Below are positions 1 through 64,000 of a stretch of DNA of 64,000 nt, one piece after another. The stretch is taken from IMG/VR virus record IMGVR_UViG_3300025986_000001, positions 32,001 through 96,000 of that record. One strand, given 5' to 3'. The first letter of the stretch is position 1; each line of letters begins with the position of its first letter. This DNA comes from a virus (lineage: Duplodnaviria > Caudoviricetes). The position numbers were made by a program, and so were the translations under genes. The notes under the pieces are model-generated. The model ran no database searches and was not told the origin of the DNA. It saw only the letters and a list, made by a program, of their open reading frames with translations.

Positions 1-461
1 TCGTCGAAGAGCCTATACCCCGCCTTGGACTTCGCGACGGTGTCTTTCAGGAACTCCCACGGGTTTCGGACGGAACCGTCCGGCCGGTCCGGCTTGTCCC
101 CGTCACGGTTGTTGTCGATCCAGTCCCGCAGCCGCTGCCGGTGCTCCTCCAGCAGCGCCGAGCGGGCCTGCGCCCGCTGCTTGAGGTCCGCCAGCACCTG
201 CGCCGCGTCGGCGGCCAGCTGCTGGCGGCGTTCGGCCAGCTGCTCGGCGGTCAGCCGCGGCCGGCCCTCGAACCAGCCGGGCTTGTCCCAGCCGGACTTG
301 ATGAACGCCTGCTCGATGCCGACCGCCAGGGCGGCGATGATCCCGATCACCGGGCCGCCCAGCAGGAAACCCGCGCCGATCGTCAGCGCGGCCGCCTTCT
401 TCTCCTCGGGGGCCATCCCCGGCGAGCTGGTGCTCGCCGGGGGCGGCGCGGTAACGGTCAT
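1..461 (-). CDS. Membrane-anchored coiled-coil protein, runs off the window edge
   Basis: ATG at 461, open to position 1; TM segment ALTIGAGFLLGGPVIGIIAALAVGI; follows 466..1317. Confidence 0.7.
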   Translation of the reverse strand, partial: MTVTAPPPASTSSPGMAPEEKKAAALTIGAGFLLGGPVIGIIAALAVGIEQAFIKSGWDKPGWFEGRPRLTAEQLAERRQQLAADAAQVLADLKQRAQARSALLEEHRQRLRDWIDNNRDGDKPDRPDGSVRNPWEFLKDTVAKSKAGYRLFD

Positions 462-465
462 GGGA

Positions 466-1317
466 TCAGAACACTCCGTTCAGGACGTCGGCGCCGTCGG
501 CGGTGGCGCCGGTGATCGCCGCCAGCGCGATTCCGCCGAAGATGAACACGGCGCCGATGCCGAAGATCGCCGCGGTGCGGGCCAGCTTGTCCGGCACCTT
601 GTCGACCCAGATGTCGTAGGCGCCGGCGACGATGGCGCCCAGGCCGGCCACCCCGATGCCGGTCCGCACGATGGCGCGGATGCCCGAGGGCAGCTGGGAG
701 ATCAGCGCCGTGTCGGCGTAGGCGATCAGCGGGATGATCACCAGACCGGCCAGCAGCAGCACGCCGAACGAGAACCAGTTCCACTTGTTCTTGTGGTTGG
801 TCGCCGCGTCCGCCCGCTTGACGATCATGAAGGCGTAGATCAGGGTGACGATGCCCATCGCCGCGGCGGTCAGCCCCTGGCCGATGCCCTGCGGGTTCTG
901 CAGCAGGCCGACCACGGCGGTGCCGCCGATCGGCAGCAGCGTCGGCGTCCACAGCGCGGCGGTGCGCGCCTCGTGGTCGGGCTGCTTGTCCGCCAGGTCA
1001 CGGATCATGCTGATCAGCAGGGCGACACCGTGCCAGCCCAGCGCCAGCGTGACCACCGCGGTCAGGTTGCCGACGAGCGCGCCGACACCGGCGCGGCCGC
1101 CCAGGCCGATCAGCCAGTGGATGAAGGGGATCATCGCGACGGTCAGCGCGAGGCCACCGATCGCGTAGAGCACGAACGCGCCCCAGCGGGCGTGTGAGCC
1201 GCGGTCCTTGTCCCGCATCTTCGGCAGGATCTTCTTGGCGGTCGTGACGCAGAAGATCGCGATCAGCAACGCGATCAGTCCGGTCTGGTGGGCGTTGATC
1301 CAGCCCAGGATGTTCAT
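466..1317 (-). CDS. Multi-pass membrane protein, possibly transfer/spread related
   Basis: 283 aa, about 8 hydrophobic segments, AAGGAAA RBS. Confidence 0.8.
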   Translation of the reverse strand: MNILGWINAHQTGLIALLIAIFCVTTAKKILPKMRDKDRGSHARWGAFVLYAIGGLALTVAMIPFIHWLIGLGGRAGVGALVGNLTAVVTLALGWHGVALLISMIRDLADKQPDHEARTAALWTPTLLPIGGTAVVGLLQNPQGIGQGLTAAAMGIVTLIYAFMIVKRADAATNHKNKWNWFSFGVLLLAGLVIIPLIAYADTALISQLPSGIRAIVRTGIGVAGLGAIVAGAYDIWVDKVPDKLARTAAIFGIGAVFIFGGIALAAITGATADGADVLNGVF

Positions 1318-1376
1318 GATCAGACTCTTTTCCTTGATGGTTCAGGGGTTGGGGTTGTTCTTGCGACGCACGAAAC

Positions 1377-1895
1377 TCAGGCGCTGTGCCCGGCCAGGTA
1401 GGCCATGCCCAGCGCGATCAGCAGGACGCCGGTCGCGACGCCGGCCTTGATGCGGGTGTCGGTGCCCTTGACGATCAGGTAGCCGGCGCTGTTCCACAAC
1501 GCCCGGCACAGCCCGGCCGCGGTCATCACCGTCCAGATGATCCAGTTGGCGGCCTCGCCCTTGCCCGGCGCGAGCCGGGTCCAGGCCAGCACCGGCGTCA
1601 TCGCCTCGACCGCCCAGTCGCTGCCGGCCGCCGAAGCGGCCGCCTGCACCTGCGCGGCCCGCAGCTCCTCGGCCAGCGCCGCACCCAGCCCGCCTCGCGG
1701 CGGCGGGGGCGGCGCGTACGGCTCCGGATTCGGCGCCGTACCTTGATCTACGAGCCTCAGATGTGGTACTCGCGCGCCCGCGGGTGCCCCCGGGCACGCG
1801 GATTCCGCCCCTTTTCGGGCCTCGAATCCGTGTTCCCGGGCAAGATCTGGGCGATGCACATGCGCACGCACATCGTCAAAGGGCTGCGCGCTCAT
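1377..1895 (-). CDS. Membrane protein with two C-terminal TM segments
   Basis: 172 aa, same-strand operon. Confidence 0.7.
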   Translation of the reverse strand: MSAQPFDDVRAHVHRPDLAREHGFEARKGAESACPGAPAGARVPHLRLVDQGTAPNPEPYAPPPPPRGGLGAALAEELRAAQVQAAASAAGSDWAVEAMTPVLAWTRLAPGKGEAANWIIWTVMTAAGLCRALWNSAGYLIVKGTDTRIKAGVATGVLLIALGMAYLAGHSA

Positions 1896-2109
1896 CGGTC
1901 ACACCTGCCTCTCGGTCGGTCAGTTCGATCAGTTCCCGGGCCACCCGCTCGACCGTGTTGTCGTCCGCGCGGGCGAAGGTGGCGCGGTAGTAGCGGGCCA
2001 CCGCGGCGAGGATTTCGCGGCCGTTGCCGGCCTCCTCCAGGTCCTTGAGCAGCCGGGCCTGCCGGCCCCGCCGGCGGGACGCGGCCCCGCCGGCGGGGCG
2101 CTTGGTCAT
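1876..2109 (-). CDS. Hypothetical protein
   Basis: MTKRPAGG start overlapping upstream stop. Confidence 0.6.
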   Translation of the reverse strand: MTKRPAGGAASRRRGRQARLLKDLEEAGNGREILAAVARYYRATFARADDNTVERVARELIELTDREAGVTDERAAL

Positions 2110-2513
2110 TTCCGTTGCCACGCGTACTTCTCCTCGTGGTCGTCGTAGGCGACCGGAACCCACAGGAACGAACGTTTCCGCAGGTCAGGCCAGTCGTCGG
2201 GGATGTAGGGGGTACGGCCACCGGTGATCTGCTCATCCTGCTGCGCAGGTAGCGGAGTGACTAGCAGCGCGTGGTCGTCGATGTCGGTGCGGCGGATCCG
2301 GTAGGCCCGGATCAGCCAGTCGAAGGTCCTGGCCAGGCGGGCCGAGGTGGGCCGAGAGAACTCCCCGCCGCGCAGATCCAGGTGCATCAGCGCGGGGGTG
2401 ATGGTGCTCGGTGTCACGTTCGGGGCTGTCAGCGGCGCCCCGTCGATGCGGGCCAGCTGCACCAGATACGGCAGCGGCCGGTCCTCGTCGTATAGATGGT
2501 TTTCTCGGCGCAT
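2106..2513 (-). CDS. Hypothetical protein
   Basis: GAGGAG RBS before MRRENHLY. Confidence 0.65.
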   Translation of the reverse strand: MRRENHLYDEDRPLPYLVQLARIDGAPLTAPNVTPSTITPALMHLDLRGGEFSRPTSARLARTFDWLIRAYRIRRTDIDDHALLVTPLPAQQDEQITGGRTPYIPDDWPDLRKRSFLWVPVAYDDHEEKYAWQRK

Positions 2514-2541
2514 CCTTGGCTCTCCTCGACGTTTCCCCAGG

Positions 2542-2847
2542 TCAGGCCGCCTGGGGCAGTTCGGGTGTGCGACGCGTGTGCGTGCGCACATCGGGCAGCT
2601 GGGGCTGCTGTACATCGACGACTACGCCCTCGAGCACCGGGTCGACCACGTAAGTGGAGATGGCCGCGGCGGTGGCCAGAACGGCTACCGCGCCGCCGAG
2701 AACGATCAGGAAGACCGGGCTCATCTGCAGATTCGGGACGTGTTGGGCCTGAAAGTAGAGGCCGGCCAGCGCCGTAAGGACTCCCTGTAGCAGGGCGCCG
2801 TACACAGCGTGACGGACTCGGGTCAGGCGACGGATCAGCGACTTCAT
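2542..2847 (-). CDS. Small membrane protein
   Basis: Two hydrophobic segments, MKSLIRR start. Confidence 0.65.
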   Translation of the reverse strand: MKSLIRRLTRVRHAVYGALLQGVLTALAGLYFQAQHVPNLQMSPVFLIVLGGAVAVLATAAAISTYVVDPVLEGVVVDVQQPQLPDVRTHTRRTPELPQAA

Positions 2848-2936
2848 GGAGTTGTCTCGCAATCTTGGGGTTGTTGCACGGGGTTGTTGCTCTGGAGGGT
2901 GGGACCGGCGGGTCATGACTCCCGCCGGCCGGTGGG

Positions 2937-4256
2937 TCAGTTGGCGACCTGATCCGTCTCGTCGTCTCCGGGACGGATCAGGTTCTGGATACCGGCCTCG
3001 ACGCCGAGACGGCCGGCGTGCGCCTTGCTGATGCCGAGACGCTTACCGATCTCCGCGTAGGAGACGGGAGACGTCCCGGACCGCAGAGACGCGACCTGGT
3101 GCAGGAGACGGGCGTCTCCCGCTCCCGTCTCATTCGTCGTCTCTGCCAGCGGCCCAGGAGACGGGAGCCGGCGAGACGGAGACGGAGACGCGGTCAGTGC
3201 GGCCGTCTCGGAGGAGACGAGGGACGGGACGACGTGCAGGCGCTGCTGCACGCGAGGCGTCTCCGTCTCCAGCAGTTCGGCCTCGACCGTCTCCACTGCC
3301 GGCCAGACCTTCGGCTTGCCGGACATCTTCCAGAGACGACGATCCTCGACCGCCAGAATCGGAGACGAGAGACGGTAGCGGGTGGCGTGCTTGAGCGAGC
3401 ACCAGGTGTCCCACGGGCACAGGATCCAGCTCATCGCCGAAAACTTCGGTGCCCGGGCGTCGACCAGGCCCTTCTCCCGCAGCCGCGCACGGTGCTTGTA
3501 GGCGGCCTGCTTGCCCCAGATCAGCACGCCCATGGTGCTCATCAGGGCCACGATCATCGCTGGTGCCCACTTGGCCACCATGGCGGCGTCCACCTCGACG
3601 GTGTCCGTGCGGGCCAGGTCCTGCGTCAGCTCGAAGATCGAGTGAGAGAGGATGAAAGCCGCGTTGAGCAGGATCAACGCGGCCAGCAGGAGCCGATGGC
3701 CGGCGGTGGAGTCACCCTCGATGCGGGTCTTCTCGTAGAGGGTTGCGGTCTTCCAGATACCGCCCTCGAAGGCCAGGGCCAGGGCCAGGGCGACTCCGTC
3801 GGGCAGGCTCAACGGCTCAGCGACGCCCGACTTGATCGTGAAGATGGCAGACACGACCAGCGGCGCGGCCAGCGGCAGGGCGCCGAAGGTGCGGTTGAAC
3901 CAGACCCCGGCGACTCGCAGCCACATGGGCAACGGGGCGATGACGTCATCGCCGGGTTCCGTCTCCAAACCGCGAGACGAGCTGCGGCGCTTGGTCGCGG
4001 CGGCCTGAGACGCCCGCTCCTGCGTCTCACGCTGCTCCTGCTCTCGGCGGAGACGGACGAGACGCTCCTGCTCGGCGCGCGTCTCGGCGGAGACGACGCG
4101 TGCGCGCCGCCAGGCAGAGAGACGAGACGCCGTCCGTCCCATAGGAGACGGCGTTGCGTCTCCGGGGGACGCCATCGGCGTCTCCGACGAAGCGCTCGGA
4201 GAGACGCCGAGCGTCTCCTCGTCTCCGTCTCGGTCTTGGGTGGGGGCGTTGTTCAT
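2937..4256 (-). CDS. Membrane protein with about 4 TM segments and a C-terminal HTH (DUF2637/Spd-like)
   Basis: Coiled coil, TM block, C-terminal VSYAEIGKRLGISKAHAGRL helix-turn-helix. Confidence 0.75.
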   Translation of the reverse strand: MNNAPTQDRDGDEETLGVSPSASSETPMASPGDATPSPMGRTASRLSAWRRARVVSAETRAEQERLVRLRREQEQRETQERASQAAATKRRSSSRGLETEPGDDVIAPLPMWLRVAGVWFNRTFGALPLAAPLVVSAIFTIKSGVAEPLSLPDGVALALALAFEGGIWKTATLYEKTRIEGDSTAGHRLLLAALILLNAAFILSHSIFELTQDLARTDTVEVDAAMVAKWAPAMIVALMSTMGVLIWGKQAAYKHRARLREKGLVDARAPKFSAMSWILCPWDTWCSLKHATRYRLSSPILAVEDRRLWKMSGKPKVWPAVETVEAELLETETPRVQQRLHVVPSLVSSETAALTASPSPSRRLPSPGPLAETTNETGAGDARLLHQVASLRSGTSPVSYAEIGKRLGISKAHAGRLGVEAGIQNLIRPGDDETDQVAN

Positions 4257-4436
4257 GAGACGACCGTACAACACCGCCGAGAAAGTTTCTAGCAGGAGTC
4301 ACAAATTGCTCAACATTTCTGAGACGATGAGACGGGAGACGACGCCGTCTCATGAGACGGCCGAGGAGACGCCTTGCGTAGCATCACCGATCTACCCCAC
4401 TCGCCCTACCGACTCTGAGACGCCGGAACTCGTCTC
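2955..4436. repeat. Dense GAGACG/CGTCTC hexamer cluster, about 50 copies in both orientations
   Basis: Hand count; absent from the TM-coding part (about 3380-3955). Confidence 0.9.
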
Positions 4437-4444
4437 CTCTACTC

Positions 4445-4511
4445 GCCTGACCCACGGCACACGAAAGCCCCCGGCTACCAACCGGGGGCTTTCGTGTGCC
4501 GTGGGTCAGGC
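4445..4511. terminator. 30-bp perfect inverted repeat, terminator-like
   Basis: gcctgacccacggcacacgaaagcccccgg, 7-nt loop, complement. Confidence 0.8.
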
Positions 4512-5066
4512 AGCGCGGCGGGCGGTCGGCCGCGCCTGGGTCGCCAGCTCGTGGACCCAGTTCCACCATGAGACGCCGGCGAGCACGTCGGGGAGGCTGT
4601 CGTCGTATTCGACCTTGACGCGGTGGCCGGCGTCGTCCATGTGCATGATCACCAGTCGAGCATTGTCGATCATCCACCAGTCGGCGCGCGGCCCGAACGG
4701 GGCCTCCCCCAGGATGTTCAGCGCCGGCCGGGGGAGCGTGACGATCTGCTCGCCGGCGGCACGGTTCCACCGGTCGTTCCACTGCACGAACTTCTGGTAC
4801 TGCGTCGGAGGCTCGTCGACGACGCGGACCCGCTCGACGCGCACCCCGCGGGCGGTGAGCGCACGCACATTGGCGTACCACCGGACCAGCCAGGGCGAGT
4901 CGGTGGCCGGCCGCGGGGTGCCGGCGCAGAAGGCGGCGTACAGCAGGTCTTCTGCGCCGACGGCGTAGCCGGGCTGCTGTTCCCACCGCCAGGCGGTGGC
5001 GGTGGCGGCGGTGATCTGTTCGTCGAGGACGGTGCCGACGTCGTCGTCGGCCAGTTCGTAGCGCAC
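4506..5066 (-). CDS. DUF6879-like protein
   Basis: AWRWEQQPGY, RVRVVDEPPTQYQKF, DWWMID motifs; adjacent to XRE gene. Confidence 0.7.
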   Translation of the reverse strand: MRYELADDDVGTVLDEQITAATATAWRWEQQPGYAVGAEDLLYAAFCAGTPRPATDSPWLVRWYANVRALTARGVRVERVRVVDEPPTQYQKFVQWNDRWNRAAGEQIVTLPRPALNILGEAPFGPRADWWMIDNARLVIMHMDDAGHRVKVEYDDSLPDVLAGVSWWNWVHELATQARPTARRAA

Positions 5067-5083
5067 GATGACCTCCGGTTGGG

Positions 5084-5941
5084 CTAGTGGGGCACGGCGC
5101 GGCGGGCCGCGCCGATCAGTTCTGCGGCCGCGGTCCCGGTGACCGCATCGTTCCAGAGCCTGTCGGTGAGCAGGTGGTACTGGGCGACCCGGTCGTCCTG
5201 CAGTTCTTCGACGTCGCCGACGTGCAGCTCGATGTAGATCCGGTCGTCGACGATTTCGTAGGCATTCGCGGCGAAGGTATCCAGGAAGCGGTCCTGGGGC
5301 AGGATGCCGAGCCGGATGTTGGGAAGATCGATGACCGACTCCAGGCGGCTGAGCTGCCCGCGCATGATCTCAGGACTGAATCGCCAGGTCCGCAGCACCG
5401 CCTCGTCGAGCAGAACCTCGAACTGCCGGTGGGTGTCGTAGACCAGCAGGCCGCTGGACTGGCGTTCGGCCACGGCCGCGGCCAGGTCGATGCGGTACTG
5501 CTCGGTGTCCTGGTCGATGTCGGGGGTCGTGAGCGCGTCCATGTGCCGCAGCATCGCCGCGGAGTATGCCGGGGTCTGCAGGAAGCGCGGGACGAACACC
5601 TTCTCGTAGAAGCGGTAGCGGGTCGCGCTCGCCAGGACCTGGGTGTAGGACTTCTGCTGCTGCACGCGGCCGGAGAGCAGGTCGTCGTGGTAGCTGCGGC
5701 GCAGCGCGCGTGCCTGCTCGAGCATGGCCGTCCACTGCTGCAGAGACCCCGGCGGGGCGTCGACGATGCGCGCCCAGTCCCGCAGGTCGTCCTCGGTGGG
5801 CAGTTGCCGGCCGGTCTCGATCTTGCTGACCTTCGAGGGCGGCCAGCCGGCGTCGGCGGCCAGGCTCTTGCTCAGCATCGCGCCGCGCGCCGCGCGCAGC
5901 CGGTCGCCGAGTGGGTTGGCAGGGTTCGGGGTTGTCGTCAT
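5084..5941 (-). CDS. XRE-family HTH regulator with DUF5753-like domain
   Basis: LAADAGWPPSKVSKIETGRQLP HTH; LLDEAVLR...QLSRL C-terminal domain. Confidence 0.85.
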   Translation of the reverse strand: MTTTPNPANPLGDRLRAARGAMLSKSLAADAGWPPSKVSKIETGRQLPTEDDLRDWARIVDAPPGSLQQWTAMLEQARALRRSYHDDLLSGRVQQQKSYTQVLASATRYRFYEKVFVPRFLQTPAYSAAMLRHMDALTTPDIDQDTEQYRIDLAAAVAERQSSGLLVYDTHRQFEVLLDEAVLRTWRFSPEIMRGQLSRLESVIDLPNIRLGILPQDRFLDTFAANAYEIVDDRIYIELHVGDVEELQDDRVAQYHLLTDRLWNDAVTGTAAAELIGAARRAVPH

Positions 5942-6074
5942 CGGATGCTTTCTGTTCCTCGGGTTGATGGGTTGGTCGGCCAGGTCGCAGCCCGAGGGAG
6001 GGGTTTGGCTACGAAATGCGACCCGGCCGGTCTGCGCGCAGGGGCAGATCCGGCCGGGCGGTCGGTGCGGGCGC

Positions 6075-6290
6075 TCAGATCAGGCCGCGGCGCTGCGCCC
6101 ACCGCTGGCCGATGTAGTCCTCGACGTCGCGGGGGACCTCAACGACACCTTCACCGCCGGGCAGGTCGATGCCCGCGTTGCCGGGCATCAGCCAGCCCTG
6201 CACCGCAAGGGTGTCGCGGTCGGTGTCGTAGACGGCGGGGCAGCCGTTGCCCGAGCAGGTCGGGGTGACGTACAGCTGAGTGAGGTTCAC
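6075..6290 (-). CDS. Small partner protein of the XRE/DUF6879 module
   Basis: CSGNGCPAVY...VQGW...GEGVVEVP motif. Confidence 0.7.
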   Translation of the reverse strand: MNLTQLYVTPTCSGNGCPAVYDTDRDTLAVQGWLMPGNAGIDLPGGEGVVEVPRDVEDYIGQRWAQRRGLI

Positions 6291-6731
6291 GGAGAGGCGC
6301 CTTTCTCATCTGGGTTGAGCAATTGCTCCGATCGTCCCACCTGATTGCGCCTTTGCCCAGCCCAGGCGTCCGCTTTCCTGGCCCGGGCCGGGCAAAGGCG
6401 CACGGGGCGGCGACCTGGCCGGGACACAGCGTAGCAGTCTTTCTCGACGTTTCTCGATGTGAGATCAAGTTTCTTGACGAAATTTCTCGGCCCGGCTAGG
6501 GTTGTCCGCAGATGCCCGGCCGGGGTGGGATGCGGAGAGGCGCCCACTGCGGCCGGGACTCGAAAACTTCCGCCGCGTGCGGTAAGTGCAACAACCCCAC
6601 AAAGAACGGCCCACCCTCGATGCCCAGGGCGGGTCGTTCTTTGTGTGTGTGTGTGTTGGGGGGGGGCAGCCTGCGCAACGGTGTGATGAGCGTTTCGTTG
6701 GGCACGGCAGAGAGAGCAGCGATCCTTAGGG

Positions 6732-6785
6732 GATGAAAATCAGCAGGCCCGGACCGTAAGTGGTCCGGGCCTGCTGATTTTCATC
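6732..6785. terminator. 24-bp inverted repeat terminator
   Basis: gatgaaaatcagcaggcccggacc, 6-nt loop, complement; ends the long minus-strand gene run. Confidence 0.8.
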
Positions 6786-6810
6786 ATGTAGCCCCAGCGC
6801 AGGGGCGGGC

Positions 6811-7191
6811 TCAGGCCGAACGCTGCCGATCGCGGCGCAGCCGATCCAGATTCTCCTGGCCCATCCGGACGGTGGCCACGGCGAAATCCATCGCCGAGCC
6901 GTCCAGATCCGGACGGGAGTCCGGCTGGCTGATCAACCAGACCGATCCGTCCGGGCCCACGTAGTACAGCCCGTGCGGCAGTCGGCCCATCGAGCCGCCG
7001 GCGCGCCACGCTGGCATCGGGGGGATACTGTTCCGGTACGACATGGTCACCGAACTGCGGCCGCACATGCCACTGATGGCCTCCAGCTCCACCTCCGTCA
7101 GGTGGCCGGGAACCTCCAGCAGCTGGTTGAGGCCGATAGCCGTGCCGCCGTCGCGCGGCACGTAGTAGACGTCCTCGGCCACCCCTCTCAT
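6811..7191 (-). CDS. Hypothetical protein
   Basis: ATGA overlap with upstream gene. Confidence 0.6.
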   Translation of the reverse strand: MRGVAEDVYYVPRDGGTAIGLNQLLEVPGHLTEVELEAISGMCGRSSVTMSYRNSIPPMPAWRAGGSMGRLPHGLYYVGPDGSVWLISQPDSRPDLDGSAMDFAVATVRMGQENLDRLRRDRQRSA

Positions 7192-7511
7192 CCGTGCACC
7201 TGCACGTTCAGCGCGAGGATGTCTTTCAGGGTGACGTCGATGAAGAAGCCGACCTCCCCGATCTCGTAGCCCTGCATCAGCTGGATGCTGAAGTCAGGAC
7301 CACGACGGTGCGCCTGCTCCAGCAGAGCGATCAGGCTTTCTCGTTCGTTGTTGTTCAGCGGCCGCCAGCCGCTGACCTTGACACCGAAGTAGGTATCCCA
7401 GGTCAGCCAGATCTCCGACGGCACCGGTGCAGCCCGCAGCCGCTCGGCCTGCGCGGTCAGGTCACGAGCCACGGGGCTGACAATCTCGAATTCGTCGATC
7501 ACGTTGCTCAT
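7188..7511 (-). CDS. Hypothetical protein
   Basis: AAGGAGG RBS. Confidence 0.7.
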   Translation of the reverse strand: MSNVIDEFEIVSPVARDLTAQAERLRAAPVPSEIWLTWDTYFGVKVSGWRPLNNNERESLIALLEQAHRRGPDFSIQLMQGYEIGEVGFFIDVTLKDILALNVQVHG

Positions 7512-7523
7512 ATCGGGCCTCCT

Positions 7524-7739
7524 TCAGATCACGGTGACGAGGCAGCGGATCAGCAGCATCAGCTCGGCGTCACTCTCGCAGGCCATGGCGGCCTGCGAGA
7601 ACGCCTCCGCGATCAGCGGGTGCCCGGCCCGGTCGAGGGCGCCGGTCACCGTCTCGACCACGGCCAGCGCGTCGGGCTGGTTGTCCAAGTACACCTGCAC
7701 ATCGGGGTACTCGGGCTCGATGTCGACGACGTTGCTCAT
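7524..7739 (-). CDS. Hypothetical protein
   Basis: MSNVVDIEPEYPDV, coupled start. Confidence 0.65.
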   Translation of the reverse strand: MSNVVDIEPEYPDVQVYLDNQPDALAVVETVTGALDRAGHPLIAEAFSQAAMACESDAELMLLIRCLVTVI

Positions 7740-7972
7740 GCCGGCAGCCACTCGAGCGTGCACGTGCTGTCGTGCTGGTGGTTGTTGTCGCAGGTCACGT
7801 GCCGCAGCAGGCCGGCCTTCTCCAGGTGTGTCACGGCGACGCCGATCCAGCGCGGGTCGCCGTCGTCGGTCAGTCGCCACGCGTCGGCAATCAGTGCATC
7901 GATCGTCACCGGCTCGCCGGCTGCGGCCAGTCGCCGGGCCACCTGCTGCCTGGCATATTCGCTCACGAGCAT
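7736..7972 (-). CDS. Hypothetical protein
   Basis: AAGGAA RBS, MLVSEYARQQ. Confidence 0.65.
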   Translation of the reverse strand: MLVSEYARQQVARRLAAAGEPVTIDALIADAWRLTDDGDPRWIGVAVTHLEKAGLLRHVTCDNNHQHDSTCTLEWLPA

Positions 7973-8022
7973 CGGGGGTTCCTTTCGTGGTTCTCGCCCC
8001 GGGCCGGTTGGCCTGGGGAGTC

Positions 8023-8532
8023 TCAGCCGCGCGCGATGGTCCGCGTCGGTGCCGGCAGGGTCTTCGCGCCGCTGCCGGCCAGGATGTGCCGGGTGTGCAT
8101 CCGCCGGATCTCGTCCTCGCCGACCTGGTCGAGCACGTCGCGCTGGGCGTCGCGGGCCACGCACACCTCGACGTCGACGTCGCGCAGGTCGTAGACCTCG
8201 AAGTCGGCGTCCATCTCCGCGGCCACCCGGCTCCAGGCGTTGACGTCGCTCTCGCGCAGGTTGGTGTCGTCGACGAACACGCTGGTGCCGTTGGCCAGCG
8301 CGGTGCGCACGCCGGCGCCCTGCAGGCCGGAGACGATCGCCTCCTGCGCGCCGGTGCCCAGGTGGCTGCCGTGGCCCATCTCGCGCAGGTCCCGCCGGGT
8401 GATCCGCACCCGCCAGTCGGGGTCGGCGCGGACCCAGCTGAGCGCGACGACGTGCAGGCCGCAGCCGGGCAGGCCGCGCCCGGCGACCAGGACGGGCCGG
8501 TGCTTGCGGTGGGGGTTGACGGTGATGCTCAT
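8023..8532 (-). CDS. AAA_33/polynucleotide-kinase-like protein with degenerate Walker A
   Basis: GLPGCG, RRDLRE, VFVDDTNL, VEVCVARDAQR motifs; no Walker A Lys. Confidence 0.75.
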   Translation of the reverse strand: MSITVNPHRKHRPVLVAGRGLPGCGLHVVALSWVRADPDWRVRITRRDLREMGHGSHLGTGAQEAIVSGLQGAGVRTALANGTSVFVDDTNLRESDVNAWSRVAAEMDADFEVYDLRDVDVEVCVARDAQRDVLDQVGEDEIRRMHTRHILAGSGAKTLPAPTRTIARG

Positions 8533-8559
8533 GATCCCTCCTTGGATCTCGGCCCGGGC

Positions 8560-8943
8560 TCAGGCCCGGGAGTTCTGCGGCGGCCGTACCAGCTGGACCT
8601 GCAGGCCGTAGGCCCGGCCCAGCTCCAGCAGCGCGGCCAGCTGGTCAGGCGCCAGGCCGTGGTCGGCGCGCAGGTACTGCACGTGCGCGACCGGCGCGGT
8701 CACACGGTCGTCGTCGGCCAGCTGCAGCAGCCGGACCACCTCGATCAGCTCGCCGCCGGTCAGCGGTTCGCTCGCGTCCGGCTCGACGGCGAGCAGCTGG
8801 CCCGGTTCGACGTGACGCACCCCGATCTTCTTACGCCGCTCAGGGTCCATCAAGGCGAACTGCGCGCAGCAGTTGCCGTGCACGGTGCGTTCGGTGCGCC
8901 GGCCGAAGGTGACCGTCCCCGGGCAGCGGTAGACGACGCCCAT
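8560..8943 (-). CDS. Hypothetical protein
   Basis: Coupled start MGVVYRCPG. Confidence 0.6.
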   Translation of the reverse strand: MGVVYRCPGTVTFGRRTERTVHGNCCAQFALMDPERRKKIGVRHVEPGQLLAVEPDASEPLTGGELIEVVRLLQLADDDRVTAPVAHVQYLRADHGLAPDQLAALLELGRAYGLQVQLVRPPQNSRA

Positions 8944-9296
8944 CAGCCGTTCACCTCGATCATGTGCTGCGGGCAGAGCACCGCCTCGAAGTCGATCCGG
9001 CGCAGATGGCAGCCGCACGGCAGCACCGTGCCCGGCAGCGGATCGAAGGTGGGCTGCTCGTAGGTGGTGTCGAACCAGGCCGGTGCCACCTGCGCCGGGT
9101 TGTTGATCGCCCGGGTCAGGTCGCGGCACAGCACGGTACTGGTGCCGAGCCGGCCGCCGGGGATGACGTTGCGGATGATGGCGTCATTGGGGAACTGCAG
9201 ACGCTCCACCTGGAACAGCTCGTCACACCAGCTGCGGAACCACACGTAGTCGCCGGAGTGCAGCGCCTCGCCGAGGCTGTCGAAGTAGCCGCTCAC
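8943..9296 (-). CDS. Hypothetical protein, C-terminal Cys/His
   Basis: GTGA overlap. Confidence 0.6.
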   Translation of the reverse strand: MSGYFDSLGEALHSGDYVWFRSWCDELFQVERLQFPNDAIIRNVIPGGRLGTSTVLCRDLTRAINNPAQVAPAWFDTTYEQPTFDPLPGTVLPCGCHLRRIDFEAVLCPQHMIEVNG

Positions 9297-9676
9297 TCGT
9301 AGATCACCTGCCCGAACAGGCCGATCTGCACGATCTTCGCGCACATCACCGGCTCGAAGTCGTAAGGGCTGGCCGCTTGATGACCGAGCAGCTGGTCGAC
9401 CTGGTCGAGGAACTGTTCGGTGATGTTGAGTTGGTCCAGCGTGGCCGAACTCTGCAGGATGCGAATCGCGTTCGTCACCGTTTCGTCGGTCAGTCTTCGG
9501 GTGCCAGGGCTGTAGTCGATCGTCTGTGGGACGATCACCCAGCCGAAGGTCTCGCCGGGGATCTTCCGGTCGACGGCGGCCCACATGTCGACGCCACCGG
9601 GCTGCATGGCCCGTTCAAGGATGTGGGAACACAAAACGCGCTGTAACACCTTGTCCAGCTGGCTGTAGGTGGTCAT
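9293..9676 (-). CDS. Hypothetical protein, paralog family ending QxGLFGxVxY
   Basis: C-terminus VQIGLFGQVIYE. Confidence 0.7.
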   Translation of the reverse strand: MTTYSQLDKVLQRVLCSHILERAMQPGGVDMWAAVDRKIPGETFGWVIVPQTIDYSPGTRRLTDETVTNAIRILQSSATLDQLNITEQFLDQVDQLLGHQAASPYDFEPVMCAKIVQIGLFGQVIYE

Positions 9677-9873
9677 CGCACGCACACCCCGCCGGGGCAC
9701 TCGGTGCACGGCACCACGGCGCCTGTCGCCTCGTAGTCGTGGGAGTCCATGTGGTGGCAGCAGGCAGGGTAGCCGCAGAACTCCTCCTCCAGTGCGTCGG
9801 CGTGCTCCGGTCTGGTCCGGGCCGGAGCCCAGCCGGCGAACAATTCGTCGAGCGGGGTACGGGGCTCGTTCAT
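9673..9873 (-). CDS. Small Cys-rich protein
   Basis: AAGGAGG RBS. Confidence 0.6.
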   Translation of the reverse strand: MNEPRTPLDELFAGWAPARTRPEHADALEEEFCGYPACCHHMDSHDYEATGAVVPCTECPGGVCVR

Positions 9874-10157
9874 CGGCCGTCCACCTCCTTGGTGGCCAGT
9901 TCCAGCTGGGTTCGGAAGAAAAGCTTCTCCTCTTCGGGGAGATCTGTGGTTCCGGCGTTCTTGGCCAGCCAGGCGTTGATGCGCTGGCCGTCGCCGGGGC
10001 GCACCCGGGTGACACGCGCGACCATCATCCTGCTGAGCGCCCGCAGGATCTCGGCCTGGCGGTACTGCGCGCCACGCTCGTCGTCGGCGAAAACCTCACC
10101 AGCGGCGACCAGCACCGAGTAGCCGCCCGCGGCAGCGACAGCGACCAGTTCGATCAT
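9870..10157 (-). CDS. Hypothetical protein
   Basis: Coupled in operon. Confidence 0.55.
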   Translation of the reverse strand: MIELVAVAAAGGYSVLVAAGEVFADDERGAQYRQAEILRALSRMMVARVTRVRPGDGQRINAWLAKNAGTTDLPEEEKLFFRTQLELATKEVDGR

Positions 10158-10325
10158 CGGGCCACCACCGCCGGCAGGGATTCCAGGACGCGCTGCTTGT
10201 CGTTGGGCCACCAGGCCGGCGGTCTCGGGTAGTTGTCGGGCATGGGGTTGCCGTTCTGTGTGAGTCCAGGTCGCCGGTTGGCGACCTCCGCAACGTCCAG
10301 GTCCACCTGGGCGCCACGGGGGTCG

Positions 10326-10793
10326 TCAGCTCAGTTGCCTCCACAGCGCGCGCAGGTTGGTGCCGCTGGCGATGCCACCGGTTGCCGGGTCGTACAGATT
10401 CTCCACCGCGGGTACGACAATGCGTCCGGCTGCACGGTACTGGCGTATTTTGGCCCTGGTCCGCGTGCCGTCGACGGCGAACGGCTCCGCGCGGACCTGG
10501 TCGCCATCCTTGATCAAGCTCAGGTAGTGCGTGGGGCCGTAGCGTTGCAGCCACTGACTGGTGCCTTGAAACGCCCGGTCGGCCTGCCGGCCGATCTCGC
10601 GCAGCGAGACACCGTCGAGATAGTGCAGGTCGGCGACCGCGGCGGCGCGCCACTGCATGACGAACCGCTGCGGCACCCTCTCGATCTCTTCGAGCAGGTC
10701 GCAGGCCTCCCGCACGCGCTGCAGCGGCGGCATTTCCCGGGTCAGTTCGTAGAGCCGGTCCATGAAGTTGTAGATGTCGTCGGTCGTGAGCAT
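10326..10793 (-). CDS. Hypothetical protein, possible HTH
   Basis: GVSLREIGRQADRAFQGTSQWL. Confidence 0.7.
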   Translation of the reverse strand: MLTTDDIYNFMDRLYELTREMPPLQRVREACDLLEEIERVPQRFVMQWRAAAVADLHYLDGVSLREIGRQADRAFQGTSQWLQRYGPTHYLSLIKDGDQVRAEPFAVDGTRTRAKIRQYRAAGRIVVPAVENLYDPATGGIASGTNLRALWRQLS

Positions 10794-10933
10794 GGTGTGA
10801 TCACCTTCTTCCGTCAGGGTGCGGGAACAGCCCCGCCCCGCCGATCGAGATAGGCGTCTCGACCGGCGGGGCGGGTTCCCAGGAAAAACACTGCATGAGT
10901 CCGTCGCAGCCTACGACCCGACGAGCGTTTTGT

Positions 10934-11560
10934 CTAGCTTGACTTGACGTCCGGGTCCGGCCGGGCCGGCAACCGCCGGCGCCAGTCGGGCAACTTCACC
11001 CGGATGCCGTAAGTGCCCTCGGCCTCGGCGGTCAAGCCGTGCGCGCGCAGCACCGCAAGCACCCGCTCGGCGTTGGCCCGGTCCGCCTCGGCCTCACCGG
11101 GCGAGCCGCGAGGCACGAACGAGCCGTGCGCCATGACGATCTCGCCTTCGTCGAGGATCCGCTCGGCCGTCTGCGAGTTGAAGTACACGTACCCGGACAG
11201 CTGCGGCCGATTCGGCAGCTCGTTCTTCCACAGCGCCCAGCTGGCGCAGCTACCGCAGCACCAGAAGTTCATCCGAGCCAGCACCCCGGCCGCGTCCAGC
11301 TCCGCGAACGCGGCCTCCAACCGGTCGGCGTCACTGCGCCCGGTCCAGGTCTGCTGCTCGGCGACCCGCTCGTCCCAGACCCGCGCGGCGGCGGCCCGGA
11401 TTCCCCGCTCGCTGATCGCGTCGGGGTTGTCGAACGACTCCCAGGACCACATGACGAACTTCTCGTACTCGAGCAGGCCGAGCTGCAGCTGGTTGCCCAT
11501 CTGCGCGCGGATGCCGTCGGCCAGTTCGTCCTGGTCCAGCCGGGGCAGGTTGGCTTTCAC
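10934..11560 (-). CDS. DUF6891-like protein
   Basis: DRLEAAFAELDAAGVLARMNFWCCGSCA, GYVYFNSQ motifs. Confidence 0.7.
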   Translation of the reverse strand: MKANLPRLDQDELADGIRAQMGNQLQLGLLEYEKFVMWSWESFDNPDAISERGIRAAAARVWDERVAEQQTWTGRSDADRLEAAFAELDAAGVLARMNFWCCGSCASWALWKNELPNRPQLSGYVYFNSQTAERILDEGEIVMAHGSFVPRGSPGEAEADRANAERVLAVLRAHGLTAEAEGTYGIRVKLPDWRRRLPARPDPDVKSS

Positions 11561-11874
11561 ATGTTCTCCAGTCGGATCGTGACGTCGCCGCGGTCCGCGC
11601 CGGCGCGCCAGTCGATGGCGTACAGGTTGGTTGCCTCGTCAGCCGGTGCGTAATCGACGTGCGCGAAGTCCTGCTCGCGTTCCAGCACGCACCAGTCGAT
11701 GCCGGTGATGTCCCGGAACCCGTACCGCTGGCGCAGCATCGCCATCACAGCCTGGACGACCCCGCTGGGGGCATGCACGCTCAGGTGCATCCATTCAGAA
11801 CCGGTACTCAGCTCCGGCAGTTCGGCAGCGAGCTCGTCGAGCCGGCGCGTCTTGTCGTTCCCGACAGTTTCCAT
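11557..11874 (-). CDS. Hypothetical protein
   Basis: GAGGAG RBS. Confidence 0.65.
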   Translation of the reverse strand: METVGNDKTRRLDELAAELPELSTGSEWMHLSVHAPSGVVQAVMAMLRQRYGFRDITGIDWCVLEREQDFAHVDYAPADEATNLYAIDWRAGADRGDVTIRLENM

Positions 11875-11876
11875 GA

Positions 11877-12140
11877 TCAGTTCTCCTCGGTGTCTCGGAT
11901 GCCGGCGCCGGCAGGCAGCGACACGATGTTCTCGGCCAGGTGCAGCCGTCCGGCGCCGGCGAGGCGGCGCACCGCGGCCCGGACCACGCCGGGGGTTTCG
12001 ATCTCCAGGTGGTCGGCGAGCACCCGGACCAGTTCGCTCAGCGGCGCCGCGCCGAACTTCAGGTAGACGGCCGCGGCTGCGGCCGTCCGGTCGTCCTGCT
12101 CGGCCAGCGTCTCGATCACGCCGACGGTGGTTCCGATCAT
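11877..12140 (-). CDS. Hypothetical protein
   Basis: GAGGAGAG RBS. Confidence 0.6.
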   Translation of the reverse strand: MIGTTVGVIETLAEQDDRTAAAAAVYLKFGAAPLSELVRVLADHLEIETPGVVRAAVRRLAGAGRLHLAENIVSLPAGAGIRDTEEN

Positions 12141-12156
12141 TCTCTCTCCTCGATCA

Positions 12157-12585
12157 TCAGGGCATGCCGCTGGTGATGTCCCAGCAGCCCACCGTGGTAA
12201 CGACCCAGACCTGCGGATAGCGCCGGGTCAGGTCCAGCCCGGTTTCGTGGGCAAGCGTGGCGTCGGAGAACACACGCTCGTTCGGCAGCAGCTCGTCCAG
12301 CGGGCGCTCCAGCGGGCCGCCGTCGCCGTGACCGATCCACAGGTAGAACCGTCCGGAACGCAGATCGCCGCAGCGCAGCTGCCGGGCCACCTCGCGCCAC
12401 ATTTCCCGGCCCTGCTGCTCGAACGCGGCGACCGGGTTCTCGATGGTGAAGAACCCGGCGTCGCGGCGCAGTTCCAGCATGCAACGGGGGCAGTTGTCCG
12501 GCGCGGTGATCGCCGCGTACCGGCCGCAGTCGCGGCACTTGCCGTCGCTGAGCCGGTGCGGCAGCACCTTCCATCGATTGATCAC
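12157..12585 (-). CDS. Zinc-ribbon protein
   Basis: CRDCG...CPRC. Confidence 0.6.
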   Translation of the reverse strand: MINRWKVLPHRLSDGKCRDCGRYAAITAPDNCPRCMLELRRDAGFFTIENPVAAFEQQGREMWREVARQLRCGDLRSGRFYLWIGHGDGGPLERPLDELLPNERVFSDATLAHETGLDLTRRYPQVWVVTTVGCWDITSGMP

Positions 12586-12812
12586 TGCTCGCCTCGCGGT
12601 CGCAGCGAGCAGTCGACCTGGGTCTTGTTGTCGACGAGCAGCACCCACTCGTGGGCCAGGTACGCGTACGAGCACCGCCGGCACATCACACCCTCATACA
12701 TCGATGTCATCGGTTGCACGTTCGGCACGCCGAGATACCGCGTCGGCAACGGTTGATCGCGGGGGATGCGCTCCAGGTTGAGCAGCAGGTTCAACGTCTG
12801 ATTCAGGCTCAC
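12582..12812 (-). CDS. Hypothetical protein
   Basis: Coupled GTGA overlaps. Confidence 0.55.
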   Translation of the reverse strand: MSLNQTLNLLLNLERIPRDQPLPTRYLGVPNVQPMTSMYEGVMCRRCSYAYLAHEWVLLVDNKTQVDCSLRPRGEQ

Positions 12813-13186
12813 GGGTACAGCACCTCTCCGAACAGGCCGACTTGAATGACATGGTCCACGTCGCGGACGCTCAGACCGGCGACGGGCGCGCCGGTCAGCA
12901 CGGCCAGCAACGCCAGCTGGGTCGCGGCCGGCACACCGATCTCGGCGAGCCGGCCGTGCTGGGTCAACGCGACCTTGATCATGCCCTTGTGGGCCACGTA
13001 CGAGCTGACGCAGTAGCCGATGCCGGCGATCTCCCCCCGGTCACGCGGCCACAGCCTCGGGTCCCGGTCGGCCCCGCCGACGGCGTGCTTGACGTGTGCC
13101 CACGTGTCACAGGCGCCGGGCTCGCCGGCACGCTGCGCAATCTCGTACGCCAGCTGCGCCGTCGCGTCGATCTTCAAATCCGTCAT
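12809..13186 (-). CDS. Hypothetical protein, QxGLFGxVxY family
   Basis: C-terminus VIQVGLFGEVLYP. Confidence 0.7.
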   Translation of the reverse strand: MTDLKIDATAQLAYEIAQRAGEPGACDTWAHVKHAVGGADRDPRLWPRDRGEIAGIGYCVSSYVAHKGMIKVALTQHGRLAEIGVPAATQLALLAVLTGAPVAGLSVRDVDHVIQVGLFGEVLYP

Positions 13187-13287
13187 GGTCTCTCCATCTC
13201 CGCGCGGTACACAACGGTGGGATGAGGCCGAACGCCCGTTCGGCCTCATCCATCGATGGTCCACCACAGGTACGACAGAAACGCAGC

Positions 13288-13530
13288 TCAGGAGGCCAGC
13301 GGCAACAAGCGCAGGTTCCCGATTGCCAGGACCTGGAAGGCCCGGCCGTGCGGGCAGTCGACGGACGCGCCGTTCGGGCACTCGTTGCAGAAGGTCACCG
13401 TGTGGTTGGGGTCGGACGTGGTCTGCACCAACGTCTGCAACCGTTCGGCGTCGGCTCGGGTCATCTCCACCGAGTATTCGGTGAAGTCGGGGGCGACGTC
13501 GAAGGTCACCAGGGTGTCCAGCTTGCTCAT
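13288..13530 (-). CDS. Hypothetical protein
   Basis: GAGGAG RBS, MSKLDTLV. Confidence 0.65.
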   Translation of the reverse strand: MSKLDTLVTFDVAPDFTEYSVEMTRADAERLQTLVQTTSDPNHTVTFCNECPNGASVDCPHGRAFQVLAIGNLRLLPLAS

Positions 13531-13544
13531 GATCTTTCTCCTCG

Positions 13545-13616
13545 TCTCCGCGGGCAGGTCGCCCGGCGGCGGCACAGGACCGGCGGCATGTCCGGTCCCG
13601 ACCGTCACCCGGGCGG
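13545..13616 (-). ncRNA. Diverged copy of the intergenic structured element
   Basis: cgcccgg/ccgggcg and ggcgg/ccgtc stems, ggaccgg hairpin; between stop and RBS. Confidence 0.55.
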
Positions 13617-13617
13617 C

Positions 13618-13959
13618 TCACAGCCGGTCGACCTCGCCCGACCAGCGCAACAGCGTGGTGCCGATCTGGATGATGTCGCCGGGCATCAGCGTGATGAAGA
13701 TGCCCGGCCCGCATTTGAGTTTCAGGGCGCGCCGATGCACCCGGGTGCCGTTGGTCGAACCCAGGTCGGACAGTTCCGAGATGCCGGGGCACCCGTTGAC
13801 CGGGTTGCGCTGGACCGCGCGGACCACCTTGGCGTGCCGGCTAGATACGCAGGGGTCGCCGGTGATCTGGATGTCGCAGTCGTCGGCCGTCCCGATGACC
13901 ACCTCGTTGCGCGGGCGGTCGGACATGCGGGCCTGCACGCTGATGGACGCGGTTGTCAT
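13618..13959 (-). CDS. Stand-alone FHA domain protein
   Basis: VIGTADDCDI, VSSRHA, LSDLGSTNGT motifs. Confidence 0.85.
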   Translation of the reverse strand: MTTASISVQARMSDRPRNEVVIGTADDCDIQITGDPCVSSRHAKVVRAVQRNPVNGCPGISELSDLGSTNGTRVHRRALKLKCGPGIFITLMPGDIIQIGTTLLRWSGEVDRL

Positions 13960-14189
13960 GCTCGCTCCTTGATTTTTCCTGAGTGCCCCGGCAAGGGATC
14001 ACTGCGTACTTCGTCGTTGCACCTGACCTCGATGGCGCCGCGGATCACGTGCAGCGGGATCAAGTCACGGCTGGCTTGGCCGTAGTCGACGACCAGCACC
14101 TCACCGTGGACGGCGGCGCTCTGGCACGGTTTCCAGTCAGTCCAGGCCGAAAATTCCATCCAGCGAACCATCAGTGGAAAATCGTTCAT
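13956..14189 (-). CDS. Hypothetical protein
   Basis: Coupled start MNDFPL. Confidence 0.55.
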   Translation of the reverse strand: MNDFPLMVRWMEFSAWTDWKPCQSAAVHGEVLVVDYGQASRDLIPLHVIRGAIEVRCNDEVRSDPLPGHSGKIKERA

Positions 14190-14434
14190 CGCCCAAACCC
14201 GTACGTCTTCGGGTCGCAGGCGCGCTGCAACGCCTCCTCGGCCCCCGGGTTGGCGTCGCAGTAGCGCCGCCACGCAGCGGCACTCTCCTCGTCGGCCCAG
14301 GCGTCGTTGCACTGCACCTCGTCGTTGAGGAACCGCTCGTGGCAGCGCAGGGTGCACGGGTCGGCCAGCGGGCAACCGCGGACCTCGGCGCACGCGACGG
14401 CCGGGTCGAACGGTTCGGGCTCGATCATTGTCAT
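14186..14434 (-). CDS. Small Cys-rich protein
   Basis: AAAGGA RBS. Confidence 0.6.
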   Translation of the reverse strand: MTMIEPEPFDPAVACAEVRGCPLADPCTLRCHERFLNDEVQCNDAWADEESAAAWRRYCDANPGAEEALQRACDPKTYGFGR

Positions 14435-14447
14435 GAGGGATCCTTTC

Positions 14448-14972
14448 TCAGCCGGCTCGGCCGAGCCGGTGTGCGTTCAGACTGACTACGTTGCTGACCA
14501 ACTGGCCGGTCATCTCATACCGGGTCCAGGCTCTCCGCGTCATCTGGTCATGCCACCGGATGTCGTCGCTGCTCAGCGCGTTCAGCGCCACCAGGTCGGG
14601 GTCGGACACATTGCCGAACCAGCGTGCATATGCCATCAGCGTGCGCTCGCCCTGCTCCTTGGGAGCGCGGCCGTTGGAGGTCATCCGAATGCCGTAGAAG
14701 CGGCGCTCCTTCAGCTCCTTCAGCGCTCGTTTGATCCGGACCTCGCCGTAGGGCCGATAGCCCGAGCTGGTGCGCGCTTCAACGTCGCGGTGAAACTGCA
14801 GCAGCTCGTTGAGGCCCGGTACCTGGAACTCGGGGAAGGTCAGCGCGAGGTCAAGGACGGTGCGCGCCTCCTTGCTGAGCGGCCGAGGGCCGGCTACATC
14901 GCTGAGCGCGGTGGCGAACCAGGGTTCGCCCTGGGGAACGCGAAATTGACCTACCCCTCGGGTGGTCTTCAT
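14448..14972 (-). CDS. Hypothetical protein, possible winged-helix next to the origin-like region
   Basis: LSKEAR...RIKRALKELKERRFY. Confidence 0.6.
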   Translation of the reverse strand: MKTTRGVGQFRVPQGEPWFATALSDVAGPRPLSKEARTVLDLALTFPEFQVPGLNELLQFHRDVEARTSSGYRPYGEVRIKRALKELKERRFYGIRMTSNGRAPKEQGERTLMAYARWFGNVSDPDLVALNALSSDDIRWHDQMTRRAWTRYEMTGQLVSNVVSLNAHRLGRAG

Positions 14973-15132
14973 GACGCCACCGTGTTACAGAAGTGGAACA
15001 CGGCCATGATCTCCGGTAGCATGGGGGCTCGATTCGTTTGCCGCAGTCGTAAGAACAAGCTTCCAACTCTTGGCGTGAGCAGGAGCTTTCAGAAAACCCG
15101 GGCTGGCAGGCCCGGGTTTTCTGTTTTCCGAG

Positions 15133-15384
15133 CTAGGCAGCCCGGGACGTATGTGGATCTTGCTGGCGTAGCTCTTGCCGCCTCAACGCCTGGGCTCGAC
15201 GGTTGGTGACGGTCGACGGGATGACGCTGAGGCGCTCCGCGATTGTCGCGATGGGGCCGCCGGTAGAGACCGCGATGTACAGCTCGTCGATCTCGACGTC
15301 GAGACGATCTCGCTCTTCCTGCAGAGCGATCAGGCGCTCAACATTCTCGTCGAAGCCCTCGGGCTTGGGTCGTCGCAATGCCAT
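15133..15384 (-). CDS. Small HTH protein
   Basis: IATIAERLSVIPSTV. Confidence 0.6.
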   Translation of the reverse strand: MALRRPKPEGFDENVERLIALQEERDRLDVEIDELYIAVSTGGPIATIAERLSVIPSTVTNRRAQALRRQELRQQDPHTSRAA

Positions 15385-15562
15385 GCGAAGGACGATAGCA
15401 GGTCCTACGAGTAGCTCGTAGCGGCTCAAGAAACTCGGCGCGTTGAGCCCGACGTCCGAGCGGCGAATTTCCGCTCGGACAGAAGAGACGAAGTCTCTTA
15501 GGGTTTTGATTTTAAGTTCTTATATAAGTACTTCTTTCTAGTAGGTAGTTGTGGGGATCCGT

Positions 15563-15968
15563 GCGATACCTTCAATCTGACCTGCGGAAACTCCGTGTTT
15601 GCCCAGGTCAGATTGAAGGTATCGCGACAGCACCTTCCGACCCCTCTGGGTAGGTCTCTACGAGGGACCAGACTTGATCACGTTCCGTCGATGCCAACAG
15701 CTGTCTCACCTGCAGAGATAGATCGTTGAGGGGTTCCGCGAAAAATCCTGGAAAACCACGTGATGGCACTTGCCATCCACCTAGTTTCTAAAAAATCTTG
15801 GGATGGCAAGTGCCATCACGTGGTTTTGCGGAATTACCGAACAACCACTGACCTGCGAAGATGTAATAAACGGAAAACCCCAGCGATGGCAATTGCCATC
15901 CAATAGTTTTCCGTTTTGTCCGATTTAACCCAGCTATGGCAAACGCCATGCAGGGGGTTTTCCGTTTA
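15563..15968. promoter_or_regulatory. AT-rich origin/operator-like region with nested inverted repeats
   Basis: 22-bp IR at 15563-15584/15604-15625; 27-bp IR at 15752-15778/15801-15827; four ATGGCAnnYGCCAT palindromes. Confidence 0.6.
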
Positions 15969-16103
15969 TTCGTGCGGACGGGCCGGCTGGCGGAGAAACG
16001 TGATGCAGTCCACACTTCGAGTGCTTATTTCTGGGCAGATGCGAGCGCCGTTCATTGATGTACTGGGCGCAGCGACAACCCCACCTAGACGCTCTTGGAG
16101 TCC

Positions 16104-16574
16104 ATGATGAATGCCGCCCTGTCCCGCTTCCTGCTCGTCTCCGCCGCCCTGACCGCTATGCACGAGGTCGGCGACCACTGGGTGCAGACCGACCGCCAGG
16201 CCTGCACGAAGGGCGCACCGGGCTGGCCCGGCCGGCTGGCCTGCGCCGCGCACGTCGCGACCTACACCGCCACCGGCGCGCTCGCGGTGACGGCGGCCTC
16301 GCGGCGGCTGCGAGTGCCGATGTCCGGCGGCTGGCTGGCCGCCGGACTGGCGCTGAACGCGGCGAGCCACTACGTCGCGGACCGCCGCACGCCGCTGCGG
16401 CAGCTGGCCCGCCTGACCGGCCGAGCCGGCTACCTGCAGCACGCCACGGTGGTGCGCCGCCCGGACGGCGCGGCGCAGGACACCGGCCCGGGTACGGGCC
16501 TGTTCCACCTCGACCAGAGCTGGCACTACGGCTGGATCTTCGTCTCCGCGCTGCTGGCCGCCGGCCGCGACTGA
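16104..16574 (+). CDS. DUF3307-like membrane protein
   Basis: HEVGDHWVQT, HYVADR, LDQSWH motifs. Confidence 0.8.
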   Translation: MMNAALSRFLLVSAALTAMHEVGDHWVQTDRQACTKGAPGWPGRLACAAHVATYTATGALAVTAASRRLRVPMSGGWLAAGLALNAASHYVADRRTPLRQLARLTGRAGYLQHATVVRRPDGAAQDTGPGTGLFHLDQSWHYGWIFVSALLAAGRD

Positions 16575-16756
16575 TCCGCCTCGCCGGGCAACCGTCTGTG
16601 CTCGTCGAGGCCGAGCCGCTCGTAGAGCTGGCGCAGCCGCGCCTCGACGCCGCCGGTGCGCGCCAGGTACGCGTCCACCGCGGCGAGCAGTTCGTCGTTG
16701 AAGACGCTGAGCTCCGCGTCCAGTTCCTCGTCGGTCATCTCAGGCTCGTCGGTCAT
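16526..16756 (-). CDS. Small acidic hypothetical protein
   Basis: AAGGAGGAG RBS. Confidence 0.55.
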   Translation of the reverse strand: MTDEPEMTDEELDAELSVFNDELLAAVDAYLARTGGVEARLRQLYERLGLDEHRRLPGEADQSRPAASSAETKIQP

Positions 16757-17252
16757 GATCTCCTCCTTCGGGTTGGTCCCTCATCAGGTAGGGGCCGTCG
16801 GAGGGGCAAGCCGTGAAGTCGTTCAGCCGTGCAAAACTATGACGCGCGTCACATATATACGAAGGTCACTGGTTTTGGCCGGAAATCAAAACGCGTTCTG
16901 GGGAAAAAGGGAAATTTCAAAAGTTGAGGTGTGACCTGCGTCACATCTTCGCGCAGGCCGGGGGATGGGCGGGTTCATCGCACCTAGGGGATGGCATCAG
17001 AACAAGGACCCGCCGCAGACGGCGCTGAGAGCGTCCAGGACGACACGACAGGCGCTCCTGGTAGCTCGGTATACCCCAGGGTGCCGTCAGGAGCTCAGCG
17101 GGCCAGGTGGGGGCGTCCGGAAATACGGGCGGCCCCGTACCGGGGGCATGTCCGGTACGGGGCCGCTGATCGGGCAGGTTACGGGGTCAGTCGCCGGCGA
17201 TGTGTCTCGTGGCGCAGTAGCGCCGCGGTGATTGCAGGGGCCTGTGTGTCGT

Positions 17253-17993
17253 TCAGCGCGGGTAGAGCACGTCGCCGTTGTAGGTCTTCGGGCGCAGCCG
17301 CACGTTGTCGTCGAGGACGCTGATGTCGCCGTTGTAGGTTTCGGCCCATACCTGCGGGCGGGCATCACCGACGGCACCGACGGCGATGTTGCCGTTGTAG
17401 CTTTTGAGCTTGGATTCTTCGCCTACACCCAGCGCGCGGACATCGCCGTTGTAACTCTTCAGCCGTACCTGCGTGACGCCGACGCTGTGCACGTCGCCGT
17501 TGTAGCTTTTGCCCTTCGCGCTGCTGCCGGGCGGCAGGATGGCCCGCAGATGGATGACGGCGGGAGGGTCGCCGGCCGCGGCGCCGTTGTCGTCGCCCTC
17601 GACCAGTTTGCCGTTGATGTAGGTCTTACCGCCGCGGACCTGGATCCGTTTGCCGTTGATCATCATGTCGGCGTCACCTCGGCCGATCGCGATGGTCCCG
17701 CCGGACACCACGACGCCGCTGCTGATGTTCATGACGGAGGTGCCGCCGAAACTGCTGATCATGGTGCCACCGGTGGCCTCGGCCGGGAGGACGAGTTCGA
17801 CGCCTTCGCTGGATTCGCGCAGCGCCAGCCGGTCGATCGCTTCGACGGTGGGGCCGGAGTTGACCTCGGCGTATGCCTCGATCTGCGCCCGGCGGCAGCG
17901 GGAGTCGACCTCGAACGTGATGTTGGAGTTGTAACCCTCCAGGGTCAGGTGGATCGCCCCACCGCCGCGGGGCTCGAGAATCCGCGAGTACAT
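17253..17993 (-). CDS. DUF4097-like beta-strand repeat protein
   Basis: Five (S/T)YNG(D/N) repeats. Confidence 0.8.
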   Translation of the reverse strand: MYSRILEPRGGGAIHLTLEGYNSNITFEVDSRCRRAQIEAYAEVNSGPTVEAIDRLALRESSEGVELVLPAEATGGTMISSFGGTSVMNISSGVVVSGGTIAIGRGDADMMINGKRIQVRGGKTYINGKLVEGDDNGAAAGDPPAVIHLRAILPPGSSAKGKSYNGDVHSVGVTQVRLKSYNGDVRALGVGEESKLKSYNGNIAVGAVGDARPQVWAETYNGDISVLDDNVRLRPKTYNGDVLYPR

Positions 17994-18082
17994 GATTTGT
18001 TCCTTTCTTCATCGCGCGAACCGCCCTGCTGGCGGCCGCCGCGGACGCCCGGCCGTCGTCGGGCCGGGCGTCACGGGAGCCG

Positions 18083-18355
18083 TCAGCGACCGGCGCCGGC
18101 CTGCTGCATCACCAGCTCGGTCACCGCAACGGCAGCGGTGAGCTGGCCCGGCTGGTCCAGGTCTAGGCCCAGGCTCTGGCCGATGTTCAGGACGGTGGCC
18201 GCCCACACCTCGTCCGGGTCGCCGGGGCCGGCCAGCACCGCCCGCGCGGCGGCGACGGTGAACTCGATGACGGCCTGTACCGCCGGGCGTAGCTCGTCGG
18301 CGACCGCGCGCACCGTTTCGGTCTGCTCGGCGCGCTGAGCTTCCTGCTGATCCAT
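18083..18355 (-). CDS. Hypothetical protein
   Basis: AAGGGAG RBS. Confidence 0.6.
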   Translation of the reverse strand: MDQQEAQRAEQTETVRAVADELRPAVQAVIEFTVAAARAVLAGPGDPDEVWAATVLNIGQSLGLDLDQPGQLTAAVAVTELVMQQAGAGR

Positions 18356-18429
18356 GTCTCTCCCTTCACGTCTGCCGCTCTGGCAGCCGCCGCGCCCGGC
18401 CGGTACCTGCCCGGCCGGCACGGCGGCGG

Positions 18430-18870
18430 TCAGGTGAAGACGACCTGCCCGAAGATCGCCACCTGCAGCACGAGGTCAGCGTCGGTCGTCAGCAGTTCGT
18501 CGGCGTTGACGTGCTGCTCGGCCAGGCGAAGCCGGCGACGAACCGCCTCATCGCCGACATGGCCGCGCATCAGTGCCGGACCGTCGGCGCGCAGGATCGA
18601 CGCGTACGCGGCCTCCAGGCGCCGGGTGGTCGGCACCCAGCCGGGCAGCTGCACCGCACCGGCGTGTTCAGGCTGTTCCGGCAGGACCGGCCAGGCCATC
18701 AGTTGCCGTGGCGTCAGCAGCAGCTGAGGGCTCGGGACCAGGGCGATGACACCGGCCGGGCCGAGATGCTGCTCGGTGACCTCGTACCAGCGCCGGCCCT
18801 CGATGGCCAGCGCGCGTTGCCAGATCCTGTGGTAGAAGGTGCCGCGCACCTCGGAGGTGTACAGGGACAC
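18430..18870 (-). CDS. Hypothetical protein, QxGLFGxVxY family
   Basis: C-terminus VLQVAIFGQVVFT. Confidence 0.65.
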   Translation of the reverse strand: MSLYTSEVRGTFYHRIWQRALAIEGRRWYEVTEQHLGPAGVIALVPSPQLLLTPRQLMAWPVLPEQPEHAGAVQLPGWVPTTRRLEAAYASILRADGPALMRGHVGDEAVRRRLRLAEQHVNADELLTTDADLVLQVAIFGQVVFT

Positions 18871-19019
18871 GGTGGGGTTGTCCTCTCGTCACGATGCCGC
18901 ATCAGCATAGAGGCGCCGTGCGACTTCGCCGGTCTGAGCTGGACATTCGTCGTGTCCAGACAGAAAGGCCACGCGCCCCGGGCGAGTACCTGGGGCGCGT
19001 CGGCAGCGACCTGCGGGGC

Positions 19020-19298
19020 TCAGCCCTGCATCTGGTAGTACGAGATGATTGCCGCCGCGGCCATCCCGCCGGCCTTGTCGAGATCCAGCTCCAACGCCTC
19101 GGCGTTGGCCAGGACGATGGCTGCCCAGATCTCGGCCTCGGGCATCCCCATCTCCCGGCACATCCGGGCGGGAATCGCCAGCTTCCGCGCCAGCTCGGCG
19201 AACTCGGCGGCGCCTTCGGTGTACGCCTCGGCCAGCGCCGCCGTCTTCTCGGCCTTGGTCATGGCGGCGAAGTTCGGGTTCTTCAGGTTCTTGTGCAC
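19020..19298 (-). CDS. Hypothetical protein
   Basis: AGGAAAGG RBS, GTG start. Confidence 0.65.
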   Translation of the reverse strand: MHKNLKNPNFAAMTKAEKTAALAEAYTEGAAEFAELARKLAIPARMCREMGMPEAEIWAAIVLANAEALELDLDKAGGMAAAAIISYYQMQG

Positions 19299-19374
19299 GA
19301 TCACCTTTCCTGACGTCCGCCCTGGACGCCACCGCACCGCACCGGCCTTGCGGGCCGGTACGGCACGGAAGTGT

Positions 19375-19563
19375 TCAGGCGGGGGAGGTGCCGTCCGTGC
19401 GCGGCACGAAGGCCGCGGGACCGTCGGTTCGCAGCGTACGTGCCGCGCGCGAGGCTCGGGCGAAGGCGCCGCGGCGGGTGTTGCGCTGCGGCGGGGCCTC
19501 GTGGTAGGCCACGATGGCGGCCCTGATCAGTTCCGGATCGGTCTCCTTGCGGTACGTGAACAT
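19375..19563 (-). CDS. Small hypothetical protein
   Basis: AGGAG RBS, MFTYRKE. Confidence 0.55.
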   Translation of the reverse strand: MFTYRKETDPELIRAAIVAYHEAPPQRNTRRGAFARASRAARTLRTDGPAAFVPRTDGTSPA

Positions 19564-19687
19564 GGTGGACTCCTGAGGGGTTGTTGTCCGTGCTGTTTCC
19601 TGGCCGGGCGGCCACCGCACACGTCCGGATCCGGGGAGCCGGACGCGACGGCTGGTTGCCAGTCCAACGCGCAAGTTGCACCTCAGG

Positions 19688-20137
19688 TCAGCCCAGTGGT
19701 CCGTATTCCTGCCTGAGGGTGAAGATCAGCTGACCGGCGGCGGAATCCAGCACGTGGCGCAGGTCGTCGGCGCCGGCGCCGAACGCCGCGGACCGGTGAG
19801 CGCTGTAGAACAGGCCCAGGTCGACGAAGGCCTGCGCCACCTGCGACCCTGTCGCCTGACGGCGATGCCACGTCGCCTGCCCGGCGAGTTCATCGATCTC
19901 AGGGTCGGTGGGGAACCGGCCCTCGCGGGTCAGGAAGCGGGTGAAGTCCTGCGCGACCGCGCGCAGAAACTGCTCGCCGAACGAGCAGGCCAGCGGCACG
20001 GCCGCCTCGTCGTCGTACTCATGCGCGGCCAGCCGGGCCAGCTCCTCGACCGGCAGCATGCCGATCCGCTGGCCGGCCACCTCGATCAGTTCAGTTGACC
20101 CATCGTGCCGCGGCACATGAAGATCCTGGTCCTGCAT
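19688..20137 (-). CDS. Hypothetical protein
   Basis: AAGGAG RBS. Confidence 0.65.
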   Translation of the reverse strand: MQDQDLHVPRHDGSTELIEVAGQRIGMLPVEELARLAAHEYDDEAAVPLACSFGEQFLRAVAQDFTRFLTREGRFPTDPEIDELAGQATWHRRQATGSQVAQAFVDLGLFYSAHRSAAFGAGADDLRHVLDSAAGQLIFTLRQEYGPLG

Positions 20138-20154
20138 GATGCAATCTCCTTCTC

Positions 20155-20406
20155 TTATGGCACGCGAAGCAGGCCGGCGCGATGCAGGACGTTGAGCAGT
20201 TCGTCGGCGGAGAGCTCCGTCACCAGATCGTGGGGCGAAGACTTCTGGTCGCCCGGCTTGCGCAGGAACGCATCGAGCGCGTCCTCGACCTTGTCGATCG
20301 CGGCTTCCCTGGCCGCGACCGCGACCAGGTGATCTTCGTATGCCTCTTGCGTTCCGGTGTAACCTTCCATCCAGTCCGGCTCGATGGTGGTGTAGTCGTC
20401 AGCCAT
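20155..20406 (-). CDS. Hypothetical protein
   Basis: GAGGGAGG RBS. Confidence 0.6.
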   Translation of the reverse strand: MADDYTTIEPDWMEGYTGTQEAYEDHLVAVAAREAAIDKVEDALDAFLRKPGDQKSSPHDLVTELSADELLNVLHRAGLLRVP

Positions 20407-20442
20407 CAGGTTGCCCTCCCTCGGGTCCATGACGTCGTTGCG

Positions 20443-20814
20443 TCAACAGTCTTCGTCTGTGTGCCAACCGTCCGGGCAGTCATCGAAAAGCTTGACCGCG
20501 CGATTGTCGGATCCGCAGACGCCGCAATTGCCGGGCCATCGGCCGTGCTGGTTGGCGTGGTCCTCGGCGTCGTCGTGGCCGCCGGGCAGGATGCAGTCCC
20601 GGCCCTGCTCGTCGCGGGCGGTGCACTGCGGGTTCCCGGCATACCAGGGGAGCTGCGGTGCACCGTTCCTCATGCCGGGAAGGAGTGACGCGATGCGGTG
20701 CTGGCCGCTTCCGGTTACGCCGTCGATTCGCAGCACGTCGTCGCCGTCGAACAGGAAGGGGCCGGCAGCCATTTCCTTGCTGTACCGATCAACGGTTGAC
20801 TCGTTCTCAGTCAT
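20443..20814 (-). CDS. Cys/His-rich hypothetical protein
   Basis: GAGGAG RBS. Confidence 0.6.
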   Translation of the reverse strand: MTENESTVDRYSKEMAAGPFLFDGDDVLRIDGVTGSGQHRIASLLPGMRNGAPQLPWYAGNPQCTARDEQGRDCILPGGHDDAEDHANQHGRWPGNCGVCGSDNRAVKLFDDCPDGWHTDEDC

Positions 20815-20848
20815 GATCATCTCTCCTCGATCTTGATGTCGGCTTGCC

Positions 20849-21430
20849 TCAGCAGTCCTCGTCAACCGGGATGACCGGCTGCCCGGCGGGCAGCCGGTCG
20901 ATCTCCCCGATCCCGGTGACCAAGCTGATGCTCTCCTGGTCACCGCGGATCATCACCGACAGGCGGCGCACCCGGGCCGCCACGCACCCGGCGCCGTCCC
21001 GGTCGGCGATGTGCCAGGCCCCGGCACTGCGGACCGCCGCGTTACGCACGTCGCAGGTCAGCAGCACCAGCTCGCCGAGCTCCACCTCGTCCGCGCGGAT
21101 CTTGCTGATGACCGGCTGCGCCGACAGCCGCCCGGGCCGCCGCCGGCTGTTCCCGCGGCTCAACCCCCGATCGGCGATCGAGGCGCGGTACAGCGCCGGC
21201 GTGACCACGGCGTCGGGGGTTTCGCGATGCCACGCGCCGTTGCGGATGTTCGCCCACACCAGCAGCCGCCAGTCGTCACTGACCGGCGACGGGTGATGGT
21301 CGAACATCCATTCCGCACCGGCTACGACCGGGCTGTCTGCCCGGTCGTAGCCGGTGACGACCTCCGGCAGCCCGCGGTCGGTCCAGTCGCCGTCGCGGCC
21401 TACCTGCATCAGCACCAGGATGGTGTCCAC
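20849..21430 (-). CDS. Hypothetical protein
   Basis: 193-aa ORF in operon. Confidence 0.6.
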   Translation of the reverse strand: MDTILVLMQVGRDGDWTDRGLPEVVTGYDRADSPVVAGAEWMFDHHPSPVSDDWRLLVWANIRNGAWHRETPDAVVTPALYRASIADRGLSRGNSRRRPGRLSAQPVISKIRADEVELGELVLLTCDVRNAAVRSAGAWHIADRDGAGCVAARVRRLSVMIRGDQESISLVTGIGEIDRLPAGQPVIPVDEDC

Positions 21431-21454
21431 CAGGGATATTTCCTTCCAGCTCGG

Positions 21455-21727
21455 TTACTGCGTCTCCGCGGCGTCGTGGAGCTCGATGAATCCACGGTCG
21501 CTGATCGGGTAGAAGTACAGGGTCTGTGGGTCCTTCCAGACCCATTCGCCGACGCCAGCGTCGGATCGGTGGTAGGCGCAGGTGAAGGTGACCACCGGCC
21601 CGCGGTCGGAGGAATAGACCATCCCGGCGGGAACCCAGGCCGCCACCTCAACAGCATTCTCGGCGGTGACCTGCACCGCTTCGATGGTCACGCCGGTCAG
21701 GCGCTGCCGAAACAGGCCGGGCTTCAT
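21455..21727 (-). CDS. Hypothetical protein
   Basis: IEAVQVTAENAVEVAAW...VGEWV...FYP. Confidence 0.65.
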   Translation of the reverse strand: MKPGLFRQRLTGVTIEAVQVTAENAVEVAAWVPAGMVYSSDRGPVVTFTCAYHRSDAGVGEWVWKDPQTLYFYPISDRGFIELHDAAETQ

Positions 21728-22041
21728 CGCGTACTGGCCTGCATCGAGCGGTCGACGAGGGCCAGGGCGTCGCCGGGCTCCAGCCCGCACATCCGGTTGA
21801 TCTGCTCGACCCGCAGTTCGGCCACCGCTAGCAGCGAGCCGAAGTGCTGCGACACCTGCTCGCGCTGCGAGTCGGGGATCGGGTCGTAGCCACCGCGCTC
21901 CACCGCGATCACCGGCAGGAAGCGCACGACACCGTCCGCTCCCGTGCAGGTCATCTCGTCCTGCACGTACAGCGCCACGGCGCAGCCGGTGTGCTGTGCG
22001 ACCGCCGCCATCACGCCGACGATCAGGTCCTGAATGCTCAT
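21724..22041 (-). CDS. Hypothetical protein
   Basis: Directly downstream of a repeat copy and RBS. Confidence 0.65.
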   Translation of the reverse strand: MSIQDLIVGVMAAVAQHTGCAVALYVQDEMTCTGADGVVRFLPVIAVERGGYDPIPDSQREQVSQHFGSLLAVAELRVEQINRMCGLEPGDALALVDRSMQASTR

Positions 22042-22054
22042 GATCTCTCCCGTT

Positions 22055-22120
22055 TCTCCGTCGCCCGTGTGACGGTGGCGACCAGCCGGGTGGACCCCCG
22101 GCCGGTACCATCACTCACGC
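22055..22120 (-). ncRNA. Intergenic structured element, copy 1 (diverged)
   Basis: cgtg..ggtggc..hairpin..accatcac..cacg. Confidence 0.7.
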
Positions 22121-22411
22121 GTTCAACGCGGTAACCGCCGCGGCCGCTTCGGCCTTGCAGCCGTGGTCGCTGACCGGATCCCAGAAACCCAGCCGGCAGT
22201 CACCCACCGTCCACAACCCCGGCTCGGATTGCAGGTACGTGTAGCGGAACTCGATGCCATTCAGCTCCCACGCCCGTCGCTTGGCGTCACGCTCGATGTC
22301 GTGGTCACTCTCCGGGACCCACCGGCCGTCGCCGGGGTGGTCGAAGCCGACCGTCCACAGGCGGTCCTCGCCAGCACAGCGGCGCACGTAGAAGCCGTGG
22401 AACTCGGGCAT
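22115..22411 (-). CDS. Protein with internal duplication (LWTVG...W.P.SDH twice)
   Basis: Two copies of the motif. Confidence 0.7.
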   Translation of the reverse strand: MPEFHGFYVRRCAGEDRLWTVGFDHPGDGRWVPESDHDIERDAKRRAWELNGIEFRYTYLQSEPGLWTVGDCRLGFWDPVSDHGCKAEAAAAVTALNA

Positions 22412-22413
22412 GA

Positions 22414-22788
22414 TCAGCTGGCCCCCGTCTGGTCCTGGAAGAAGTCGTGCGCCTGGAATGCCAGGTAGGTGCCGTCGTCGCGGTAACTGCCCAGCGGCCC
22501 CTCGTAGTCGTAGGGGTGGTTGCCGGCCCGCATGGACAACCCGAATCCGTGCGACTCGCTGCGCCAGCCCAGTTCGGGGTCGTCGTAGCTGAGCGCCAGG
22601 CACTGCCCGACGCTTTCCGGGTGGTAGTGCCGCAGCACCGGGAAGAATCGCCGGATGAACGGCTCGATCAGCTCCTGGGACTGCTCGAAGAGCACAGCGT
22701 GGTCACCGTTGTCGCCCTTGTGCCGGTGGCTGCTGCTCCTGAACTGCTCCACCACCCGGCCGATGTAGTGGTTGCTCGGCTCATCCAT
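22414..22788 (-). CDS. Hypothetical protein
   Basis: Downstream of promoter and repeat. Confidence 0.65.
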   Translation of the reverse strand: MDEPSNHYIGRVVEQFRSSSHRHKGDNGDHAVLFEQSQELIEPFIRRFFPVLRHYHPESVGQCLALSYDDPELGWRSESHGFGLSMRAGNHPYDYEGPLGSYRDDGTYLAFQAHDFFQDQTGAS

Positions 22789-22804
22789 GGGGATGTTCTC
22801 GCTC

Positions 22805-22874
22805 TCTCCGGTGCTCGACTCGTGCGCCGGCGGCAGCAACCGGGAACCCCCGGGCATTCCCGTCGCGCGCACGG
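22805..22874 (-). ncRNA. Intergenic structured element, copy 2
   Basis: cgtgcgccggcggc..cccgtcgcgcgcacgg. Confidence 0.7.
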
Positions 22875-22881
22875 TTTCGGC

Positions 22882-22910
22882 AGCGTAACAGCGAGTATGC
22901 GACGCGTCAA
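22882..22910 (-). promoter_or_regulatory. Primary-sigma promoter TTGACG-17bp-TACGCT
   Basis: -35 at 22910-22905, -10 at 22887-22882. Confidence 0.75.
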
Positions 22911-22918
22911 TCTAGGAT

Positions 22919-22963
22919 AGACACGTAGGGGGCCAGGATTAGGTCCTGGCCCCCTACGTGTCT
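22919..22963. terminator. 20-bp inverted repeat terminator
   Basis: agacacgtagggggccagga / tcctggccccctacgtgtct. Confidence 0.8.
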
Positions 22964-22977
22964 GTGCCAACAGTAAA

Positions 22978-23142
22978 TCAGTAGTCGGGATCTCCGGGCC
23001 GCGCCTGATGCCAGCCGCGGTCGATCGGATCGCCCCGTCGCCGGGCGCGCCAGTCCCCGAACAGCGTCCCCGCCACGGCGCCGGACCACATCAGCAGGCC
23101 CATCGCGCTGCCCCACAACAGGTTCGCGATCACCTGTGTCAC
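22978..23142 (-). CDS. 54-aa membrane peptide, not in ORF track
   Basis: VTQVIANLLWGSAMGLLMWSGAVAGTLFGDWRARRR. Confidence 0.5.
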   Translation of the reverse strand: MTQVIANLLWGSAMGLLMWSGAVAGTLFGDWRARRRGDPIDRGWHQARPGDPDY

Positions 23143-23143
23143 G

Positions 23144-23545
23144 CTAGCCGATCGCGTCCCGGACCGCCCGGGGCAGCGGGTCCAGCCAGATGTGCCGGTT
23201 GTGGTTCAGCCGGCGGTGCCCCTGGTGCGAGATCGGTTCCTGGTGATGCTCGTGCGAGACCACTTTGAACCCGGAACACAGCGCCGGCACGATCCCCGAT
23301 CCGTCCCACGAGCCGTTGTCGGCGACCCAGCGGATCCGATGCACCTTGTCCATGATCGTGTCTAGCAGGCTGGAGCCGCGCAACACCCGCACCGTCCAGA
23401 TGTCGGCGATCTGCTCGTCGTAGAAGCCGCCCAGGTAGACGGCGATCGACGCGCCTCCGGCCTCCGGCCGGACCCACGCGGCCGCGGACCCGTAGTCGAG
23501 AACCCGGATCCAGTCACTGCTGCCCGGACTCCACCGCCCGCTCAT
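23144..23545 (-). CDS. Hypothetical protein
   Basis: ATGA overlap. Confidence 0.6.
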   Translation of the reverse strand: MSGRWSPGSSDWIRVLDYGSAAAWVRPEAGGASIAVYLGGFYDEQIADIWTVRVLRGSSLLDTIMDKVHRIRWVADNGSWDGSGIVPALCSGFKVVSHEHHQEPISHQGHRRLNHNRHIWLDPLPRAVRDAIG

Positions 23546-23757
23546 CGGGCGTTCAGTTTCGCCAGGACCTGCTGGGCGCTCAGCGCCCGCACGTAGTACT
23601 CACGCACCGGTGCGACGCAGTTGTTGACGTAGCGCACCCAGACGATGCCGGTGTCGGAGAAGGAATGCTCGGCCGGCGGCTCGACCACCACGGCGAAGAC
23701 GAACGCCGAGCCCATCTGGACCTCAACGAACGTGCCGGCATCGGGAAGCCCACTCAT
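23542..23757 (-). CDS. Hypothetical protein
   Basis: MSGLPDAG start. Confidence 0.55.
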   Translation of the reverse strand: MSGLPDAGTFVEVQMGSAFVFAVVVEPPAEHSFSDTGIVWVRYVNNCVAPVREYYVRALSAQQVLAKLNAR

Positions 23758-23789
23758 CGGTTGCTCACCTGTGACCCTTTCTAGCACTT

Positions 23790-24086
23790 TTACCCGATAC
23801 CGCACGGACCGATAAACCCATCCTGCAATCGGGCCGCAGCCGCATCGTCGCGCGCCGCGGACAACTCGTCACCGTCGGCCTCGTCGAGCAGCATGTGGAC
23901 CATCTGGTCGCAGGGCGGCCGCTCGACGCCACGGACCAGGTACCACGACCACACCAGGGCCGGGTCCTGGAAGAAGTCGCCGGCCTGCACGTCGGCGGCG
24001 ATCACCGGATTGTCGAAGCCGATGACGTTCAACCCCTGCTCGGGGTGGAACCGCGCGCAGTCGTCGTCAGCATGATGGGTGCTCAT
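23790..24086 (-). CDS. Hypothetical protein
   Basis: Coupled start. Confidence 0.55.
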   Translation of the reverse strand: MSTHHADDDCARFHPEQGLNVIGFDNPVIAADVQAGDFFQDPALVWSWYLVRGVERPPCDQMVHMLLDEADGDELSAARDDAAAARLQDGFIGPCGIG

Positions 24087-24634
24087 CGGCTGCCCACCCG
24101 CCCGTCCCACTCGATGTCGGCGGCCGTGAACTGCTCGGCCCACTTGCGCACCCCGGCCGTGGTGGGTTCCGGGTCGTAATTCTTCTCGAAATCGTCGGCC
24201 CACCACTCGTTACGGTCCAGGTCGTAAGGGTCGGCGAGGATCAGGTACTCGATCTGCTGCTCGACGACCTGCGCCACGGTGTCACCGGTGACCTCCACGC
24301 CCTCGGCGATGCCGTACCAGGAGTACGTGACCACCGCCCAGGTGCCGTCCGGCAGCACCTGCATGAACCGCCGGCCGTACGCCTCGGTCACCTGCACGTC
24401 GCCGCCGCAGGTGCCGTGCGGTTGCGCACCGACCGGCGCCACCTCCCGCCACCGGCCGTCGGCCAGCGTGACCGCTGGGTGCGCGCTCAACTGCGTCGAC
24501 TCCGCCGGTCGCTCATCGGCGAACCAGCGGCCCCGGCCGCCGTCGGCCAGCGTGACCGCGTGGATAATGCTGCCCGCCTCGACTGTGCCGTAGAAGACCT
24601 CGGCCTTCGGGTCGGTGATTACCCAGGTATCCAT
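24083..24634 (-). CDS. Hypothetical protein
   Basis: Repeat and RBS upstream. Confidence 0.7.
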   Translation of the reverse strand: MDTWVITDPKAEVFYGTVEAGSIIHAVTLADGGRGRWFADERPAESTQLSAHPAVTLADGRWREVAPVGAQPHGTCGGDVQVTEAYGRRFMQVLPDGTWAVVTYSWYGIAEGVEVTGDTVAQVVEQQIEYLILADPYDLDRNEWWADDFEKNYDPEPTTAGVRKWAEQFTAADIEWDGRVGSR

Positions 24635-24646
24635 GTCCCATCCTTC

Positions 24647-24715
24647 TCTCCGTACGCTCCGTGCGCCGGTGGCTGCCCGCCCGGCCGAGCCGGGCGGGCA
24701 CCATCACGCTCACGG
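24647..24715 (-). ncRNA. Intergenic structured element, copy 3
   Basis: Consensus match. Confidence 0.9.
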
Positions 24716-24717
24716 CG

Positions 24718-25056
24718 TCAGAAGATGTGCACCTTCTCGACTTTGCGCAGGTCCAGACGTAGGTAGCCGCCGTCAGCCGCGGATGTCTCCCAATCCACGG
24801 TTTCGCCGTGGATCGCGCCCAGCCCGACACCACGCACCCTGATCAGATCGCCCTCACCGGTACCGGGCTCGTCGGCGCGGTCCAGCAGCTCCACCACCCA
24901 GCCGCCCTGGGCGGCCTCATGCAGGATCTCCAGCGCCGCCTCGTCGGCCTCCGGCTGAATCAGCACCGTGTTGATGTCGACCTCACTGATGCCGGCGTTC
25001 TCCAGCAGCCGGTTCATCAGGTGCCCGGCGTCCGTCCCGAAACTCATGTACTGCAT
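24718..25056 (-). CDS. Acidic hypothetical protein
   Basis: Flanked by two repeats. Confidence 0.75.
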   Translation of the reverse strand: MQYMSFGTDAGHLMNRLLENAGISEVDINTVLIQPEADEAALEILHEAAQGGWVVELLDRADEPGTGEGDLIRVRGVGLGAIHGETVDWETSAADGGYLRLDLRKVEKVHIF

Positions 25057-25072
25057 GATCTTTTCTCCCTCA

Positions 25073-25146
25073 TCTCCGTGCGCCGCACTCGTGCGCCGGC
25101 GGCCACGACCGAAGAGTGCCTCTTCGGTCGCACCGTCACGCTCACG
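25073..25146 (-). ncRNA. Intergenic structured element, copy 4
   Basis: Compensatory tcgtg/cacga and ggcgg/ccgtc. Confidence 0.9.
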
Positions 25147-25399
25147 AACGATGCTGCGCCAGTATCTGTCTGCCCAGCCTGGTCGGCTCGCACAGCCGGC
25201 TGGGCGGCACCCGCGACCAGCCGCTGACGTCGACCAGCCGGACGAGCTGCTTGGTGCGCAACAACTGCACCGCCATACTGACGTCCGGGCTGCCGGGCTG
25301 CAGCTTCTTGAACTTCCCCCGGGTGTGCAGGATCTTTCCCGCGGCCACCTCGCGCAGCAACTGCAGCTCCTCGGGTGTCAGTTCCCATTCGTCCGGCAT
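25142..25399 (-). CDS. Hypothetical protein
   Basis: MPDEWEL; stop inside the repeat. Confidence 0.6.
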   Translation of the reverse strand: MPDEWELTPEELQLLREVAAGKILHTRGKFKKLQPGSPDVSMAVQLLRTKQLVRLVDVSGWSRVPPSRLCEPTRLGRQILAQHRS

Positions 25400-25409
25400 G
25401 TCCCCCCCC

Positions 25410-25652
25410 TCAGTGGTTGCAGACGTGCTGGCGATAGCGGGGCGCACCCGACGGGATGCCGGACGCGGCGTCGCCGTCATCGGCAACGCCGTACAGCGCC
25501 AGCACGAACTCACCGACGGGAATGTCCAGCGGATCCCCGCGCAGCACCAGCTCGCCATCGTCGCACGGCAGCGGGTCGATCCGGATCGGATTCCCGTCGA
25601 GCTCGTACACCAGAACGGACGGTTGTCCGCAGGTTACGCAGGTATCACTCAT
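25410..25652 (-). CDS. Small Cys protein
   Basis: CVTCG...HVC. Confidence 0.6.
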   Translation of the reverse strand: MSDTCVTCGQPSVLVYELDGNPIRIDPLPCDDGELVLRGDPLDIPVGEFVLALYGVADDGDAASGIPSGAPRYRQHVCNH

Positions 25653-25939
25653 CGGTCACCCCCGGCACTTTCCAGCGCCTGCGATTCACTGATCTCGGTG
25701 ATGTGTCGCGGAGACGCCCAGCCGCCGCCGGTCAGGAACAGCCACCTGCCCCAGCCGGCGTAGCGCGTGCCGATCTCGTACTTCGAGCGCAAGAGGTCCG
25801 TGCCCGTGATCCGGGCGACGTACGGCGGTTTCGGCTTGCGATAGGCGTTCGCCGACCAGGTCTTCGACTCGTCCACGATCACGTAGGTGCCCACGGCCAG
25901 CATCGGGCTGCCGTCACTCATCGTCTCCATGCTCACCAC
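25649..25939 (-). CDS. Hypothetical protein
   Basis: Coupled. Confidence 0.6.
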   Translation of the reverse strand: MVSMETMSDGSPMLAVGTYVIVDESKTWSANAYRKPKPPYVARITGTDLLRSKYEIGTRYAGWGRWLFLTGGGWASPRHITEISESQALESAGGDR

Positions 25940-26253
25940 GCCCGCCCGCGACCCATGATTCCCAGGACGATCATTCGCGCGTCGACCGTGGAGACGCCCA
26001 GGTGTTCGTTGACCTGATCGACGCGCACCTGCGCCTTGGTGTAAGCCGGGCCGAAGAACGCGGCCACCTCCCGGCGCGCCGACTCCGGGAACCGGTAGAA
26101 ACCGTTGTCGCCTTCGACGTTCATCACCGGCAGGTAGTTCTCGCCGTACAGCATCGTCGGATCGACATGCAGCACGACCCGGTTGTCGCCGTTGAACTGC
26201 GACAGCAGCCCGACGGCGGTCAGCAGCTCAACGGGGATCTGCTCGTTCATCAC
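25933..26253 (-). CDS. Hypothetical protein
   Basis: After repeat. Confidence 0.7.
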   Translation of the reverse strand: MMNEQIPVELLTAVGLLSQFNGDNRVVLHVDPTMLYGENYLPVMNVEGDNGFYRFPESARREVAAFFGPAYTKAQVRVDQVNEHLGVSTVDARMIVLGIMGRGRAW

Positions 26254-26262
26254 TCATCCTCA

Positions 26263-26332
26263 TCTCCGCACGCACCGTGCGCCGGCGGCCACCGGCCGGA
26301 GCTCGCCCCGGCCGGCACCGTCACGCTCACGG
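26263..26332 (-). ncRNA. Intergenic structured element, copy 5
   Basis: Consensus match. Confidence 0.9.
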
Positions 26333-26333
26333 T

Positions 26334-26669
26334 TCAGTCGCCCCAGTTGATCGACCCGAGGGCCGTGATCTTCGCGATGTCGGCGTGGACGGTCACCGTC
26401 AGCTCCGATCCCGCGATTGCGCGATGTTTCTCTGGATCCTGCTGGACGGCCAGCAGCGCGCACCGGACACACTCCATCGCGTAGAAGCGCCCCATCCGGC
26501 GCTGGGAATTGTCCCCCAGATTCGGCGTGTCGTCGCTGCACTTGCCGGGCCATCCGCCGGTGTGCTCGGCGAACATCGACTCCAGCAGCCCGCGCTCCAG
26601 CGCCTGCGCCACCGTCATCGTCCACGCGATCCTCGCCCCGACGCCAGGGTGATCGACGTGCGCGCTCAT
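26334..26669 (-). CDS. Hypothetical protein
   Basis: Stop abuts repeat. Confidence 0.65.
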   Translation of the reverse strand: MSAHVDHPGVGARIAWTMTVAQALERGLLESMFAEHTGGWPGKCSDDTPNLGDNSQRRMGRFYAMECVRCALLAVQQDPEKHRAIAGSELTVTVHADIAKITALGSINWGD

Positions 26670-27010
26670 CGCCGCACCACCGCGTACGCAACGCCAGGGT
26701 CATGCACCTGGTCGTCCCAGGCGTGATCACCCACGCCGGGCGTCGCTCCGACGATCACGCCGGTGCCGTCGGAGTTCAGCGGCCAGTCCTCGTGCGGGTT
26801 GCCGAACTCGCACTCGGTGGCCGCGTACTCCAGGTAGTCGACCGTCTCGGTGGCTTCCCCGATCGTCCACTCCGGGTGCCGCTCCTCCTGCTGCCAGCGG
26901 GCCAGCTTCAGCCATGCCCACGCCTGCCGGGCGTCGCCGAAGCTCGGTTCGTCGCCGCGCACAGCCGGCTGCGGCCGGTCGTTGGGGTAGACCAAGGCGA
27001 AGAACGTCAC
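26666..27010 (-). CDS. Acidic hypothetical protein
   Basis: GTGA overlap. Confidence 0.6.
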   Translation of the reverse strand: MTFFALVYPNDRPQPAVRGDEPSFGDARQAWAWLKLARWQQEERHPEWTIGEATETVDYLEYAATECEFGNPHEDWPLNSDGTGVIVGATPGVGDHAWDDQVHDPGVAYAVVRR

Positions 27011-27480
27011 TTGCTGATCCCCCTCAACGCGATCCACTCGGCCGCCGTCGCGTTCAACGCGTACGCATGCTTCCAGACCTCGGCCTCGCCGGGCGTGCCT
27101 ACGGAGTCCGGCCGTGCGGCCAGCATCCTGCGCGCCCAGTCCAGGTCTTTGTCGTCGGGTTCGGTGAGCACCAGGCTGTAGCAGATCTGCGCCCAGTCGA
27201 TGCTGTCCTCGTCGAGGGTGAAGTTCTGGAAGAGGCCGTAGACCGCGGCGGCGGCGCTGCCGGGACGGTTGTGCCAGTCGTCGGCCAGGATGTGCAGCAG
27301 CCGCAGCGCCAGCCGTTCCGGGCCGTTATGGACCGCGTAGTGCCGCGCCATCTTGATGTACTCGGCGTCGTTGTTGATCCACAGCCCGATCTGCATCGTC
27401 GCCGCGTTGTTGTAGCCGTCGAAATCGCCGGTCAGCTCCAGCGGCACACCGTCACAGCCGCCGCGAAGATTGATCTCCAT
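27007..27480 (-). CDS. Hypothetical protein (GYNNAATMQIGLWINND motif)
   Basis: After repeat. Confidence 0.7.
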   Translation of the reverse strand: MEINLRGGCDGVPLELTGDFDGYNNAATMQIGLWINNDAEYIKMARHYAVHNGPERLALRLLHILADDWHNRPGSAAAAVYGLFQNFTLDEDSIDWAQICYSLVLTEPDDKDLDWARRMLAARPDSVGTPGEAEVWKHAYALNATAAEWIALRGISK

Positions 27481-27490
27481 GGTTTTGCCT

Positions 27491-27560
27491 TTCCCCGCAC
27501 GCACCGTGCGCCGGCGGCCACCGGCCGGGGCTCGCCCCGGCCGGCACCGTCACGCTCACG
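27491..27560 (-). ncRNA. Intergenic structured element, copy 6
   Basis: Consensus match. Confidence 0.9.
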
Positions 27561-27822
27561 CCGCCACTTGCACCATCACAAGATCTTTCTCGTGATACAG
27601 CAGGAAGGTAGGCCCTTCGACGGGGGACATCACCTCCACTCGGACTCCCCCGGCGTAACTGGCCGGCTTCGCGGGCTCCTCGACCAGGAATGGGTAGCGC
27701 CACAGGCGAATCTCGTCATTCTCGATCCTTCCCCACACCAGCATTCCGTCGATCAGATTCCTTGCCACCACCGCGATCAGCGGCGGTAGCCGATCGCCGG
27801 CCTTCTCGACCTGATCCATCAC
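27556..27822 (-). CDS. Hypothetical protein
   Basis: Stop inside repeat. Confidence 0.6.
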   Translation of the reverse strand: MMDQVEKAGDRLPPLIAVVARNLIDGMLVWGRIENDEIRLWRYPFLVEEPAKPASYAGGVRVEVMSPVEGPTFLLYHEKDLVMVQVAA

Positions 27823-28148
27823 GCCGCCCCATCGATGCGGTAGTAGGCGAACTCCTCGTGCCCGTCCGGGAACGTGACGGTCACCTTCGGGTGCGCGAAG
27901 TAGTTCTCGTCGTACTCGCGGGCACCCTCCACCCGGAAGGTGCAGTCGGCCAGCCTGCCGTTCGGGCCGATCGCCTGAACCTGATCGATCTCGATCTCGA
28001 CCCCGCCGTAGCTGCGCTGCTCCAGCAGCGTGGCCAGGCGGACTACCGTGTCGGTGTCCGGGATGACACGGCCGTCGTAGCGGACCACCATGACCAGTTC
28101 GGTCGGCCCGTCGACCGCCGGGTCGTACTCCCGCGCCGTCGCCTTCAC
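27819..28148 (-). CDS. Hypothetical protein
   Basis: GAGGAG RBS, GTG start. Confidence 0.65.
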   Translation of the reverse strand: MKATAREYDPAVDGPTELVMVVRYDGRVIPDTDTVVRLATLLEQRSYGGVEIEIDQVQAIGPNGRLADCTFRVEGAREYDENYFAHPKVTVTFPDGHEEFAYYRIDGAA

Positions 28149-28160
28149 GATCTCCTCATC

Positions 28161-28227
28161 TCTCCGTACGCCTCGTGCGCCGGTGGCCGGCCGCCGGGCG
28201 AACCCGGCGGCCACCATCACGCTCACG
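28161..28227 (-). ncRNA. Intergenic structured element, copy 7 (UUCG loop)
   Basis: Consensus match. Confidence 0.9.
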
Positions 28228-28506
28228 ACTCGATTCGGGTCTCAGAGCTGCCAGTGGTGACGCTGCTGCGCCACCTGACGGTTGTAGGTCAAGCTTCCCG
28301 GCCGCAGGTAGTCAGCCTGCCGCCGCCTGCGGCCGATGTCTGCACTTCTGCGGGAATCGGCCACCCATATCAGCGGATACACGACCAGAATGTCGCGTAG
28401 CCGCAGCCTCCTGCGCATCCGCACCCTCCCGTTCCGCCCGGATCCGGAGCCCGAGCATGGATGCCGGTCGACCGGCGGCGGCGCATCGAGGACTTACAGG
28501 CGATCA

Positions 28507-28800
28507 TCATCGGTTCAGATACAGCTGCCCGTCCGCGGTGAACTCCCGCTCGTTGGCCAGCGCATCAGCTTCGGCCCGCTCTGGGCTGGTCAGATACGCC
28601 AGCCGGGCACGCCCGCACCCGCGCGCCACGTCGATGGCTGCCAGCACGGCGCTCCGGATGGCGGCGACCGCGGGCAGCAGTACCGGTGCGTCCTCGGTGG
28701 TCTCCGCCTCGACGGAGGTCTGCTTGTGCCACCGGCTGGCGTGCAGCTCCACTTCCGGCGGTAGCTCGTCGCCCAGCCGGTAGGTCCTGCTTTCCATCAT
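28507..28800 (-). CDS. Hypothetical protein
   Basis: MMESRTY start. Confidence 0.6.
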   Translation of the reverse strand: MMESRTYRLGDELPPEVELHASRWHKQTSVEAETTEDAPVLLPAVAAIRSAVLAAIDVARGCGRARLAYLTSPERAEADALANEREFTADGQLYLNR

Positions 28801-28817
28801 GCCCAGCCCCCTTTGTC

Positions 28818-29225
28818 TCACCAGTCGCGGCGGATCCGGATCGTGCAGTTGTCGAGCACCACACCGGCCCAGTCGCCGCGCAGGTCGCCCGCGTAGCGTG
28901 TCCAGTCGACGTAGTCGCCGACGTTGTCCGGCCCGATGCCGTGCTCCTGCTCGGCCTCGTAGCGGACGAACCGCTCGAAGTTGTCCTCGGCCACGAAGGT
29001 CAGACTGTCGTCGCAGCAGTCGAACCCCCGGTTCACATCGGCGACGAACGCGCGCAGCAGGCGCAGCTCCAGTGCCAGGTCGGCCTCCAGGTCACGGCCG
29101 TCGGCCTCGTACTCGTCGCGCCGCTCCAGCAGTTCGTCGATGCGCTCCAGCAGTTCGTCGATCTTCAGACGCCCCGTGTCCTCGTCGGCGTAGCTGTCGA
29201 GGTCGACCGTCGTCGTCATCGGCAT
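28818..29225 (-). CDS. Acidic ArdA-like putative antirestriction/DNA-mimic protein
   Basis: EDNFERFVRYEAEQ...YVDWTRYAGDL resembles the ArdA C-terminal motif. Confidence 0.55.
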   Translation of the reverse strand: MPMTTTVDLDSYADEDTGRLKIDELLERIDELLERRDEYEADGRDLEADLALELRLLRAFVADVNRGFDCCDDSLTFVAEDNFERFVRYEAEQEHGIGPDNVGDYVDWTRYAGDLRGDWAGVVLDNCTIRIRRDW

Positions 29226-29238
29226 GGTCTTGACTCCG

Positions 29239-29308
29239 TTCCCCGTACGCACCGTGCGCCGGTGGCCGGCCGCCGGGGCGAACCCGGCGGCCACCATCAC
29301 ACTCACGG
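29239..29308 (-). ncRNA. Intergenic structured element, copy 8
   Basis: Consensus match. Confidence 0.9.
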
Positions 29309-29311
29309 AAC

Positions 29312-29470
29312 TCAGTACTCCAGCTCGGCCAGCACGGCGCCGTCGGCCAGGATCTGACGGGTGCATTCCTCGCAGGTCACCTTGCTGGTATCCCGGCTGG
29401 ACGGACCAGCCTGGGCGCACCAGTTCCCGTGGTCCTCGGGCCGCTTGAAGTGCACATCGGCTGCGCTCAC
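29312..29470 (-). CDS. 52-aa His/Cys protein, not in ORF track
   Basis: VSAADVHFKR...KVTCEECTRQ; stop abuts repeat. Confidence 0.55.
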   Translation of the reverse strand: MSAADVHFKRPEDHGNWCAQAGPSSRDTSKVTCEECTRQILADGAVLAELEY

Positions 29471-29649
29471 CCGATCGCCACCGCCTCACTCTCGTCGGTG
29501 CCTTCGACGGCGAAGACATACCCGCCGCCGCTGGCGTCACTGTCCGCGCCGTTGATGTTGCCACTTTCGAAGCTGCGCCGGATCTCGTCCAGCGCGCACT
29601 CCAGGTCCAGTATCGTGCGGCCCTCGATCCGTACCCGCATGTTCAGCAT
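29467..29649 (-). CDS. Small hypothetical protein
   Basis: After repeat, AGGAG RBS. Confidence 0.65.
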   Translation of the reverse strand: MLNMRVRIEGRTILDLECALDEIRRSFESGNINGADSDASGGGYVFAVEGTDESEAVAIG

Positions 29650-29662
29650 GATCTTCTCCTGG

Positions 29663-29730
29663 TTCCCAGCGCCTCGTGCGCCGGCGGCAGCTCGCCCGAC
29701 CGTAGCCGGGCAAGCACCGTCGGCGCACGA
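29663..29730 (-). ncRNA. Intergenic structured element, copy 9 (cUACGg loop)
   Basis: tcgtgcgcc/ggcgcacga outer stem. Confidence 0.85.
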
Positions 29731-29731
29731 C

Positions 29732-30124
29732 TCAGGCCCGAACCCAGACCAGGTCGTCGCCGAAGTCGAGTCGGCGGTAGTCCGCCTTCAGGCTGTCCGC
29801 GAACTTGTCCCACTTGACGAACGGAACCAGGAAGTTGATGTCGGCCAGCGCCGCCTCCTCGGCGTATTCACGGGCGTAGTCCTCGAACTGCTCGTCCGGC
29901 ACGATCGTGGCCGTGTCGAAGTCGGCGCCGGTGGCCTGCTCGACCTCGGCGCGGAACGCGATCAGCTCGTCATACTCCTGAACGTCCTCGTCGAACGGTT
30001 CGTCACCGTCCTGCTGGGCTTCCCGGATCGTTTTCTTCAGGTACTCGATCCGCTCGTTGACGTCGGCCGGGAAGATCCCGGTCTGGCCGGTGGTGGTGAA
30101 GTCGTCGGCGGCGATGTACGCCAT
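29732..30124 (-). CDS. Acidic ArdA-like putative antirestriction protein, paralog of 28818..29225
   Basis: DEQFEDYAREYAEE...FVKWDKFADSL. Confidence 0.55.
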   Translation of the reverse strand: MAYIAADDFTTTGQTGIFPADVNERIEYLKKTIREAQQDGDEPFDEDVQEYDELIAFRAEVEQATGADFDTATIVPDEQFEDYAREYAEEAALADINFLVPFVKWDKFADSLKADYRRLDFGDDLVWVRA

Positions 30125-30224
30125 GATGATCTCGCTTTCAGGTGGGGTTGTTGCCCTGCTCAAGGCAACGTATCAGTCAGGTACGACAGCCTGGCACGCC
30201 GGGCTAGACACTATCGGGGCGGGC

Positions 30225-30434
30225 TTAGTTGCTCCAGGCCCGTTCGTAGCCGAACAGCTTGGCAACGCGGTCGGCCTGAGCAACGAGAATCTCGTGGAAC
30301 TGCTCATCGGTCAGGCCGAGTTCCTCGGCAACGCGGCCGTCCTGCTCCGACCAGTAGCCGAGCACGTTGCCCAAGCCGTGCATGAGCATCTCCTGCGCTT
30401 TCTGTTTCGCCTCGACCTTAGCCATCGAGGCCAC
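30225..30434 (-). CDS. Small hypothetical protein
   Basis: In operon. Confidence 0.6.
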   Translation of the reverse strand: MASMAKVEAKQKAQEMLMHGLGNVLGYWSEQDGRVAEELGLTDEQFHEILVAQADRVAKLFGYERAWSN

Positions 30435-30804
30435 CCAGAAGCTCTCGGAGGGCGGCAGTGTTTTCCTGGCACTGGTCGAACAGATCCGGCAGCACCGCAG
30501 TGGCTAGGTAGCGAGCCTCAGTGTCCGGCTCATTCAGACCTGACTCGACCGCCCATAGCTCGGTTGTGGCGTTGCTTTGGTTGTTGCCCACGGTCATCCG
30601 CAGGCCGATGTAACGCCAGTCGCGCGCCTCGAACCCGGCGATGTCCGCCGGCCCGTAGCAGTCGAAATCCCCCGGGACGGTTACGTGGTCGGGCAGCACT
30701 TCCAGGCCGATCGCGACGTTACCCACCTGCGCGGTGAGCACCCGATGCCCGTCGACCACACCCCTGGCCAACTGGCTGAGTGCAGCCCCCAGTTTTTCAT
30801 TCAC
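30418..30804 (-). CDS. Hypothetical protein
   Basis: After repeat, GTG start. Confidence 0.65.
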   Translation of the reverse strand: MNEKLGAALSQLARGVVDGHRVLTAQVGNVAIGLEVLPDHVTVPGDFDCYGPADIAGFEARDWRYIGLRMTVGNNQSNATTELWAVESGLNEPDTEARYLATAVLPDLFDQCQENTAALRELLGGLDG

Positions 30805-30818
30805 GATGATCTCCCTAT

Positions 30819-30885
30819 TCTCCGTGCGCACCGTGCGCCGGTGGCGTCCCGCCGGGCGTACCCGGCGAGCACCATCACGCTCACG
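30819..30885 (-). ncRNA. Intergenic structured element, copy 10 (UACG loop)
   Basis: Consensus match. Confidence 0.9.
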
Positions 30886-31141
30886 ACCTGCGCAGAGGTT
30901 CGATAAGCATCTGTCGCTCGTCGAACGACAGGACGCCGTCGCCGTGGTGCTTCTCCTGCATGTGCTGCACCCACCGGTAAATCAAGGCGTCGTGGGCCTC
31001 GGCCGATCCGTCGCGGCTGCGCTCCAGTTCCTGATGCTCCGAACACAGCAGGATCCAGATGTCCTGTCGGCTGTCGTAGTCCAGACAGCCGATCACATCA
31101 TCGTCCTCGACCTCTTCGGTCGGGTCGTACTCGATACCCAT
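30881..31141 (-). CDS. Hypothetical protein
   Basis: Single-gene unit between repeats. Confidence 0.7.
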   Translation of the reverse strand: MGIEYDPTEEVEDDDVIGCLDYDSRQDIWILLCSEHQELERSRDGSAEAHDALIYRWVQHMQEKHHGDGVLSFDERQMLIEPLRRS

Positions 31142-31151
31142 TGCCTGTCCC

Positions 31152-31221
31152 TCTCCCCGTGCGCACCGTGCGCCGGTGGCGTCCCGCCGGGCGTACCCGG
31201 CGAGCACCATCACGCCCACGG
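31152..31221 (-). ncRNA. Intergenic structured element, copy 11
   Basis: Near-identical to copy 10. Confidence 0.9.
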
Positions 31222-31223
31222 TC

Positions 31224-31520
31224 TCAGTACTGCTCGCCTATCTGCTCCAAGGCGGCCGTCAGCTTCAGCACCAGCCAGTCTCCCTCGACGTCGGCCGGGA
31301 CGACCTGAACCAGCAGCCGTACCGCTTCGCTCAGCTCGTCCCAGCGGGGGATCTGGGTGCTCACACCAGGCCCAGCGCTCCAGATGGCGCGCTTGCCTCG
31401 CAGCACCTGCCACAGGACGGTGTCACCGTCCGATCCGCTGCGGTGACCGTAGCGGATCCCGTCCGCCGTGGGGAATCGTCGCCGGACCAGCGCGGCAAGC
31501 TTGCTTGCCGCCGACATCAT
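31224..31520 (-). CDS. Hypothetical protein
   Basis: Coupled. Confidence 0.6.
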   Translation of the reverse strand: MMSAASKLAALVRRRFPTADGIRYGHRSGSDGDTVLWQVLRGKRAIWSAGPGVSTQIPRWDELSEAVRLLVQVVPADVEGDWLVLKLTAALEQIGEQY

Positions 31521-31969
31521 GCGTTCACCCACTCGCGCTTGCGGCAGAAGTCCCCGCAGTCCTCGTGACCCTGCGGGTCGTCCGGGTTGCAGCCGGCCCC
31601 CCACAGGGCGTGCCGAGTCTGGGCGCGCTCGAAGATTTCCCGCGCCTCGCCGACACTGCCGACCTTGCTGACCGAGACCTGCCCGGTGCTGGCTGTCCAG
31701 ACCAGGTAGTTACCCGCCGGGACGATCACCTCGCGCTCGTCGGCCTCGTCGGTCTGCCCGAGCCCGAAGACCTCGTCGGCGTAGACGATCACCACCGTAA
31801 GGTGGCCCTCGAAGTCGGTGTCACCGCACGAGTCCTCCGTTTGGTCGAGACTCCACGTGTACAGCGCCTCGTCGACGCAGCTGCCGAACTTGCCCAGGTG
31901 CCCCGGGCATTCGTACGGTTGCTCGTCGTCGCCGCGCTGCACGAACCGGCTGTTGCACTTCGGCAACAT
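31517..31969 (-). CDS. Acidic Cys-containing protein
   Basis: After repeat. Confidence 0.7.
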   Translation of the reverse strand: MLPKCNSRFVQRGDDEQPYECPGHLGKFGSCVDEALYTWSLDQTEDSCGDTDFEGHLTVVIVYADEVFGLGQTDEADEREVIVPAGNYLVWTASTGQVSVSKVGSVGEAREIFERAQTRHALWGAGCNPDDPQGHEDCGDFCRKREWVNA

Positions 31970-31982
31970 GATCACTCCTACT

Positions 31983-32050
31983 TCTCCGTACGCACCGTGC
32001 GCCGGTGGCGTGGACGCCGGGCCGATCGGCCCGGCGTCCCACCATCAGCC
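31983..32050 (-). ncRNA. Intergenic structured element, copy 12
   Basis: Consensus match. Confidence 0.85.
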
Positions 32051-32302
32051 CGCGGCGAGCAGGTCCCGCGCGAAGTCGGCGAACTCCTCGAAGTAGCGCT
32101 CCACCTCGACCAGACCCGCATAGTGCCCGTGGTCCCAGGCCAGGCTGTACACCCTGCCCAGCTGCTCGGTCGTCAGACCGTCACCGTAGGTCTCGTACAG
32201 CCACTGTGACCACTGGTCGTAGACGTTCGCCGTACTTACCATCTCACCACCGCCGCGCAGCAGCGCGCTGGCGCGGTCGCTGGTCATCTCCTCGGCGCTC
32301 AC
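32045..32302 (-). CDS. Hypothetical protein
   Basis: VYSLAWDHGHYAG motif; stop inside repeat. Confidence 0.7.
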   Translation of the reverse strand: MSAEEMTSDRASALLRGGGEMVSTANVYDQWSQWLYETYGDGLTTEQLGRVYSLAWDHGHYAGLVEVERYFEEFADFARDLLAAG

Positions 32303-32775
32303 GATGCCCTCCGCTCGTGCTTGCGGCAGCTGCCGTCACAGAACACCGTCTCGCTCATGTGCGCGCCGTCCAGCGACTCATGCCCCTCGCATTCCAGCTC
32401 CTCGGCCGCCCACTCCTCGGCTGCCCGCTCCTGCGCCGCCTCGGCCACCTTCTTGAGCTTGGCGGCGAACTGCCGCCTGGTCATCGGCGAGACGTTGGTG
32501 GTCAGGCCGATGCGCAGCTTGGCCTCCTCCAGCGTGTACGGCCGGTCGACGATCTCGCCCTCCCGCATCTGCTGCATCATCGTGCCGCCGCGTGCCGGTG
32601 CGATCTCGGCGGTCCGGCGGACGAACTCGGCGGCATCGTCCTCGCCGAGGATGCCGCGCATGCCGACATCCATCAGGCTGAAGATGATGCACTGGGTCAC
32701 CCGGTAGCCGTTCGGGTCCTCGCCGAGGATGAAGTCCTTCTCGGCGCACTTGGAGGCGTTCCAGTTCAGACTCAT
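32299..32775 (-). CDS. Hypothetical protein
   Basis: MSLNWNA start after repeat. Confidence 0.7.
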   Translation of the reverse strand: MSLNWNASKCAEKDFILGEDPNGYRVTQCIIFSLMDVGMRGILGEDDAAEFVRRTAEIAPARGGTMMQQMREGEIVDRPYTLEEAKLRIGLTTNVSPMTRRQFAAKLKKVAEAAQERAAEEWAAEELECEGHESLDGAHMSETVFCDGSCRKHERRAS

Positions 32776-32790
32776 GATCTCTTCTCTCGT

Positions 32791-32863
32791 CTTCCGTCGC
32801 GTCGTTCGCGCGGCGGTGGCGACGACGCCGGCCATCGGCCGGTGTCGCACCATCACCCGTGCG
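32791..32863 (-). ncRNA. Intergenic structured element, copy 13 (diverged)
   Basis: ggtggc..hairpin..caccatcac. Confidence 0.75.
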
Positions 32864-32864
32864 A

Positions 32865-33150
32865 TCAGTTCCAGCTCTCGTCCTCGATGTCCATCGTGAC
32901 CACCCCGCTGCACCCCTGGCACTCGTACCGCTCGTGTTCGAAGTCGGTCTGTCCCTCGCTCCACGGCGCGTACACGATCCGGCCGTCCTCGATCGTGAAG
33001 TTTTCGCAGGTGTTCCAGCGGATCGCGATGTCCACCTCGCGGAACTGGCCGATCGTGCCGCAATGCGGGCACCGGATCTGCCATTGCGGGGGTGTCATAG
33101 TCGTCGCTGTCGGCCGTCAACTCAATGATCACTGGCAGAGGGTTGTTCAT
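32865..33150 (-). pseudogene. Zinc-ribbon protein, apparently frameshifted near 33090
   Basis: ATG 33150 (MNNPLP) is out of frame with the CPHC...CQGC ORF 32865..33098; C-run at the junction. Confidence 0.5.
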
Positions 33151-33165
33151 GATCTCGTTCCTTGC

Positions 33166-33233
33166 CTCCGTCGCACCATGCGCCGGTGGCGACCCGCCCG
33201 ACCAGCGCCGGGCGAGCACCATCACGCTCACGG
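33166..33233 (-). ncRNA. Intergenic structured element, copy 14
   Basis: Consensus match. Confidence 0.9.
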
Positions 33234-33267
33234 TTTCAGTTGTTGAATGCGGCCGTCATCTCGGCCC

Positions 33268-33702
33268 TCATGCGTCCACCCACCGGCCGTCAGCGTCGCG
33301 GTACTGAACACCGATGGCCCGGTACATCCCGAAGTCGTCCAGCGGCGCCGTGGCCCACTCGCCGCTCGGGTCGATCAGCCGGCCCTCGAACGTCACCGCG
33401 TAGTCCTCGTGGCCCTCGGGGACTGCGCCGTTGCGGTTGTCGTTGACCTCGTCCAGGTCGCCCTCGTCGACCAGCCGGAACGGCACACCCTCACCAGCCT
33501 GCAGGCGGGCCTTGATCTCGTCCGGCACGCTGCTCGGCCCGATCGTGCCGACCTCGCTGGCATCGTCGTTCAGCGTTTCCTCGCCCGCCGCCCGATGCGC
33601 CTCGTTGATCTCGTAGTTGCGGTCCCGGGTGATGATCCACCCGTACGGCTCGGTCAGCGACCGTTCGTGCCGCTCCTGCTCGATCATCCATATCGCCACC
33701 AT
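33268..33702 (-). CDS. Acidic hypothetical protein
   Basis: AGGAGG RBS after repeat. Confidence 0.75.
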   Translation of the reverse strand: MVAIWMIEQERHERSLTEPYGWIITRDRNYEINEAHRAAGEETLNDDASEVGTIGPSSVPDEIKARLQAGEGVPFRLVDEGDLDEVNDNRNGAVPEGHEDYAVTFEGRLIDPSGEWATAPLDDFGMYRAIGVQYRDADGRWVDA

Positions 33703-33718
33703 GGTCTTGCCTCCTGTC

Positions 33719-33789
33719 CTCCGGTCACGCGCCGTGCGCCGGTGGCCAGCCGCCGGGGGCGAACCCGGCGGCCACCATCACGCTCACGG
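33719..33789 (-). ncRNA. Intergenic structured element, copy 15
   Basis: Consensus match. Confidence 0.9.
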
Positions 33790-33796
33790 CGATTGC

Positions 33797-34345
33797 TCAG
33801 CTGCTCAGCGTCACGACAACGTCGTACTTGAATTCGACATCGCGCCCCGTTTCCAGGTCGATGATGACGATCGGGTGGCGCGGGTACTCGTTGCCGCGCT
33901 GATCCATGATGTCGAACTGCACGCTGGCCGCCGCATCCTCGCGGGTGTCCACCACGTGGATCCAGCGGTAGGTCTCATCCCCGCTGACCACCACGTACCG
34001 GCCGACCGGCGTGGCCGAGTACAGCAGCTCGTAGTCGTCCTCGCGCGGATAGTCAGGCCCGGAAACGATCTTGTGGGCCGCCATGACATTGGCCAGGCGC
34101 AGCCGCCGAGGCCCGGAAACGATCTTGTGGGCCGCCATGACATTGGCCAGGCGCAGCCGCCGAGGCTCGGCCAGCGCCAGCAGCACCTCATCGGTCAACT
34201 GGTCCTCGTCCGGTAGGTCGATGTCGCGGGTCAGCGGCACCCGGGCTCCGCCGGTGGTCTCCGCGACACGGCAGCCGCCGCGCCAGTGGGGCTCCAACTC
34301 GAACGTCCGGCCTGCAACCTCCCGGACGATGTTCAATGCGGTCAT
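33797..34345 (-). CDS. Hypothetical protein with 18-aa tandem duplication
   Basis: PRRLRLANVMAAHKIVSG twice. Confidence 0.7.
   Translation of the reverse strand: MTALNIVREVAGRTFELEPHWRGGCRVAETTGGARVPLTRDIDLPDEDQLTDEVLLALAEPRRLRLANVMAAHKIVSGPRRLRLANVMAAHKIVSGPDYPREDDYELLYSATPVGRYVVVSGDETYRWIHVVDTREDAAASVQFDIMDQRGNEYPRHPIVIIDLETGRDVEFKYDVVVTLSS
34055..34166. repeat. Exact 54-bp tandem duplication
   Basis: Units start at 34055 and 34109. Confidence 0.95.
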
Positions 34346-34365
34346 CTTGTTCAGCTCCCTCTCTC

Positions 34366-34434
34366 GTCCCGCGCACCGTGCGCCGGTGGCCAGCGGCCGG
34401 AACTCACGCCCCGGCCGGACCATCACACCCACGG
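34366..34434 (-). ncRNA. Intergenic structured element, copy 16 (GUGA loop, two G-U pairs)
   Basis: Minus strand ccggggc-gtga-gttccgg. Confidence 0.9.
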
Positions 34435-34472
34435 TCAGCAGCCTAGCGGCTGGCTGTGACAACCCCCGCTGG

Positions 34473-34790
34473 TCAGATACGCAGATCCTCGTAGTTGCCG
34501 CAGCTGACGCCCTGGCCCGGCTCGGCCGGCTCGTAGATACTCAGCCAGGCGTCCGTCGTGGCCTCCTTCAGCTCGTACAGCCACTTCTTGACGGACTCGG
34601 CATCGTCGTAGTCGGGCTCGGGGTTCTGCTCGATCCACTGGGCGTCGATGTAATTGATGCTCTCGATCAGCGGCCACAGATAGCGGGCCGCAGCCGCGCA
34701 CGCCTGCTCGGCCGAGTCGGCCAGCCAGACACCGGGCTCTGCCCCGCTGTCGCTGTTCCACTCGACGATCGCGATAACCGGCTTGCTCAT
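34473..34790 (-). CDS. Acidic hypothetical protein
   Basis: GAGGAG RBS. Confidence 0.75.
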   Translation of the reverse strand: MSKPVIAIVEWNSDSGAEPGVWLADSAEQACAAAARYLWPLIESINYIDAQWIEQNPEPDYDDAESVKKWLYELKEATTDAWLSIYEPAEPGQGVSCGNYEDLRI

Positions 34791-34804
34791 GTCGATCTCC
34801 TCGT

Positions 34805-34874
34805 TCTCCGTACGCACCGTGCGCCGGTGGCGTCCCGCCCGGCCAGCGCCGGGCGAGCACCATCATGCCCACGG
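34805..34874 (-). ncRNA. Intergenic structured element, copy 17
   Basis: Consensus match. Confidence 0.9.
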
Positions 34875-35183
34875 TCAGATCAGGTCGCGAACGTGCGCCA
34901 TAGCCAGCCGGAACGGCTCGTCATCCTCGTCGTGACTGAAACCGGCATTGGGTTTCAGCAGCGCGCGGAAGATGTCGTGATGCACATCCTCGGGCTCGCC
35001 GTCGCCGTCGCCATGCATCATGATCACGTGTCCGGCGGCGTCCGTCCGTCCGGCGATCACGAACACTGCGGCGATGCTCTCGATCTCCTCGCAGGTCATT
35101 GCCGAGAAGGCGTTGCCCACCCTGATGGCCATCAGGGTGTCGGCCATGCCATCCACGGCCGACGCCAGCTGTGCTGAACTCAT
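34875..35183 (-). CDS. Hypothetical protein
   Basis: Single-gene unit. Confidence 0.75.
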   Translation of the reverse strand: MSSAQLASAVDGMADTLMAIRVGNAFSAMTCEEIESIAAVFVIAGRTDAAGHVIMMHGDGDGEPEDVHHDIFRALLKPNAGFSHDEDDEPFRLAMAHVRDLI

Positions 35184-35198
35184 ATGTATCCCTCTCTG

Positions 35199-35272
35199 TT
35201 CCCCGAACGCACCATGCGCCGGTGGCGAGCGACGCCGACCATCGACCGGCGTCGCCACCATCACGCGCAGGG
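35199..35272 (-). ncRNA. Intergenic structured element, copy 18
   Basis: Consensus match. Confidence 0.85.
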
Positions 35273-35276
35273 GGGG

Positions 35277-35540
35277 TCAGGTCAGGCCCGGCTCACGCGG
35301 GGCCACGGTGAACCCGCCCTCGTCCAACTTGTCGCCCAGGTCCCCGCAGTCGCTGTTTTTCCGCAACTCGTTACGGACCTTCTCCCATTCGACAATGGCG
35401 ATCTCCGGCACTCGCCATGCCGACACGTCGCCGCCGCCGTGCAGCGCCGCCAGTCCCAGCGACGCGGCTGCCTCGGTGTTCGGGCACGCCACCAGCAGCG
35501 CGGATTCGTTGTCGCTCAACAGCACGTAGACATTTCCCAT
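35277..35540 (-). CDS. Hypothetical protein
   Basis: Single-gene unit. Confidence 0.7.
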   Translation of the reverse strand: MGNVYVLLSDNESALLVACPNTEAAASLGLAALHGGGDVSAWRVPEIAIVEWEKVRNELRKNSDCGDLGDKLDEGGFTVAPREPGLT

Positions 35541-35557
35541 GATCTCTCCCTCACAGA

Positions 35558-35628
35558 TTCCCATCGCGCTCGCACGGCGATGGTGCGGGCACAGGCCTAG
35601 GCCTGTGCCCGCACCATCATCCGGACGC
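35558..35628 (-). ncRNA. Intergenic structured element, copy 19, with a 40-bp perfect palindrome
   Basis: 35579-35618 gatggtgcgggcacaggcct|aggcctgtgcccgcaccatc. Confidence 0.8.
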
Positions 35629-35725
35629 CTTGCCCAGATCTTCACGGGTCAGCCGTTCGACGCCCGGCCCGGCCGTCCAGTGGGTATCCGACCCGACTTG
35701 GAGACGACAACCTCGCGCACACCCA
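35629..35725 (-). pseudogene. Orphan 3' fragment of a paralog of 36120..36425
   Basis: Encodes WTAGPGVERLTREDLG; about 40 nt near-identical to 36131-36171. Confidence 0.7.
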
Positions 35726-36034
35726 CTACGCCTCCGCCCAGAACACGGCGACCCCGCCGACGGTGCGGGCCAGCGCCAGCGCCGCATCGAGGTCGCTGAC
35801 AAAAAGTGCGCACGAGCCGCAGGCCTGAATTCCCTCGTTAGTATTCATCGCCTCCAACGCCCCCGGCACCGGCGAGAACTCGCAGGTGTCGCAGTCGCCG
35901 TGCGGCACCGGCGACGGGAGCAGGGCCGGGCCGTTGAACCAGTCCACCGGCTGTCCGTCAACCTCGACCCACGGGTCGGTGCCGTCCGCGATCAGCGCCT
36001 CGGTCGGGGTGCCGTCATAGATCGTGCGTCGCAT
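35726..36034 (-). CDS. Cys-containing hypothetical protein
   Basis: CDTC...CGSC. Confidence 0.7.
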   Translation of the reverse strand: MRRTIYDGTPTEALIADGTDPWVEVDGQPVDWFNGPALLPSPVPHGDCDTCEFSPVPGALEAMNTNEGIQACGSCALFVSDLDAALALARTVGGVAVFWAEA

Positions 36035-36045
36035 GGGTGATCCTC

Positions 36046-36118
36046 TCTCCGGGCGCACCGTGCGCCGGTGGCGGACGACGCAGGACATCGACCTGCGTCG
36101 TCACCATCATCCGCGCGG
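36046..36118 (-). ncRNA. Intergenic structured element, copy 20
   Basis: Consensus match. Confidence 0.9.
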
Positions 36119-36119
36119 C

Positions 36120-36425
36120 TCAGCCCAGGCCTTCACGGGTCAGCCGTTCGACGCCCGGCCCAGCCGTCCAGCAGGTACCCGGCCCGGCCTGGTGGCTTTC
36201 CCGGATGTACACCACATCGGCGCGCGGGTCGGTCAGGAATCCCCGGGCGATCTCGCGCGCCTTGGCCAGTGCCTTGGCCTGTTCTTCGTCGCCGCCGTCG
36301 GCCGGTGTCGTATCGGCGTAGACATCCATGTCGCCGAACATCCCGCCTTCGGGCAGGTAGCGGCCTTGTTTGTCCACCGGATGAATGTGATAGCCGATCC
36401 GGTACGGCTTACTGACGTAGTTCAT
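36120..36425 (-). CDS. Hypothetical protein
   Basis: MNYVSKPY. Confidence 0.7.
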   Translation of the reverse strand: MNYVSKPYRIGYHIHPVDKQGRYLPEGGMFGDMDVYADTTPADGGDEEQAKALAKAREIARGFLTDPRADVVYIRESHQAGPGTCWTAGPGVERLTREGLG

Positions 36426-36658
36426 CCCGCCGGTTCCTCGTCGCGGTCCTCGCTCAGAATCGCCCGGATCGCCTCCAGGTCCGGGGTGTCCGTGCAGATC
36501 AACTCCCGGATGGCGCGCACCTGTGGCACCGTGACGTTGAGCCACTTCGAGCTTGCTTCGTCACCGGTGATCTTCAGAGTCAGCGCGTGCCGCTCCGGAT
36601 GACCGGCCAGCGCCCGCTGAATCTCGCCTCGGACATAGGTCTCGTGATACTCATCCAT
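36422..36658 (-). CDS. Hypothetical protein
   Basis: After repeat. Confidence 0.7.
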   Translation of the reverse strand: MDEYHETYVRGEIQRALAGHPERHALTLKITGDEASSKWLNVTVPQVRAIRELICTDTPDLEAIRAILSEDRDEEPAG

Positions 36659-36671
36659 GCCGAACTCTCCC

Positions 36672-36744
36672 TTCCCGTACGCACCGTGCGCCGGTGGCGA
36701 GCGGCGCCGGCCATCGACCGGCGTCGCCACCATCATCCGCGCGG
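36672..36744 (-). ncRNA. Intergenic structured element, copy 21
   Basis: Consensus match. Confidence 0.9.
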
Positions 36745-36745
36745 C

Positions 36746-36949
36746 TCAGTCCTCGTCGTCATCCTCGGCGACGGCTGCCCGCCAGAGCGCACAGACCTCT
36801 TCCACGACCTCTTGCTGCCGCAGGCTCAGATCCTCCGTGTGCCCGGCGTAGAGCACCTCCGCAAGGGTGTGTAGCGCGGTCTCGATGCTGGCTCCGCTCA
36901 TCTGTGCAGCGAGCGAGCCTTCGGGGAAGTCCTTGATTACGTAAGCCAT
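36746..36949 (-). CDS. Small acidic protein
   Basis: Single-gene unit. Confidence 0.7.
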   Translation of the reverse strand: MAYVIKDFPEGSLAAQMSGASIETALHTLAEVLYAGHTEDLSLRQQEVVEEVCALWRAAVAEDDDED

Positions 36950-36962
36950 GTCGCCGATCCCT

Positions 36963-37031
36963 TTCCCGAACGCACCGTGCGCCGGTGGCCAGCGGCCGGG
37001 CTCACACCCGGCCGGACCATCATCCGCGCGG
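36963..37031 (-). ncRNA. Intergenic structured element, copy 22 (GUGA loop)
   Basis: Consensus match. Confidence 0.9.
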
Positions 37032-37214
37032 TGTCCAGGCGGCAGGCGCGAACCTACCGCGAGACAGCCAGTCATCCAGGTCGCCGAACGCCTCGATCAC
37101 CTCATCACCGGCGTCCTTCACGTGCGTGATCGCGGTGACATCGGCGATAGCGATCACGTGTTCCAGCTCGGCAAGCGCCGCGCGCAGCCGGGCCAGGGCG
37201 GCATCAGGATCCAT
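37020..37214 (-). CDS. Small protein (MDPDAAL...LDDWLSRGRFAPAAW)
   Basis: Stop inside repeat. Confidence 0.75.
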   Translation of the reverse strand: MDPDAALARLRAALAELEHVIAIADVTAITHVKDAGDEVIEAFGDLDDWLSRGRFAPAAWTPRG

Positions 37215-37244
37215 GATCTTCTCTCTTCCTGCTCGTGCGCCGGA

Positions 37245-37541
37245 CTACGCCAGCGCTTCTCGGGCGATGTTCTGCTGTCGGGTGGTGGTTTTGCTGTACC
37301 GGGCTTCCGGCAGCCGGACACTCCCATCGACCAGTACCCACGCAATCGGCGTGGCGTAGGAGTACACCGTGTAGACGACCTCCCGCCGCGCCACGTCGGC
37401 CTCGTATCCGTCCCGATCGGCATTGCTCAGCTGATGATCGCTGGCCAGTCCACCACCGGCCCGGCCGGACATGCTGGCGGACAGGAACGCCCGCCGGTCG
37501 CGGATAGCGTCGACGATGTCGTCGCGGTTCATGCTCGGCAT
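37245..37541 (-). CDS. Hypothetical protein (YSYATPIAW...YSKTTTRQQ)
   Basis: After repeat. Confidence 0.75.
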   Translation of the reverse strand: MPSMNRDDIVDAIRDRRAFLSASMSGRAGGGLASDHQLSNADRDGYEADVARREVVYTVYSYATPIAWVLVDGSVRLPEARYSKTTTRQQNIAREALA

Positions 37542-37557
37542 ATTGATCTTTCTCGTC

Positions 37558-37626
37558 TCTCCGTACGCACCGTGCGCCGGTGGCCACCGGCCGGACCGAA
37601 GTCCGGCCGGACCATCACACCCACGG
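37558..37626 (-). ncRNA. Intergenic structured element, copy 23 (cUUCGg loop)
   Basis: Minus strand ccggac-ttcg-gtccgg. Confidence 0.9.
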
Positions 37627-37674
37627 TCAGCAGTCAGCGCCCAGCTTGCGATAGACCTGACCATCAGCTCAGGG

Positions 37675-38058
37675 TTACCGGCCAGATTCGGGCACACCCG
37701 CACCCTTGATCTCAGGGCAGTAATGCTTGGTCCGGCTTTTGCCGTCGACCACGCCCAGCGAATACCACTCATCGACTCGGACCGTCGCGCTTCCGCGCAC
37801 CTCCGACCGCACCTCGGCCACCTCCGGCGGGTAATCGGCCAGGATCACCCCGCGCGCATCGGCGAACGCGTCCACCTGGCCGATGTAGTACGCGGCGGCC
37901 TCGCGTGGCTGCCCCAGCCAGACCACCTGGCTGTTACCGTCCATGATCCGAGATCCGGCCCCGAGATCGGTCCCGAACTCGGCCTCGGCCACGTAGTTGT
38001 TGCTCAACGCGCGTGCATACGCGCTGACGGTGCGGACGTGCTCCTTGGTAATACGCAT
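37675..38058 (-). CDS. Hypothetical protein, paralog of 39143..39490
   Basis: VWLGQPREAAAYYIGQ. Confidence 0.75.
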   Translation of the reverse strand: MRITKEHVRTVSAYARALSNNYVAEAEFGTDLGAGSRIMDGNSQVVWLGQPREAAAYYIGQVDAFADARGVILADYPPEVAEVRSEVRGSATVRVDEWYSLGVVDGKSRTKHYCPEIKGAGVPESGR

Positions 38059-38071
38059 TCGAGTACCCCTT

Positions 38072-38147
38072 TCTCCGGCGCTCCGTGCGCCGATGGCATC
38101 AACCACGACCTATCCGGCCGGCCGCGGTCGCACCATCATCCGCGCGG
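38072..38147 (-). ncRNA. Intergenic structured element, copy 24
   Basis: gatgg/ccatc variant. Confidence 0.85.
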
Positions 38148-38546
38148 TCGCACCACCAGCACTGCCCCGAACCGGCCGACCAGCGGATGCACCGGCTCCG
38201 TACCCGGCCACATCAGCGGCCACGTCGCGCTCAGCGCGGCCTCGCCGACCCCGTCCAGGGTGTGATACTGCCGTGCGGTGAAATCCACGTTCACCGGCTC
38301 GCCGTCGACCACCACCCGTGTCCACACGTGATAGTCGGCCCACGGATGCTCGGCTTCGGTCGCCCGGACCACGCAGGCCGCCCCGCCGCGCTCGCCGACG
38401 TACGCGGCGAACCGGGCTCCCGCCTGATCACAAGCCCACGTGTCGGTGGCATCGTCCTCGTCCGCGCTGACATCCGGATAGCGGCGCCAGACATCGGCCA
38501 TCGGCTCCGCGCTCGCGAACCCGTCGATCAGCTCCTGCAGTTCCAT
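38136..38546 (-). CDS. Hypothetical protein with C...H...DFTARQY motifs (papain-like fold possible)
   Basis: WACDQ, HVWT, VDFTARQY. Confidence 0.65.
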   Translation of the reverse strand: MELQELIDGFASAEPMADVWRRYPDVSADEDDATDTWACDQAGARFAAYVGERGGAACVVRATEAEHPWADYHVWTRVVVDGEPVNVDFTARQYHTLDGVGEAALSATWPLMWPGTEPVHPLVGRFGAVLVVRPRG

Positions 38547-38559
38547 CCTCAACTACCTC

Positions 38560-38625
38560 TCTCGTCGCGTTGTGCGCCGGTGGCCGACGGCCGGGAGTGT
38601 GCCCGGCCGGACCATCATGCGAACA
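38560..38625 (-). ncRNA. Intergenic structured element, copy 25
   Basis: Compensatory ttgt/acaa. Confidence 0.85.
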
Positions 38626-38887
38626 AAGCATCCTGTTGCGGGTGAACAACCTGCGATTGGTAGACGACCACCGAGACGACGTGTGGCGTTTCATCATCGC
38701 CGACCAGCGTGTAAGTGGCCGTCCAGAAGTGGCCACCTCCGGTCATGTCACAGTGCTCGACCTCGATGGCAGGATTCCTGCATGCGCGCAGGAATCCTGC
38801 CTCCTGGCCACCGTCGGAGAAGGTGACCACCACCGGCTCCCCGATCATGCTGGCGTAACGGTCACTGCTGCTTTCGACGTCACTCAT
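38615..38887 (-). CDS. Hypothetical protein
   Basis: Single-gene unit. Confidence 0.65.
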   Translation of the reverse strand: MSDVESSSDRYASMIGEPVVVTFSDGGQEAGFLRACRNPAIEVEHCDMTGGGHFWTATYTLVGDDETPHVVSVVVYQSQVVHPQQDALFA

Positions 38888-38902
38888 GCCCGTAACCCGC
38901 TA

Positions 38903-38975
38903 TCTCCGTCGCACCGTGCGCCGGTGGCACCGACCCTGGCCCGTTCCGGCCAGGGTCGCACCATCATCCGAACGG
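38903..38975 (-). ncRNA. Intergenic structured element, copy 26
   Basis: Consensus match. Confidence 0.9.
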
Positions 38976-39143
38976 CCCGATACCGAACACGTCGGCCACC
39001 CGCTTGATCAGCTCGTAGCACTGGCGATCGGTCTCTCGCGCTGCCGACGCGTCGGCTACGTGGACCTCCGCCCACCCGAACACCGTCGCCAGGTCCTCGC
39101 GCAGCTGCGGCGTCACCTCTACCACACGGTTGCTTCCGTCCAT
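38964..39143 (-). CDS. Small hypothetical protein
   Basis: TGATG coupling. Confidence 0.6.
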   Translation of the reverse strand: MDGSNRVVEVTPQLREDLATVFGWAEVHVADASAARETDRQCYELIKRVADVFGIGPFG

Positions 39144-39490
39144 CAGCGTGCGCCGCCTCGGTATGCGCCGGTGCTCTTGCCCCGCGCGTACCACTTGGCG
39201 ATGGACGCCTTCCGGCCGATGTCCAGGTTGATTTCGTCCCGGGCCTCCTGCACGTGGGACGGCAGGGGAACGTCGCCCAGGCCCTTCACGTCGCGGTACC
39301 CCTCGATCTGCCCGAGGTAGTAGGCCGTCGCCTCGCGCGGCTGACCCAGCCAGACCAGCTGCTCATCGCCGTCGATGACCCGCGCGCCGTGCCCGAGGTC
39401 CGCGCCGACATTGCAGACGCTGATCCCCCCGTCGCTGATCTCGTTGGCGTAGCGGCTCATGTCCTGCGCGGTCGTGCCTGTGATGCGCAT
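39143..39490 (-). CDS. Hypothetical protein, paralog of 37675..38058
   Basis: VWLGQPREATAYYLGQ. Confidence 0.75.
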   Translation of the reverse strand: MRITGTTAQDMSRYANEISDGGISVCNVGADLGHGARVIDGDEQLVWLGQPREATAYYLGQIEGYRDVKGLGDVPLPSHVQEARDEINLDIGRKASIAKWYARGKSTGAYRGGAR

Positions 39491-39501
39491 CGAAATACCT
39501 C

Positions 39502-39577
39502 TCTCCGTGCCCGGCCTCGTGCCGTGCTCCGGCGGCAACCCGCCCGGCCTGCCGGGCGAGCACCGTCACGAGCACGG
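39502..39577 (-). ncRNA. Intergenic structured element, copy 27
   Basis: Compensatory ccgtgctc/gagcacgg. Confidence 0.85.
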
Positions 39578-39991
39578 TCAGCCCTCATCTCCGCGCAAGT
39601 CGAGCGCGGCCATGCTCAGCTCATCGGAGTTGAGGTACGCCCACTCGGCCACAGCGGCCGAGAACAGCCAGCCGTCGACCGGTTCGCTCGCGCCCATGGT
39701 GGCCTGATACGCCTCGGCTTCAGCGGTTAGGTATCCACACAGCACGGCAAGCGCCTCGCGGATGGTCTCGCCCGGTTCGAGGCGCGTGGCGCGCGGCGAC
39801 AGCGCCACGTCGTTGCCGTAATACTCCCCACCGGGGAAGTCGACGAAGTACGACACGCGCGCCTTGTCACCGTCGTACCCGGTGATCCAGGCACTGAGAC
39901 GGCCACCGGTCGCACGTTCCGGATCGATGGCGATCGAGGGGATCAGGCGCGGGCCGATGCTCAGCGGCGCGGTCAGAACGTAGCTGGTCAT
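39578..39991 (-). CDS. Hypothetical protein
   Basis: Single-gene unit. Confidence 0.75.
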   Translation of the reverse strand: MTSYVLTAPLSIGPRLIPSIAIDPERATGGRLSAWITGYDGDKARVSYFVDFPGGEYYGNDVALSPRATRLEPGETIREALAVLCGYLTAEAEAYQATMGASEPVDGWLFSAAVAEWAYLNSDELSMAALDLRGDEG

Positions 39992-40000
39992 GATTGCCTC

Positions 40001-40076
40001 TCTCCGGTCGGCGGTAGCGCCGTATGCCGGTGGCCAGCGGCCGGAATACTGCCCGGCCGGACCATCACACATACGG
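40001..40076 (-). ncRNA. Intergenic structured element, copy 28
   Basis: Compensatory ccgtatg/catacgg. Confidence 0.85.
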
Positions 40077-40082
40077 AACCGT

Positions 40083-40175
40083 TCAGATTTCCGCATCCCA
40101 GCCGTACAGCCATCCCTCACGGCGCACCCGACGTGCCCAGGACGCGAGGTTGTTGACGAGAATGTTGAGGAACAT
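40083..40175 (-). CDS. 30-aa microprotein MFLNILVNNLASWARRVRREGWLYGWDAEI
   Basis: Fills the interval between two repeats, GAAGGG RBS. Confidence 0.6.
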   Translation of the reverse strand: MFLNILVNNLASWARRVRREGWLYGWDAEI

Positions 40176-40190
40176 ATCTTTACCCTTCTA

Positions 40191-40255
40191 TCTCCGGCCG
40201 TGCGCCGGTGGCTCCCGGCCGGAGCATGCCCCGGCCGGAACCATCACACACACGG
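40191..40255 (-). ncRNA. Intergenic structured element, copy 29
   Basis: Consensus match. Confidence 0.9.
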
Positions 40256-40528
40256 TCAGGACAACCGGGCCGCCGACGGTGACCAGGCCGACAGCAGATG
40301 ATCGGCCGCATCGGCGCGCGTCTCGTAACCGACGGTCCACGCCTGCCTCCCCTCGTCACCGGCCAGGAGGTACCCCCACCCGTCGACCCGCTGTTCGGCC
40401 CGTGCCACGTGTCCGGCCAGCCGACCGTCGTACTTGACTGGCGCGGCCGTACGCGTCGTGCCGTCCGGGTTCGCCACCTCGACCGCCCGCCCGTAACTGA
40501 TCTTGTCGTGGTTCCATAGGAAACGCAT
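40256..40528 (-). CDS. Hypothetical protein
   Basis: GAGGGA RBS. Confidence 0.65.
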   Translation of the reverse strand: MRFLWNHDKISYGRAVEVANPDGTTRTAAPVKYDGRLAGHVARAEQRVDGWGYLLAGDEGRQAWTVGYETRADAADHLLSAWSPSAARLS

Positions 40529-40537
40529 GGCAATCCC

Positions 40538-40783
40538 TCAATTCCCGGTGGGAGCGCTCGGATCGTCAGCCCACCACAAACACCGTGTGTCGGCGTAGTA
40601 GCGCGTGCCGCCATCCCATGACACGGTGACGCCGTACGTGCAGTGCGCGGCGCCGGGAGTGACGACCCCGCGCTTACCATCGCAGTCGATCACCGCGCGC
40701 CCTTCGTTGGTCGTGTTGCCCTGGTCAACCCCGAACAGGAAATGCCCGCCGTGATCGGGCTTGTCGCCGAAGCTGTGCGCCAT
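40538..40783 (-). CDS. Hypothetical protein
   Basis: After repeat. Confidence 0.65.
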   Translation of the reverse strand: MAHSFGDKPDHGGHFLFGVDQGNTTNEGRAVIDCDGKRGVVTPGAAHCTYGVTVSWDGGTRYYADTRCLWWADDPSAPTGN

Positions 40784-40796
40784 GGCGCACCCGCCT

Positions 40797-40866
40797 TTCC
40801 CCGCACGCACCGTGCGCCGGTGGCCACCGGCCGGGCAAGCGCCCGGCCGGACCATCACACACACGG
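40797..40866 (-). ncRNA. Intergenic structured element, copy 30
   Basis: Consensus match. Confidence 0.9.
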
Positions 40867-40868
40867 TC

Positions 40869-41135
40869 TCACTGCACGTCCGAGTAGTCCTCGACGTCGT
40901 GTCGGTGCTCGACCCGCCCCTCGCGGTAGACGATTGTGCCCGGCTCGTCCAGCTCCTGCACCCGAATCGGGTGCATCCACACGTCCCGATGCGCGTTGTT
41001 CTCGCGCGTCGTGATCTCGTCTCGCAGGGCGCGCCGCGCCGCGATCAGCGGCGAGACACACTCAACAGGCACCCGAACGTGCCAGACGCCGGAACCGTTG
41101 GCCCAAGTGGTCACTCGCGGGTCATCCATGGTCAT
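40869..41135 (-). CDS. Hypothetical protein
   Basis: Single-gene unit. Confidence 0.7.
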   Translation of the reverse strand: MTMDDPRVTTWANGSGVWHVRVPVECVSPLIAARRALRDEITTRENNAHRDVWMHPIRVQELDEPGTIVYREGRVEHRHDVEDYSDVQ

Positions 41136-41142
41136 CCCTTCG

Positions 41143-41210
41143 CTCCGTACGCACCGTGCGCCGGTGGCCAGCGGCCGGAGCATGCTCCGGCCGGACCATC
41201 ACACACACGA
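41143..41210 (-). ncRNA. Intergenic structured element, copy 31
   Basis: Consensus match. Confidence 0.9.
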
Positions 41211-41603
41211 TCAGCGGTTGTCGATGTAACCCGGCCACGTTGGCGGGTGCGCCACGATCGTCAGCTCCCGGTGGTCGATCTTGCGTCGGCCGCACCGGCG
41301 GCACTCCAGCGGACGGCGGCTGTGCGCCTCGAACCCGGGCAGATCACACCGCCCGTACCCATCGGCGGGCCGGTCGTCGCCGCGCTCGTTCCAGTCCCAG
41401 CCGTGCGCCTCAGCGACCCTTTCCCGGCGCGCCTCGATGCCGTACCCCTTGAGCGAGGTGACATCAACGCCGTTGAGATCCAGCAACCTGTCGATCATGG
41501 TGCGGGTGCAGACACCCAAGATGTCGAACGCCCGCATGGTGGTCGTTGCCTGCGCGATGCGGTCATTGATCCCCGCCACGTGCTCATCGGTGATGTGACC
41601 CAT
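41211..41603 (-). CDS. Hypothetical protein, C-terminal Cys motif
   Basis: Single-gene unit. Confidence 0.7.
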   Translation of the reverse strand: MGHITDEHVAGINDRIAQATTTMRAFDILGVCTRTMIDRLLDLNGVDVTSLKGYGIEARRERVAEAHGWDWNERGDDRPADGYGRCDLPGFEAHSRRPLECRRCGRRKIDHRELTIVAHPPTWPGYIDNR

Positions 41604-41622
41604 GTAAATTCCTCGCTTTCCC

Positions 41623-41696
41623 TCTCCGATGCCCGTGCATCGGTGGCATCGACAGCGGCCGATTCGGCCGGCCGCTGTCGCACCATCCATGCGCGG
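41623..41696 (-). ncRNA. Intergenic structured element, copy 32
   Basis: Consensus match. Confidence 0.8.
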
Positions 41697-41703
41697 CGAT
41701 GGA

Positions 41704-42027
41704 TCAGACCTGCTCGACGATTACCCCGATCAAGTCCAGGTCCGAGCGGACCAGGGTGTACGCCTCATCCTCGGCGTACCAACCGGCCTCATGCGCGCCA
41801 TCGTGACGCAGGTGCTCGGCGTCACGAGCCTCGATCAACCCGGTGTAGGTGGTGTAAGCGCAGGTGCCGCAAGACAGCGGCACGCGGGTAGTGGCGACCG
41901 CGCGGGGCACCCGGCACTCTTCGTCGGTGTTGCCGTAGCGCAACCGGTCGAAGAGCTCGGCCAGGATGTCAGCGCGCACCGCGCCGGTCGATCCCTTGGC
42001 ATCGGCCAGCAGTCCATCGTTAACCAT
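41704..42027 (-). CDS. Hypothetical protein, C2H2-like motif
   Basis: CGTC...HLRHDGAH. Confidence 0.7.
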   Translation of the reverse strand: MVNDGLLADAKGSTGAVRADILAELFDRLRYGNTDEECRVPRAVATTRVPLSCGTCAYTTYTGLIEARDAEHLRHDGAHEAGWYAEDEAYTLVRSDLDLIGVIVEQV

Positions 42028-42042
42028 GTCGATCCCTGTCTC

Positions 42043-42106
42043 TCTCCGGCCTGTGTGCCGGTGGCCAGCGGCCGGAGCATGCTCCGGCCGGACCATCACA
42101 CCCACA
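42043..42106 (-). ncRNA. Intergenic structured element, copy 33
   Basis: Compensatory ctgtg/cacag. Confidence 0.9.
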
Positions 42107-42112
42107 GCCGTC

Positions 42113-42541
42113 TTACGCGCCCTGCGGCGGGAACGACGGACCGGTGTCGCGCGCCGACCCCACGCCGTTGCGAGACGCGCCGACCGTGCCGTTGACGCGC
42201 CCCACGTCGAACATGTTCGTCCGTGCGATCATGTCGTGCGCCCGTACGGTCATGCCGCGCACAGACTCGCCCCTCCATCGTCCGTCATGAGCGCGCACCT
42301 TCGTAGGCGTTTTCACATGCTTGGACGCGACCCCGCCCGCCGGAAGCGGATCCGCCCAACCGGCGGCATCGACATCCGTGCCCAGCTCGAAATGCGCCCG
42401 GCCGCCGTCGGCGAACGTGACGATCCGTGCCGGTGCCGACCACGTCGATTTGACCGCGGTGAACGTGCCGACTCCGTCGGTTGCCGTAGCGACTGTGCGC
42501 CCGCCGATGACCATGCCTCGGCGGATGGATGCTGCCTTCAT
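42113..42541 (-). CDS. Hypothetical protein
   Basis: AGGAG RBS, MKAASIRR. Confidence 0.65.
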   Translation of the reverse strand: MKAASIRRGMVIGGRTVATATDGVGTFTAVKSTWSAPARIVTFADGGRAHFELGTDVDAAGWADPLPAGGVASKHVKTPTKVRAHDGRWRGESVRGMTVRAHDMIARTNMFDVGRVNGTVGASRNGVGSARDTGPSFPPQGA

Positions 42542-42693
42542 CGAATTTCTCCTGTCCTGCCCAAGACCTAGGCAGAGCGATTGTCCGATCATATGGAGCG
42601 AGGACCGTCTATGACGGGGGTATCGCGATGATCAGACAATCACCCTTGCTCATGCCTTGCTCATACACTGCACCGTTGGGTTACGCATCGACT

Positions 42694-42779
42694 CTTGTCG
42701 TGTCCCCTAGCTATCTGCTAGCGCCGATCCCTGCGGGACCGTTCCGGGGGCGGGAGCCTGAACGCTGCCCCTCGTGCCA
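42694..42779. repeat. About 85-nt repeat, copy A
   Basis: Near-identical to 43023-43108. Confidence 0.9.
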
Positions 42780-43022
42780 CGTCGTGAACCGATGCCCGGA
42801 CCTTGCATCCGGTCGCGTTAATGTGCTGCGTGACGACTCCGGTTGCTGGCCGGGGGATCGTCCGCGAGATGAGCAGCTTAGACACAGAGCCTTGTATGAA
42901 TGCCTGCCCATATAGAGATGCAGCGTCGGGATTCGCACCGTTTCATCGCACGCCGTGACGTTTACGATCATCTACCTCTGCCCGCTCCGCCCGATTGTCC
43001 TGCGCCCACTGCTTGATCATCG

Positions 43023-43108
43023 CTTGTCTGTCCCCTAGCTATCTACTAGCGCCGATCCCGTGCGGGACCGTTCCGGGGGCGGGGACCTGAACGCTGTCCC
43101 TCATGCCA
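43023..43108. repeat. About 85-nt repeat, copy B
   Basis: Near-identical to 42694-42779. Confidence 0.9.
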
Positions 43109-43776
43109 GAAATATCGATGTCAGTTCAGATGGGTCTAGTACTGATCGATAGGAGAGAACGGGATCGCTGATCAGCGATGAACTTTCCGCCTTCTCTCAC
43201 ACGTCCGTACGCTTCACAGCGTTCGGGTGCCTCGGCGGAACCTCCCCCACGTGCAGGGGACACCTCCGCCTTATTCCAGAGCCAGCGCTGTGACCGGTCT
43301 CCCGTGGGATGTACGCCGCAGAGGGGCGCTTTCCTCAACCATCGGGACCGCATCGCCGCCCCGTTCAGATCGGGGACCGCGCTACGTGCTCTTGTGTTGT
43401 CAGGTGAACGGGACCGATTCCGCATCCCCCCGCTGCGCTAGCCGGAGGATGGGATTCCCGCTGCCGCCCTGCCTCGGCGACAGAACAAGTAGGCGCCTCC
43501 GACCCATACCGCGTCAAGTCGGACTAGACATTTTCTGGATTTTTCTTGTTTCCCCTGGTCAGCGACTTGCGCCATCGACACACCCGCTTTCACTTACGGG
43601 TGAACCAATCGGCGTTCAGCGATCATTTTGCCCTATATGGACGGTCATTTTCCGACCCTTTCTAGCACCTTTACCCGATGCCACACGAACCGATAAGCCG
43701 ATGACAAGCGACTAGTTTTTCCGTAATTCGAGAATCCTCGATTTCATCCGGGGAGACGGTTACTGGATCGCAGAGG

Positions 43777-44110
43777 AAGCCCCCTCTATAAGCCCCCTCT
43801 ATATAAGCCCTTCTATATATTACTGTTCTACAATAAATAAGATCAACTATGTATCACATGAATAAATAATAGGAACGCACACGCACGCGTTGCACATCAT
43901 GCGCTACATTGTCAAATCGACATGTCATGAGTGAGCGCAGCATCAATGCGTACTGATCTTAGATATGATTATATGCACATATTCGTGAATAGAATCATGG
44001 AAGAAAATCAGATCGCATATTTAAATAAATCCACATTCGAAAATTGAAGATCGTAGCGTGTGGAGCGATCGAGACCTTTAGGTGGTTGAATTTGAATTCG
44101 CAAATATTGA
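43777..44110. other. AT-rich non-coding island at the transcription divergence point, with three AAGCCCyTCTATA-type repeats
   Basis: Repeats at 43777, 43790, 43805; sharp drop in GC. Confidence 0.7.
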
Positions 44111-44262
44111 CGACCCCTGGGCGGGTACCCCGTGGGGGTGCCCGGCGCCGCCGGGCCGGGGCGTTCTGGTTGTCGCTGTGCCTACGATTTAGGGTACTTG
44201 GGAATTGCCCATACTGGGCACATGGGAGGCTCCCTTAAGGGGCGAAGTGGTATTGTCCACCT

Positions 44263-44466
44263 ATGGCAAAGTCCCGGAAGATGCTGGCTGTCGACGCGCG
44301 GGGGCGCATCACGCTTGGCTCGTTGGCAGGCGATCACGAAATCTTCCTGGCCAACGTGAGCGCCGACAACGTGATCACTCTGACGCCGGCGGAGCTGATC
44401 CCCGTCGTCAAGCCCAGACCGCGCCGGCGGACCAAGTCGATCCCCTCAGTCGAAGGAGATCAGTGA
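44263..44466 (+). CDS. Small AbrB/MazE-like DNA-binding protein
   Basis: VDARGRITLG motif. Confidence 0.55.
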   Translation: MAKSRKMLAVDARGRITLGSLAGDHEIFLANVSADNVITLTPAELIPVVKPRPRRRTKSIPSVEGDQ

Positions 44467-45128
44467 AGTCCGTAGAGGTCGTTCGCAGAACAAAGCCGTG
44501 TGGCTGCGCGTGCGGGTACAAGGTGAGCGGTCCGGGCGCATATCTGCCCGGACACTCGCCGCGGGCGCGTAAGCCAGCCCCGCGTTGCGCCTGCGGGTGC
44601 GGCGAATTCGTCGCGCTTCGCAAGAGCCTCTACCGAAAGGGGCATCGCCCTGTCGACCGAGATCCGCAGGAGTTTTGGACGCGTACGGAAGAGACGGCCT
44701 CCGGATGCCGGGTATGGACGGGGAGAGTGGATGACAAGGGCTACGGGGTAGTGAGCTGGGAAGGCAAGACCTGGGGCGCGCACCGCCTTGCTTGGACGCT
44801 GACCTTCGGCACGGTCTCGGACGGACAGTGGGTGCTGCATCACTGCGACAATCCGCCGTGTGTGAATGCTTCGGGCGGCTGCCTATACCTCGGAGATCAC
44901 GAGCAGAACGTGGCCGACAAGGTCGATCGTGGCCGACAGGTCGATGGTGAGCGTCACGGCCGAGCAAAACTGACCGCAGAGGAGGTTGAGGAGATCAGGC
45001 GCCGGTACATCTTTCCGTCCTGCGAGGGCGCGCATGACAGCAACGCTCGAACGCTGGCCAAGGAGTTTGGAGTCGACCGTAAACAAATCCAGCGGTTGGC
45101 TCGGGGTGAAGCCTGGAAGCGGCCCTAA
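44463..45128 (+). CDS. HNH homing endonuclease with CxCGCG zinc motifs
   Basis: CRVWTG, AHRLAW, VLHHCDNPPCVN, GDHEQNVAD. Confidence 0.9.
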   Translation: MKSVEVVRRTKPCGCACGYKVSGPGAYLPGHSPRARKPAPRCACGCGEFVALRKSLYRKGHRPVDRDPQEFWTRTEETASGCRVWTGRVDDKGYGVVSWEGKTWGAHRLAWTLTFGTVSDGQWVLHHCDNPPCVNASGGCLYLGDHEQNVADKVDRGRQVDGERHGRAKLTAEEVEEIRRRYIFPSCEGAHDSNARTLAKEFGVDRKQIQRLARGEAWKRP

Positions 45129-45185
45129 TATATTCCCCAGGCCGCGCCTCGGCCGCTGAATCATCACAGGAACAAGGAGAAGAAC

Positions 45186-45524
45186 ATGAGCTTTCGCGCC
45201 CGCGCCTTCACCATCGAGGGCTACCTCGACGTCGAAACCAACATCCCCCTCGAGCAACTGGCGGTCGGCGACGTCGTCCTCGGTCTCGCCGACGCCGACG
45301 CTCCCGATGAGCCGCGCACAGTGCACGCGGTCACCGCGGCTCTCGGCCGACACCACGTCCCGACCGAGGATCCGACCCGGATGGAGTCCTTCCTGATCAG
45401 CATCGGCCTCGAGCGGCTGGTCGCCACCGGCCCGGTCGAGGGGATCCTCGTTGATAGCGGGGTCGGCGACCCTGGTCTGTTCGCCCTGGAAATCACATCG
45501 GTCCTGGACCGGGTCATCTTCTGA
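45186..45524 (+). CDS. Hypothetical protein
   Basis: AAGGAG RBS. Confidence 0.7.
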   Translation: MSFRARAFTIEGYLDVETNIPLEQLAVGDVVLGLADADAPDEPRTVHAVTAALGRHHVPTEDPTRMESFLISIGLERLVATGPVEGILVDSGVGDPGLFALEITSVLDRVIF

Positions 45525-45592
45525 CCGTCGCCCGAAGGCCCCGCACCATAAGAAGGCCATCTCGGCCTCCCCGATCAGAGCAGGAGAAACCG

Positions 45593-45787
45593 GTGATCCA
45601 GATCGACTGCACCCATGGCATCTACATGGTGACCAACATCGACTACGACGACGCCGTGAAACTGGCGGCCCAGCCGGGCGCCTGGTTCGACGTCGAGTAC
45701 GAGGTCGCAACCGGCCGCGGAAGGATCACGGAGCGGAAGGCGTTCCCGGCCAGCACCGTAGTAGAGATCAAGAAGACAGGATTCTGA
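45593..45787 (+). CDS. Small hypothetical protein
   Basis: AGGAG RBS. Confidence 0.65.
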   Translation: MIQIDCTHGIYMVTNIDYDDAVKLAAQPGAWFDVEYEVATGRGRITERKAFPASTVVEIKKTGF

Positions 45788-45831
45788 CCGGCTCGCCGCA
45801 GCGAGCATCGAGATACCGGAAGCAGAAAACC

Positions 45832-46071
45832 ATGAAAGATCTGAACGAGAGCCAGCGCGCCCGGCTGGAAGCCGCCGTCGACGAGGTCGACCGGCTGATG
45901 GAGAAGCGCCAGCCGTCGATTCCGGACGAACTTGCCCTGACCGCAGTGATCGACACTTTCGGCATCATAGTGCGCCTGCTGGAGGCCGGTGAGATGATCC
46001 GCATCGAAGTCGTCGCCGAGAACGGCCGAGTGGTGGCCTCGGCCCCGCTCGCGCTCGAACCGGACGCCTGA
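45832..46071 (+). CDS. Hypothetical protein
   Basis: MKDLNESQ. Confidence 0.6.
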   Translation: MKDLNESQRARLEAAVDEVDRLMEKRQPSIPDELALTAVIDTFGIIVRLLEAGEMIRIEVVAENGRVVASAPLALEPDA

Positions 46072-46072
46072 G

Positions 46073-46555
46073 ATGGGCGAGACCCTCCGGTTCGGCTTCG
46101 CCAGCGACTTCCTCAGCAACTTCTATCCGTCGCCGATGAGCTGGTGCCCAGCCCCGGTGGTGGTCCACGAGGAGACGGGGGTCACCGGCATGCAGTACCG
46201 CACCAACGAGCACTTCTTCAACGCCCACAAGACCATCGACCTGAACAGCCGCTGGTATGTGGCCTCGGCTACGACGCCCGCGGAAGCCAAGCGCCGGGGC
46301 CGCGCGGTGCAACTGCGCCCCGGCTGGGACAACTCGGTGCGCTACGAGGTGATGCGGCAGGGGTTGGCGCTGAAGTTCGCCGACCCGGTACTGCGCCGGC
46401 TGCTGCTGGATACCGGCACCGCGGAGCTCGTCGAGCAGACCACCTGGCACGACACCCACTGGGGGATCTGCGTCTGTTCCGCACACGGCGGCCGCGGGCT
46501 GAACCATCTCGGCGCGATGCTGATGCAGTTGCGTGAGCAGCTGCGCGATACGTGA
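46073..46555 (+). CDS. NADAR (YbiA-like) family protein
   Basis: FLSNFYPSP, EHFFNAHK, AKRRGR, LLDTG, DTHWG, GLNHLGAMLMQLR. Confidence 0.9.
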   Translation: MGETLRFGFASDFLSNFYPSPMSWCPAPVVVHEETGVTGMQYRTNEHFFNAHKTIDLNSRWYVASATTPAEAKRRGRAVQLRPGWDNSVRYEVMRQGLALKFADPVLRRLLLDTGTAELVEQTTWHDTHWGICVCSAHGGRGLNHLGAMLMQLREQLRDT

Positions 46556-46595
46556 AAAGTTGCGTCCGGCGGGCCGGGCGGCGTTCCATGGACGA

Positions 46596-46763
46596 ATGGC
46601 TGATGATGCCGACCAGGTTTTGATCTTGCCGCTGGACTGGAACACTGACGAAATGCTGTTCTCCCACGTCGTACGCTGCGCGCGCTGCCGGTTGTCCCGG
46701 CTGCTGCGTTGCCGCCATCGGTACGGAAAGCGCCGGCCACGCGCCGGCGACCCGGGGGAGTAG
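46596..46763 (+). CDS. Small basic Cys protein
   Basis: CARC...CRHRY. Confidence 0.4.
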   Translation: MADDADQVLILPLDWNTDEMLFSHVVRCARCRLSRLLRCRHRYGKRRPRAGDPGE

Positions 46764-46929
46764 CCGCCGCCTCTAACCCCCGAACGCACAGCAGCCCCGG
46801 TCCATGCCGACCGGGGCTGCTGTGCGTTCGGGGGCCGACCGGGGCCGCTCGGACGAGTACCGGCCCAGGATGCACCTCGTTGAGCCCTTACGTTCCCCTG
46901 TCGCACCCTCAACTTCTCTGGGAGAAATC

Positions 46930-47400
46930 GTGAAGTTCACCAAGCGCACCATCGTCGGCGCAACCGCCGGCGCGGTGCTCGCGGCCGGCGCGGCCTACGC
47001 GTTCATTGCCCTGACCGCCCAGGGCACCGCCACCGCAGCGGCCGCCCAGGTGCAGAACCCCACGATCGCGAACATCACCGTGGTGCCGATGCTGCCGGGC
47101 ACGAGCTCGAAGGTCAGCTTCGAGATCAGCAACCCGAACTCGTTCAAGGTCAAGGTGCTGTCGATCAAGCGGACCGGCGCGTACGTCGCCGCCCCGGGCG
47201 CCTGCCAGACCGCCGAGATCAACGGTCCGCTGTCCGCCCTGGACGCCGCGGTCGCACTGCCCGCGCCCGTCACCCTCGACGCCGGCCAGACCAACGTGGC
47301 CATCGAGGTGCCGTCCGCGATCGGCCTGACCGAGGCCTCCACGCAGACCTGTGCGGTCTCCTTCCCGATCCAGGTCGACGCGCTGCAGCAGGGAAACTGA
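46930..47400 (+). CDS. Secreted protein
   Basis: Signal peptide ending AAYA; MLPG...ISNPNSF; Cys pair. Confidence 0.8.
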   Translation: MKFTKRTIVGATAGAVLAAGAAYAFIALTAQGTATAAAAQVQNPTIANITVVPMLPGTSSKVSFEISNPNSFKVKVLSIKRTGAYVAAPGACQTAEINGPLSALDAAVALPAPVTLDAGQTNVAIEVPSAIGLTEASTQTCAVSFPIQVDALQQGN

Positions 47401-47521
47401 TCGGCCGGCTCCTTCCTGGAACCGGCCTACCCGTTACCGCCTGGGCCGCCGCGGGGTTGGGACTGGTGGTATTCGGAACGATCGCCCGCCTACGGGCGCG
47501 GCGCAGATAGAGGGGCAGGGC

Positions 47522-48253
47522 GTGAGCAGCACTATCTACACCACCAAGGACGGCCGGCGAGCCCGCCGTCAGCGCAACTTCAAGCGCCGGTATCCCACCT
47601 GGGTGGTGCTCACGTTCACGCTCGGCGCGGTACTGGTGATCCTGGCGGGGGTCGCCAGTGCCGCCATCGTTCTGCACGGGCGCGGAGTTCTGCGCGCCGC
47701 GCCCGTGCAGAACTCCAGCCTGCAGGTCGGCAACGTGCGGCTCAGCCGAGCACTCCTCCCCGGGAGCACCGCCGACCTGCTGTTCAGCGTGCGGAACCCG
47801 AATGCGTTCGCTGCCCGAATCGACCGGGTAACCCTGGTCGGGGGCCTACGCAAGGCGGCGCCGGCCGGCTGCACCGGCAAGGTGAGGGGACTGGCCGTCA
47901 ACCCGGCCGGCTACCGCCTGCCGCACGCTGATCAGGTGCTCGTCGGTGCCGGCGCGAAGAAGAACGTGGCGGTGCATGCCGCGTTCACGCTGGCCGGTAC
48001 CGCAAAGACCGGTTGTGGTTTCGTCGCCGAGGTCGACGTCAGCGCCACGCAGTTGACGGCACCTATCAGCCCTACGGCGACCAAACCCACGACGGCACCG
48101 ACGAGCACCGGTATGCCGCGGAAGCCGACCACCGCGCCCACGACGACGAAGCCGCCGACCACGTCGCCGACGACGCAGGCGACACCTCCCACCGCCACCC
48201 CCTCAGCCGTCGACTGCGAACTGCAGGTCGACCCCGATTGTGTGACTGCCTAG
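47522..48253 (+). CDS. Membrane-anchored/secreted protein, paralogous to the previous gene, Pro/Thr tail
   Basis: LLPG...VRNPNAF; PTT repeats. Confidence 0.8.
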   Translation: MSSTIYTTKDGRRARRQRNFKRRYPTWVVLTFTLGAVLVILAGVASAAIVLHGRGVLRAAPVQNSSLQVGNVRLSRALLPGSTADLLFSVRNPNAFAARIDRVTLVGGLRKAAPAGCTGKVRGLAVNPAGYRLPHADQVLVGAGAKKNVAVHAAFTLAGTAKTGCGFVAEVDVSATQLTAPISPTATKPTTAPTSTGMPRKPTTAPTTTKPPTTSPTTQATPPTATPSAVDCELQVDPDCVTA

Positions 48254-48284
48254 CGTCGCGGTACGCAGCCGCTATCCTGGTCGG

Positions 48285-48360
48285 TGCGGAGTGGAGCAGC
48301 TCGGAGTGCTCGCTGGGCTCATAACCCAGAGGTCGCGCGGTTCAAATCCCGCCTCCGCCA
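48285..48360 (+). tRNA. Initiator tRNA-fMet (CAT)
   Basis: 1-72 mismatch, three G-C pairs in the anticodon stem. Confidence 0.9.
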
Positions 48361-48361
48361 C

Positions 48362-48400
48362 AAGCAGGGGACCCCACGTCGACGGTGGGGTCCCCTGCTT
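48362..48400 (+). terminator. Intrinsic terminator
   Basis: aagcaggggaccccac / gtggggtcccctgctt. Confidence 0.8.
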
Positions 48401-48529
48401 TCTGTCACACTGAGGCGATGACGGGCATCACGCTAATGCAGTGGATCTGGTACAGCCTTTTCGGACTCTTGTCCGTTGCCGGCGCCGGCGCGCTGGCATT
48501 TCGATCCAACCGCCGCTCGCGCTGAGCTC

Positions 48530-48881
48530 CTAGCTGCCGTCATGCCGCTGCCAGCACTCCAGCAGGGCCACGGCAGCCTGATCATCCTTGCGCAGCAGGG
48601 CCTCGGCGTACTCCACAAGACGTTCGCGCCGGATGTGGTACCAGCCGTCGGAAGGCGATCCCGCCATGACGAGCAGCGCCTCGTCGTCCCACCAGCCGAA
48701 GGCCATCGCACGATCGGAGGATCCGTTCTCGTCGGCCTCGGCATCCAGCTGCCATACCTGCTTGGCGTACTCCACCATGCAGGCGCGAATCGCCGCCGGC
48801 CACGGGGGCGTCAACGATTGACGACCATACAAGGTAAAGATCGTCTCGGTCTCGCGATGCCCGCACGATTGCCTGGCCCAT
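48530..48881 (-). pseudogene. Hypothetical gene apparently split by a frameshift near 48790
   Basis: RBS-led N-terminus (MGQAIV) and the likely C-terminus (ADENGSS...GWWDD) are in different frames. Confidence 0.5.
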
Positions 48882-48898
48882 GTTCTCCTCCTGGTTGA

Positions 48899-49384
48899 TT
48901 ACTTCAACTCGGCACGGATCAGCGCGAGGGCGTGTTCGACCGTAGCCACGAGCGTGTCACACACGGGTGCCCCGTGCCGCTTGGCGACCCAGATCAGGTA
49001 CCGGTTGCGCTCCGGATTCGGGCAATCCGCCGGGCAACCGAGAACGACCTTTCCGGATCGCACATACAGCCCGAACTCGACGTTGGTGGTGAAGCCGGGC
49101 AGCGTGGCAATGTCGCGGGGTATCCAGAATAGAATCGCCCAGGCACGGTCGAGGCCAGCGGTTTCCCAGTCGACCTGGTCGTGATACTCCGCGGCCCGCT
49201 TGCCGCCCCGCGACTCCGGGGTCAGCACGGCGAGTGGCTCCACCCTGGTCCAGGCCGTGGCGATCGTGGCGATAGCTCCGGCACGCCAGGACGGCATTGT
49301 CTCCGCGCGGGGAGTCGGTCCTGCGAGGAACACGGACGGCCCGGCGGGGATGGGCTCGCGAGCCCAGACAACGGTGACGGTCAC
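48899..49384 (-). CDS. Nucleoside 2-deoxyribosyltransferase-like protein
   Basis: VFLAGPTPR, QVDWE, ILFWIPR, GFTTNVEFG. Confidence 0.85.
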   Translation of the reverse strand: MTVTVVWAREPIPAGPSVFLAGPTPRAETMPSWRAGAIATIATAWTRVEPLAVLTPESRGGKRAAEYHDQVDWETAGLDRAWAILFWIPRDIATLPGFTTNVEFGLYVRSGKVVLGCPADCPNPERNRYLIWVAKRHGAPVCDTLVATVEHALALIRAELK

Positions 49385-49743
49385 GCCGCACCCCCGGCGA
49401 GCTGCTGCGGGGTCCAGGGGAGGCGCAGGCCATCGGCGGCGCGGCGGGGGACGACGTGGAGGTGAAGGTGGAAAACACTCTGGGTGGCTTCGGCACCCTT
49501 GGAGGTGATGACGTTCGCCGCGGGCATCTCCGCTACTAGCTCGGCGGCGCGGGCCATTGTCTGGGCGGACACCTCGGGACGCTCGCCAACGTCGGCCACG
49601 TGGGTGCGCGGGATGACTAGTATGTGGCCAGGGTTGACGCCTCCACGTGGCCTGATCGCAACGGTGTCGCCCCACTCCCGGATCACGGCCGCCGGTGCCC
49701 GGCCTTGCACAATCGCACAGAAAACGCAGTCCTCGGGGTTCAC
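49381..49743 (-). CDS. HIT family hydrolase
   Basis: CVFCAI, GHILVIPR, VFHLHLHVVPR. Confidence 0.9.
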   Translation of the reverse strand: MNPEDCVFCAIVQGRAPAAVIREWGDTVAIRPRGGVNPGHILVIPRTHVADVGERPEVSAQTMARAAELVAEMPAANVITSKGAEATQSVFHLHLHVVPRRAADGLRLPWTPQQLAGGAA

Positions 49744-49778
49744 TGGATGACCTTCCTGGGTCGATAACATCCGTTCGG

Positions 49779-50777
49779 TCAACTACGGTCGAACGCGCTC
49801 GGCTGTGCTACCGCGGCTGCGACCAGCAGCGACGGGTCGCTTTCCAAGGCCGAGTCGTTCTGGTCGTAGCGCCGGGTGGTTCGCGGGTCCTTGTGGCCCA
49901 TTGCCCACTGCCGGTCCTCCAGCTGCGCGCCGCGCCGGCGCGCCATCCCGTTCCAGGCGTGCCGGAAGCTGTGCGGCGTGATCTTGTTGGCGTTCGGCAG
50001 TCCTGCCTTGTGCGCGAGCCGGCGCACAAACCGGTAGACATCGTGCCGGTCCATCGTGAAACCCTCCTCGGTGACGAACAGCGGCCCGCGCAGATCCTCC
50101 ACGTCGCAGTCGTCGCAGGCGGCCCGCCACAGCAGATACCGCTCGATCAGCGGCACCAGTGGCGGCGGGATGACCCGGATCCGGTCCCGGCCACCCTTCA
50201 TTGCTCGCATCCGCACGATCCGGTAGCCGCGGTCCCAGCCCAGATCCTCCACCGTGACCTTCGTGGTCTCGCTGGCCCGCGTGCCCAGCTCCACCAGCCA
50301 CGTCGCCAGCGGCTCGGCCACCGGCCCGATCCAGCGGTCCCGCTCGCGGGCCGCCGCGAGCATCGCCGCGGCCTCCTCGTGCGTGAACGACACGGTGGGG
50401 GAGAAGTCCCGGTCCACCTTCGGCCGGTCCGCGGCCGCCGCCGGGTTCGCCGGCACCGCGGCCAGCTTCACCAGGAACGCGTACCAGCTGGAGACCGCCG
50501 ACATCTTCCGCGACACCGTGCTGGCCGACGCCGGCCGCCCTGAATCCGGCGCCTCCAGCGCCCGGCCCCAGTCGTTGACGTCCGGCCAGCCGGCCCGCAG
50601 CGGATCCACGCCGCGTTCGGCGCACCAGGCCAGCCACTGGTTGACGTCGCGCCGGTACGCCTCGCGGGTGTTCGCCGCGAAGCGGCGGTTGAGCAGCCAC
50701 CGCTCGGTGAACTCCACCAGCGGATCGTGCTCGACGAGCTCACCCTCGACGGGCTCGAGCATCTCGATCTCGGTCAC
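49779..50777 (-). CDS. Tyrosine recombinase, XerC/D-like
   Basis: SAM-like N-terminus; GTRASE, MKGG, HSFRH, MGH, RRY catalytic residues. Confidence 0.92.
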   Translation of the reverse strand: MTEIEMLEPVEGELVEHDPLVEFTERWLLNRRFAANTREAYRRDVNQWLAWCAERGVDPLRAGWPDVNDWGRALEAPDSGRPASASTVSRKMSAVSSWYAFLVKLAAVPANPAAAADRPKVDRDFSPTVSFTHEEAAAMLAAARERDRWIGPVAEPLATWLVELGTRASETTKVTVEDLGWDRGYRIVRMRAMKGGRDRIRVIPPPLVPLIERYLLWRAACDDCDVEDLRGPLFVTEEGFTMDRHDVYRFVRRLAHKAGLPNANKITPHSFRHAWNGMARRRGAQLEDRQWAMGHKDPRTTRRYDQNDSALESDPSLLVAAAVAQPSAFDRS

Positions 50778-50923
50778 GACAGCACCTCCAGCAGGAACAT
50801 CAGCGTGACGCCGGCCAGCATCCCCGCCAGGAAGATTTCCCACCGGCTGTACTCCTCGTCGAGCCAATCGAACTCGCGATCGCCGTGCTCGTAGACCTCT
50901 CGCGACTCGGGGACCTCAGTCAT
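50774..50923 (-). CDS. 49-aa membrane peptide
   Basis: Coupled on both sides, C-terminal TM. Confidence 0.5.
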   Translation of the reverse strand: MTEVPESREVYEHGDREFDWLDEEYSRWEIFLAGMLAGVTLMFLLEVLS

Positions 50924-51230
50924 CACAAGCACCTCTCAGCGGTGTGGGCCAACCTCTCTCCTGGCGCATCGCCGCCGTCATCTGAGCCGCGGCCATCTGG
51001 TCGGCGTCGATACCCAGGTGGCTGCAGTGCTCCAGCACGGCGCGCACCGCGCTGACCACCGCGAAGTTAGGCAGCTCGTCCGACTCGATGCAGGCCGAGC
51101 ACATGGTTACGCAGAAGACGCCGACCGGCGAACCGACCGTGCACACCCTCAGGCCCTGCTTGGCGGTCCCCCGGCAGCAGATGCAGCTCGAGTCGAGCGG
51201 GCAGCCGCTGACGTCATCAAGGTCGATCAC
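50916..51230 (-). CDS. Cys-rich hypothetical protein
   Basis: GGAGG RBS. Confidence 0.6.
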   Translation of the reverse strand: MIDLDDVSGCPLDSSCICCRGTAKQGLRVCTVGSPVGVFCVTMCSACIESDELPNFAVVSAVRAVLEHCSHLGIDADQMAAAQMTAAMRQERGWPTPLRGACDD

Positions 51231-51460
51231 GGTGTCACCTCCGGCCAGCGATTCGCGCAGCCCGGCCGGCGGCAGCGCACCGCGGGCGGGATGCGCTCGG
51301 CCTCGACCAGCCGCTCCTGCAGGATGATGTCGTTGTCGCACGCCGCGCGCTGGTCGTCCCCGGCGACGTGTACCTTCTTCGGCGCGTAGACGTCCGGCCG
51401 GTTGTAGGCGCTGGCATCGCGCCGGCCGGCCATCACGATGCGCGCGTTCGTTGTGTCCAC
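51227..51460 (-). CDS. Hypothetical protein
   Basis: AAGGAG RBS. Confidence 0.6.
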   Translation of the reverse strand: MDTTNARIVMAGRRDASAYNRPDVYAPKKVHVAGDDQRAACDNDIILQERLVEAERIPPAVRCRRPGCANRWPEVTP

Positions 51461-51867
51461 CGTTTCTCCTTGGCTGCTGTGAACAACGGTTCGAGCTGTT
51501 CGATCGTGAGCCCGCCGGCCATGCATCCCCTGTCCAGCCAGGGCTCACCACAGAAGCAGTTGTAGGCGCCGAACGCGTTGCCGACCTGCGAGCAGCCGTG
51601 CTCGAACAGCGGGATCCGACGAAACTGCCGGCACGTCGGGTCGCCATCGGCGTAGACGTAGGTATTGCGGACGTGTACGCCGAAGTGATCAAGGCAGGTG
51701 CCGACCACCGGCGACTCGGCCTCGATCAGCTCCCAGCACGGGTCGCAGCAGCCGCGCGCCATTTCACGCAGCACCTGCTTCCTGAGCAGCCTGAAGTCGC
51801 CCTCGCACCAGTAGTTGCAGACCCGGCAGGAATGCGCGGACTTGAAGAGCGGCTCCCCGGCGGTCAT
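51433..51867 (-). CDS. Cys-rich hypothetical protein
   Basis: Coupled start. Confidence 0.6.
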   Translation of the reverse strand: MTAGEPLFKSAHSCRVCNYWCEGDFRLLRKQVLREMARGCCDPCWELIEAESPVVGTCLDHFGVHVRNTYVYADGDPTCRQFRRIPLFEHGCSQVGNAFGAYNCFCGEPWLDRGCMAGGLTIEQLEPLFTAAKEKRWTQRTRAS

Positions 51868-52241
51868 GAGCCTTCCTCGACAAGCGGCCCGCGGTTGTAG
51901 ACCAGCCAGTCCCAGTGCGCCTCGCCGCCATATCCATCGCTCCACATGGAGTTGTCTGCGGTCATCGAACGCCACTCGCGGCCGTCCTTAGTCCGAACGG
52001 ACCGGATATGCGCGCCGGGTGGATCGGGCATGCTCCACCGCTCAGGCTGGCGCTCCCGCGAGCAGGCCAACACCGTGATCTCGCCCTTGACGGTCAGTAC
52101 CCAGTCGTGCCCACGAAACGGCACCCCGCACGGGCACGGGGTCATATCGACCTGAACGAGCCTCCTTCGCGATTCGATATGTGCGAACCGCGAGGGAACC
52201 TCGGCGTCGGGGTGAAGCAGTAACATTTCCGTGAACATCAT
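51864..52241 (-). CDS. Hypothetical protein
   Basis: GAGGAG RBS. Confidence 0.6.
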   Translation of the reverse strand: MMFTEMLLLHPDAEVPSRFAHIESRRRLVQVDMTPCPCGVPFRGHDWVLTVKGEITVLACSRERQPERWSMPDPPGAHIRSVRTKDGREWRSMTADNSMWSDGYGGEAHWDWLVYNRGPLVEEGS

Positions 52242-52528
52242 CACTCCTCGATCTGGCTGCAGGAACACTGGCCGCCGCAGCACTCGCCGCGACAGTCGTA
52301 CTCTTCGCAGCAGCACCAGCCGCGTGGCACCGAGTCGTCGGAGCGGCGGAAACAGCCGCGCCACAGGCACTGCGCGACGTCGCCGTCCCACTCGACAGTG
52401 CCGGCAGCGGGGAAGCGGTCCCACGGGTGCTTGACCGGACAGACCCAGAACTTGAGCTGGATCTTCCCGCTGCTGATCGCCTTGTCGATTTCCGCGATCG
52501 CCTCGTCGAACTCCCGGTCGCTCATCAT
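52241..52528 (-). CDS. Cys-rich hypothetical protein
   Basis: MMSDREF start. Confidence 0.6.
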   Translation of the reverse strand: MMSDREFDEAIAEIDKAISSGKIQLKFWVCPVKHPWDRFPAAGTVEWDGDVAQCLWRGCFRRSDDSVPRGWCCCEEYDCRGECCGGQCSCSQIEE

Positions 52529-52980
52529 CAAATCTCCTCGGCTGCGCGAATTATTACGAAGGAGCCGGGGACGAAAATCAGCTCAATCCTGCCTAGGTAG
52601 ACATGTACATGGCCGGAGGAGTCCGTTCCGGTACCAGTAATCAATTCCCACCCGCCGTCAACAATCGTCTCGTTTCCGACAGCAAGATTCTCGGCCGGGA
52701 TCGAGATCCAGGAGTCATCCCGATTCAACTCCTGGCCGAGCTTGCTGGCCTTTTCCCGAGCTGATATCCACAAGGCGCGAAACTCGTCAAGGTCTCCGCC
52801 GAGCGCCAAGACAATCTTGGCGGCGATCGGCCACGACGGGATGGTCCTCCCCTTGACAGTGCGGTTGACCGTGTCGTGACTGACTTGTCCGATGCGGCTC
52901 GCGACAGCCCTACTGCTGGGTGCGCCGGCCTTCAGGTGAAGCGCGGTGATTGCCTCGCCGAACTCCCGGTCGCTCATCAC
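52528..52980 (-). CDS. XRE-like HTH protein
   Basis: AGAPSSRAVA...VSHDTV...GRTIPSW. Confidence 0.7.
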   Translation of the reverse strand: MMSDREFGEAITALHLKAGAPSSRAVASRIGQVSHDTVNRTVKGRTIPSWPIAAKIVLALGGDLDEFRALWISAREKASKLGQELNRDDSWISIPAENLAVGNETIVDGGWELITGTGTDSSGHVHVYLGRIELIFVPGSFVIIRAAEEI

Positions 52981-53273
52981 TGGGGTCGGACCTCGAAGGA
53001 GACGCCGGCGGGAAGGCCCGGCGAGAGCCAGGAAACACCCTGCATGGCCACCCAGGACCTGACCTCCACGTAGCCCAGCTCGGCTAGCGCTTCCCGGACG
53101 GCGTCGACATCCTCACGGGCCAGTTCGCGACCGCGAGCGCCGATGTTGAAGACGCCGCCGGCGTACGCCTTGACGAGGAGATCGCCGTCGACGACCTCGG
53201 AGCATTGTTGGCCTTCCTGGAAGCTGCGCCGCAGCAGGCGCCGCAGGGCCTGAGTCAGCTCCTTGTCAGTCAT
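52977..53273 (-). CDS. Hypothetical protein
   Basis: Coupled. Confidence 0.6.
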   Translation of the reverse strand: MTDKELTQALRRLLRRSFQEGQQCSEVVDGDLLVKAYAGGVFNIGARGRELAREDVDAVREALAELGYVEVRSWVAMQGVSWLSPGLPAGVSFEVRPQ

Positions 53274-53494
53274 CGCTCCTCGATCCAAATTTTCTTGACG
53301 TCGGCCCAGCGCAGCGCCGACAAACTGCCGTCATTTGCGCGGAACCTCAGCCGCCCCTCCAAGGGCATATCGCCCTCGTCGAACCCGCGAATGTTGTCCT
53401 CGACCTGGTCGCGCAACCAGTCGGGGACCCCGGAAAGCCGCATCACTACCGCCTTTCCGTTTCTGCTCGTCTCGACCGCGACGACGAACGGCAT
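53270..53494 (-). CDS. Hypothetical protein
   Basis: GAGGAG RBS. Confidence 0.6.
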   Translation of the reverse strand: MPFVVAVETSRNGKAVVMRLSGVPDWLRDQVEDNIRGFDEGDMPLEGRLRFRANDGSLSALRWADVKKIWIEER

Positions 53495-53496
53495 GA

Positions 53497-53802
53497 TCAG
53501 CGCTCCTCCTCGATCCAGAGGCTGTCGATCTCGCTGAGTGCTTCGGACCAGGTCACGATCTTTCCGGCCTCGGTCCAGCTGCCGTACCGGATCGCCCGGC
53601 CGTTCTCGTCGAAGTCGACTCGGCGAATCAGGATCTCGATGTCGCGCTCACCGGAAGACCGTAGCTGCGCCGCCTTCGCCTTGGCTGACTCGCGAGTGAA
53701 TCCCTTAGTCGGGTCCCGCAGGTCGTCGCCGTCGGCCAGCTGAACTTCGCCGTCGATACCGGCGGCCCACAGAATTCGGGACTCGGCCACGCTCTGGGAC
53801 AT
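53497..53802 (-). CDS. Hypothetical protein
   Basis: In operon. Confidence 0.65.
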   Translation of the reverse strand: MSQSVAESRILWAAGIDGEVQLADGDDLRDPTKGFTRESAKAKAAQLRSSGERDIEILIRRVDFDENGRAIRYGSWTEAGKIVTWSEALSEIDSLWIEEER

Positions 53803-53804
53803 GA

Positions 53805-54023
53805 TCAGCCCTGCTTCTGGATCTCGGTGATGCGCTCGGAGATCGTCGCGAACTCCTTCGGCGAGTCGATCGAGATCGTCAGCTCCCAGCGCTTGTCGAA
53901 GCGCAGGTCGAGCTTGTTCAGCCGCGCGTCCATAGCCGACACTTCCAGCTTGTCCCGAAGCGCGATGAGTTCGTCACGTTCGGGGTGACGGATGACGATC
54001 TGGATGGCCCAGTCGGTCTTCAT
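53805..54023 (-). CDS. Hypothetical protein
   Basis: AAGGAA RBS, MKTDWAI. Confidence 0.65.
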   Translation of the reverse strand: MKTDWAIQIVIRHPERDELIALRDKLEVSAMDARLNKLDLRFDKRWELTISIDSPKEFATISERITEIQKQG

Positions 54024-54320
54024 GACGGTTTGGTTCCTTTCGTTGATCAGCCGTCGGCTGACGGCAAAAAGCACTCTACCACGTGCATAACCGGAATTAT
54101 GCGGCTCGTCTAGGCGGGTCTTACAGGGCTCGGCGTACGCTGCCGTCATGCCGTACTGGACACCTATCCATGACCTGATCTTCGCTGTGATGCCGCCAGT
54201 CGAGGTTCGCATTACGCCGACCGGCGCGCTCTGCGTCCTCCTCATCACCGTCGGGGTGATCGGCGAGCTGCTGCAGTGGCGCCGCCACTGAGTCGCACCA
54301 GACTGCTACGCTGCTGCACG

Positions 54321-54346
54321 ACCAAGCCCCGCCTCCGCGGGCATGA
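54321..54346 (+). promoter_or_regulatory. CCAAG-CCCGC-N4/5-GCGGG-CATGA motif; also at 54765, 55124, 58070, 58750
   Basis: Five copies, four directly upstream of plus-strand genes. Confidence 0.7.
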
Positions 54347-54371
54347 AAGATCGAAATCGAAAGGGAAAACG

Positions 54372-54755
54372 ATGACTCAGCAACACCTGCCCGCCGGCCG
54401 GATCAACCCGGTGACCTACGCACCCATGCCGGCCGAGACGAAGACCGTCTATCGGGTCGCCTTCTACGACGCCGACCACAAGTTGGTCAAGCACCAGGAG
54501 GGGTGGCCGTCGGAAGACAACCCGAACCTGCAGATGACCGCCGACATCAGCGCGGCATCCCACATGGGCTCCATGGGTGCCGGCACCGTCGTCGTCTGGG
54601 ACAACGTCGATATCGTGCCTCCGACTCGCCTCCCGGAACTGGCTGGGGCGAGCAAGGTTGCCTGGCGCGAATTCGGCCCGAACGCTCCGGCCGTACCGGA
54701 GTACCGCTGCGAGGTTGACTCGGAGAGTCGCACCGTCCTGATGTTCCCGAAGTAG
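54372..54755 (+). CDS. Hypothetical protein
   Basis: AAGGG RBS after motif. Confidence 0.7.
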   Translation: MTQQHLPAGRINPVTYAPMPAETKTVYRVAFYDADHKLVKHQEGWPSEDNPNLQMTADISAASHMGSMGAGTVVVWDNVDIVPPTRLPELAGASKVAWREFGPNAPAVPEYRCEVDSESRTVLMFPK

Positions 54756-54809
54756 TCCAGCCTGACCAAGTCCCGCAGCCGCGGGCATGAACCATGACAG
54801 GAGTAGCCC

Positions 54810-55070
54810 ATGATTACCCGAGGCCAGGTTCTCGACGCGTACGACCGGATAACCAAACGGCCAGGTGCAACCGTGCGGGTCTGGCATTTGCGCGAAGAGA
54901 TGGGCTGGCCGGCCCATCTCGACCAGGTGCTGGTAGAGATGCATAAGGTCGGCCTGATCGTCCTGTCGGACGACCAGTACGGCATGAGTGACGCTGAGCG
55001 TGACGCCGCGGTCAACCTGGACGGCCAGGACATGCACCTGATGCTCCTCGGTGTCCACGGCGATAAGTAG
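54810..55070 (+). CDS. Small winged-helix-like protein
   Basis: LREEMG...LDQVLVEM...ERDAAV. Confidence 0.7.
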   Translation: MITRGQVLDAYDRITKRPGATVRVWHLREEMGWPAHLDQVLVEMHKVGLIVLSDDQYGMSDAERDAAVNLDGQDMHLMLLGVHGDK

Positions 55071-55153
55071 GAACCCGGTTTTGAGCGCCCTGCCGGTTTA
55101 CCCGTACGAGGCCAGTAATCTGGCCCAAGACCCGCCGCGCGCGGGCATGATCA

Positions 55154-55753
55154 ATGAAGGAGAATACTGTGCCCGACATGACCGAGGTTCTCAGCCGATC
55201 CTGCCTCGGGCTCGACGAGCCCGTCCGTGACGCCCTCGAGCAGGGCCGCACGGTCCGCTCACGCAACCGCGACGGCGAGTACGCCGTCGTCCTCACCGAC
55301 GACCCCGTCTTCCGCGAGCCGGTAGATCACATTCGGGGGATCGCCGACCAGCGCGCTGACTGGACCATCGTCGTGCCCACCTTCACTCTCCACAACGTGG
55401 CCCAGGCCGAGGCCGATGGCGACCCTCATCTGAGTTTCTGGGCGCCGGTCCTTACCCGCAGCGGCAACCGAATCGGCTCCATGCGGGTCAGCGCCTCCCC
55501 GTACGCCAACACCATGACCGACCAGGGCATGGTGCAGACCCGGTTCGTCTTCCTCTCGACGCTGCGCACCGGCGACCTGTTCCGCGAGTCCGTCGGTGAC
55601 GACGCTGGCCGGGCCATCCTCCTGCGCGCCGTCACGGACGCCGATGACAGAGGCCGCCTCGAGGCTGAGACGGTCGGCGGCCGCGAGCAGTACGTGTTCG
55701 ACCTCGGCCTCGACTACCTCGCGTCCAAGGTCGTTGAGGGCCCCCGTCGATGA
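55154..55753 (+). CDS. Hypothetical protein
   Basis: AAGGAG RBS; true start possibly 55169. Confidence 0.7.
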   Translation: MKENTVPDMTEVLSRSCLGLDEPVRDALEQGRTVRSRNRDGEYAVVLTDDPVFREPVDHIRGIADQRADWTIVVPTFTLHNVAQAEADGDPHLSFWAPVLTRSGNRIGSMRVSASPYANTMTDQGMVQTRFVFLSTLRTGDLFRESVGDDAGRAILLRAVTDADDRGRLEAETVGGREQYVFDLGLDYLASKVVEGPRR

Positions 55754-55944
55754 GCGCCGCGGAGAACATCGCGCACTTCGCCAAGGGCGCCGCCGGTGCC
55801 GCAGCGATCATCACCGGCATCTGCATCCACCAGTCGCTCGCCGCCGACCATGCCCGCGCGAACGCCCCGGCGCCCGCCGAAACACTGATCCCCTGCGAGG
55901 TGCGCGACGGCATTCTCGTCTGCGACGGGCGGCCCACCCGATGA
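55750..55944 (+). CDS. Small protein
   Basis: Coupled. Confidence 0.55.
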   Translation: MSAAENIAHFAKGAAGAAAIITGICIHQSLAADHARANAPAPAETLIPCEVRDGILVCDGRPTR

Positions 55945-56174
55945 GCGCCGCTTTCGGCCTGGACTCGACCGGCGATCAACCGGCCATCTGGAGCCTGGTC
56001 CTCAATGCCGTCGCCACCGGGCAGCCTGACCTCGCCGGCTACCTCTTCTACGACCTGTCCATGTACGGCGAGGCCGACCGGCTGCAGGTGGCTTACCTCT
56101 GGGGCGGTGACCAGCTCCGCGGCCGGCTGGTTGCCCTGATGGATGAGCTCGAACCGCTGGTCAGCCCGATCTAA
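55941..56174 (+). CDS. Small protein
   Basis: Coupled. Confidence 0.55.
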   Translation: MSAAFGLDSTGDQPAIWSLVLNAVATGQPDLAGYLFYDLSMYGEADRLQVAYLWGGDQLRGRLVALMDELEPLVSPI

Positions 56175-56183
56175 CCAAGAGGA

Positions 56184-56393
56184 GTGACCATGAACCTGGT
56201 TGCAAGAGTGGGTGTAACTCCGGAGCAGTACGCGCTCGTGATGCGTCAGGAACGCGACGCGCTTATCAGCGCCTGGCACAACGGCATTATTGAAAAGTCG
56301 ATCGAGGGGGTGGTTGCGCTGCTTAACGCCCGGATCAAGGGCCTGGGCATCGAGACGACCAGCTTTGACGCGTTCGACGACCTGCATCGCTGA
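56184..56393 (+). CDS. Small protein
   Basis: GAGGAG RBS. Confidence 0.6.
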   Translation: MTMNLVARVGVTPEQYALVMRQERDALISAWHNGIIEKSIEGVVALLNARIKGLGIETTSFDAFDDLHR

Positions 56394-56441
56394 CCTGCGC
56401 AAACGCCCGCATCCTACCTTTGGAGCGGTGACCGGCTCCAG

Positions 56442-56491
56442 GGAAACAGAACAACCCGGGTTGCTGGTGGACCCCGGGTTGTTCTGTTTCC
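56442..56491. terminator. Inverted repeat terminator
   Basis: ggaaacagaacaacccggg / cccgggttgttctgtttcc. Confidence 0.75.
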
Positions 56492-56879
56492 TGCGCTACA
56501 TCACTGACTGGACACCGCGGCCTAGCCGCGCCTCAGGATACCGGCATCGCCGCCTGAGCCCGGCGCCAGAACGGGTTGTTCCGCCCTTCGGGATTCCAGG
56601 CTGGGTTGCAGATCTCGCAGCAACACCAGCAGCTGGAGACCGGCGGCGACCCGGCATCCACCACCGGTATCCGGAACCGGTTCGGCCGTAGCGGCTTACC
56701 CCGGTCCTGGCCGTGGTCGGTGTCGTGCCAGCGCTGCGCGCGCCCGGCTTGCATCCCCATGGCCGGGAAGGCTACGCGCCGAGCGGGTGACACCGCCTCC
56801 AAAATCGCGCGCTCGCGCCGGTGGCGGCCGGTAGGCTGGCCCGGCTTTCTCAAACTGAAGATCAGGAGTATCGGCTCGC

Positions 56880-57632
56880 ATGGCCTCACCCACCACTGCA
56901 CTGAACCAGATTCTCGCCGTCCGTGACGGCGTTCGCGAAGACACCCGGCGTGGCGTCACCGAACTGCACCGTGAGGTTGTCAAGGCGCCGCGATTGTCCG
57001 GGATCGCCCGCACCTACGAGAAGATCAACGACGCGGAACCCGACCTGCCCAGCGAGTCCACCCGCGTGCAGCTGGTCGCCGCCGACATCCTGCGCCAGAT
57101 CTGCACGAAGCTCGCCAGGCTGTTCGACGTGACCGCGGCGATGGACTGGACGAACCAGATCGCCAAGGCCGACATCGTCGTCGACGGCGAGGCCCTCGCC
57201 CGGGACGTGCCGGCCACCTACCTGCTGTTCCTGGCCAAGCAGCTCGAGGACGTCGAGACCATCGTGCGCAAGTTGCCGGTGCTCGACCCCTCCGAGACCT
57301 GGACCTGGAACGAGGCCGCCGGCGCCTGGGCGGCCGAGCCGGTCAAGACGACCCGCACCACGAAGGTCCCCCGCAACCATGTCCTGGCCGCGGCCACCGA
57401 CAAGCACGCCGCCCAGGTGCAGATGTACACCGAGGACGTCATCGTCGGCTACTGGCGGACCACGAAGTTCTCCGGCGCCATGCAGGCCGACCAGGTCGAC
57501 AGGCTGATCGAGCGGCTGACCAAGTTGTCCGACGCCGTGAAGTTCGCCCGCGAGCGCGCCAACATGACCGAGGTGATCGACCCGAAGCCCGGCGCCGCCC
57601 TGCTCGGTTACCTGCTTACCGACCTGCGGTAG
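56880..57632 (+). CDS. 250-aa protein of unknown function, candidate partner of the downstream ncRNA
   Basis: AGGAG RBS, strong GC3 bias; LNQILAV, LSGIARTY, VPATYLLFL, KFSGA. Confidence 0.85.
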   Translation: MASPTTALNQILAVRDGVREDTRRGVTELHREVVKAPRLSGIARTYEKINDAEPDLPSESTRVQLVAADILRQICTKLARLFDVTAAMDWTNQIAKADIVVDGEALARDVPATYLLFLAKQLEDVETIVRKLPVLDPSETWTWNEAAGAWAAEPVKTTRTTKVPRNHVLAAATDKHAAQVQMYTEDVIVGYWRTTKFSGAMQADQVDRLIERLTKLSDAVKFARERANMTEVIDPKPGAALLGYLLTDLR

Positions 57633-57671
57633 GGTCCCCAGATGTCCCGCCGCGCATGACGTGCGGCGGGC

Positions 57672-58043
57672 GAGCACAAAACTGAATATCAAGATCAGCC
57701 TGAAAGCACACCCCGTGACACAGTGCAGGTTCGATCCCTGCCCCCGGCTCCACCTGCCGGGGTAGCCCAATGGCAGAGGCGGCGGGGCGCGTCTTAAGAC
57801 TCAAGCTCGCGCTCAAAACTCAACACGAAGGGCCCCGGCGACCCGGTCTACCAGTCCAGGCAACCCCGCACGATGCTGGTTCGAGTCCAGCTCCGGCCTC
57901 CAAACATGGCCGGATAGGTTAATGGCAAACCCTGCGGACCTCAAGCTGACCTGCGACTTTAAACGTACGGGCGCTCGAGACGGGCCAACTCACATACCGT
58001 GATCACTTTAAGAGCCGGCCGGGAAGGGTATCCCGGCCGGCTC
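57672..58043 (+). ncRNA. Candidate ncRNA with two circularly permuted tRNA-like domains and hexamer tracts
   Basis: Order T-arm, 3' acceptor, UCCA, linker, 5' acceptor, D-arm at 57711-57787 and 57866-57937. Confidence 0.8.
58012..58043 (+). terminator. Hairpin closing the ncRNA
   Basis: gagccggccggga / tcccggccggctc; related hairpin at 58776-58808. Confidence 0.75.
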
Positions 58044-58113
58044 GCCTAATCATTTACGCTGCTATATAGACCAAAGTCCCGCCGCCGCGGGCGTGAGAGA
58101 CAAGAGGAACCTG

Positions 58114-58737
58114 ATGACAGAGATCAAGCACGATTTCCGGATGGCTTTTAGCGCCGACTGCGAATTGATCGCGCTGGGCTACTTCCTGCATCGCCGGGGC
58201 CTGCTCGCTACCGGTGCCATCGACGAGATCGATGAGATCCTGGACCGTCAACCCGGTGCGGTCGACGTGCACGCCTACTCCTTCAAGCTGATGCTCGGCC
58301 TGGGTTGCGAGCGCATCACCGTTTTCGACGGCCCACTGGTGACCGAGCCGGAACCGTACGGCAGCTGGCTGGAGGCCGTGACTCGTCGCAGCCCGGAGAG
58401 CGTACGCCAGGTCAACGAGGCGCAGCTGCAGGCACTGCATGCAGCTGCCTGTGTCAGTATGCAGGCCATCAGCGAGGTCTACCAGCGGCACCGTGAAAGC
58501 TTCATTCACCAGCATCGACCGGTAAGCCAGGCCGACATCGACACGATGCTGGCTGACGAGCGTCACATCTTTACTGTGCAGACCTGTGATGCAGACAACA
58601 TCGTGGGGGCGGTCAGCGGAACGATCGCCCCGCGCCGTTATCGGGCGTACGAGATGTTCAGGGGCGAGTTCGAGGCTGACCCGGACATCTTCCGGTCTCA
58701 CAATGGCCTGGCGCTGCTGGGTTGGCGCCTGCCATAA
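58114..58737 (+). CDS. Hypothetical protein
   Basis: GAGGA RBS after the CCCGC motif. Confidence 0.65.
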   Translation: MTEIKHDFRMAFSADCELIALGYFLHRRGLLATGAIDEIDEILDRQPGAVDVHAYSFKLMLGLGCERITVFDGPLVTEPEPYGSWLEAVTRRSPESVRQVNEAQLQALHAAACVSMQAISEVYQRHRESFIHQHRPVSQADIDTMLADERHIFTVQTCDADNIVGAVSGTIAPRRYRAYEMFRGEFEADPDIFRSHNGLALLGWRLP

Positions 58738-58822
58738 CCCCCCCCCACTCCCGCAAGCGCGGGCATGAAAGATCAGATCCGGCCGGGATAGGGTATCCCG
58801 GCCGGATCGCCTTATCGCTCGG

Positions 58823-58894
58823 TAGCGGCCCCCGGTCTCGAACCGGGCCAGGCGCCCGTATGAAAGGCGCTGAGCGCCGGTGCTCCCGGCCGCC
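58823..58894 (-). tRNA. tRNA (CAT), Met or Ile2, atypical D-arm
   Basis: Cloverleaf, anticodon loop TTCATAC. Confidence 0.6.
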
Positions 58895-58929
58895 GAGCAC
58901 ACACAGCGGAACGGCACGCAACTCGAAAG

Positions 58930-59002
58930 AAGCCTCGGGCGGACTCGAACCGCTACCACCCGCTTTGCAGGCGAGGCGCCGCACCAGCGACGAGCCGAGG
59001 CC
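58930..59002 (-). tRNA. tRNA-Cys (GCA)
   Basis: Loop CTGCAAA, U73. Confidence 0.75.
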
Positions 59003-59007
59003 ATGCG

Positions 59008-59080
59008 CGCCCTCAAGGGGGATCGAACCCCTGACCTTCCGCTCCGGAGGCGGACGCTCTATCCACTGAGCTACAAGGGC
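59008..59080 (-). tRNA. tRNA-Arg (CCG)
   Basis: Cloverleaf. Confidence 0.9.
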
Positions 59081-59418
59081 AACAACTGCCGCCGGCCACG
59101 GTCGTGCGGCCGCTCGGCATACCGCCGGCGCGCCGAACGCCGCCGGCCGAACTGCGACTTCGCATCCGCCAAGGTCCGCGGGCGCTGGCCGGGGCCGGAG
59201 CATCCGCAGGAGAAGAACAACAGGCCCGCAGCTGCCAGTATCTCCAGCTTGCGCCACTGCGCCAGATCGGCGTGTCGCGGCGCGTGGAAATCCCGACCCA
59301 TCCGGATCATCGGCTGCCGACACCGGCGGCAATCCTGCGGGAGGTAGTCCTTCACCGAACGCCGGCAGAGCAGACAAGCCCAGTGATCCCGATACCGGTC
59401 GAACATGTACCTGCACAT
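59071..59418 (-). CDS. Small zinc-binding protein
   Basis: ACLLCRRS...CRRC..PM..MGRDFHAPR...QWRKL; stop lies inside tRNA-Arg. Confidence 0.75.
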   Translation of the reverse strand: MCRYMFDRYRDHWACLLCRRSVKDYLPQDCRRCRQPMIRMGRDFHAPRHADLAQWRKLEILAAAGLLFFSCGCSGPGQRPRTLADAKSQFGRRRSARRRYAERPHDRGRRQLLPL

Positions 59419-59443
59419 CGCGGCCTCCGTGACCTCGTAGGCG

Positions 59444-59526
59444 TGCCCCTCCCCGGACTTGAACCAGGCATGCGCGCAGCGCGGCGGCTTTACAGGCCGC
59501 TGGACGACCACCCGTCCACGAGAGGC
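59444..59526 (-). tRNA. tRNA-Tyr (GTA)
   Basis: Long variable arm. Confidence 0.8.
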
Positions 59527-59527
59527 A

Positions 59528-59603
59528 TGGGGTGACTGGCGGGACTTGAACCCGCGACGACCGGTACCACAAACCGGCGCTCTACCAGCTGAGCTACAGC
59601 CAC
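59528..59603 (-). tRNA. tRNA-His (GTG)
   Basis: Cloverleaf with CCA. Confidence 0.9.
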
Positions 59604-59605
59604 AG

Positions 59606-59677
59606 TGCCCGAACCGGGGATCGAACCCGGTGCCTCCGCTGTGTGAAAGCGGCGCTCTCCCGATGAGCTATACGGGC
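59606..59677 (-). tRNA. tRNA-Val (CAC)
   Basis: Cloverleaf. Confidence 0.85.
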
Positions 59678-59916
59678 AAGGACGCGGAATCCGCGAGGTC
59701 CAAGATCCCAATCTCGTAGGCGACCTTCACCAGGTTGGCGCGGTTCAGCGCGCCGACCTTGGCCTTGATCCTGGCGATCTGCGTGCTGACGGTGCGCACC
59801 GTCGTCTCGAGCTGCGCGGCGATGTCCTCGTCACGCAGCCCGGCGGCGACCAGCCCGACGATCCGGGCCTCCCACGGCGTCACCACCGGTTTCCGGTAAC
59901 TGCCGTATCCGGTCAC
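59668..59916 (-). CDS. LuxR-type HTH protein
   Basis: TPWEARIVGLVAAG...IAAQL..TVRTV...KVGALNR. Confidence 0.85.
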   Translation of the reverse strand: MTGYGSYRKPVVTPWEARIVGLVAAGLRDEDIAAQLETTVRTVSTQIARIKAKVGALNRANLVKVAYEIGILDLADSASLPV

Positions 59917-59944
59917 TTTTTCAAGCCTCCTGATTTCGGATGCG

Positions 59945-60018
59945 CTCCCCCGGCTGGACTCGAACCAGCACCTCCCGGATTAACAATCCAGTGCTCTACC
60001 CAATTAAGCCACGAGGGA
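59945..60018 (-). tRNA. tRNA-Asn (GTT)
   Basis: Cloverleaf. Confidence 0.85.
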
Positions 60019-60028
60019 AAGTAAGCTG

Positions 60029-60101
60029 TAGGGCCGACGGGACTTGAACCCGCAATTCCCGGGTTGAAAGCCCGGTCGACTCTGCATTCGTCCACGACCC
60101 C
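60029..60101 (-). tRNA. tRNA-Glu (TTC)
   Basis: Loop CTTTCAA. Confidence 0.8.
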
Positions 60102-60110
60102 ATGAATACG

Positions 60111-60183
60111 TGTCTAGGGAGGGGTATCGAACCCCCGGCCTTCCGCTTGTCGAGCGGACGCTCTTCCACTGAGCTACCCGGAC
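60111..60183 (-). tRNA. tRNA-Val (GAC), irregular acceptor stem
   Basis: Loop TCGACAA. Confidence 0.65.
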
Positions 60184-60184
60184 C

Positions 60185-60260
60185 TGGTGGGCCGCCTGGG
60201 GCTCGAACCCAGAACCTACGGATTAAAAGTCCGCAGCTCTATCCATTGAGCTAGCGGCCC
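60185..60260 (-). tRNA. tRNA-Lys (TTT)
   Basis: Cloverleaf with CCA. Confidence 0.92.
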
Positions 60261-60264
60261 ATAG

Positions 60265-60338
60265 TGTCCCCGGGCGGACTCGAACCGCCAGCCTGCGGTT
60301 TAGGAAACCGCTGCTCTATCCGATTGAGCTACGAGGAC
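60265..60338 (-). tRNA. tRNA-Arg (CCT)
   Basis: Cloverleaf. Confidence 0.9.
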
Positions 60339-60550
60339 ACGTCTTTGACGCGTGTGAGACCGGCGATAATGTAGGCCCGACTGAGCTCGGAGGGGGTTGT
60401 CCCCTGTCGGACCGCCTCGGCCTCCAGGGCCTCGGACCATTCGGCGGGAAGCCTCACGGAGTGCACCACCTTGATGCTGGGGCGGTCGTAGACTACTTCC
60501 GCGCCGGCCCAATCCTGGCTCCTGAGTACGGCTTGAGCGTCATCGGTCAT
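60329..60550 (-). CDS. Ribbon-helix-helix-like protein
   Basis: VVHSVRLP...LEAEA..QGTTPSELSR; stop lies inside tRNA-Arg. Confidence 0.7.
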   Translation of the reverse strand: MTDDAQAVLRSQDWAGAEVVYDRPSIKVVHSVRLPAEWSEALEAEAVRQGTTPSELSRAYIIAGLTRVKDVSS

Positions 60551-60566
60551 GACCTGCGATGATACG

Positions 60567-60641
60567 TCCGCCGTGAGGGATTCGAACCCCCGACCCTCGC
60601 ATTAAGAGTGCGCAGCTCCGACCAGACTGAGCTAACGGCGG
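60567..60641 (-). tRNA. tRNA-Lys (CTT)
   Basis: Cloverleaf. Confidence 0.85.
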
Positions 60642-60642
60642 T

Positions 60643-60732
60643 TGGCGGAGAGTTGAGGAGTCGAACCCCCGCCGCTTACGCGACCCCACCGGTTTTCAAG
60701 ACCGGGCGCAGGCCATCCCCGCGGAACCCTCC
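60643..60732 (-). tRNA. tRNA-Ser (TGA)
   Basis: Long variable arm, CCA. Confidence 0.85.
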
Positions 60733-60737
60733 ATGAG

Positions 60738-60811
60738 TCGGGTATGCCGGATTTGAACCGGCGACCTCTCGCTCCCGAAGCGAGCGCGCTACCAAGCTGC
60801 GCTAATACCCG
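60738..60811 (-). tRNA. tRNA-Pro (CGG)
   Basis: Cloverleaf. Confidence 0.9.
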
Positions 60812-60905
60812 GGCGTGTCGCAACCCGCTGACTTCCCACCCGGGGCGCTATTCCCGGACTTCCGGTCCCATTTGTCCGGGCGTGCGCTTCTCACTCGTGG
60901 TACTG

Positions 60906-60978
60906 CGCCCCTGAGGGGACTCGAACCCCTAACATCCGGATCCGTAATCCGGCGCTCTATCCATTGAGCTACACGGGC
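60906..60978 (-). tRNA. tRNA-Arg (ACG)
   Basis: Cloverleaf. Confidence 0.9.
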
Positions 60979-60982
60979 AAGT

Positions 60983-61123
60983 TCAAAACGTTCCCAGCCT
61001 CGGTGGTCCCGCCCGCCGGGCCCATTCCTTGACAAGCATGCCGATCATGTAGCCGCCCCACCAGATGCCTACCGGCGAAGTTCCGAGAAGCAGGATGAAG
61101 TCGATGGTCGGGAAGGGGGCCAT
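60983..61123 (-). CDS. 46-aa membrane peptide
   Basis: MAPFPTIDFILLLG...; fills a tRNA spacer. Confidence 0.45.
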   Translation of the reverse strand: MAPFPTIDFILLLGTSPVGIWWGGYMIGMLVKEWARRAGPPRLGTF

Positions 61124-61148
61124 GAGACGGGAGCCTACCCTCAGGCTG

Positions 61149-61222
61149 TGTCGTCGAGTGGGGTCGAACCACTGACCTCAGAGTTATCAGCTCTGCGCTC
61201 TGACCGACTGAGCTACGACGAC
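61149..61222 (-). tRNA. tRNA-Ile (GAT)
   Basis: Cloverleaf. Confidence 0.9.
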
Positions 61223-61225
61223 ATG

Positions 61226-61311
61226 CGGAAGGAGCGGGATTCGAACCCACGCGAGTTTTACCTCTCCGGTTTAGCAAACCGGCGCCATTGACCAGACTAG
61301 GCGATCCTTCC
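61226..61311 (-). tRNA. tRNA-Ser (GCT)
   Basis: Long variable arm. Confidence 0.9.
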
Positions 61312-61315
61312 AGAG

Positions 61316-61389
61316 CGTCACCGACGGGACTCGAACCCGCGATCTCTTCCTTGACAGGGAAGCGAGCACTCCATCTGCTCTGCGGCGAC
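61316..61389 (-). tRNA. tRNA-Asp (GTC)
   Basis: Cloverleaf. Confidence 0.88.
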
Positions 61390-61390
61390 A

Positions 61391-61467
61391 TGGTGGAGGA
61401 AGGCGGATTTGAACCGCCGGCTTCCCGCTTGCGGAGCGGGCGCTCTGCCGGACTGAGCTATACCCCC
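61391..61467 (-). tRNA. tRNA-Ala (CGC)
   Basis: G3-U70, CCA. Confidence 0.85.
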
Positions 61468-61468
61468 A

Positions 61469-61540
61469 TGGTCGGGAGGCCGGAGTCGAACCGACGTTTC
61501 CGTGTTGCGCACGGCGCGGGTCCTCACCCGCCCTCTCCCG
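61469..61540 (-). tRNA. Aberrant tRNA-like RNA (5-nt anticodon loop, 6-bp D-stem, CCA)
   Basis: T-arm gtcgg-ttcgact-ccggc, ends ACCA. Confidence 0.5.
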
Positions 61541-61644
61541 ATCCCGGTCGCCGCGTGCGTCGCGTCGTTGCCGGGTTCCGCGGTTTCACCCACGCCGCAC
61601 CTCGCCAGGTGTCGAGTAGGGCCGGCCCCACGGCGGGGCATTCG

Positions 61645-61734
61645 TGCGCCTGGGGAGAGTCGAACTCCCACGCGGGTCACCCCGCACTGGTTCCTGAGAC
61701 CAGCGTGTCTACCTCCTGCTTCCACCACAGACGC
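61645..61734 (-). tRNA. tRNA-Leu (CAG)
   Basis: Long variable arm. Confidence 0.88.
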
Positions 61735-61861
61735 GTGCGGTTCTCGGCGAGGGTCAGGCGTACCAGATCGGCCGCGTGCTGCCTCTTCCCAAAGTTCGCG
61801 CTAGCGGTCGGGGACCGTCTGCGCTCTGCGACGCCGGGCCACGCTCCCGGACCGAGAACCG

Positions 61862-61934
61862 AGCCGAAGGGGCGACTTGAACGCCCTACCTGCCGCTTAC
61901 GAGGCGGCTGCTCTACCAGGTGAGCTACATCGGC
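61862..61934 (-). tRNA. tRNA-Thr (CGT)
   Basis: Cloverleaf. Confidence 0.85.
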
Positions 61935-61938
61935 ATGT

Positions 61939-62077
61939 TGGTGGCCGGGGCCGGATTCGAACCGGCGACCTCCTCCTGAGAACCTCACCGGTTGTACACC
62001 CGGGCTCAGCGCGTCCGGCCGGGACCGCGCAGCGAGCAAGAGGCGGAGGTGCTCTGGGCCGCTGAGCTACCTCGGCA
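61939..62077 (-). ncRNA. tRNA-like RNA with a 68-nt structured insert replacing the anticodon loop
   Basis: Intact D- and T-arms, CCA, cctcc/ggagg stem. Confidence 0.75.
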
Positions 62078-62136
62078 CGTTTGTGGACCCCGGCCCGGCT
62101 CTCGCGGGCTGGCAGCATGTCAGCGCAGGGTCAGCG

Positions 62137-62208
62137 CTCCCCGACCAGGATTCGAACCCAGCCCTGCGGAACCAGACTCCGCCGTCCTGCCAGCTAGACC
62201 ATCGGGGA
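62137..62208 (-). tRNA. tRNA-Gln (CTG)
   Basis: Cloverleaf. Confidence 0.85.
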
Positions 62209-62289
62209 TCGGCCTCGCGACGTTCCTGTATCGAGCGCCGCGAGGCAGGTGCCAGGCGCGCCCGCAGCGCTACGGGCGACCTGGGTGAT

Positions 62290-62730
62290 TCAGCGGGCCA
62301 GCGAGGCCCACGTCGGTGCGGCCGGCTTGACGAGCAGCACCATGCCGGCTTCGGCCGGCGTCCGGTCGGCCTTGTGCTGGTTGCACCGGTCGCATGAGGC
62401 GACGGTGTTCTTCCAGCTGTTGCGGCCGCCGCGGGAGCGGGGCTGGATGTGGTCGACCGTGGTGGCCGCGCCGCGGCAGTAGCCGCAGATCCTGCCGTCG
62501 CGCACCATGACGCCCTTGCGGGACCAGGTGGGGCCGGCGGTGTGCCGCCACTTCGTGTACACGTACTTGATCAGCCGCACGACCTTCGGCTTCGGGAAGA
62601 CGCCGATGAGCTTGTCGCTCTCGAACTCGTGCAGCTCGGCGACCTGGCGGACCAGCATCCTGATGGCGTGGCGCAGGCTCACGCGGTGCAGGGGTCCGAG
62701 GTCGGCGTTGACGACCAGAACATCACTCAC
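62290..62730 (-). CDS. HNH endonuclease
   Basis: VLVVNAD, RDGRICGYC, TVDHIQPRSRGG, SCDRCNQHK; AAGGAGG RBS. Confidence 0.92.
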   Translation of the reverse strand: MSDVLVVNADLGPLHRVSLRHAIRMLVRQVAELHEFESDKLIGVFPKPKVVRLIKYVYTKWRHTAGPTWSRKGVMVRDGRICGYCRGAATTVDHIQPRSRGGRNSWKNTVASCDRCNQHKADRTPAEAGMVLLVKPAAPTWASLAR

Positions 62731-62771
62731 CGGGTTCACCTCCTTTATGCGATCAAGATACCGGCGACGAG

Positions 62772-62844
62772 AGCGGCTGACCGGGATCGAACCGGTGACC
62801 TCCGCCTTGGCAAGGCGGCGCGCTACCAGCTGCGCTACAACCGC
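62772..62844 (-). tRNA. tRNA-Gly (GCC)
   Basis: Cloverleaf. Confidence 0.9.
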
Positions 62845-62864
62845 ATGAACTACGGCGGCAGGAG

Positions 62865-62938
62865 AGCCCCGCGGGGGACTCGAACCCCCACTGGACCGCA
62901 TGTTGAGTACGGCGCCTCTACCGTTGGGCTACCAGGGC
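62865..62938 (-). tRNA. tRNA-Leu (CAA), short variable region
   Basis: Loop CTCAACA. Confidence 0.75.
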
Positions 62939-62942
62939 GAAG

Positions 62943-63014
62943 AGCGGACGACGGGAATTGAACCCGCGCAACCAGTTTGGAAGACTGGGACTCTGCCGAT
63001 TGAGCTACATCCGC
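62943..63014 (-). tRNA. tRNA-Gly (TCC)
   Basis: Cloverleaf. Confidence 0.88.
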
Positions 63015-63147
63015 GAGCGTCACAGGGTTGGCGTCGGCCGGGAGTCAAATCCTCTGCGAGCAGGACGGCCGTCCTGGCATCGCTTTCTCGGACCTCGAGT
63101 CAAACGGGATCGCCTTGTGACTGGCGTCCCCGGCGCCGGGGACGTTG

Positions 63148-63223
63148 TAGGCCAGGCCGGATTTGAACCGGCGATCTCCGCCTTGAGAGGGCGGCGAGCA
63201 CTCCAGACTGCTGCCGCTGGCCC
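63148..63223 (-). tRNA. tRNA-Glu (CTC)
   Basis: Cloverleaf. Confidence 0.85.
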
Positions 63224-63276
63224 ATTCGAGCTGCCGCCGGCAGGGGAACACGCCCCTGGTGTTTCTGACGGCAACG

Positions 63277-63350
63277 TGCCCGCGGCCGGTTTCGATCCGG
63301 CGGCCTCTGCCTTTTCAGGGCAGCGCTCTCCCAAACTGAGCTACACGGGC
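63277..63350 (-). tRNA. tRNA-Phe (GAA)
   Basis: Cloverleaf. Confidence 0.88.
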
Positions 63351-63455
63351 GCGAGGTTTTAGCTGGTCGACTTACGCCCTGACGGCGCCCGGCTATCCGG
63401 GTGGACCGTCTGTGGGCCACCCAACGGAAGCCCGGACGGCTCGACCATCGCCAAG

Positions 63456-63528
63456 TGGAGCCTGCCGGAGTCGAACCGGCGACCTTCTCCCTGCCGAGGA
63501 GACGCGCTGCCAGCTGCGCCAAGGCCCC
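63456..63528 (-). tRNA. tRNA-Ala (GGC)
   Basis: G3-U70. Confidence 0.85.
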
Positions 63529-63632
63529 ATGGTGCCCCGGCCGGCGTACCGTCCGGGGCGATCTCATGCCATTCCACTGTGCAGTTCTCAAGTCATGCCA
63601 TGTCCGTGCCCGCCGCGGCGGGGGACCGTACG

Positions 63633-63705
63633 CGCGGGTGGCACGAATTGAACGCGCACCTGCCGGTTTTGGAGACCGGAGCTCTACCGGTTGAGCTACA
63701 CCCAC
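63633..63705 (-). tRNA. tRNA-Trp (CCA)
   Basis: Cloverleaf. Confidence 0.88.
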
Positions 63706-63733
63706 TTGACCTGCGTATTCAGTTGTCGGCCGA

Positions 63734-63769
63734 CGAAAAACGCCGCCTGCCGGGGTCCGGTGGCGGCGT
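63734..63769 (-). terminator. Intrinsic terminator/attenuator upstream of the tRNA array
   Basis: acgccgcc..ggcggcgt stem followed by a U-tract on the minus strand. Confidence 0.75.
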
Positions 63770-63793
63770 CAGCGTCTCGCTGGACTTCAGCGC

Positions 63794-63922
63794 TTACGTG
63801 CGCCGCCTGTGCGCGGGCTTGCTCTGCTCATCACGGCGGGCGAAGGGGATCGTCCCGCAGGCGCGGGCAGCCGAGCCCGGCAGCATGTGCTGCGGGTTGC
63901 TCGTGGCCTGCCACCGATACAT
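63794..63922 (-). CDS. 42-aa putative leader peptide MYRWQ...HRRRT
   Basis: GAGGAG 7 nt before ATG; ends 24 nt before the terminator. Confidence 0.55.
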   Translation of the reverse strand: MYRWQATSNPQHMLPGSAARACGTIPFARRDEQSKPAHRRRT

Positions 63923-63962
63923 CGTGGGACTCCTCATCCATGTCCAGCCGTGCTTGACACTC

Positions 63963-63991
63963 ACCGTAGGGGTCGGGCCCGTCCGGCGCAA
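63963..63991 (-). promoter_or_regulatory. Promoter TTGCGC-17bp-TACGGT
   Basis: Correct spacing, upstream of the leader. Confidence 0.6.
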
Positions 63992-64000
63992 GGACATTAC

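Follow-up and report, generated by a model that had tools for sequence, protein, structure and literature searches.

A gene for a predicted four-helix membrane protein in the genome of an uncultivated, Streptomyces-type tailed phage carries, together with its upstream region, 49 exact copies of the word GAGACG (counted on both strands as GAGACG/CGTCTC), and this array is under selection at the level of the DNA. Homologous genes are filled with the same or with other short words, and sequence comparison indicates that the word tracks the type of the protein's C-terminal tail. On balance, we think it probable that gene and array form a self-contained module, in which the tail of the membrane protein would bind the array in its own gene, tether the DNA and probably limit the expression of the gene.

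A single GAGACG array in the phage genome

The stretch of DNA analysed here, called the window throughout, comprises 64,000 nucleotides of a 131-kb tailed-phage genome (130,757 bp; the completeness of the viral record is estimated at 93%) and contains 30 tRNA genes. When the locus and one 20-kb stretch were searched at the DNA level against a phage collection, no match was obtained.

A previous sequence-only reading had spoken of about 50 GAGACG/CGTCTC copies in two orientations, and the count in 2955-4436 is indeed 49, with 29 copies on the plus and 20 on the minus strand. This is the sole cluster of the word in the whole genome: outside of it, one copy is found at 4570 and 38 across the remaining ~62 kb of the window, while genome-wide 72 of the 121 copies fall outside the locus, i.e. 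in the other 129 kb. The resulting background of ~0.55 per kb (observed/expected 1.17 under a 4th-order Markov model) means that the expectation of about one copy per 1.5 kb given in that reading was correct. It had also described the array as covering the N- and C-terminal codons and the upstream DNA while sparing the transmembrane block, and this is how the copies are distributed. The 3′ block (2955..3374) holds 23 copies in the codons of the juxtamembrane end, the disordered linker and the helix-turn-helix (HTH), and the 5′ block (3960..4231) holds 17 in the codons of residues 38-99, which form the disordered N-terminus and a long helix. Between them, 3375..3959 is free of the motif (0 copies; codons of residues 100-294, which make up the membrane domain with its four helices and the larger part of the juxtamembrane segment). 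The remaining nine copies lie in the upstream noncoding part (4257..4436), one of them abutting the start codon and six tightly upstream of a promoter-like site.

The core of the motif is exactly six bases long; the base before it is biased towards G, and the base following it is hardly ever T. Spacing within the array is irregular and orientations are mixed, with neighbours often 6-10 bp apart. Adjacent pairs do have preferred spacings, namely 6-9 bp for direct, 4 bp for convergent (GAGACGTCTC) and 8 or 10 bp for divergent copies, and no fixed spacing or helical phasing was found among the sites.

Selection acts on the DNA

Enrichment caused by amino-acid composition alone would have undone any such reading of the locus. 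The coding sequence holds 40 copies; when it was redrawn synonymously with the codon usage of the genome, 4.1 +/- 1.9 copies were obtained (maximum 11 in 2000 draws), and permuting the gene's own synonymous codons gave 13.0 +/- 2.4 (maximum 22). As had been noted from the sequence, the copies occur in several reading frames: they fill five of the six frame/orientation classes, yielding ET, RL, xVS, xSP/xSR and GD/RD. The two codon tests and the noncoding copies thus rule out amino-acid composition as the cause of the enrichment. Since the coding sequence exceeds what the protein would lead one to expect, and since nine further copies are noncoding, selection acts on the DNA. Where codons are permissive there is one site per ~18 bp, and the ~40 intragenic sites are kept through rare codons, also across structured parts of the protein.

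A membrane protein with a putative DNA-binding tail

The gene (2937..4256, minus strand; GC3 0.84) encodes a protein of 439 aa (P0002) that matches PHROG 10376 (E 4e-8). Translation begins with the ATG at 4256, which opens the sequence MNNAPTQ common to 17 homologs, and not with the GTG at 4274; P0001 equals P0002 plus 6 additional N-terminal residues. A long helix near the N-terminus is followed by a membrane block of four helices; a disordered linker then leads to the sigma-4/DeoR-like HTH at the C-terminal end.

By eye, the sequence shows four hydrophobic stretches bordered on either side by basic residues, and the AlphaFold2 (AF2) model places the membrane helices at residues 111-261. From these data, the protein is predicted to span the membrane with its four helices and to have its C-terminal domain in the cytoplasm. 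A profile of the window family (A1) aligned by hhalign to SpdB of plasmid pIJ101 over 114 columns of the membrane block (probability 84%, E 7.5e-6), which suggests that this block is remotely like plasmid SpdB and DUF2637. P0001 gave no Pfam match at E <= 1, and a search of the whole genome with PF10935 (DUF2637) gave none at E <= 10 and hence none at the gathering score; the homologs of BE-cluster phages and of phage Kromp pass the Pfam DUF2637 model at 28-30 bits. Behind the membrane block, the juxtamembrane segment (codons 3297..3500, minus strand; residues ~253-320) has many invariant residues from R256 to W318 and is the only part matched by tblastn in the DUF2637 proteins of BE-cluster phages (33% identity over residues 259-321, E 3e-4). 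In plasmids, tblastn found no match to the window protein. Relatives of the window family were found only in metagenome and Logan assemblies, and none in viral_contigs or genome_contigs.

In profile searches as well as in its predicted fold, the C-terminal tail resembles an HTH. Its codons (2988..3122, minus strand) specify residues 379-423, which the AF2 model folds into three helices (379-392, 400-407 and 411-423) at a pLDDT of 84-91. Foldseek matched this region locally to the DNA-binding domain of DeoR (7bhy_A; probability 0.99, TM 0.73, rmsd 1.8, 50 columns); with the whole 439-aa model it returned no significant match, which leaves the local HTH matches as the informative ones. The tail profile A3 matched 7bhy_A as well (E 2.4e-4) and, in addition, region 4 of SigF (E 7e-3), giving a three-helix HTH fold with profile similarity to sigma-70 region 4 and DeoR(SorC)-N. 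For P0004, all Pfam HTH matches were sub-threshold.

The upstream region and neighbouring genes

Upstream of the gene, an alignment of homologous loci reveals a conserved, AT-richer island of ~45 bp with a promoter-like site (TTGAGC-16 nt-TAGAAA; 4286..4313, minus strand) recognised by eye. Since a scan for the strict sigma-70 consensus found no promoter at the locus, it is from this alignment that we infer one. The conserved block at the island reads AGAAAT..GAG.AAATTGTGACT..GCTAGAAA, motif copies lie on its flanks in 7 of 7 loci, and the copy that abuts the start codon (CGTCTCATG) is invariant in 7 loci. With six copies upstream and one at the start codon in these 7 loci, the region shows the short repeats flanking the promoter of a (putative) binder's operon that are typical of parC/ParR-like centromeres. 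Further upstream, a long GC-rich hairpin (4447..4509, minus strand) at the end of the upstream DUF6879 gene probably acts as a terminator and keeps the transcription unit separate.

Partners of the kind that known segregation, transfer or replication systems employ were searched for. Among the scanned neighbours, Pfam and PHROG revealed no recognisable NTPase of the ParA/ParM/TubZ kind; the scanned downstream genes of ~170 to 973 aa have no family assignment and may include a novel motor. No replication genes adjoin the array, and the scanned neighbours with a family match (DUF5753 and DUF6879) have no link to replication. An FtsK/TraB-type translocase (PF01580) had no match in the 130.8-kb genome. 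The earlier suggestion of a centromere- or clt-like site embedded in a gene divides into two: sequence comparison supports a centromere-like field, and loading of TraB at a clt-type locus is unlikely because there is no FtsK/TraB gene, the word has 6 bp instead of the 8 bp of a TRS, and the genome is that of a tailed phage and not of a plasmid.

Site turnover and the pairing of words with tails

Six homologous genes (L003-L007 and L019; 43-67% identity) carry 38-58 GAGACG copies in the same three-part layout. Among 103 aligned site positions in the six genes, 52 are occupied in one gene only and 9 are common to all, which is the pattern expected if density, not position, is selected: the array is conserved while single sites turn over.

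One proposed check was whether the saturating words differ between homologous genes and co-vary with the HTH tail; they do. GAGACG pairs with a tail that we call type A, CGGGACG with type B (in L021, the hexamer CGGGAC occurs 52 times and the heptamer 38 times) and SAGACC with type C; hhalign detected no homology among the three tail types. Across 68 family members, the ET-dipeptide imprint of GAGACG tracks the type-A tail except in P0044 and P0039, the former of which has a type-C tail and GAGACC. A separate DUF2637 lineage in cultured Streptomyces phages carries its arrays within the codons of linker and tail, and here the words are CGTGACA, AGTGACA, RGGACA and CGGACAC, as well as CACGACAG in the satellite Mulchroom. 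CGGACAC is the word of Kromp and of 19 loci like it, 10 of them from Streptomyces genomes and 9 from IMG/VR viral contigs, and Kromp-type variants with the recognition helix RSTVVRT in place of ADTVART have the word AGGACAG. The correspondence of words and tails is drawn from a few deep lineages and could therefore reflect common descent.

The membrane-protein gene is the sole constant beside the arrays, and its neighbours vary by context: XRE and DUF6879 genes in the clade of the window, a Dps-like gene in BE-cluster phages, a GIY-YIG nuclease gene in the satellite and a glycosyltransferase gene in Kromp. Arrays are not confined to this gene everywhere. In Karimac, the word CGTGACA is clustered at 14.6 kb and at 78.9 kb, so that one of the two clusters lies 64 kb away from the gene and restriction to the own gene is not general. 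The number of word clusters in BE-cluster phages is exactly two, of which the second is gene-free.

Nor are arrays a general property of DUF2637/SpdB genes. This possibility is ruled out by spdB of pIJ101, which has no word array, by ten chromosomal DUF2637 genes from three Streptomyces genomes, none with a comparable array and 8 of the 10 without any, and by phage Circinus, whose protein has the same architecture and whose DNA has no detectable array. The chromosomal loci L041 and L043 have clusters of merely 9 copies, of TGCGCA and CGCCCC, respectively.

A model for membrane attachment of phage DNA

Since related phages have other words at this place, the copies are most likely the docking sites of the very protein in whose gene they lie, and we regard the HTH tail encoded by this gene as the likeliest reader. 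We infer that the tail reads the array, that the protein tethers DNA to the membrane and regulates itself, and that the tether serves to position or keep replicating phage DNA in the mycelium. The module would belong to a lytic-type Streptomyces phage and would attach its DNA to the membrane as follows. Both ends of the protein would face the cytoplasm, where a flexible linker would bear the small HTH at the C-terminus. Each GAGACG copy, irrespective of orientation and spacing, could dock a single HTH domain, and the sites would have been written into the promoter region and into every coding part that tolerates them. Newly made protein may enter the membrane near its own gene, whereupon its tail would bind the array in cis, and many weak contacts could sum up to hold this stretch of phage DNA at the membrane. 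Occupied sites at the promoter and across the gene would also silence it, with the result that each genome copy would yield about enough protein to coat itself.

More tentatively, and as a proposal that we regard as possible rather than probable, phages, satellites and prophages of Streptomyces might share a hitherto undescribed class of SpdB-like membrane proteins that have their own docking sites in their own codons and an interchangeable tail. Such proteins would be used to fix, partition or move the replicating genome in the compartmented mycelium, a capsid-free equivalent to the spreading of plasmids, and with the docking sites in the codons, protein, centromere and dosage control would travel as one gene. 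We found no published description of such arrays in the literature on DUF2637, SpdB2 in phages, Streptomyces phage repeats and Stanwilliamsviridae.

Alternative explanations

Two other explanations, each of which we consider unlikely, retain some evidence in their favour. According to the first, the array is a replication origin, i.e. an iteron field inside the gene of a membrane-anchored origin-binding or organiser protein, with the AT-richer island as the unwinding element; this would be compatible with tethering. The sites do flank that island, and gene and sites travel together even in the 14.8-kb satellite, whose close relative Ando was reported to be without replication genes (PMC13587820). 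The two word clusters of BE-cluster phages are likewise reminiscent of an origin pair. SPP1 has two origins. However, 40-60 irregular 6-bp sites over 1.5 kb are unlike 4-8 phased iterons of 17-22 bp, the island reads well as a promoter instead, and no helicase, primase or loader gene adjoins the array; the phased long iterons, AT-rich unwinding element and adjacent replication partners that together characterise an iteron origin are thus not what is found. Nor is any initiator known that spans the membrane with four helices. Elsewhere, at 15500-15970, lies a region more like a classical origin or operator, where four GATGGCA-N-TGCCATC palindromes are nested in 35-bp inverted repeats beside an AT-rich tract.

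The second explanation has the array read by a different phage or host protein, be it a silencing regulator, a nucleoid-associated protein or a partition protein, with the membrane gene as a mere carrier. Three observations speak for it. All words paired with tails that lack detectable homology have a GAC core, for which the self-binding model gives no explanation and which could point to one reader shared elsewhere. The homolog P0010 (locus L019) has kept GAGACG although its recognition helix has diverged (SRAEADR vs SKAHAGR, with S, K/R, A, A and R retained). Finally, the type-B tail has a confidently predicted fold without a recognisable DNA-binding character: no PDB match was significant, and the best of the non-significant ones was the partition protein TubR at E 0.88. 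Yet no second gene accompanies the array across contexts, and a host reader leaves unexplained why phages of the same Streptomyces hosts have differing words. The nearest candidate, the neighbouring XRE regulator (HTH_31/DUF5753), was rejected: it is missing from the array-bearing loci L009, L020 and L021, and its HTH is identical in GAGACG and CGGGACG loci, i.e. constant while the word changes.

It is less likely still that the array is purely an autoregulatory operator of a gene for a toxic membrane protein and that tethering has no function. In 7 of 7 loci, copies lie around the promoter-like site and over the start codon, as would suit an operator, and arrays in the transcribed region would serve as roadblocks. 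Repression could be achieved with one or two sites, however, so that ~40 sites maintained by rare codons far exceed the needs of control; a mere repressor would gain nothing from a membrane anchor, and the gene-free second cluster of BE-cluster phages does not fit either.

A restriction-related role is close to refuted: CGTCTC is the type IIS site of Esp3I/BsmBI, so a decoy for or target of a restriction/modification enzyme is conceivable from the identity of the word alone, but the background frequency outside the locus shows neither depletion nor enrichment and speaks against site avoidance or a decoy, relatives have quite different words at the same place, and the array is bound to one gene family.

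Relation to known systems

The proposed tether, which the protein's own tail would provide, brings to mind several systems without coinciding with any of them. In its architecture, a four-helix membrane protein with a cytoplasmic C-terminal part on a mobile element of mycelial actinomycetes, the window protein resembles SpdB/SpdB2 of pIJ101 and pSVH1 and DUF2637 proteins. The membrane proteins of the SpdB2 family form oligomers and bind dsDNA, and their homologues in actinophages have been suggested to aid the spread of phage DNA (PMC4447253). SpdB2, however, binds DNA non-specifically and partners the TraB translocase, which this phage genome lacks along with FtsK, and the window protein has a long N-terminal helix and a putatively specific HTH tail beyond what SpdB and DUF2637 proteins possess. 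SpdA2 of pIJ101 is similar in another respect, since its sps palindromes lie inside its own coding sequence and their removal through synonymous codon changes affected segregational stability (Thoma et al. 2014, PMC4170104). Both would thus be DNA-binding proteins of Streptomyces mobile elements with sites within their own coding sequences, the window protein being a putative binder. SpdA2 differs in being soluble, in having two palindromic sites versus ~50 asymmetric hexamers, and in showing no sequence relationship.

Centromeres such as parC/ParR of R1, parH/ParG of TP228 and the omega heptads of pSM19035 place short sites at the promoter of the binder's operon, where binding both builds a segregation complex and represses the promoter. 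The window array likewise has many short direct and inverted sites around the promoter-like site of a putative binder's gene. The proteins of these centromeres are soluble dimers of the ribbon-helix-helix type that cooperate with a ParA/ParM motor on 10-20 contiguous, regular, noncoding repeats, whereas no gene for a motor was recognised among the scanned neighbours of the window array, whose sites are irregularly spaced and lie mostly in codons.

The action proposed here, DNA being recruited to the membrane by an anchored binder, would be like that of Noc with its NBS sites and RacA with its ram sites in Bacillus subtilis and p16.7 of phage phi29, membrane-anchored DNA binders that bring DNA to the membrane and, in the case of phi29, organise replication. 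Noc differs in using an amphipathic helix, ParB-type spreading and ~70 scattered 14-bp sites, and p16.7 in having one membrane helix and binding DNA non-specifically; in none of the three are the sites gathered within the binder's own gene.

Binding sites inside the gene of the binder are known from the origin of lambda in gene O and oriL of SPP1 in gene 38, where the binding repeats occupy the codons of the binder's own interdomain linker, and repeated sites in the coding sequence of the (putative) binder are what the array locus has in common with them. These origins differ in comprising about four long, phased iterons by an AT-rich element, a soluble initiator and replication partners nearby.

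Implications

If the proposed module is real, it would show how far a DNA signal can overlay a coding sequence, with selection on the DNA dictating much of two protein segments, and how a single mobile unit of swappable specificity can combine a protein with its cis-acting site. It would also bear on what phages do with their DNA in a multicellular, compartmented host; to our knowledge, plasmids are the only elements known to spread through Streptomyces hyphae via Spd proteins. The natural pairs of protein and word (GAGACG, CGGGACG, CGTGACA, CGGACAC and others) would then constitute a test system for how a small HTH reads 6-7 bp, and Karimac, Coruscant, Kromp and Mulchroom would offer cultured relatives for genetics. 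The module has been seen in large lytic phages, in a 15-kb satellite and in prophages.

A field of GAGACG copies in a membrane-protein gene

The array of GAGACG/CGTCTC copies lies in and upstream of a minus-strand gene (2937-4256) that encodes a membrane protein of 439 aa and starts with an ATG giving MNNAPTQ, as in all homologs. A sequence-only reading had placed about 50 copies at 2955-4436, in both orientations and several reading frames and sparing the block that codes for the membrane helices, and counting bears out each of these particulars. This interval holds 49 exact copies, with one more at 4570 and 38 in the other ~62 kb of the window, and it is the sole cluster among the 121 copies of the 130,757-bp record. 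Nine copies fall in the 180 bp of upstream noncoding DNA and 40 in the CDS, the latter in five frame/orientation classes (GAG-ACG, xGA-GAC-Gxx, CGT-CTC, xCG-TCT-Cxx and xxC-GTC-TCx); the 585 bp coding for the membrane block contain none. The motif core is exactly six bases, with a G preferred before it and a next position nearly devoid of T. Neither orientation nor spacing is fixed: neighbouring copies often lie 6-10 bp from each other, and some are paired as GAGACGTCTC or CGTCTCATGAGACG, with no helical phasing visible in the spacing analysis.

Amino acid composition alone, against which the sequence-only reading had wished its claim to be measured, does not account for this density. When codons were re-drawn from genome usage with the protein kept, 2000 draws gave 4.1 +/- 1.9 copies (maximum 11), and permuting the gene's own synonymous codons gave 13.0 +/- 2.4 (maximum 22), compared with the 40 observed. 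Selection on this locus works at the DNA level.

The encoded protein

In an AlphaFold2 model built from 18 sequences (mean pLDDT 69), a disordered N-terminus (aa 1-37) and a single long charged helix (aa 38-99) precede a block of membrane helices (aa 111-261), followed by three short conserved juxtamembrane helices (aa 274-311), a disordered linker (aa 322-379) and a confident three-helix domain (aa 379-423). We read the membrane block as four hydrophobic stretches flanked by basic residues, which would leave both termini in the cytoplasm. The C-terminal domain is HTH-like by two routes, i.e. a local Foldseek match of aa 379-423 to the DNA-binding domain of Bacillus subtilis DeoR (7bhy_A; probability 0.99, TM 0.73) and a sequence profile of the tail, which finds that domain at E 2.4e-4 and sigma-factor region 4 at E 7e-3. 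A Pfam scan of the protein gave no match, and three links to the SpdB/DUF2637 family are weaker: hhalign aligns the family profile with pIJ101 SpdB across the membrane block (probability 84%, E 7.5e-6), DUF2637 proteins of BE-cluster phages resemble the protein in the juxtamembrane segment, and PHROG 10376 matches at E 4e-8. We therefore treat the protein as distantly SpdB/DUF2637-like rather than as a demonstrated member.

Words and tails in relatives

A word-indexed search yielded 17 full-length homologs (40-67% identity), every one of which comes from a metagenome or Logan assembly, and a full HMM search yielded 181 family members, DNA being compared for 11. The C-terminal tail of the window protein recurs at six loci (L003-L007 and L019), each with 38-58 GAGACG copies in a common three-part layout that covers some 200 bp of upstream DNA, the first ~300 nt of the gene and the stretch from nt ~880 to its end. 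On the protein alignment of six genes, the sites occupy 103 distinct positions, 52 of them private to one gene and nine present in all; such turnover at kept density is the expected product of selection for a putative binding field.

The sequence-only reading had also suggested looking for different saturating k-mers that co-vary with the HTH, and different tails do carry different words. L021, with a different tail, has 52 CGGGAC copies (38 of them CGGGACG), L020 has 29 SAGACC copies, and L008-L010 have weaker fields of GCRGGAC, CGGGACG or CGGAACA, homology being undetectable among the three tail types A (GAGACG), B (CGGGACG) and C (SAGACC). The ET-dipeptide imprint of GAGACG follows the type-A tail (68 family members), with two exceptions: P0044, which combines a type-C tail with the word GAGACC, and P0039, judged from the protein alone. 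The L019 protein, P0010, retains GAGACG with a partly different recognition helix, in which S-K/R-A-x-A-x-R is conserved.

Cultured phages have such arrays too. The DUF2637 proteins encoded by Streptomyces phages (102 records) share an architecture in which a membrane block and a juxtamembrane segment are followed by a linker of low complexity and a small helical tail bearing an invariant T...R pattern, and the linker and tail codons are saturated with one word that varies by lineage. Karimac, Wofford and Tomas use CGTGACA (the hexamer GTGACA occurs 19-24 times in ~430 bp) and Coruscant uses AGTGACA; Peebs combines RGGACA with GTGACA, Kromp has CGGACAC, and the 14.8-kb satellite Mulchroom has CACGACAG. 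CGGACA is the top hexamer in 16 of the 19 Kromp-like loci (10 loci in Streptomyces genomes, nine on IMG/VR viral contigs), and the word of L040 is CCGGAC; GGACAG or AGGACA words occur in L031, L038 and the weakly scoring L039, the recognition helices of the first two reading RSTVVRT in place of ADTVART. No word array was found in pIJ101 spdB and nothing comparable in 10 chromosomal DUF2637 genes of three Streptomyces genomes, two of which have only nine-copy clusters of other words. Within this sample, arrays are a feature of phage-borne versions that have a specific tail.

Streptomyces phage Circinus (BK cluster) shows no saturating word in or near its DUF2637 gene (L014, 2501-3430), even though the encoded protein shares the architecture and its tail is similar. 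At one of the two Streptomyces chromosomal loci with nine-copy clusters (L041; G002:C14:60501-63968), nine TGCGCA copies lie in a 600-bp window by a canonical DUF2637 gene and none elsewhere in the locus, which may represent a weak array in a chromosomal element. In Karimac, CGTGACA forms exactly two clusters, one in its own gene and one in a ~140-bp stretch at 78.9-79.05 kb (NC_048724.1, 78916-79052), which is gene-independent and lies 64 kb away from the DUF2637 gene; GAGACG forms only one cluster in the window genome.

Which protein reads the word

The sole element common to all array-bearing contexts is the array gene itself. Its neighbours differ: most of the window clade has an XRE regulator and a DUF6879 gene there, BE phages have a Dps-like gene, the satellite a GIY-YIG nuclease gene and Kromp a glycosyltransferase gene. 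In the window, an HTH_31 + DUF5753 gene and then a DUF6879 gene (4506-5941, minus strand) lie directly upstream of the array gene, a pair also conserved in L003-L008, L010 and L019. The former is a Streptomyces WhiJ/Scr1-type XRE regulator, and to our knowledge cellular-type regulators are unusual cargo in a lytic-looking phage. It is missing from L009, L020 and L021, and its HTH hardly differs between GAGACG and CGGGACG loci; the XRE regulator is therefore not the reader.

Because the array gene alone is constant across contexts and the XRE regulator is excluded, the reader would most simply be the membrane protein's own tail. This assignment has weak points: the covariation of word and tail rests on few deep lineages, P0010 keeps the word despite its partly altered helix, no DNA-binding fold is recognisable in the type-B tail, and a GAC core common to the words of nonhomologous tails (GAGACG, CGGGACG, SAGACC, CGTGACA, RGGACA, CACGACAG and CGGACAC; window and L001-L040) cannot be explained by it. 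A foreign reader, to which the last three points would give room, is nonetheless unlikely. A partner of the membrane protein could sit in a gene set conserved downstream of the array gene in all relatives (window 466-2615; genome 27624-32461, i.e. 13624-18461 of the genome region L018), with products of about 100, 130, 85, 170, 283, 426, 175 and 973 aa; the six scanned (169, 172, 283, 426, 175 and 973 aa) had no Pfam or PHROG match.

Proposed mechanism and its rivals

The anatomy of the locus is unusual and well supported, and from it we propose the following as the likeliest mechanism. A four-helix membrane protein whose specific HTH sits on a ~60-residue flexible linker, together with ~50 sites in 1.5 kb, would form a multivalent DNA-membrane tether. 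Since the sites lie within the protein's own gene, the nascent chain would, while being inserted into the membrane, already be beside its target DNA and could bind in cis. The most serious rival, a membrane-attached replication origin, is compatible with tethering; it is doubtful, as the sites are not arranged like iterons, none of the neighbouring genes scanned could be linked to replication and a more classical origin- or master-operator-like region exists at 15500-15970. There, an AT-rich tract is followed by two 35-bp inverted repeats that contain four copies of the palindrome GATGGCA-N2/3-TGCCATC; another inverted repeat, of 29 bp, is separate from these, and the adjoining ORFs have no Pfam match.

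The tether might also regulate its own synthesis. An upstream alignment reveals a conserved AT-richer, promoter-like island (TTGAGC-16-TAGAAA in the window); motif copies crowd the DNA immediately upstream of it, and the CGTCTC that adjoins the ATG is invariant. Protein bound at the sites would block elongation as well as repress initiation, such that each genome copy would express the array gene until coated. Such a placement would suit a pure operator as well, a reading we hold to be improbable for a field with most of its copies in the CDS. A restriction-related role for what we take to be the Esp3I/BsmBI word is exceedingly improbable; outside the locus, GAGACG is neither avoided nor favoured (observed/expected 1.17, as predicted from sub-words).

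The tether could serve to replicate the DNA at the membrane, to retain or partition it in hyphal compartments, or to move it in an Spd-like way. The locus is akin to centromere-like site arrays and membrane DNA tethers: its layout is similar to autoregulated plasmid centromeres (parC/ParR, parH/ParG, omega heptads) and its predicted outcome to that of Noc, RacA and phi29 p16.7. We found no description of word arrays in DUF2637 or SpdB-like genes in the literature; among the closest precedents are SpdA2, which binds two palindromes within its own gene (PMC4170104), and a suggestion that the SpdB2 homologues of actinophages might aid the spreading of phage DNA (PMC4447253).

The source element

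The virus record is a single sequence of 130,757 bp (GC 67.5%, CheckV completeness estimate 93%), of which the window spans bases 32001-96000. Among cultured phages its closest relatives, by protein comparison alone, are Streptomyces phages of ~130 kb in the Stanwilliamsviridae (BE cluster), and a DNA search of the phage collection with the locus and a 20-kb stretch gave no match; the element is therefore an uncultivated, large actinophage of high GC content and not a plasmid. The plasmid clt/TraB frame of the sequence-only reading is not supported, there being no TraB/FtsK gene in the record. Of the 30 tRNA genes at 48285-63705, 29 form a single minus-strand block (58821-63705) covering most amino acids, a set typical of ~130-kb Streptomyces phages. 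The remaining window genes are mostly small and without family assignment. At 42000-46000, where gene orientation changes from minus to plus, GC falls to 0.59-0.62, which probably marks a divergent regulatory region.

Follow-up and report, generated by a model that had tools for sequence, protein, structure and literature searches.

One RNA hairpin element fills the gaps between the small early genes of an uncultured phage

The uncultured phage described here comes from high-GC bacteria and has a genome of 130,757 bp. The window, a stretch of 64,000 nucleotides of that genome, contains small early genes whose intergenic gaps are filled by 33 copies of one RNA hairpin. This array (22035..42125, minus strand) comprises ~57 small genes of no known family, called by third-position GC, together with the element copies. 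Transcription runs leftwards, and a low-GC region at about 42.1 to 44.2 kb lies upstream of the array, with GC dropping to 0.59 at 42 to 44 kb of the window. Searches with ten of the largest array proteins give zero matches in Pfam and two weak matches only in PHROG, both to families with no assigned function. A tyrosine recombinase gene is located 8 kb from the array. Among the phage-encoded genes, no RNase III gene was found and no sigma factor was detected; a search of the phage for a T7-type polymerase gave no match, the control genomes likewise giving no positive.

The 15-mer GCCACCGGCGCACGG occurs 50 times in the window with ≤3 mismatches, compared to 15.5 ± 4.3 times in shuffled sequences (0/100 shuffles reach 50), and all 17 of its exact copies are minus-strand copies located at 24.6 to 41.2 kb. 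A covariance model trained on 32 window copies finds 33 copies in the array, 31 of them at 57 to 94 bits and the others at 35.8 and 30.2 bits, which confirms the 33 minus-strand copies of the original prediction. Numbered from the upstream end, and all on the minus strand, these include copies 3 (41124..41227, 85.1 bits), 4 (40780..40883, 86.0 bits), 5 (40168..40272, 74.7 bits), 8 (38884..38992, 61.7 bits), 10 (38053..38164, 58.1 bits), 12 (36945..37048, 79.0 bits), 13 (36654..36761, 63.5 bits), 14 (36028..36135, 67.1 bits), 16 (35182..35289, 65.9 bits), 18 (34346..34451, 76.7 bits), 19 (33702..33806, 80.4 bits), 20 (33146..33250, 85.4 bits), 22 (31965..32072, 62.8 bits), 23 (31136..31238, 87.1 bits), 24 (30801..30903, 89.0 bits), 26 (29222..29325, 84.8 bits), 27 (28143..28245, 87.5 bits), 28 (27474..27578, 85.0 bits), 29 (26245..26349, 93.1 bits), 30 (25059..25164, 59.3 bits), 31 (24629..24732, 89.8 bits), and 32 (22790..22891, 57.9 bits). 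The best match is copy 11 (37540..37643, 94.4 bits), which has a UUCG loop and a fold of -43.2 kcal/mol (z -3.0); copy 17 (34787..34891, 93.3 bits) folds at -49.2 kcal/mol (z -3.9), and copy 15 (35540..35645, 30.2 bits, E 5e-4) is weak and diverged. A remnant that lacks the hairpin and keeps just the purine tract and the middle strand (CCGGCGCACGA) precedes the gene at 37214-37020 (37215..37245, minus strand).

The genome holds 37 copies in total: the 33 of the array, 3 further downstream in the window, and 1 after dnaE. The downstream three, also on the minus strand, are a copy with the transcription direction of the array (13529..13633, 50.8 bits) and two possible diverged copies (18350..18450, 22.7 bits, E 0.018; 13179..13277, 26.4 bits, E 0.003). 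The copy found by the covariance model after the dnaE stop codon (L076 8822-8924, outside the window) is the sole one on the plus strand, and the whole-genome scan places 37/37 copies in the sense orientation to the local genes. Seven metagenomic contigs of diverged phages contribute 54 further copies, and the large alignment, relatives included, contains 88.

The 5' half of the element is built from region 1 (CCGUGnGCGU) and GAUGGU, followed by a variable apical hairpin of 7 to 13 bp that often carries a UNCG or GNRA loop on top. The 3' half contains GCCACC, region 2 (CCGGCGCACGG), and region 3 (UGCGUACGG), after which come a purine-rich ribosome-binding tract and the start codon, the latter 21 to 30 nt 3' of CACGG in most copies. 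Counted from the first C of CCGUG, upstream stop codons fall between -23 and +9 in 80/83 copies, with peaks at -4/-3, +3, and +8/+9, and UGA stops within region 1 and GAUGG serve 27/83 upstream genes. This placement between the stop codon and the ribosome-binding site agrees with the original prediction and is tighter than had been stated. Gaps bearing the element measure 66 to 94 nt in 58/71 cases (median, 82), while element-free junctions are mostly 4-nt overlaps or gaps of <50 nt. The element thus occupies the entire gap from the upstream stop codon to the next ribosome-binding site.

In the first of two folds, fold I, regions 1 and 2 pair, so that the apical hairpin grows into a helix of about 25 bp with interruptions. 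In the window copies (n = 32), 86% of pair cells are paired, compared to 32 to 56% with slid partners, and both sides are changed in 17/24 pairs. The covariation check, extended to 88 copies, gives 93.8% paired cells against 28 to 57% with slid partners and changes on both sides in 19/24 pairs, a count that overstates the number of independent events since copies within the family share descent; 0/500 shuffles equal any of these measures. The compensatory changes listed beforehand are all present. GAUGG/GCCAC becomes GACGG/GCCGC in six copies, and CCGUG/CACGG is replaced by CUGUG/CACAG in copy 1 (42021..42124, minus strand as for all those following, 76.1 bits), CCGUAUG/CAUACGG in copy 6 (39990..40093, 74.1 bits), CCGUGCUC/GAGCACGG in copy 7 (39492..39594, 69.8 bits), UUGU/ACAA in copy 9 (38540..38643, 73.2 bits), and UCGUG/CACGA in copy 25 (29644..29747, 71.7 bits). 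Copy 2 (41603..41715, 35.8 bits) is a GAUGC variant with both pairing partners changed to match, copy 21 (32776..32881, 57.3 bits) is the CCGCCGCGCGA variant, and copy 33 (22035..22139, 70.3 bits) is the CCGUCACACGG variant with both partners compensated.

The strand preference claimed for wobble pairs and loops is likewise confirmed. Two positions carry a fixed U.G pair in 82 to 83 of the 88 copies, where the antisense strand would have A.C mismatches; UNCG or GNRA apical loops occur in 36/88 copies on the sense strand compared to 1/88 on the antisense strand; and the antisense fold is less stable than the sense fold in 67/88 copies (p 1e-10). At three positions a G-C pair is invariant in 88 copies while neighboring pairs covary, and an A-opposite-C mismatch is retained in nearly all copies. 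Covariation, strand-specific G.U pairs, and the UNCG/GNRA loops support the element as a structured feature of the sense mRNA.

Folding predictions support a second, alternative conformation of nearly equal energy, fold II, which is a new finding. Here, region 3, farther downstream, replaces region 1 as the partner of the conserved middle strand CCGGCGCA, and the result is a 3' hairpin that starts right after the first hairpin and ends directly before the purine tract. The hairpin has the same starting C in 82/88 copies, followed by AGA or AGG in 63/88. The energy of fold I minus fold II is -1.8 ± 2.5 kcal/mol (88 copies), with the folds within 2 kcal/mol of each other or fold II preferred in 44/88 copies, and the strengths of the two folds correlate across copies (r 0.45). 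Variants of region 2 pair better with their own region 3 than with the consensus in 16/18 copies, and cognate partners surpass noncognate ones in 5000/5000 permutations. Tested column by column, fold II shows no significant covariation (78.1% paired versus 77.7% in shuffles); as region 2 is nearly invariant, the case for fold II comes from per-copy folding and about 18 variant copies. The switch originally proposed, pairing of the 5' CCGUG with UACGG next to the ribosome-binding site, shows no cognate advantage, with 2081/3000 permutations as good. Nor do the predictions point to a switch that unmasks the ribosome-binding site: start-region accessibility is 0.61 when the 5' strand is free and 0.62 when it is blocked. 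The original interpretation therefore stands as to a structured sense-RNA element running from the stop codon to the ribosome-binding site but not as to the CCGUG/UACGG switch, and the roles it proposes in RNA processing, stabilization, or translation control are putative.

Genes shared with the contigs of the relatives are 65 to 79% identical, whereas identity between contigs is 93% for GAUGGU and 90% for GCCACC plus region 2. Identity within contigs equals that between contigs, which indicates that selection, rather than local homogenization, maintains the consensus. Related phages carry the same gene families between the repeats, yet in different orders and neighborhoods, and the apical sequence is weakly linked to the neighboring genes (0.72 and 0.68, compared to 0.66 for random pairs).

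A search of Rfam with the element gives no match, and in line with the original prediction no attC or promoter-early stem-loop (PeSL) definition fits. The SAS/ESAS repeats share the actinobacterial phage setting, a conserved box just before start codons that is preceded by an imperfect inverted repeat, and many co-oriented copies. The SAS motif itself is absent here (1 match with 2 mismatches versus 2.0 expected); the present repeat, in contrast to SAS/ESAS, runs from the stop codon to the start region and shows abundant compensatory changes, while the ESAS authors reported scant evidence of a hairpin in the mRNA. REP/BIME repeats and CUUCGG-type intercistronic hairpins stabilize upstream mRNA and block 3' exonucleases. 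Like the element, they are transcribed, highly repeated, stable, and intergenic, with extra-stable tetraloops, but they are not tied to a stop codon and the next start and have no conserved alternative fold.

The stop codon abuts or lies within region 1 with a precision that a plain barrier hairpin would not need, which favors a mechanism in which the terminating ribosome opens region 1, fold II forms, and the small subunit or whole ribosome reinitiates at the next gene, which would couple translation over a long range with no overlap of stop and start codons. The stacked hairpins would reduce the path between the stop codon and the binding tract, about 80 nt long, to about 12 nt. Consistent with this, the element is found at junctions without the usual 4-nt stop/start overlap, fold II begins one base past the first hairpin and ends at the purine tract, and the two folds are balanced in energy and correlated in strength. 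Coupling models based on RNA unfolding and on ribosome scanning are both established, and rpmI-rplT coupling is known over +52 nt (PMC12548453). However, coupling efficiency usually drops steeply with distance, and structure directly after the stop codon is reported to reduce it (PMC12548453). Blocking region 1 leaves the predicted start accessibility unchanged, so the unfolding model gains nothing, and the strong purine tract before every downstream gene makes independent initiation possible; such reinitiation is rather unlikely. Improbable to a higher degree is an operator, in which a sequence-specific RNA-binding protein or nuclease of phage or host reads the invariant GAUGGU/GCCACC helix and the A.C mismatch and shuts off the whole early gene set or marks it for decay at a set time of infection. 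The three invariant G-C pairs amid covarying neighbors, the preserved mismatch, and the selected core, constant across phages with diverged genes, would fit such a reader. Against it, no candidate protein was identified, no complementary RNA was found elsewhere in the genome, and the conservation is partly due to the two partners of region 2 and the UGA stops in region 1 and GAUGG.

The 27-nt conserved box about 25 nt before start codons, always co-oriented with the genes, resembles a phage promoter, and the element could accordingly be a cassette whose hairpin ends one transcript while the 3' half serves as a promoter for a modified host polymerase, as in conserved Streptomyces phage early promoters or the PeSLs of T4-type phages. 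PeSLs are likewise short modules bordering small nonessential genes with no assigned function in a plastic early region, and recombination between copies reshuffles genes among related phages (PMC2839356). They combine a strong sigma-70 promoter with a terminator hairpin, whereas a sigma-70-like promoter or a hairpin with a U-run is found in 0 elements, and the phage lacks a detected sigma factor. Covariation of regions 1 and 2 and compensation between regions 2 and 3 place all three on one RNA, read through whole; a transcription start within the box would preclude this, and the cassette is very unlikely. Scarcely credible is a single-stranded-DNA recombination site of an integron-like system, or a selfish repeat without benefit to the phage. 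Like attC sites, the element is an imperfect palindrome, variable at its center and conserved at its ends, that follows each co-oriented small gene, the stop codon often lying in the first box; gene order differs among relatives, and a tyrosine recombinase is encoded nearby. This recombinase, however, scores 50.8 bits against the integron integrase model (cutoff, 265) and is a plain XerC/D-like enzyme, and RYYYAAC/GTTRRRY core sites are absent. The features are those of RNA rather than folded single-stranded DNA: UNCG/GNRA loops, a fixed distance to the start codon, and a 3' hairpin by the ribosome-binding tract serve no purpose in DNA recombination. One copy follows dnaE, away from any array, and the apical sequence is only weakly linked to adjoining genes.

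The RNase III signals of T7 sit between cistrons as helices of about 25 bp that are broken by mismatches and bulges at fixed places, and RNase III has little sequence specificity. Like these signals (R0.3, R0.5, R1.1, and others in early and late mRNA), the element is a repeated interrupted hairpin of about two helical turns with fixed internal mismatches, located between cistrons just before the next ribosome-binding site. It differs in showing no sequence similarity, in its copy number (at least 33 versus about 10 in T7), in the stop codon inside the 5' strand, in the conserved competing 3' hairpin, and in a core far more conserved than RNase III requires. In RNase III signals, internal loops or mismatches direct single-strand cuts, leaving stabilizing 3' hairpins (PMC3867540); the T7 signals leave such hairpins once cut, whereas cleavage of the present element is putative.

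The best explanation, held with moderate confidence on the basis of sequence, is that the element punctuates, protects, or processes a polycistronic message and standardizes the start region of each gene. It would act in cis, bridging whole gaps along one long polycistronic early transcript. A ribosome terminating at the upstream stop codon would, judging from its known footprint, open region 1 and bring the junction into fold II. The stable hairpins may block exonucleases or be cleaved by a double-strand-specific enzyme, as in T7 early mRNA; the phage lacks RNase III, so any cleavage would need a host enzyme. RNase III, with its low specificity, does not account for GAUGGU and GCCACC-CCGGCGCACGG being so strictly conserved in diverged phages; this calls for the two pairing roles of region 2 or for a sequence-specific partner. 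Each gene or small group would have its 3' end protected and its 5' end capped by a hairpin, and would gain a start region always open independently of its neighbors, an insulating role that fits the equal accessibility in both states.

Repeated structured connectors between early phage genes are of a kind already known, and the element is a new RNA family of that kind. Incidentally, about 35 nearly identical repeats of 70 nt may supply homology for recombination, in keeping with the original idea of a homology anchor; this would account for the different orders in which shared gene families stand between the repeat copies of related phages.

The repeat is real: its 15-mer anchor occurs well above chance, and the true copies lie genome-wide on the gene-sense strand only. 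A covariance model trained on 32 aligned copies recovers all 33 copies of the original prediction between the small early genes at 22035-42125 (-), where they stand co-oriented among ~57 genes, and every base change quoted for their stems is present in the copies. Farther along the leftward transcription unit the model detects three more copies, one clear and two weak, and on the plus strand another one sits directly after the dnaE stop codon; this brings the genome to 37 copies, 37/37 oriented as the local genes. Searches of Rfam return no matching family, in agreement with the earlier statement that none of the known analogues fits the consensus: only tRNAs are reported at gathering thresholds, and at E values up to 5 the region from 33.0 to 42.2 kb gives three chance matches, none of them repeated at the elements. 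At 37215-37245 (-), ahead of the gene 37214-37020, lies a remnant in which the hairpin is missing and just the middle strand and purine tract are left; decay or recombination of a copy is its probable origin.

Fold I, formed by the 5' strand (CCGUGnGCGU) and the middle strand, is one long interrupted hairpin. The outer stem, (A)CCGUG/CACGG(U), measures about 6 bp. It is followed inward by a 1x1 mismatch, two pairs, a bulged G and U.G and G-C pairs, then by a conserved A opposite C, UGGU/GCCA and a 2-3-nt bulge. The hairpin is topped by a variable apical stem, 7-13 bp long. The lower stem comprises 14 modelled pairs, the outermost of which is often unpaired. Among 32 window copies, aligned independently with MAFFT, 86% of the pair cells are paired, compared to 32-56% with slid partners, and both sides are changed in 17/24 pairs. 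The main alignment of 88 copies from the window and its relatives, which was fitted to the model and is biased towards the structure, agrees with this picture, with 93.8% of pair cells paired compared to 28-57% after sliding and with double-sided changes in 19/24 pairs (208 cells). No shuffle reaches any of these measures.

The structure belongs to the mRNA-sense strand. U.G pairs are fixed at two positions (82/88 and 83/88 copies), and the sense fold is better than the antisense fold by a mean of 3.7 kcal/mol and more stable in 67/88 copies (p 1e-10). On the sense strand, 36/88 copies have a UNCG (17) or GNRA (19) apical loop, compared to 1/88 on the antisense strand. The assignment of the wobble pairs and stable loops to the mRNA-sense strand is thus borne out by the fixed U.G pairs and the loop counts. 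The fixed U.G pairs, the sense-strand stability, the loop bias and the co-orientation together rule out a binding site in double-stranded DNA and make a folded-DNA site unlikely, and the enrichment of UNCG and GNRA loops on this strand argues for an RNA rather than a single-stranded DNA site. The element is a structure of the sense RNA, set in its position and under selection.

Fold II would instead join the most conserved strand, CCGGCGCACGG, to the nine bases that follow it, UGCGUACGG, in an 8-bp hairpin ahead of the purine-rich ribosome-binding tract. In folds of the individual copies this 3' hairpin begins at the same C in 82/88, and AGA or AGG comes next in 63/88. Blocking the 5' strand costs only 1.8 +/- 2.5 kcal/mol in total energy relative to fold I, and 44/88 copies favor fold II or differ by <=2 kcal/mol. 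Over the copies, the energies contributed by the lower stem (-12.6) and by the 3' hairpin (-10.8) are correlated with each other (r 0.45). Middle-strand variants occur in 18 copies, 16 of which pair better with their own downstream partner than with the consensus partner; at 41603-41715, 22035-22139 and 32776-32881, for example, both partners are altered to match the middle strand. Cognate combinations surpass permuted ones in 5000/5000 trials for both pairings. Two things keep the column-wise covariation of fold II from being significant in the model-made alignment: the near-invariance of the middle strand and the misalignment of short with long partner forms. Thermodynamic predictions and the variant copies make fold II well supported, though short of proven. 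Its double duty gives a simple reason for the middle strand being the most conserved part of the element.

The switch originally proposed, in which the 5' CCGUG pairs with UACGG next to the ribosome-binding site, is not upheld, as this pairing is the weaker one and cognate partners fare no better in it than permuted ones. The predicted accessibility of the purine tract is 0.61 with the 5' strand free and 0.62 with it blocked, and that of the start codon is 0.59 and 0.58, respectively. An unmasking of the next start site by upstream translation is not supported, since both states are predicted to be equally accessible.

The position of the element relative to the flanking genes is nearly constant. 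Counted from the first C of CCGUG, the upstream frame ends between -23 and +9 in 80/83 scorable copies, consistent with the described placement at or over the previous stop codon. The stop codon lies at -4/-3, immediately before the stem, in 34 copies; the UGA within CCGUGA serves as the stop in 14 copies, and the UGA within GAUGAUGG does so in 13. The consensus, for example at 34860-34880 (-), reads UGA CCG UGA GCG UGA UGG, with three UGA codons in frame. Since upstream genes stop at any of the three, the element itself codes for the C-terminal residues of 27/83 upstream proteins. The start codon follows 21-30 nt past CACGG in most copies. Gaps with an element measure 66-94 nt in 58/71 cases, and gaps lacking one consist largely of 4-nt overlaps and short spacers. 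Judged by the stop and start positions and the gap lengths, the element is the entire spacer from the stop codon to the start region. The footprint of a ribosome reaches roughly 10 nt past the stop codon, so every ribosome terminating at these stops would have to melt the lower stem on its 5' side. GAUC is frequent 0-5 nt ahead of start codons at 22-42 kb (-), as in gagaucAUG and agaucgacAUG, and may extend the pairing with the 3' end of the 16S rRNA.

Relatives of the element were found in metagenomes. Scans of IMG/VR with two exact patterns give no match, and a scan of bacterial and archaeal genomes gives 73 single matches over unrelated phyla and no genome with multiple copies; these scattered matches are taken as chance, with no prophage relative among them. 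The first 50 kb of the genome of Saccharomonospora phage PIS 136 contain no copy. The metagenome scan yields seven contigs with 2-14 pattern matches each, and the covariance model adds 54 copies from them, in one orientation within each contig. With these, the family numbers about 90 copies, drawn from eight or more diverged genomes. Genes common to these contigs and the window show 65-79% DNA identity and a different order. Between contigs, GAUGGU is 93% identical and GCCACC with the middle strand 90%, compared to 28% for the flanks. Identity within a contig equals that between contigs, which indicates that local copy correction is not what maintains the consensus; homogenization of the copies within a genome has left no sign.

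The genes parted by the element are shuffled. Clustering of the proteins from all contigs gives 27 common families whose order and neighbors vary by contig. The element is present at most joints between these families, and the junction sequences show the same gene flanked by different genes across the repeat. Of the largest array proteins, ten match no Pfam family and give only two weak PHROG matches, to families of unknown function. The idea of the repeat as a homology anchor for cassette shuffling holds insofar as gene order and neighbors vary across the repeats; a clean pair of filled and empty sites was not found. On L145, a contig of a diverged relative with its elements oriented +, the gap between protein families F23 and F04 (~1609-1696) holds a GC-rich, hairpin-forming sequence that starts with UGACCG, ends with ACGGGAGG and lies below detection by the covariance model. 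The same gene pair is parted by a normal copy on the related contig L115. The L145 gap is probably a degenerate copy and was rejected as an empty site because of this copy inside it. The apical hairpin shows a weak association with the gene on either side. By analogy, the shuffled order would fit recombination between repeats, which has been demonstrated for the PeSLs of T4-type phages (PMC2839356).

The window covers bases 32001-96000 of a single virus record of 130,757 bp, classed as linear and ~93% complete, with a GC content of ~67%. The record encodes DnaE and DnaB and carries 30 tRNA genes, 29/30 of them in one leftward array (58821-63705 (-)) that covers most amino acids and encloses an HNH endonuclease gene (62290-62901). 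No close relative by DNA is found among GenBank phages, and the best match of DnaE, from Saccharomonospora phage PIS 136, shows 47% identity. We read the phage as an orphan with a high-GC Gram-positive host. A regulator with DUF5753 and HTH_31 (4506-5941 (-)) adjoins a DUF6879 protein, and a DUF6891 protein is encoded at 10934-11560; such families are characteristic of Streptomyces-like actinomycetes and hint at the host. The sole tyrosine recombinase of the window (49779-50867 (-)) is XerC/D-like by its best matches and lies ~1.4 kb from an isolated tRNA-Met (48285-48361 (+)), which points to a temperate phage whose attachment site would be tRNA-linked and close by. The protein at 46073-46555 (+) matches the riboflavin-intermediate N-glycosidase/NADAR family (TIGR02464, 78.9 bits), with a weaker match to a NADAR anti-phage model, and may by its sequence be a counter-defence gene. 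Third-position GC shows leftward transcription throughout from ~42.1 kb to base 1. Just upstream of the first element copy, a GC-poor stretch (0.59) with few convincing genes at 42100-44200 is likely the control region in which the leftward early transcript originates.

Several known systems resemble the element in part. An array of co-oriented cassettes, each followed by a site, is shared with integrons. However, the recombinase at 49779-50867 scores 50.8 bits on the integron integrase model TIGR02249, compared to a cut-off of 265, and the attC cores RYYYAAC and GTTRRRY are absent, the element ending in CCGUG and CACGG with no GTT core in its consensus. The integrase type and the missing core sites speak against an integron attC. 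We regard a DNA recombination site or selfish repeat as highly improbable. Only slightly less improbable is a promoter cassette of the PeSL type, which requires a strong sigma-70-like early promoter and the U-run of an intrinsic terminator. Here, a single promoter-like site is found in 15 kb, outside the elements (1.9 expected), and 0/6 terminator-like sites (4.8 expected) fall in an element, the hairpin of which is followed by GCCACC and not by a U-run. No sigma factor gene was found in the phage, and a search for a T7-type polymerase gave no match in the phage and no positive in its control genomes. The SAS of Cluster K phages is a 13-nt sequence, GGGATAGGAGCCC, ahead of start codons; its one match here, with two mismatches, lies in a tRNA gene (2.0 expected). 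The Cluster K ESAS, 17-bp imperfect inverted repeats without compensatory changes, differs from the element, in which 19/24 pairs are compensatory; the authors describing the ESAS saw little support for RNA hairpins (PMC3203893).

Three G-C pairs are invariant while neighboring pairs covary, pointing either to a sequence-specific partner or to the combined constraints of two pairings and embedded stops. An operator for a specific RNA-binding factor, which would account for the invariant pairs in the first way, is rather unlikely. A device handing ribosomes over from one gene to the next would suit the stop-to-start geometry and draws nothing from the predicted accessibilities; we regard it as a minor possibility. 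The RNase III signals of T7, interrupted double-stranded hairpins of ~20 bp or more between cistrons, are matched by the element, and its fixed mismatches and bulges repeat their architecture, although cleavage here is conjectural. No RNase III gene was found in the phage. Beyond structure, position and selection, we infer the mechanism, and we put at about even the chance that the element punctuates a long early message. The stable tetraloop-capped helix would then be a nuclease barrier or a double-strand cleavage site, and the 3' hairpin, placed right ahead of the purine tract, would serve as a cap for the 5' end of the segment that follows. A start region equally open in both states would insulate each gene from its neighbors. 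A ribosome-operated two-state joint, in which termination flips the helix into two stacked hairpins and leaves the ribosome beside the next start and the RNA poised for a cut, is a more speculative reading, which we also regard as a minor possibility.

Structured repeated connectors between early phage genes that double as shuffling points are already known from T7 and T4. The element family itself is new and without a catalogued match, and its stop-codon-embedded two-state build is likewise new. To our knowledge, the expression and reshuffling of long runs of small early genes in phages are little understood beyond T4 and T7. Many such genes are likely directed against the host or its defences. 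The family offers an unusually clean case, with a fixed stop-to-start geometry, two competing folds and many diverged copies, and adds an actinophage example with a clear RNA structure to a class resting on PeSL promoter-terminator cassettes and the unexplained SAS/ESAS motifs. If the two-state joint were true, it would be a standard natural connector by which a new gene is plugged into the early operon and expressed whatever its neighbors, and the same repeat would drive the shuffling of the cassettes. Should the element prove to be a context-independent connector or processing site, it would provide a ready-made part for operon building in actinobacteria.
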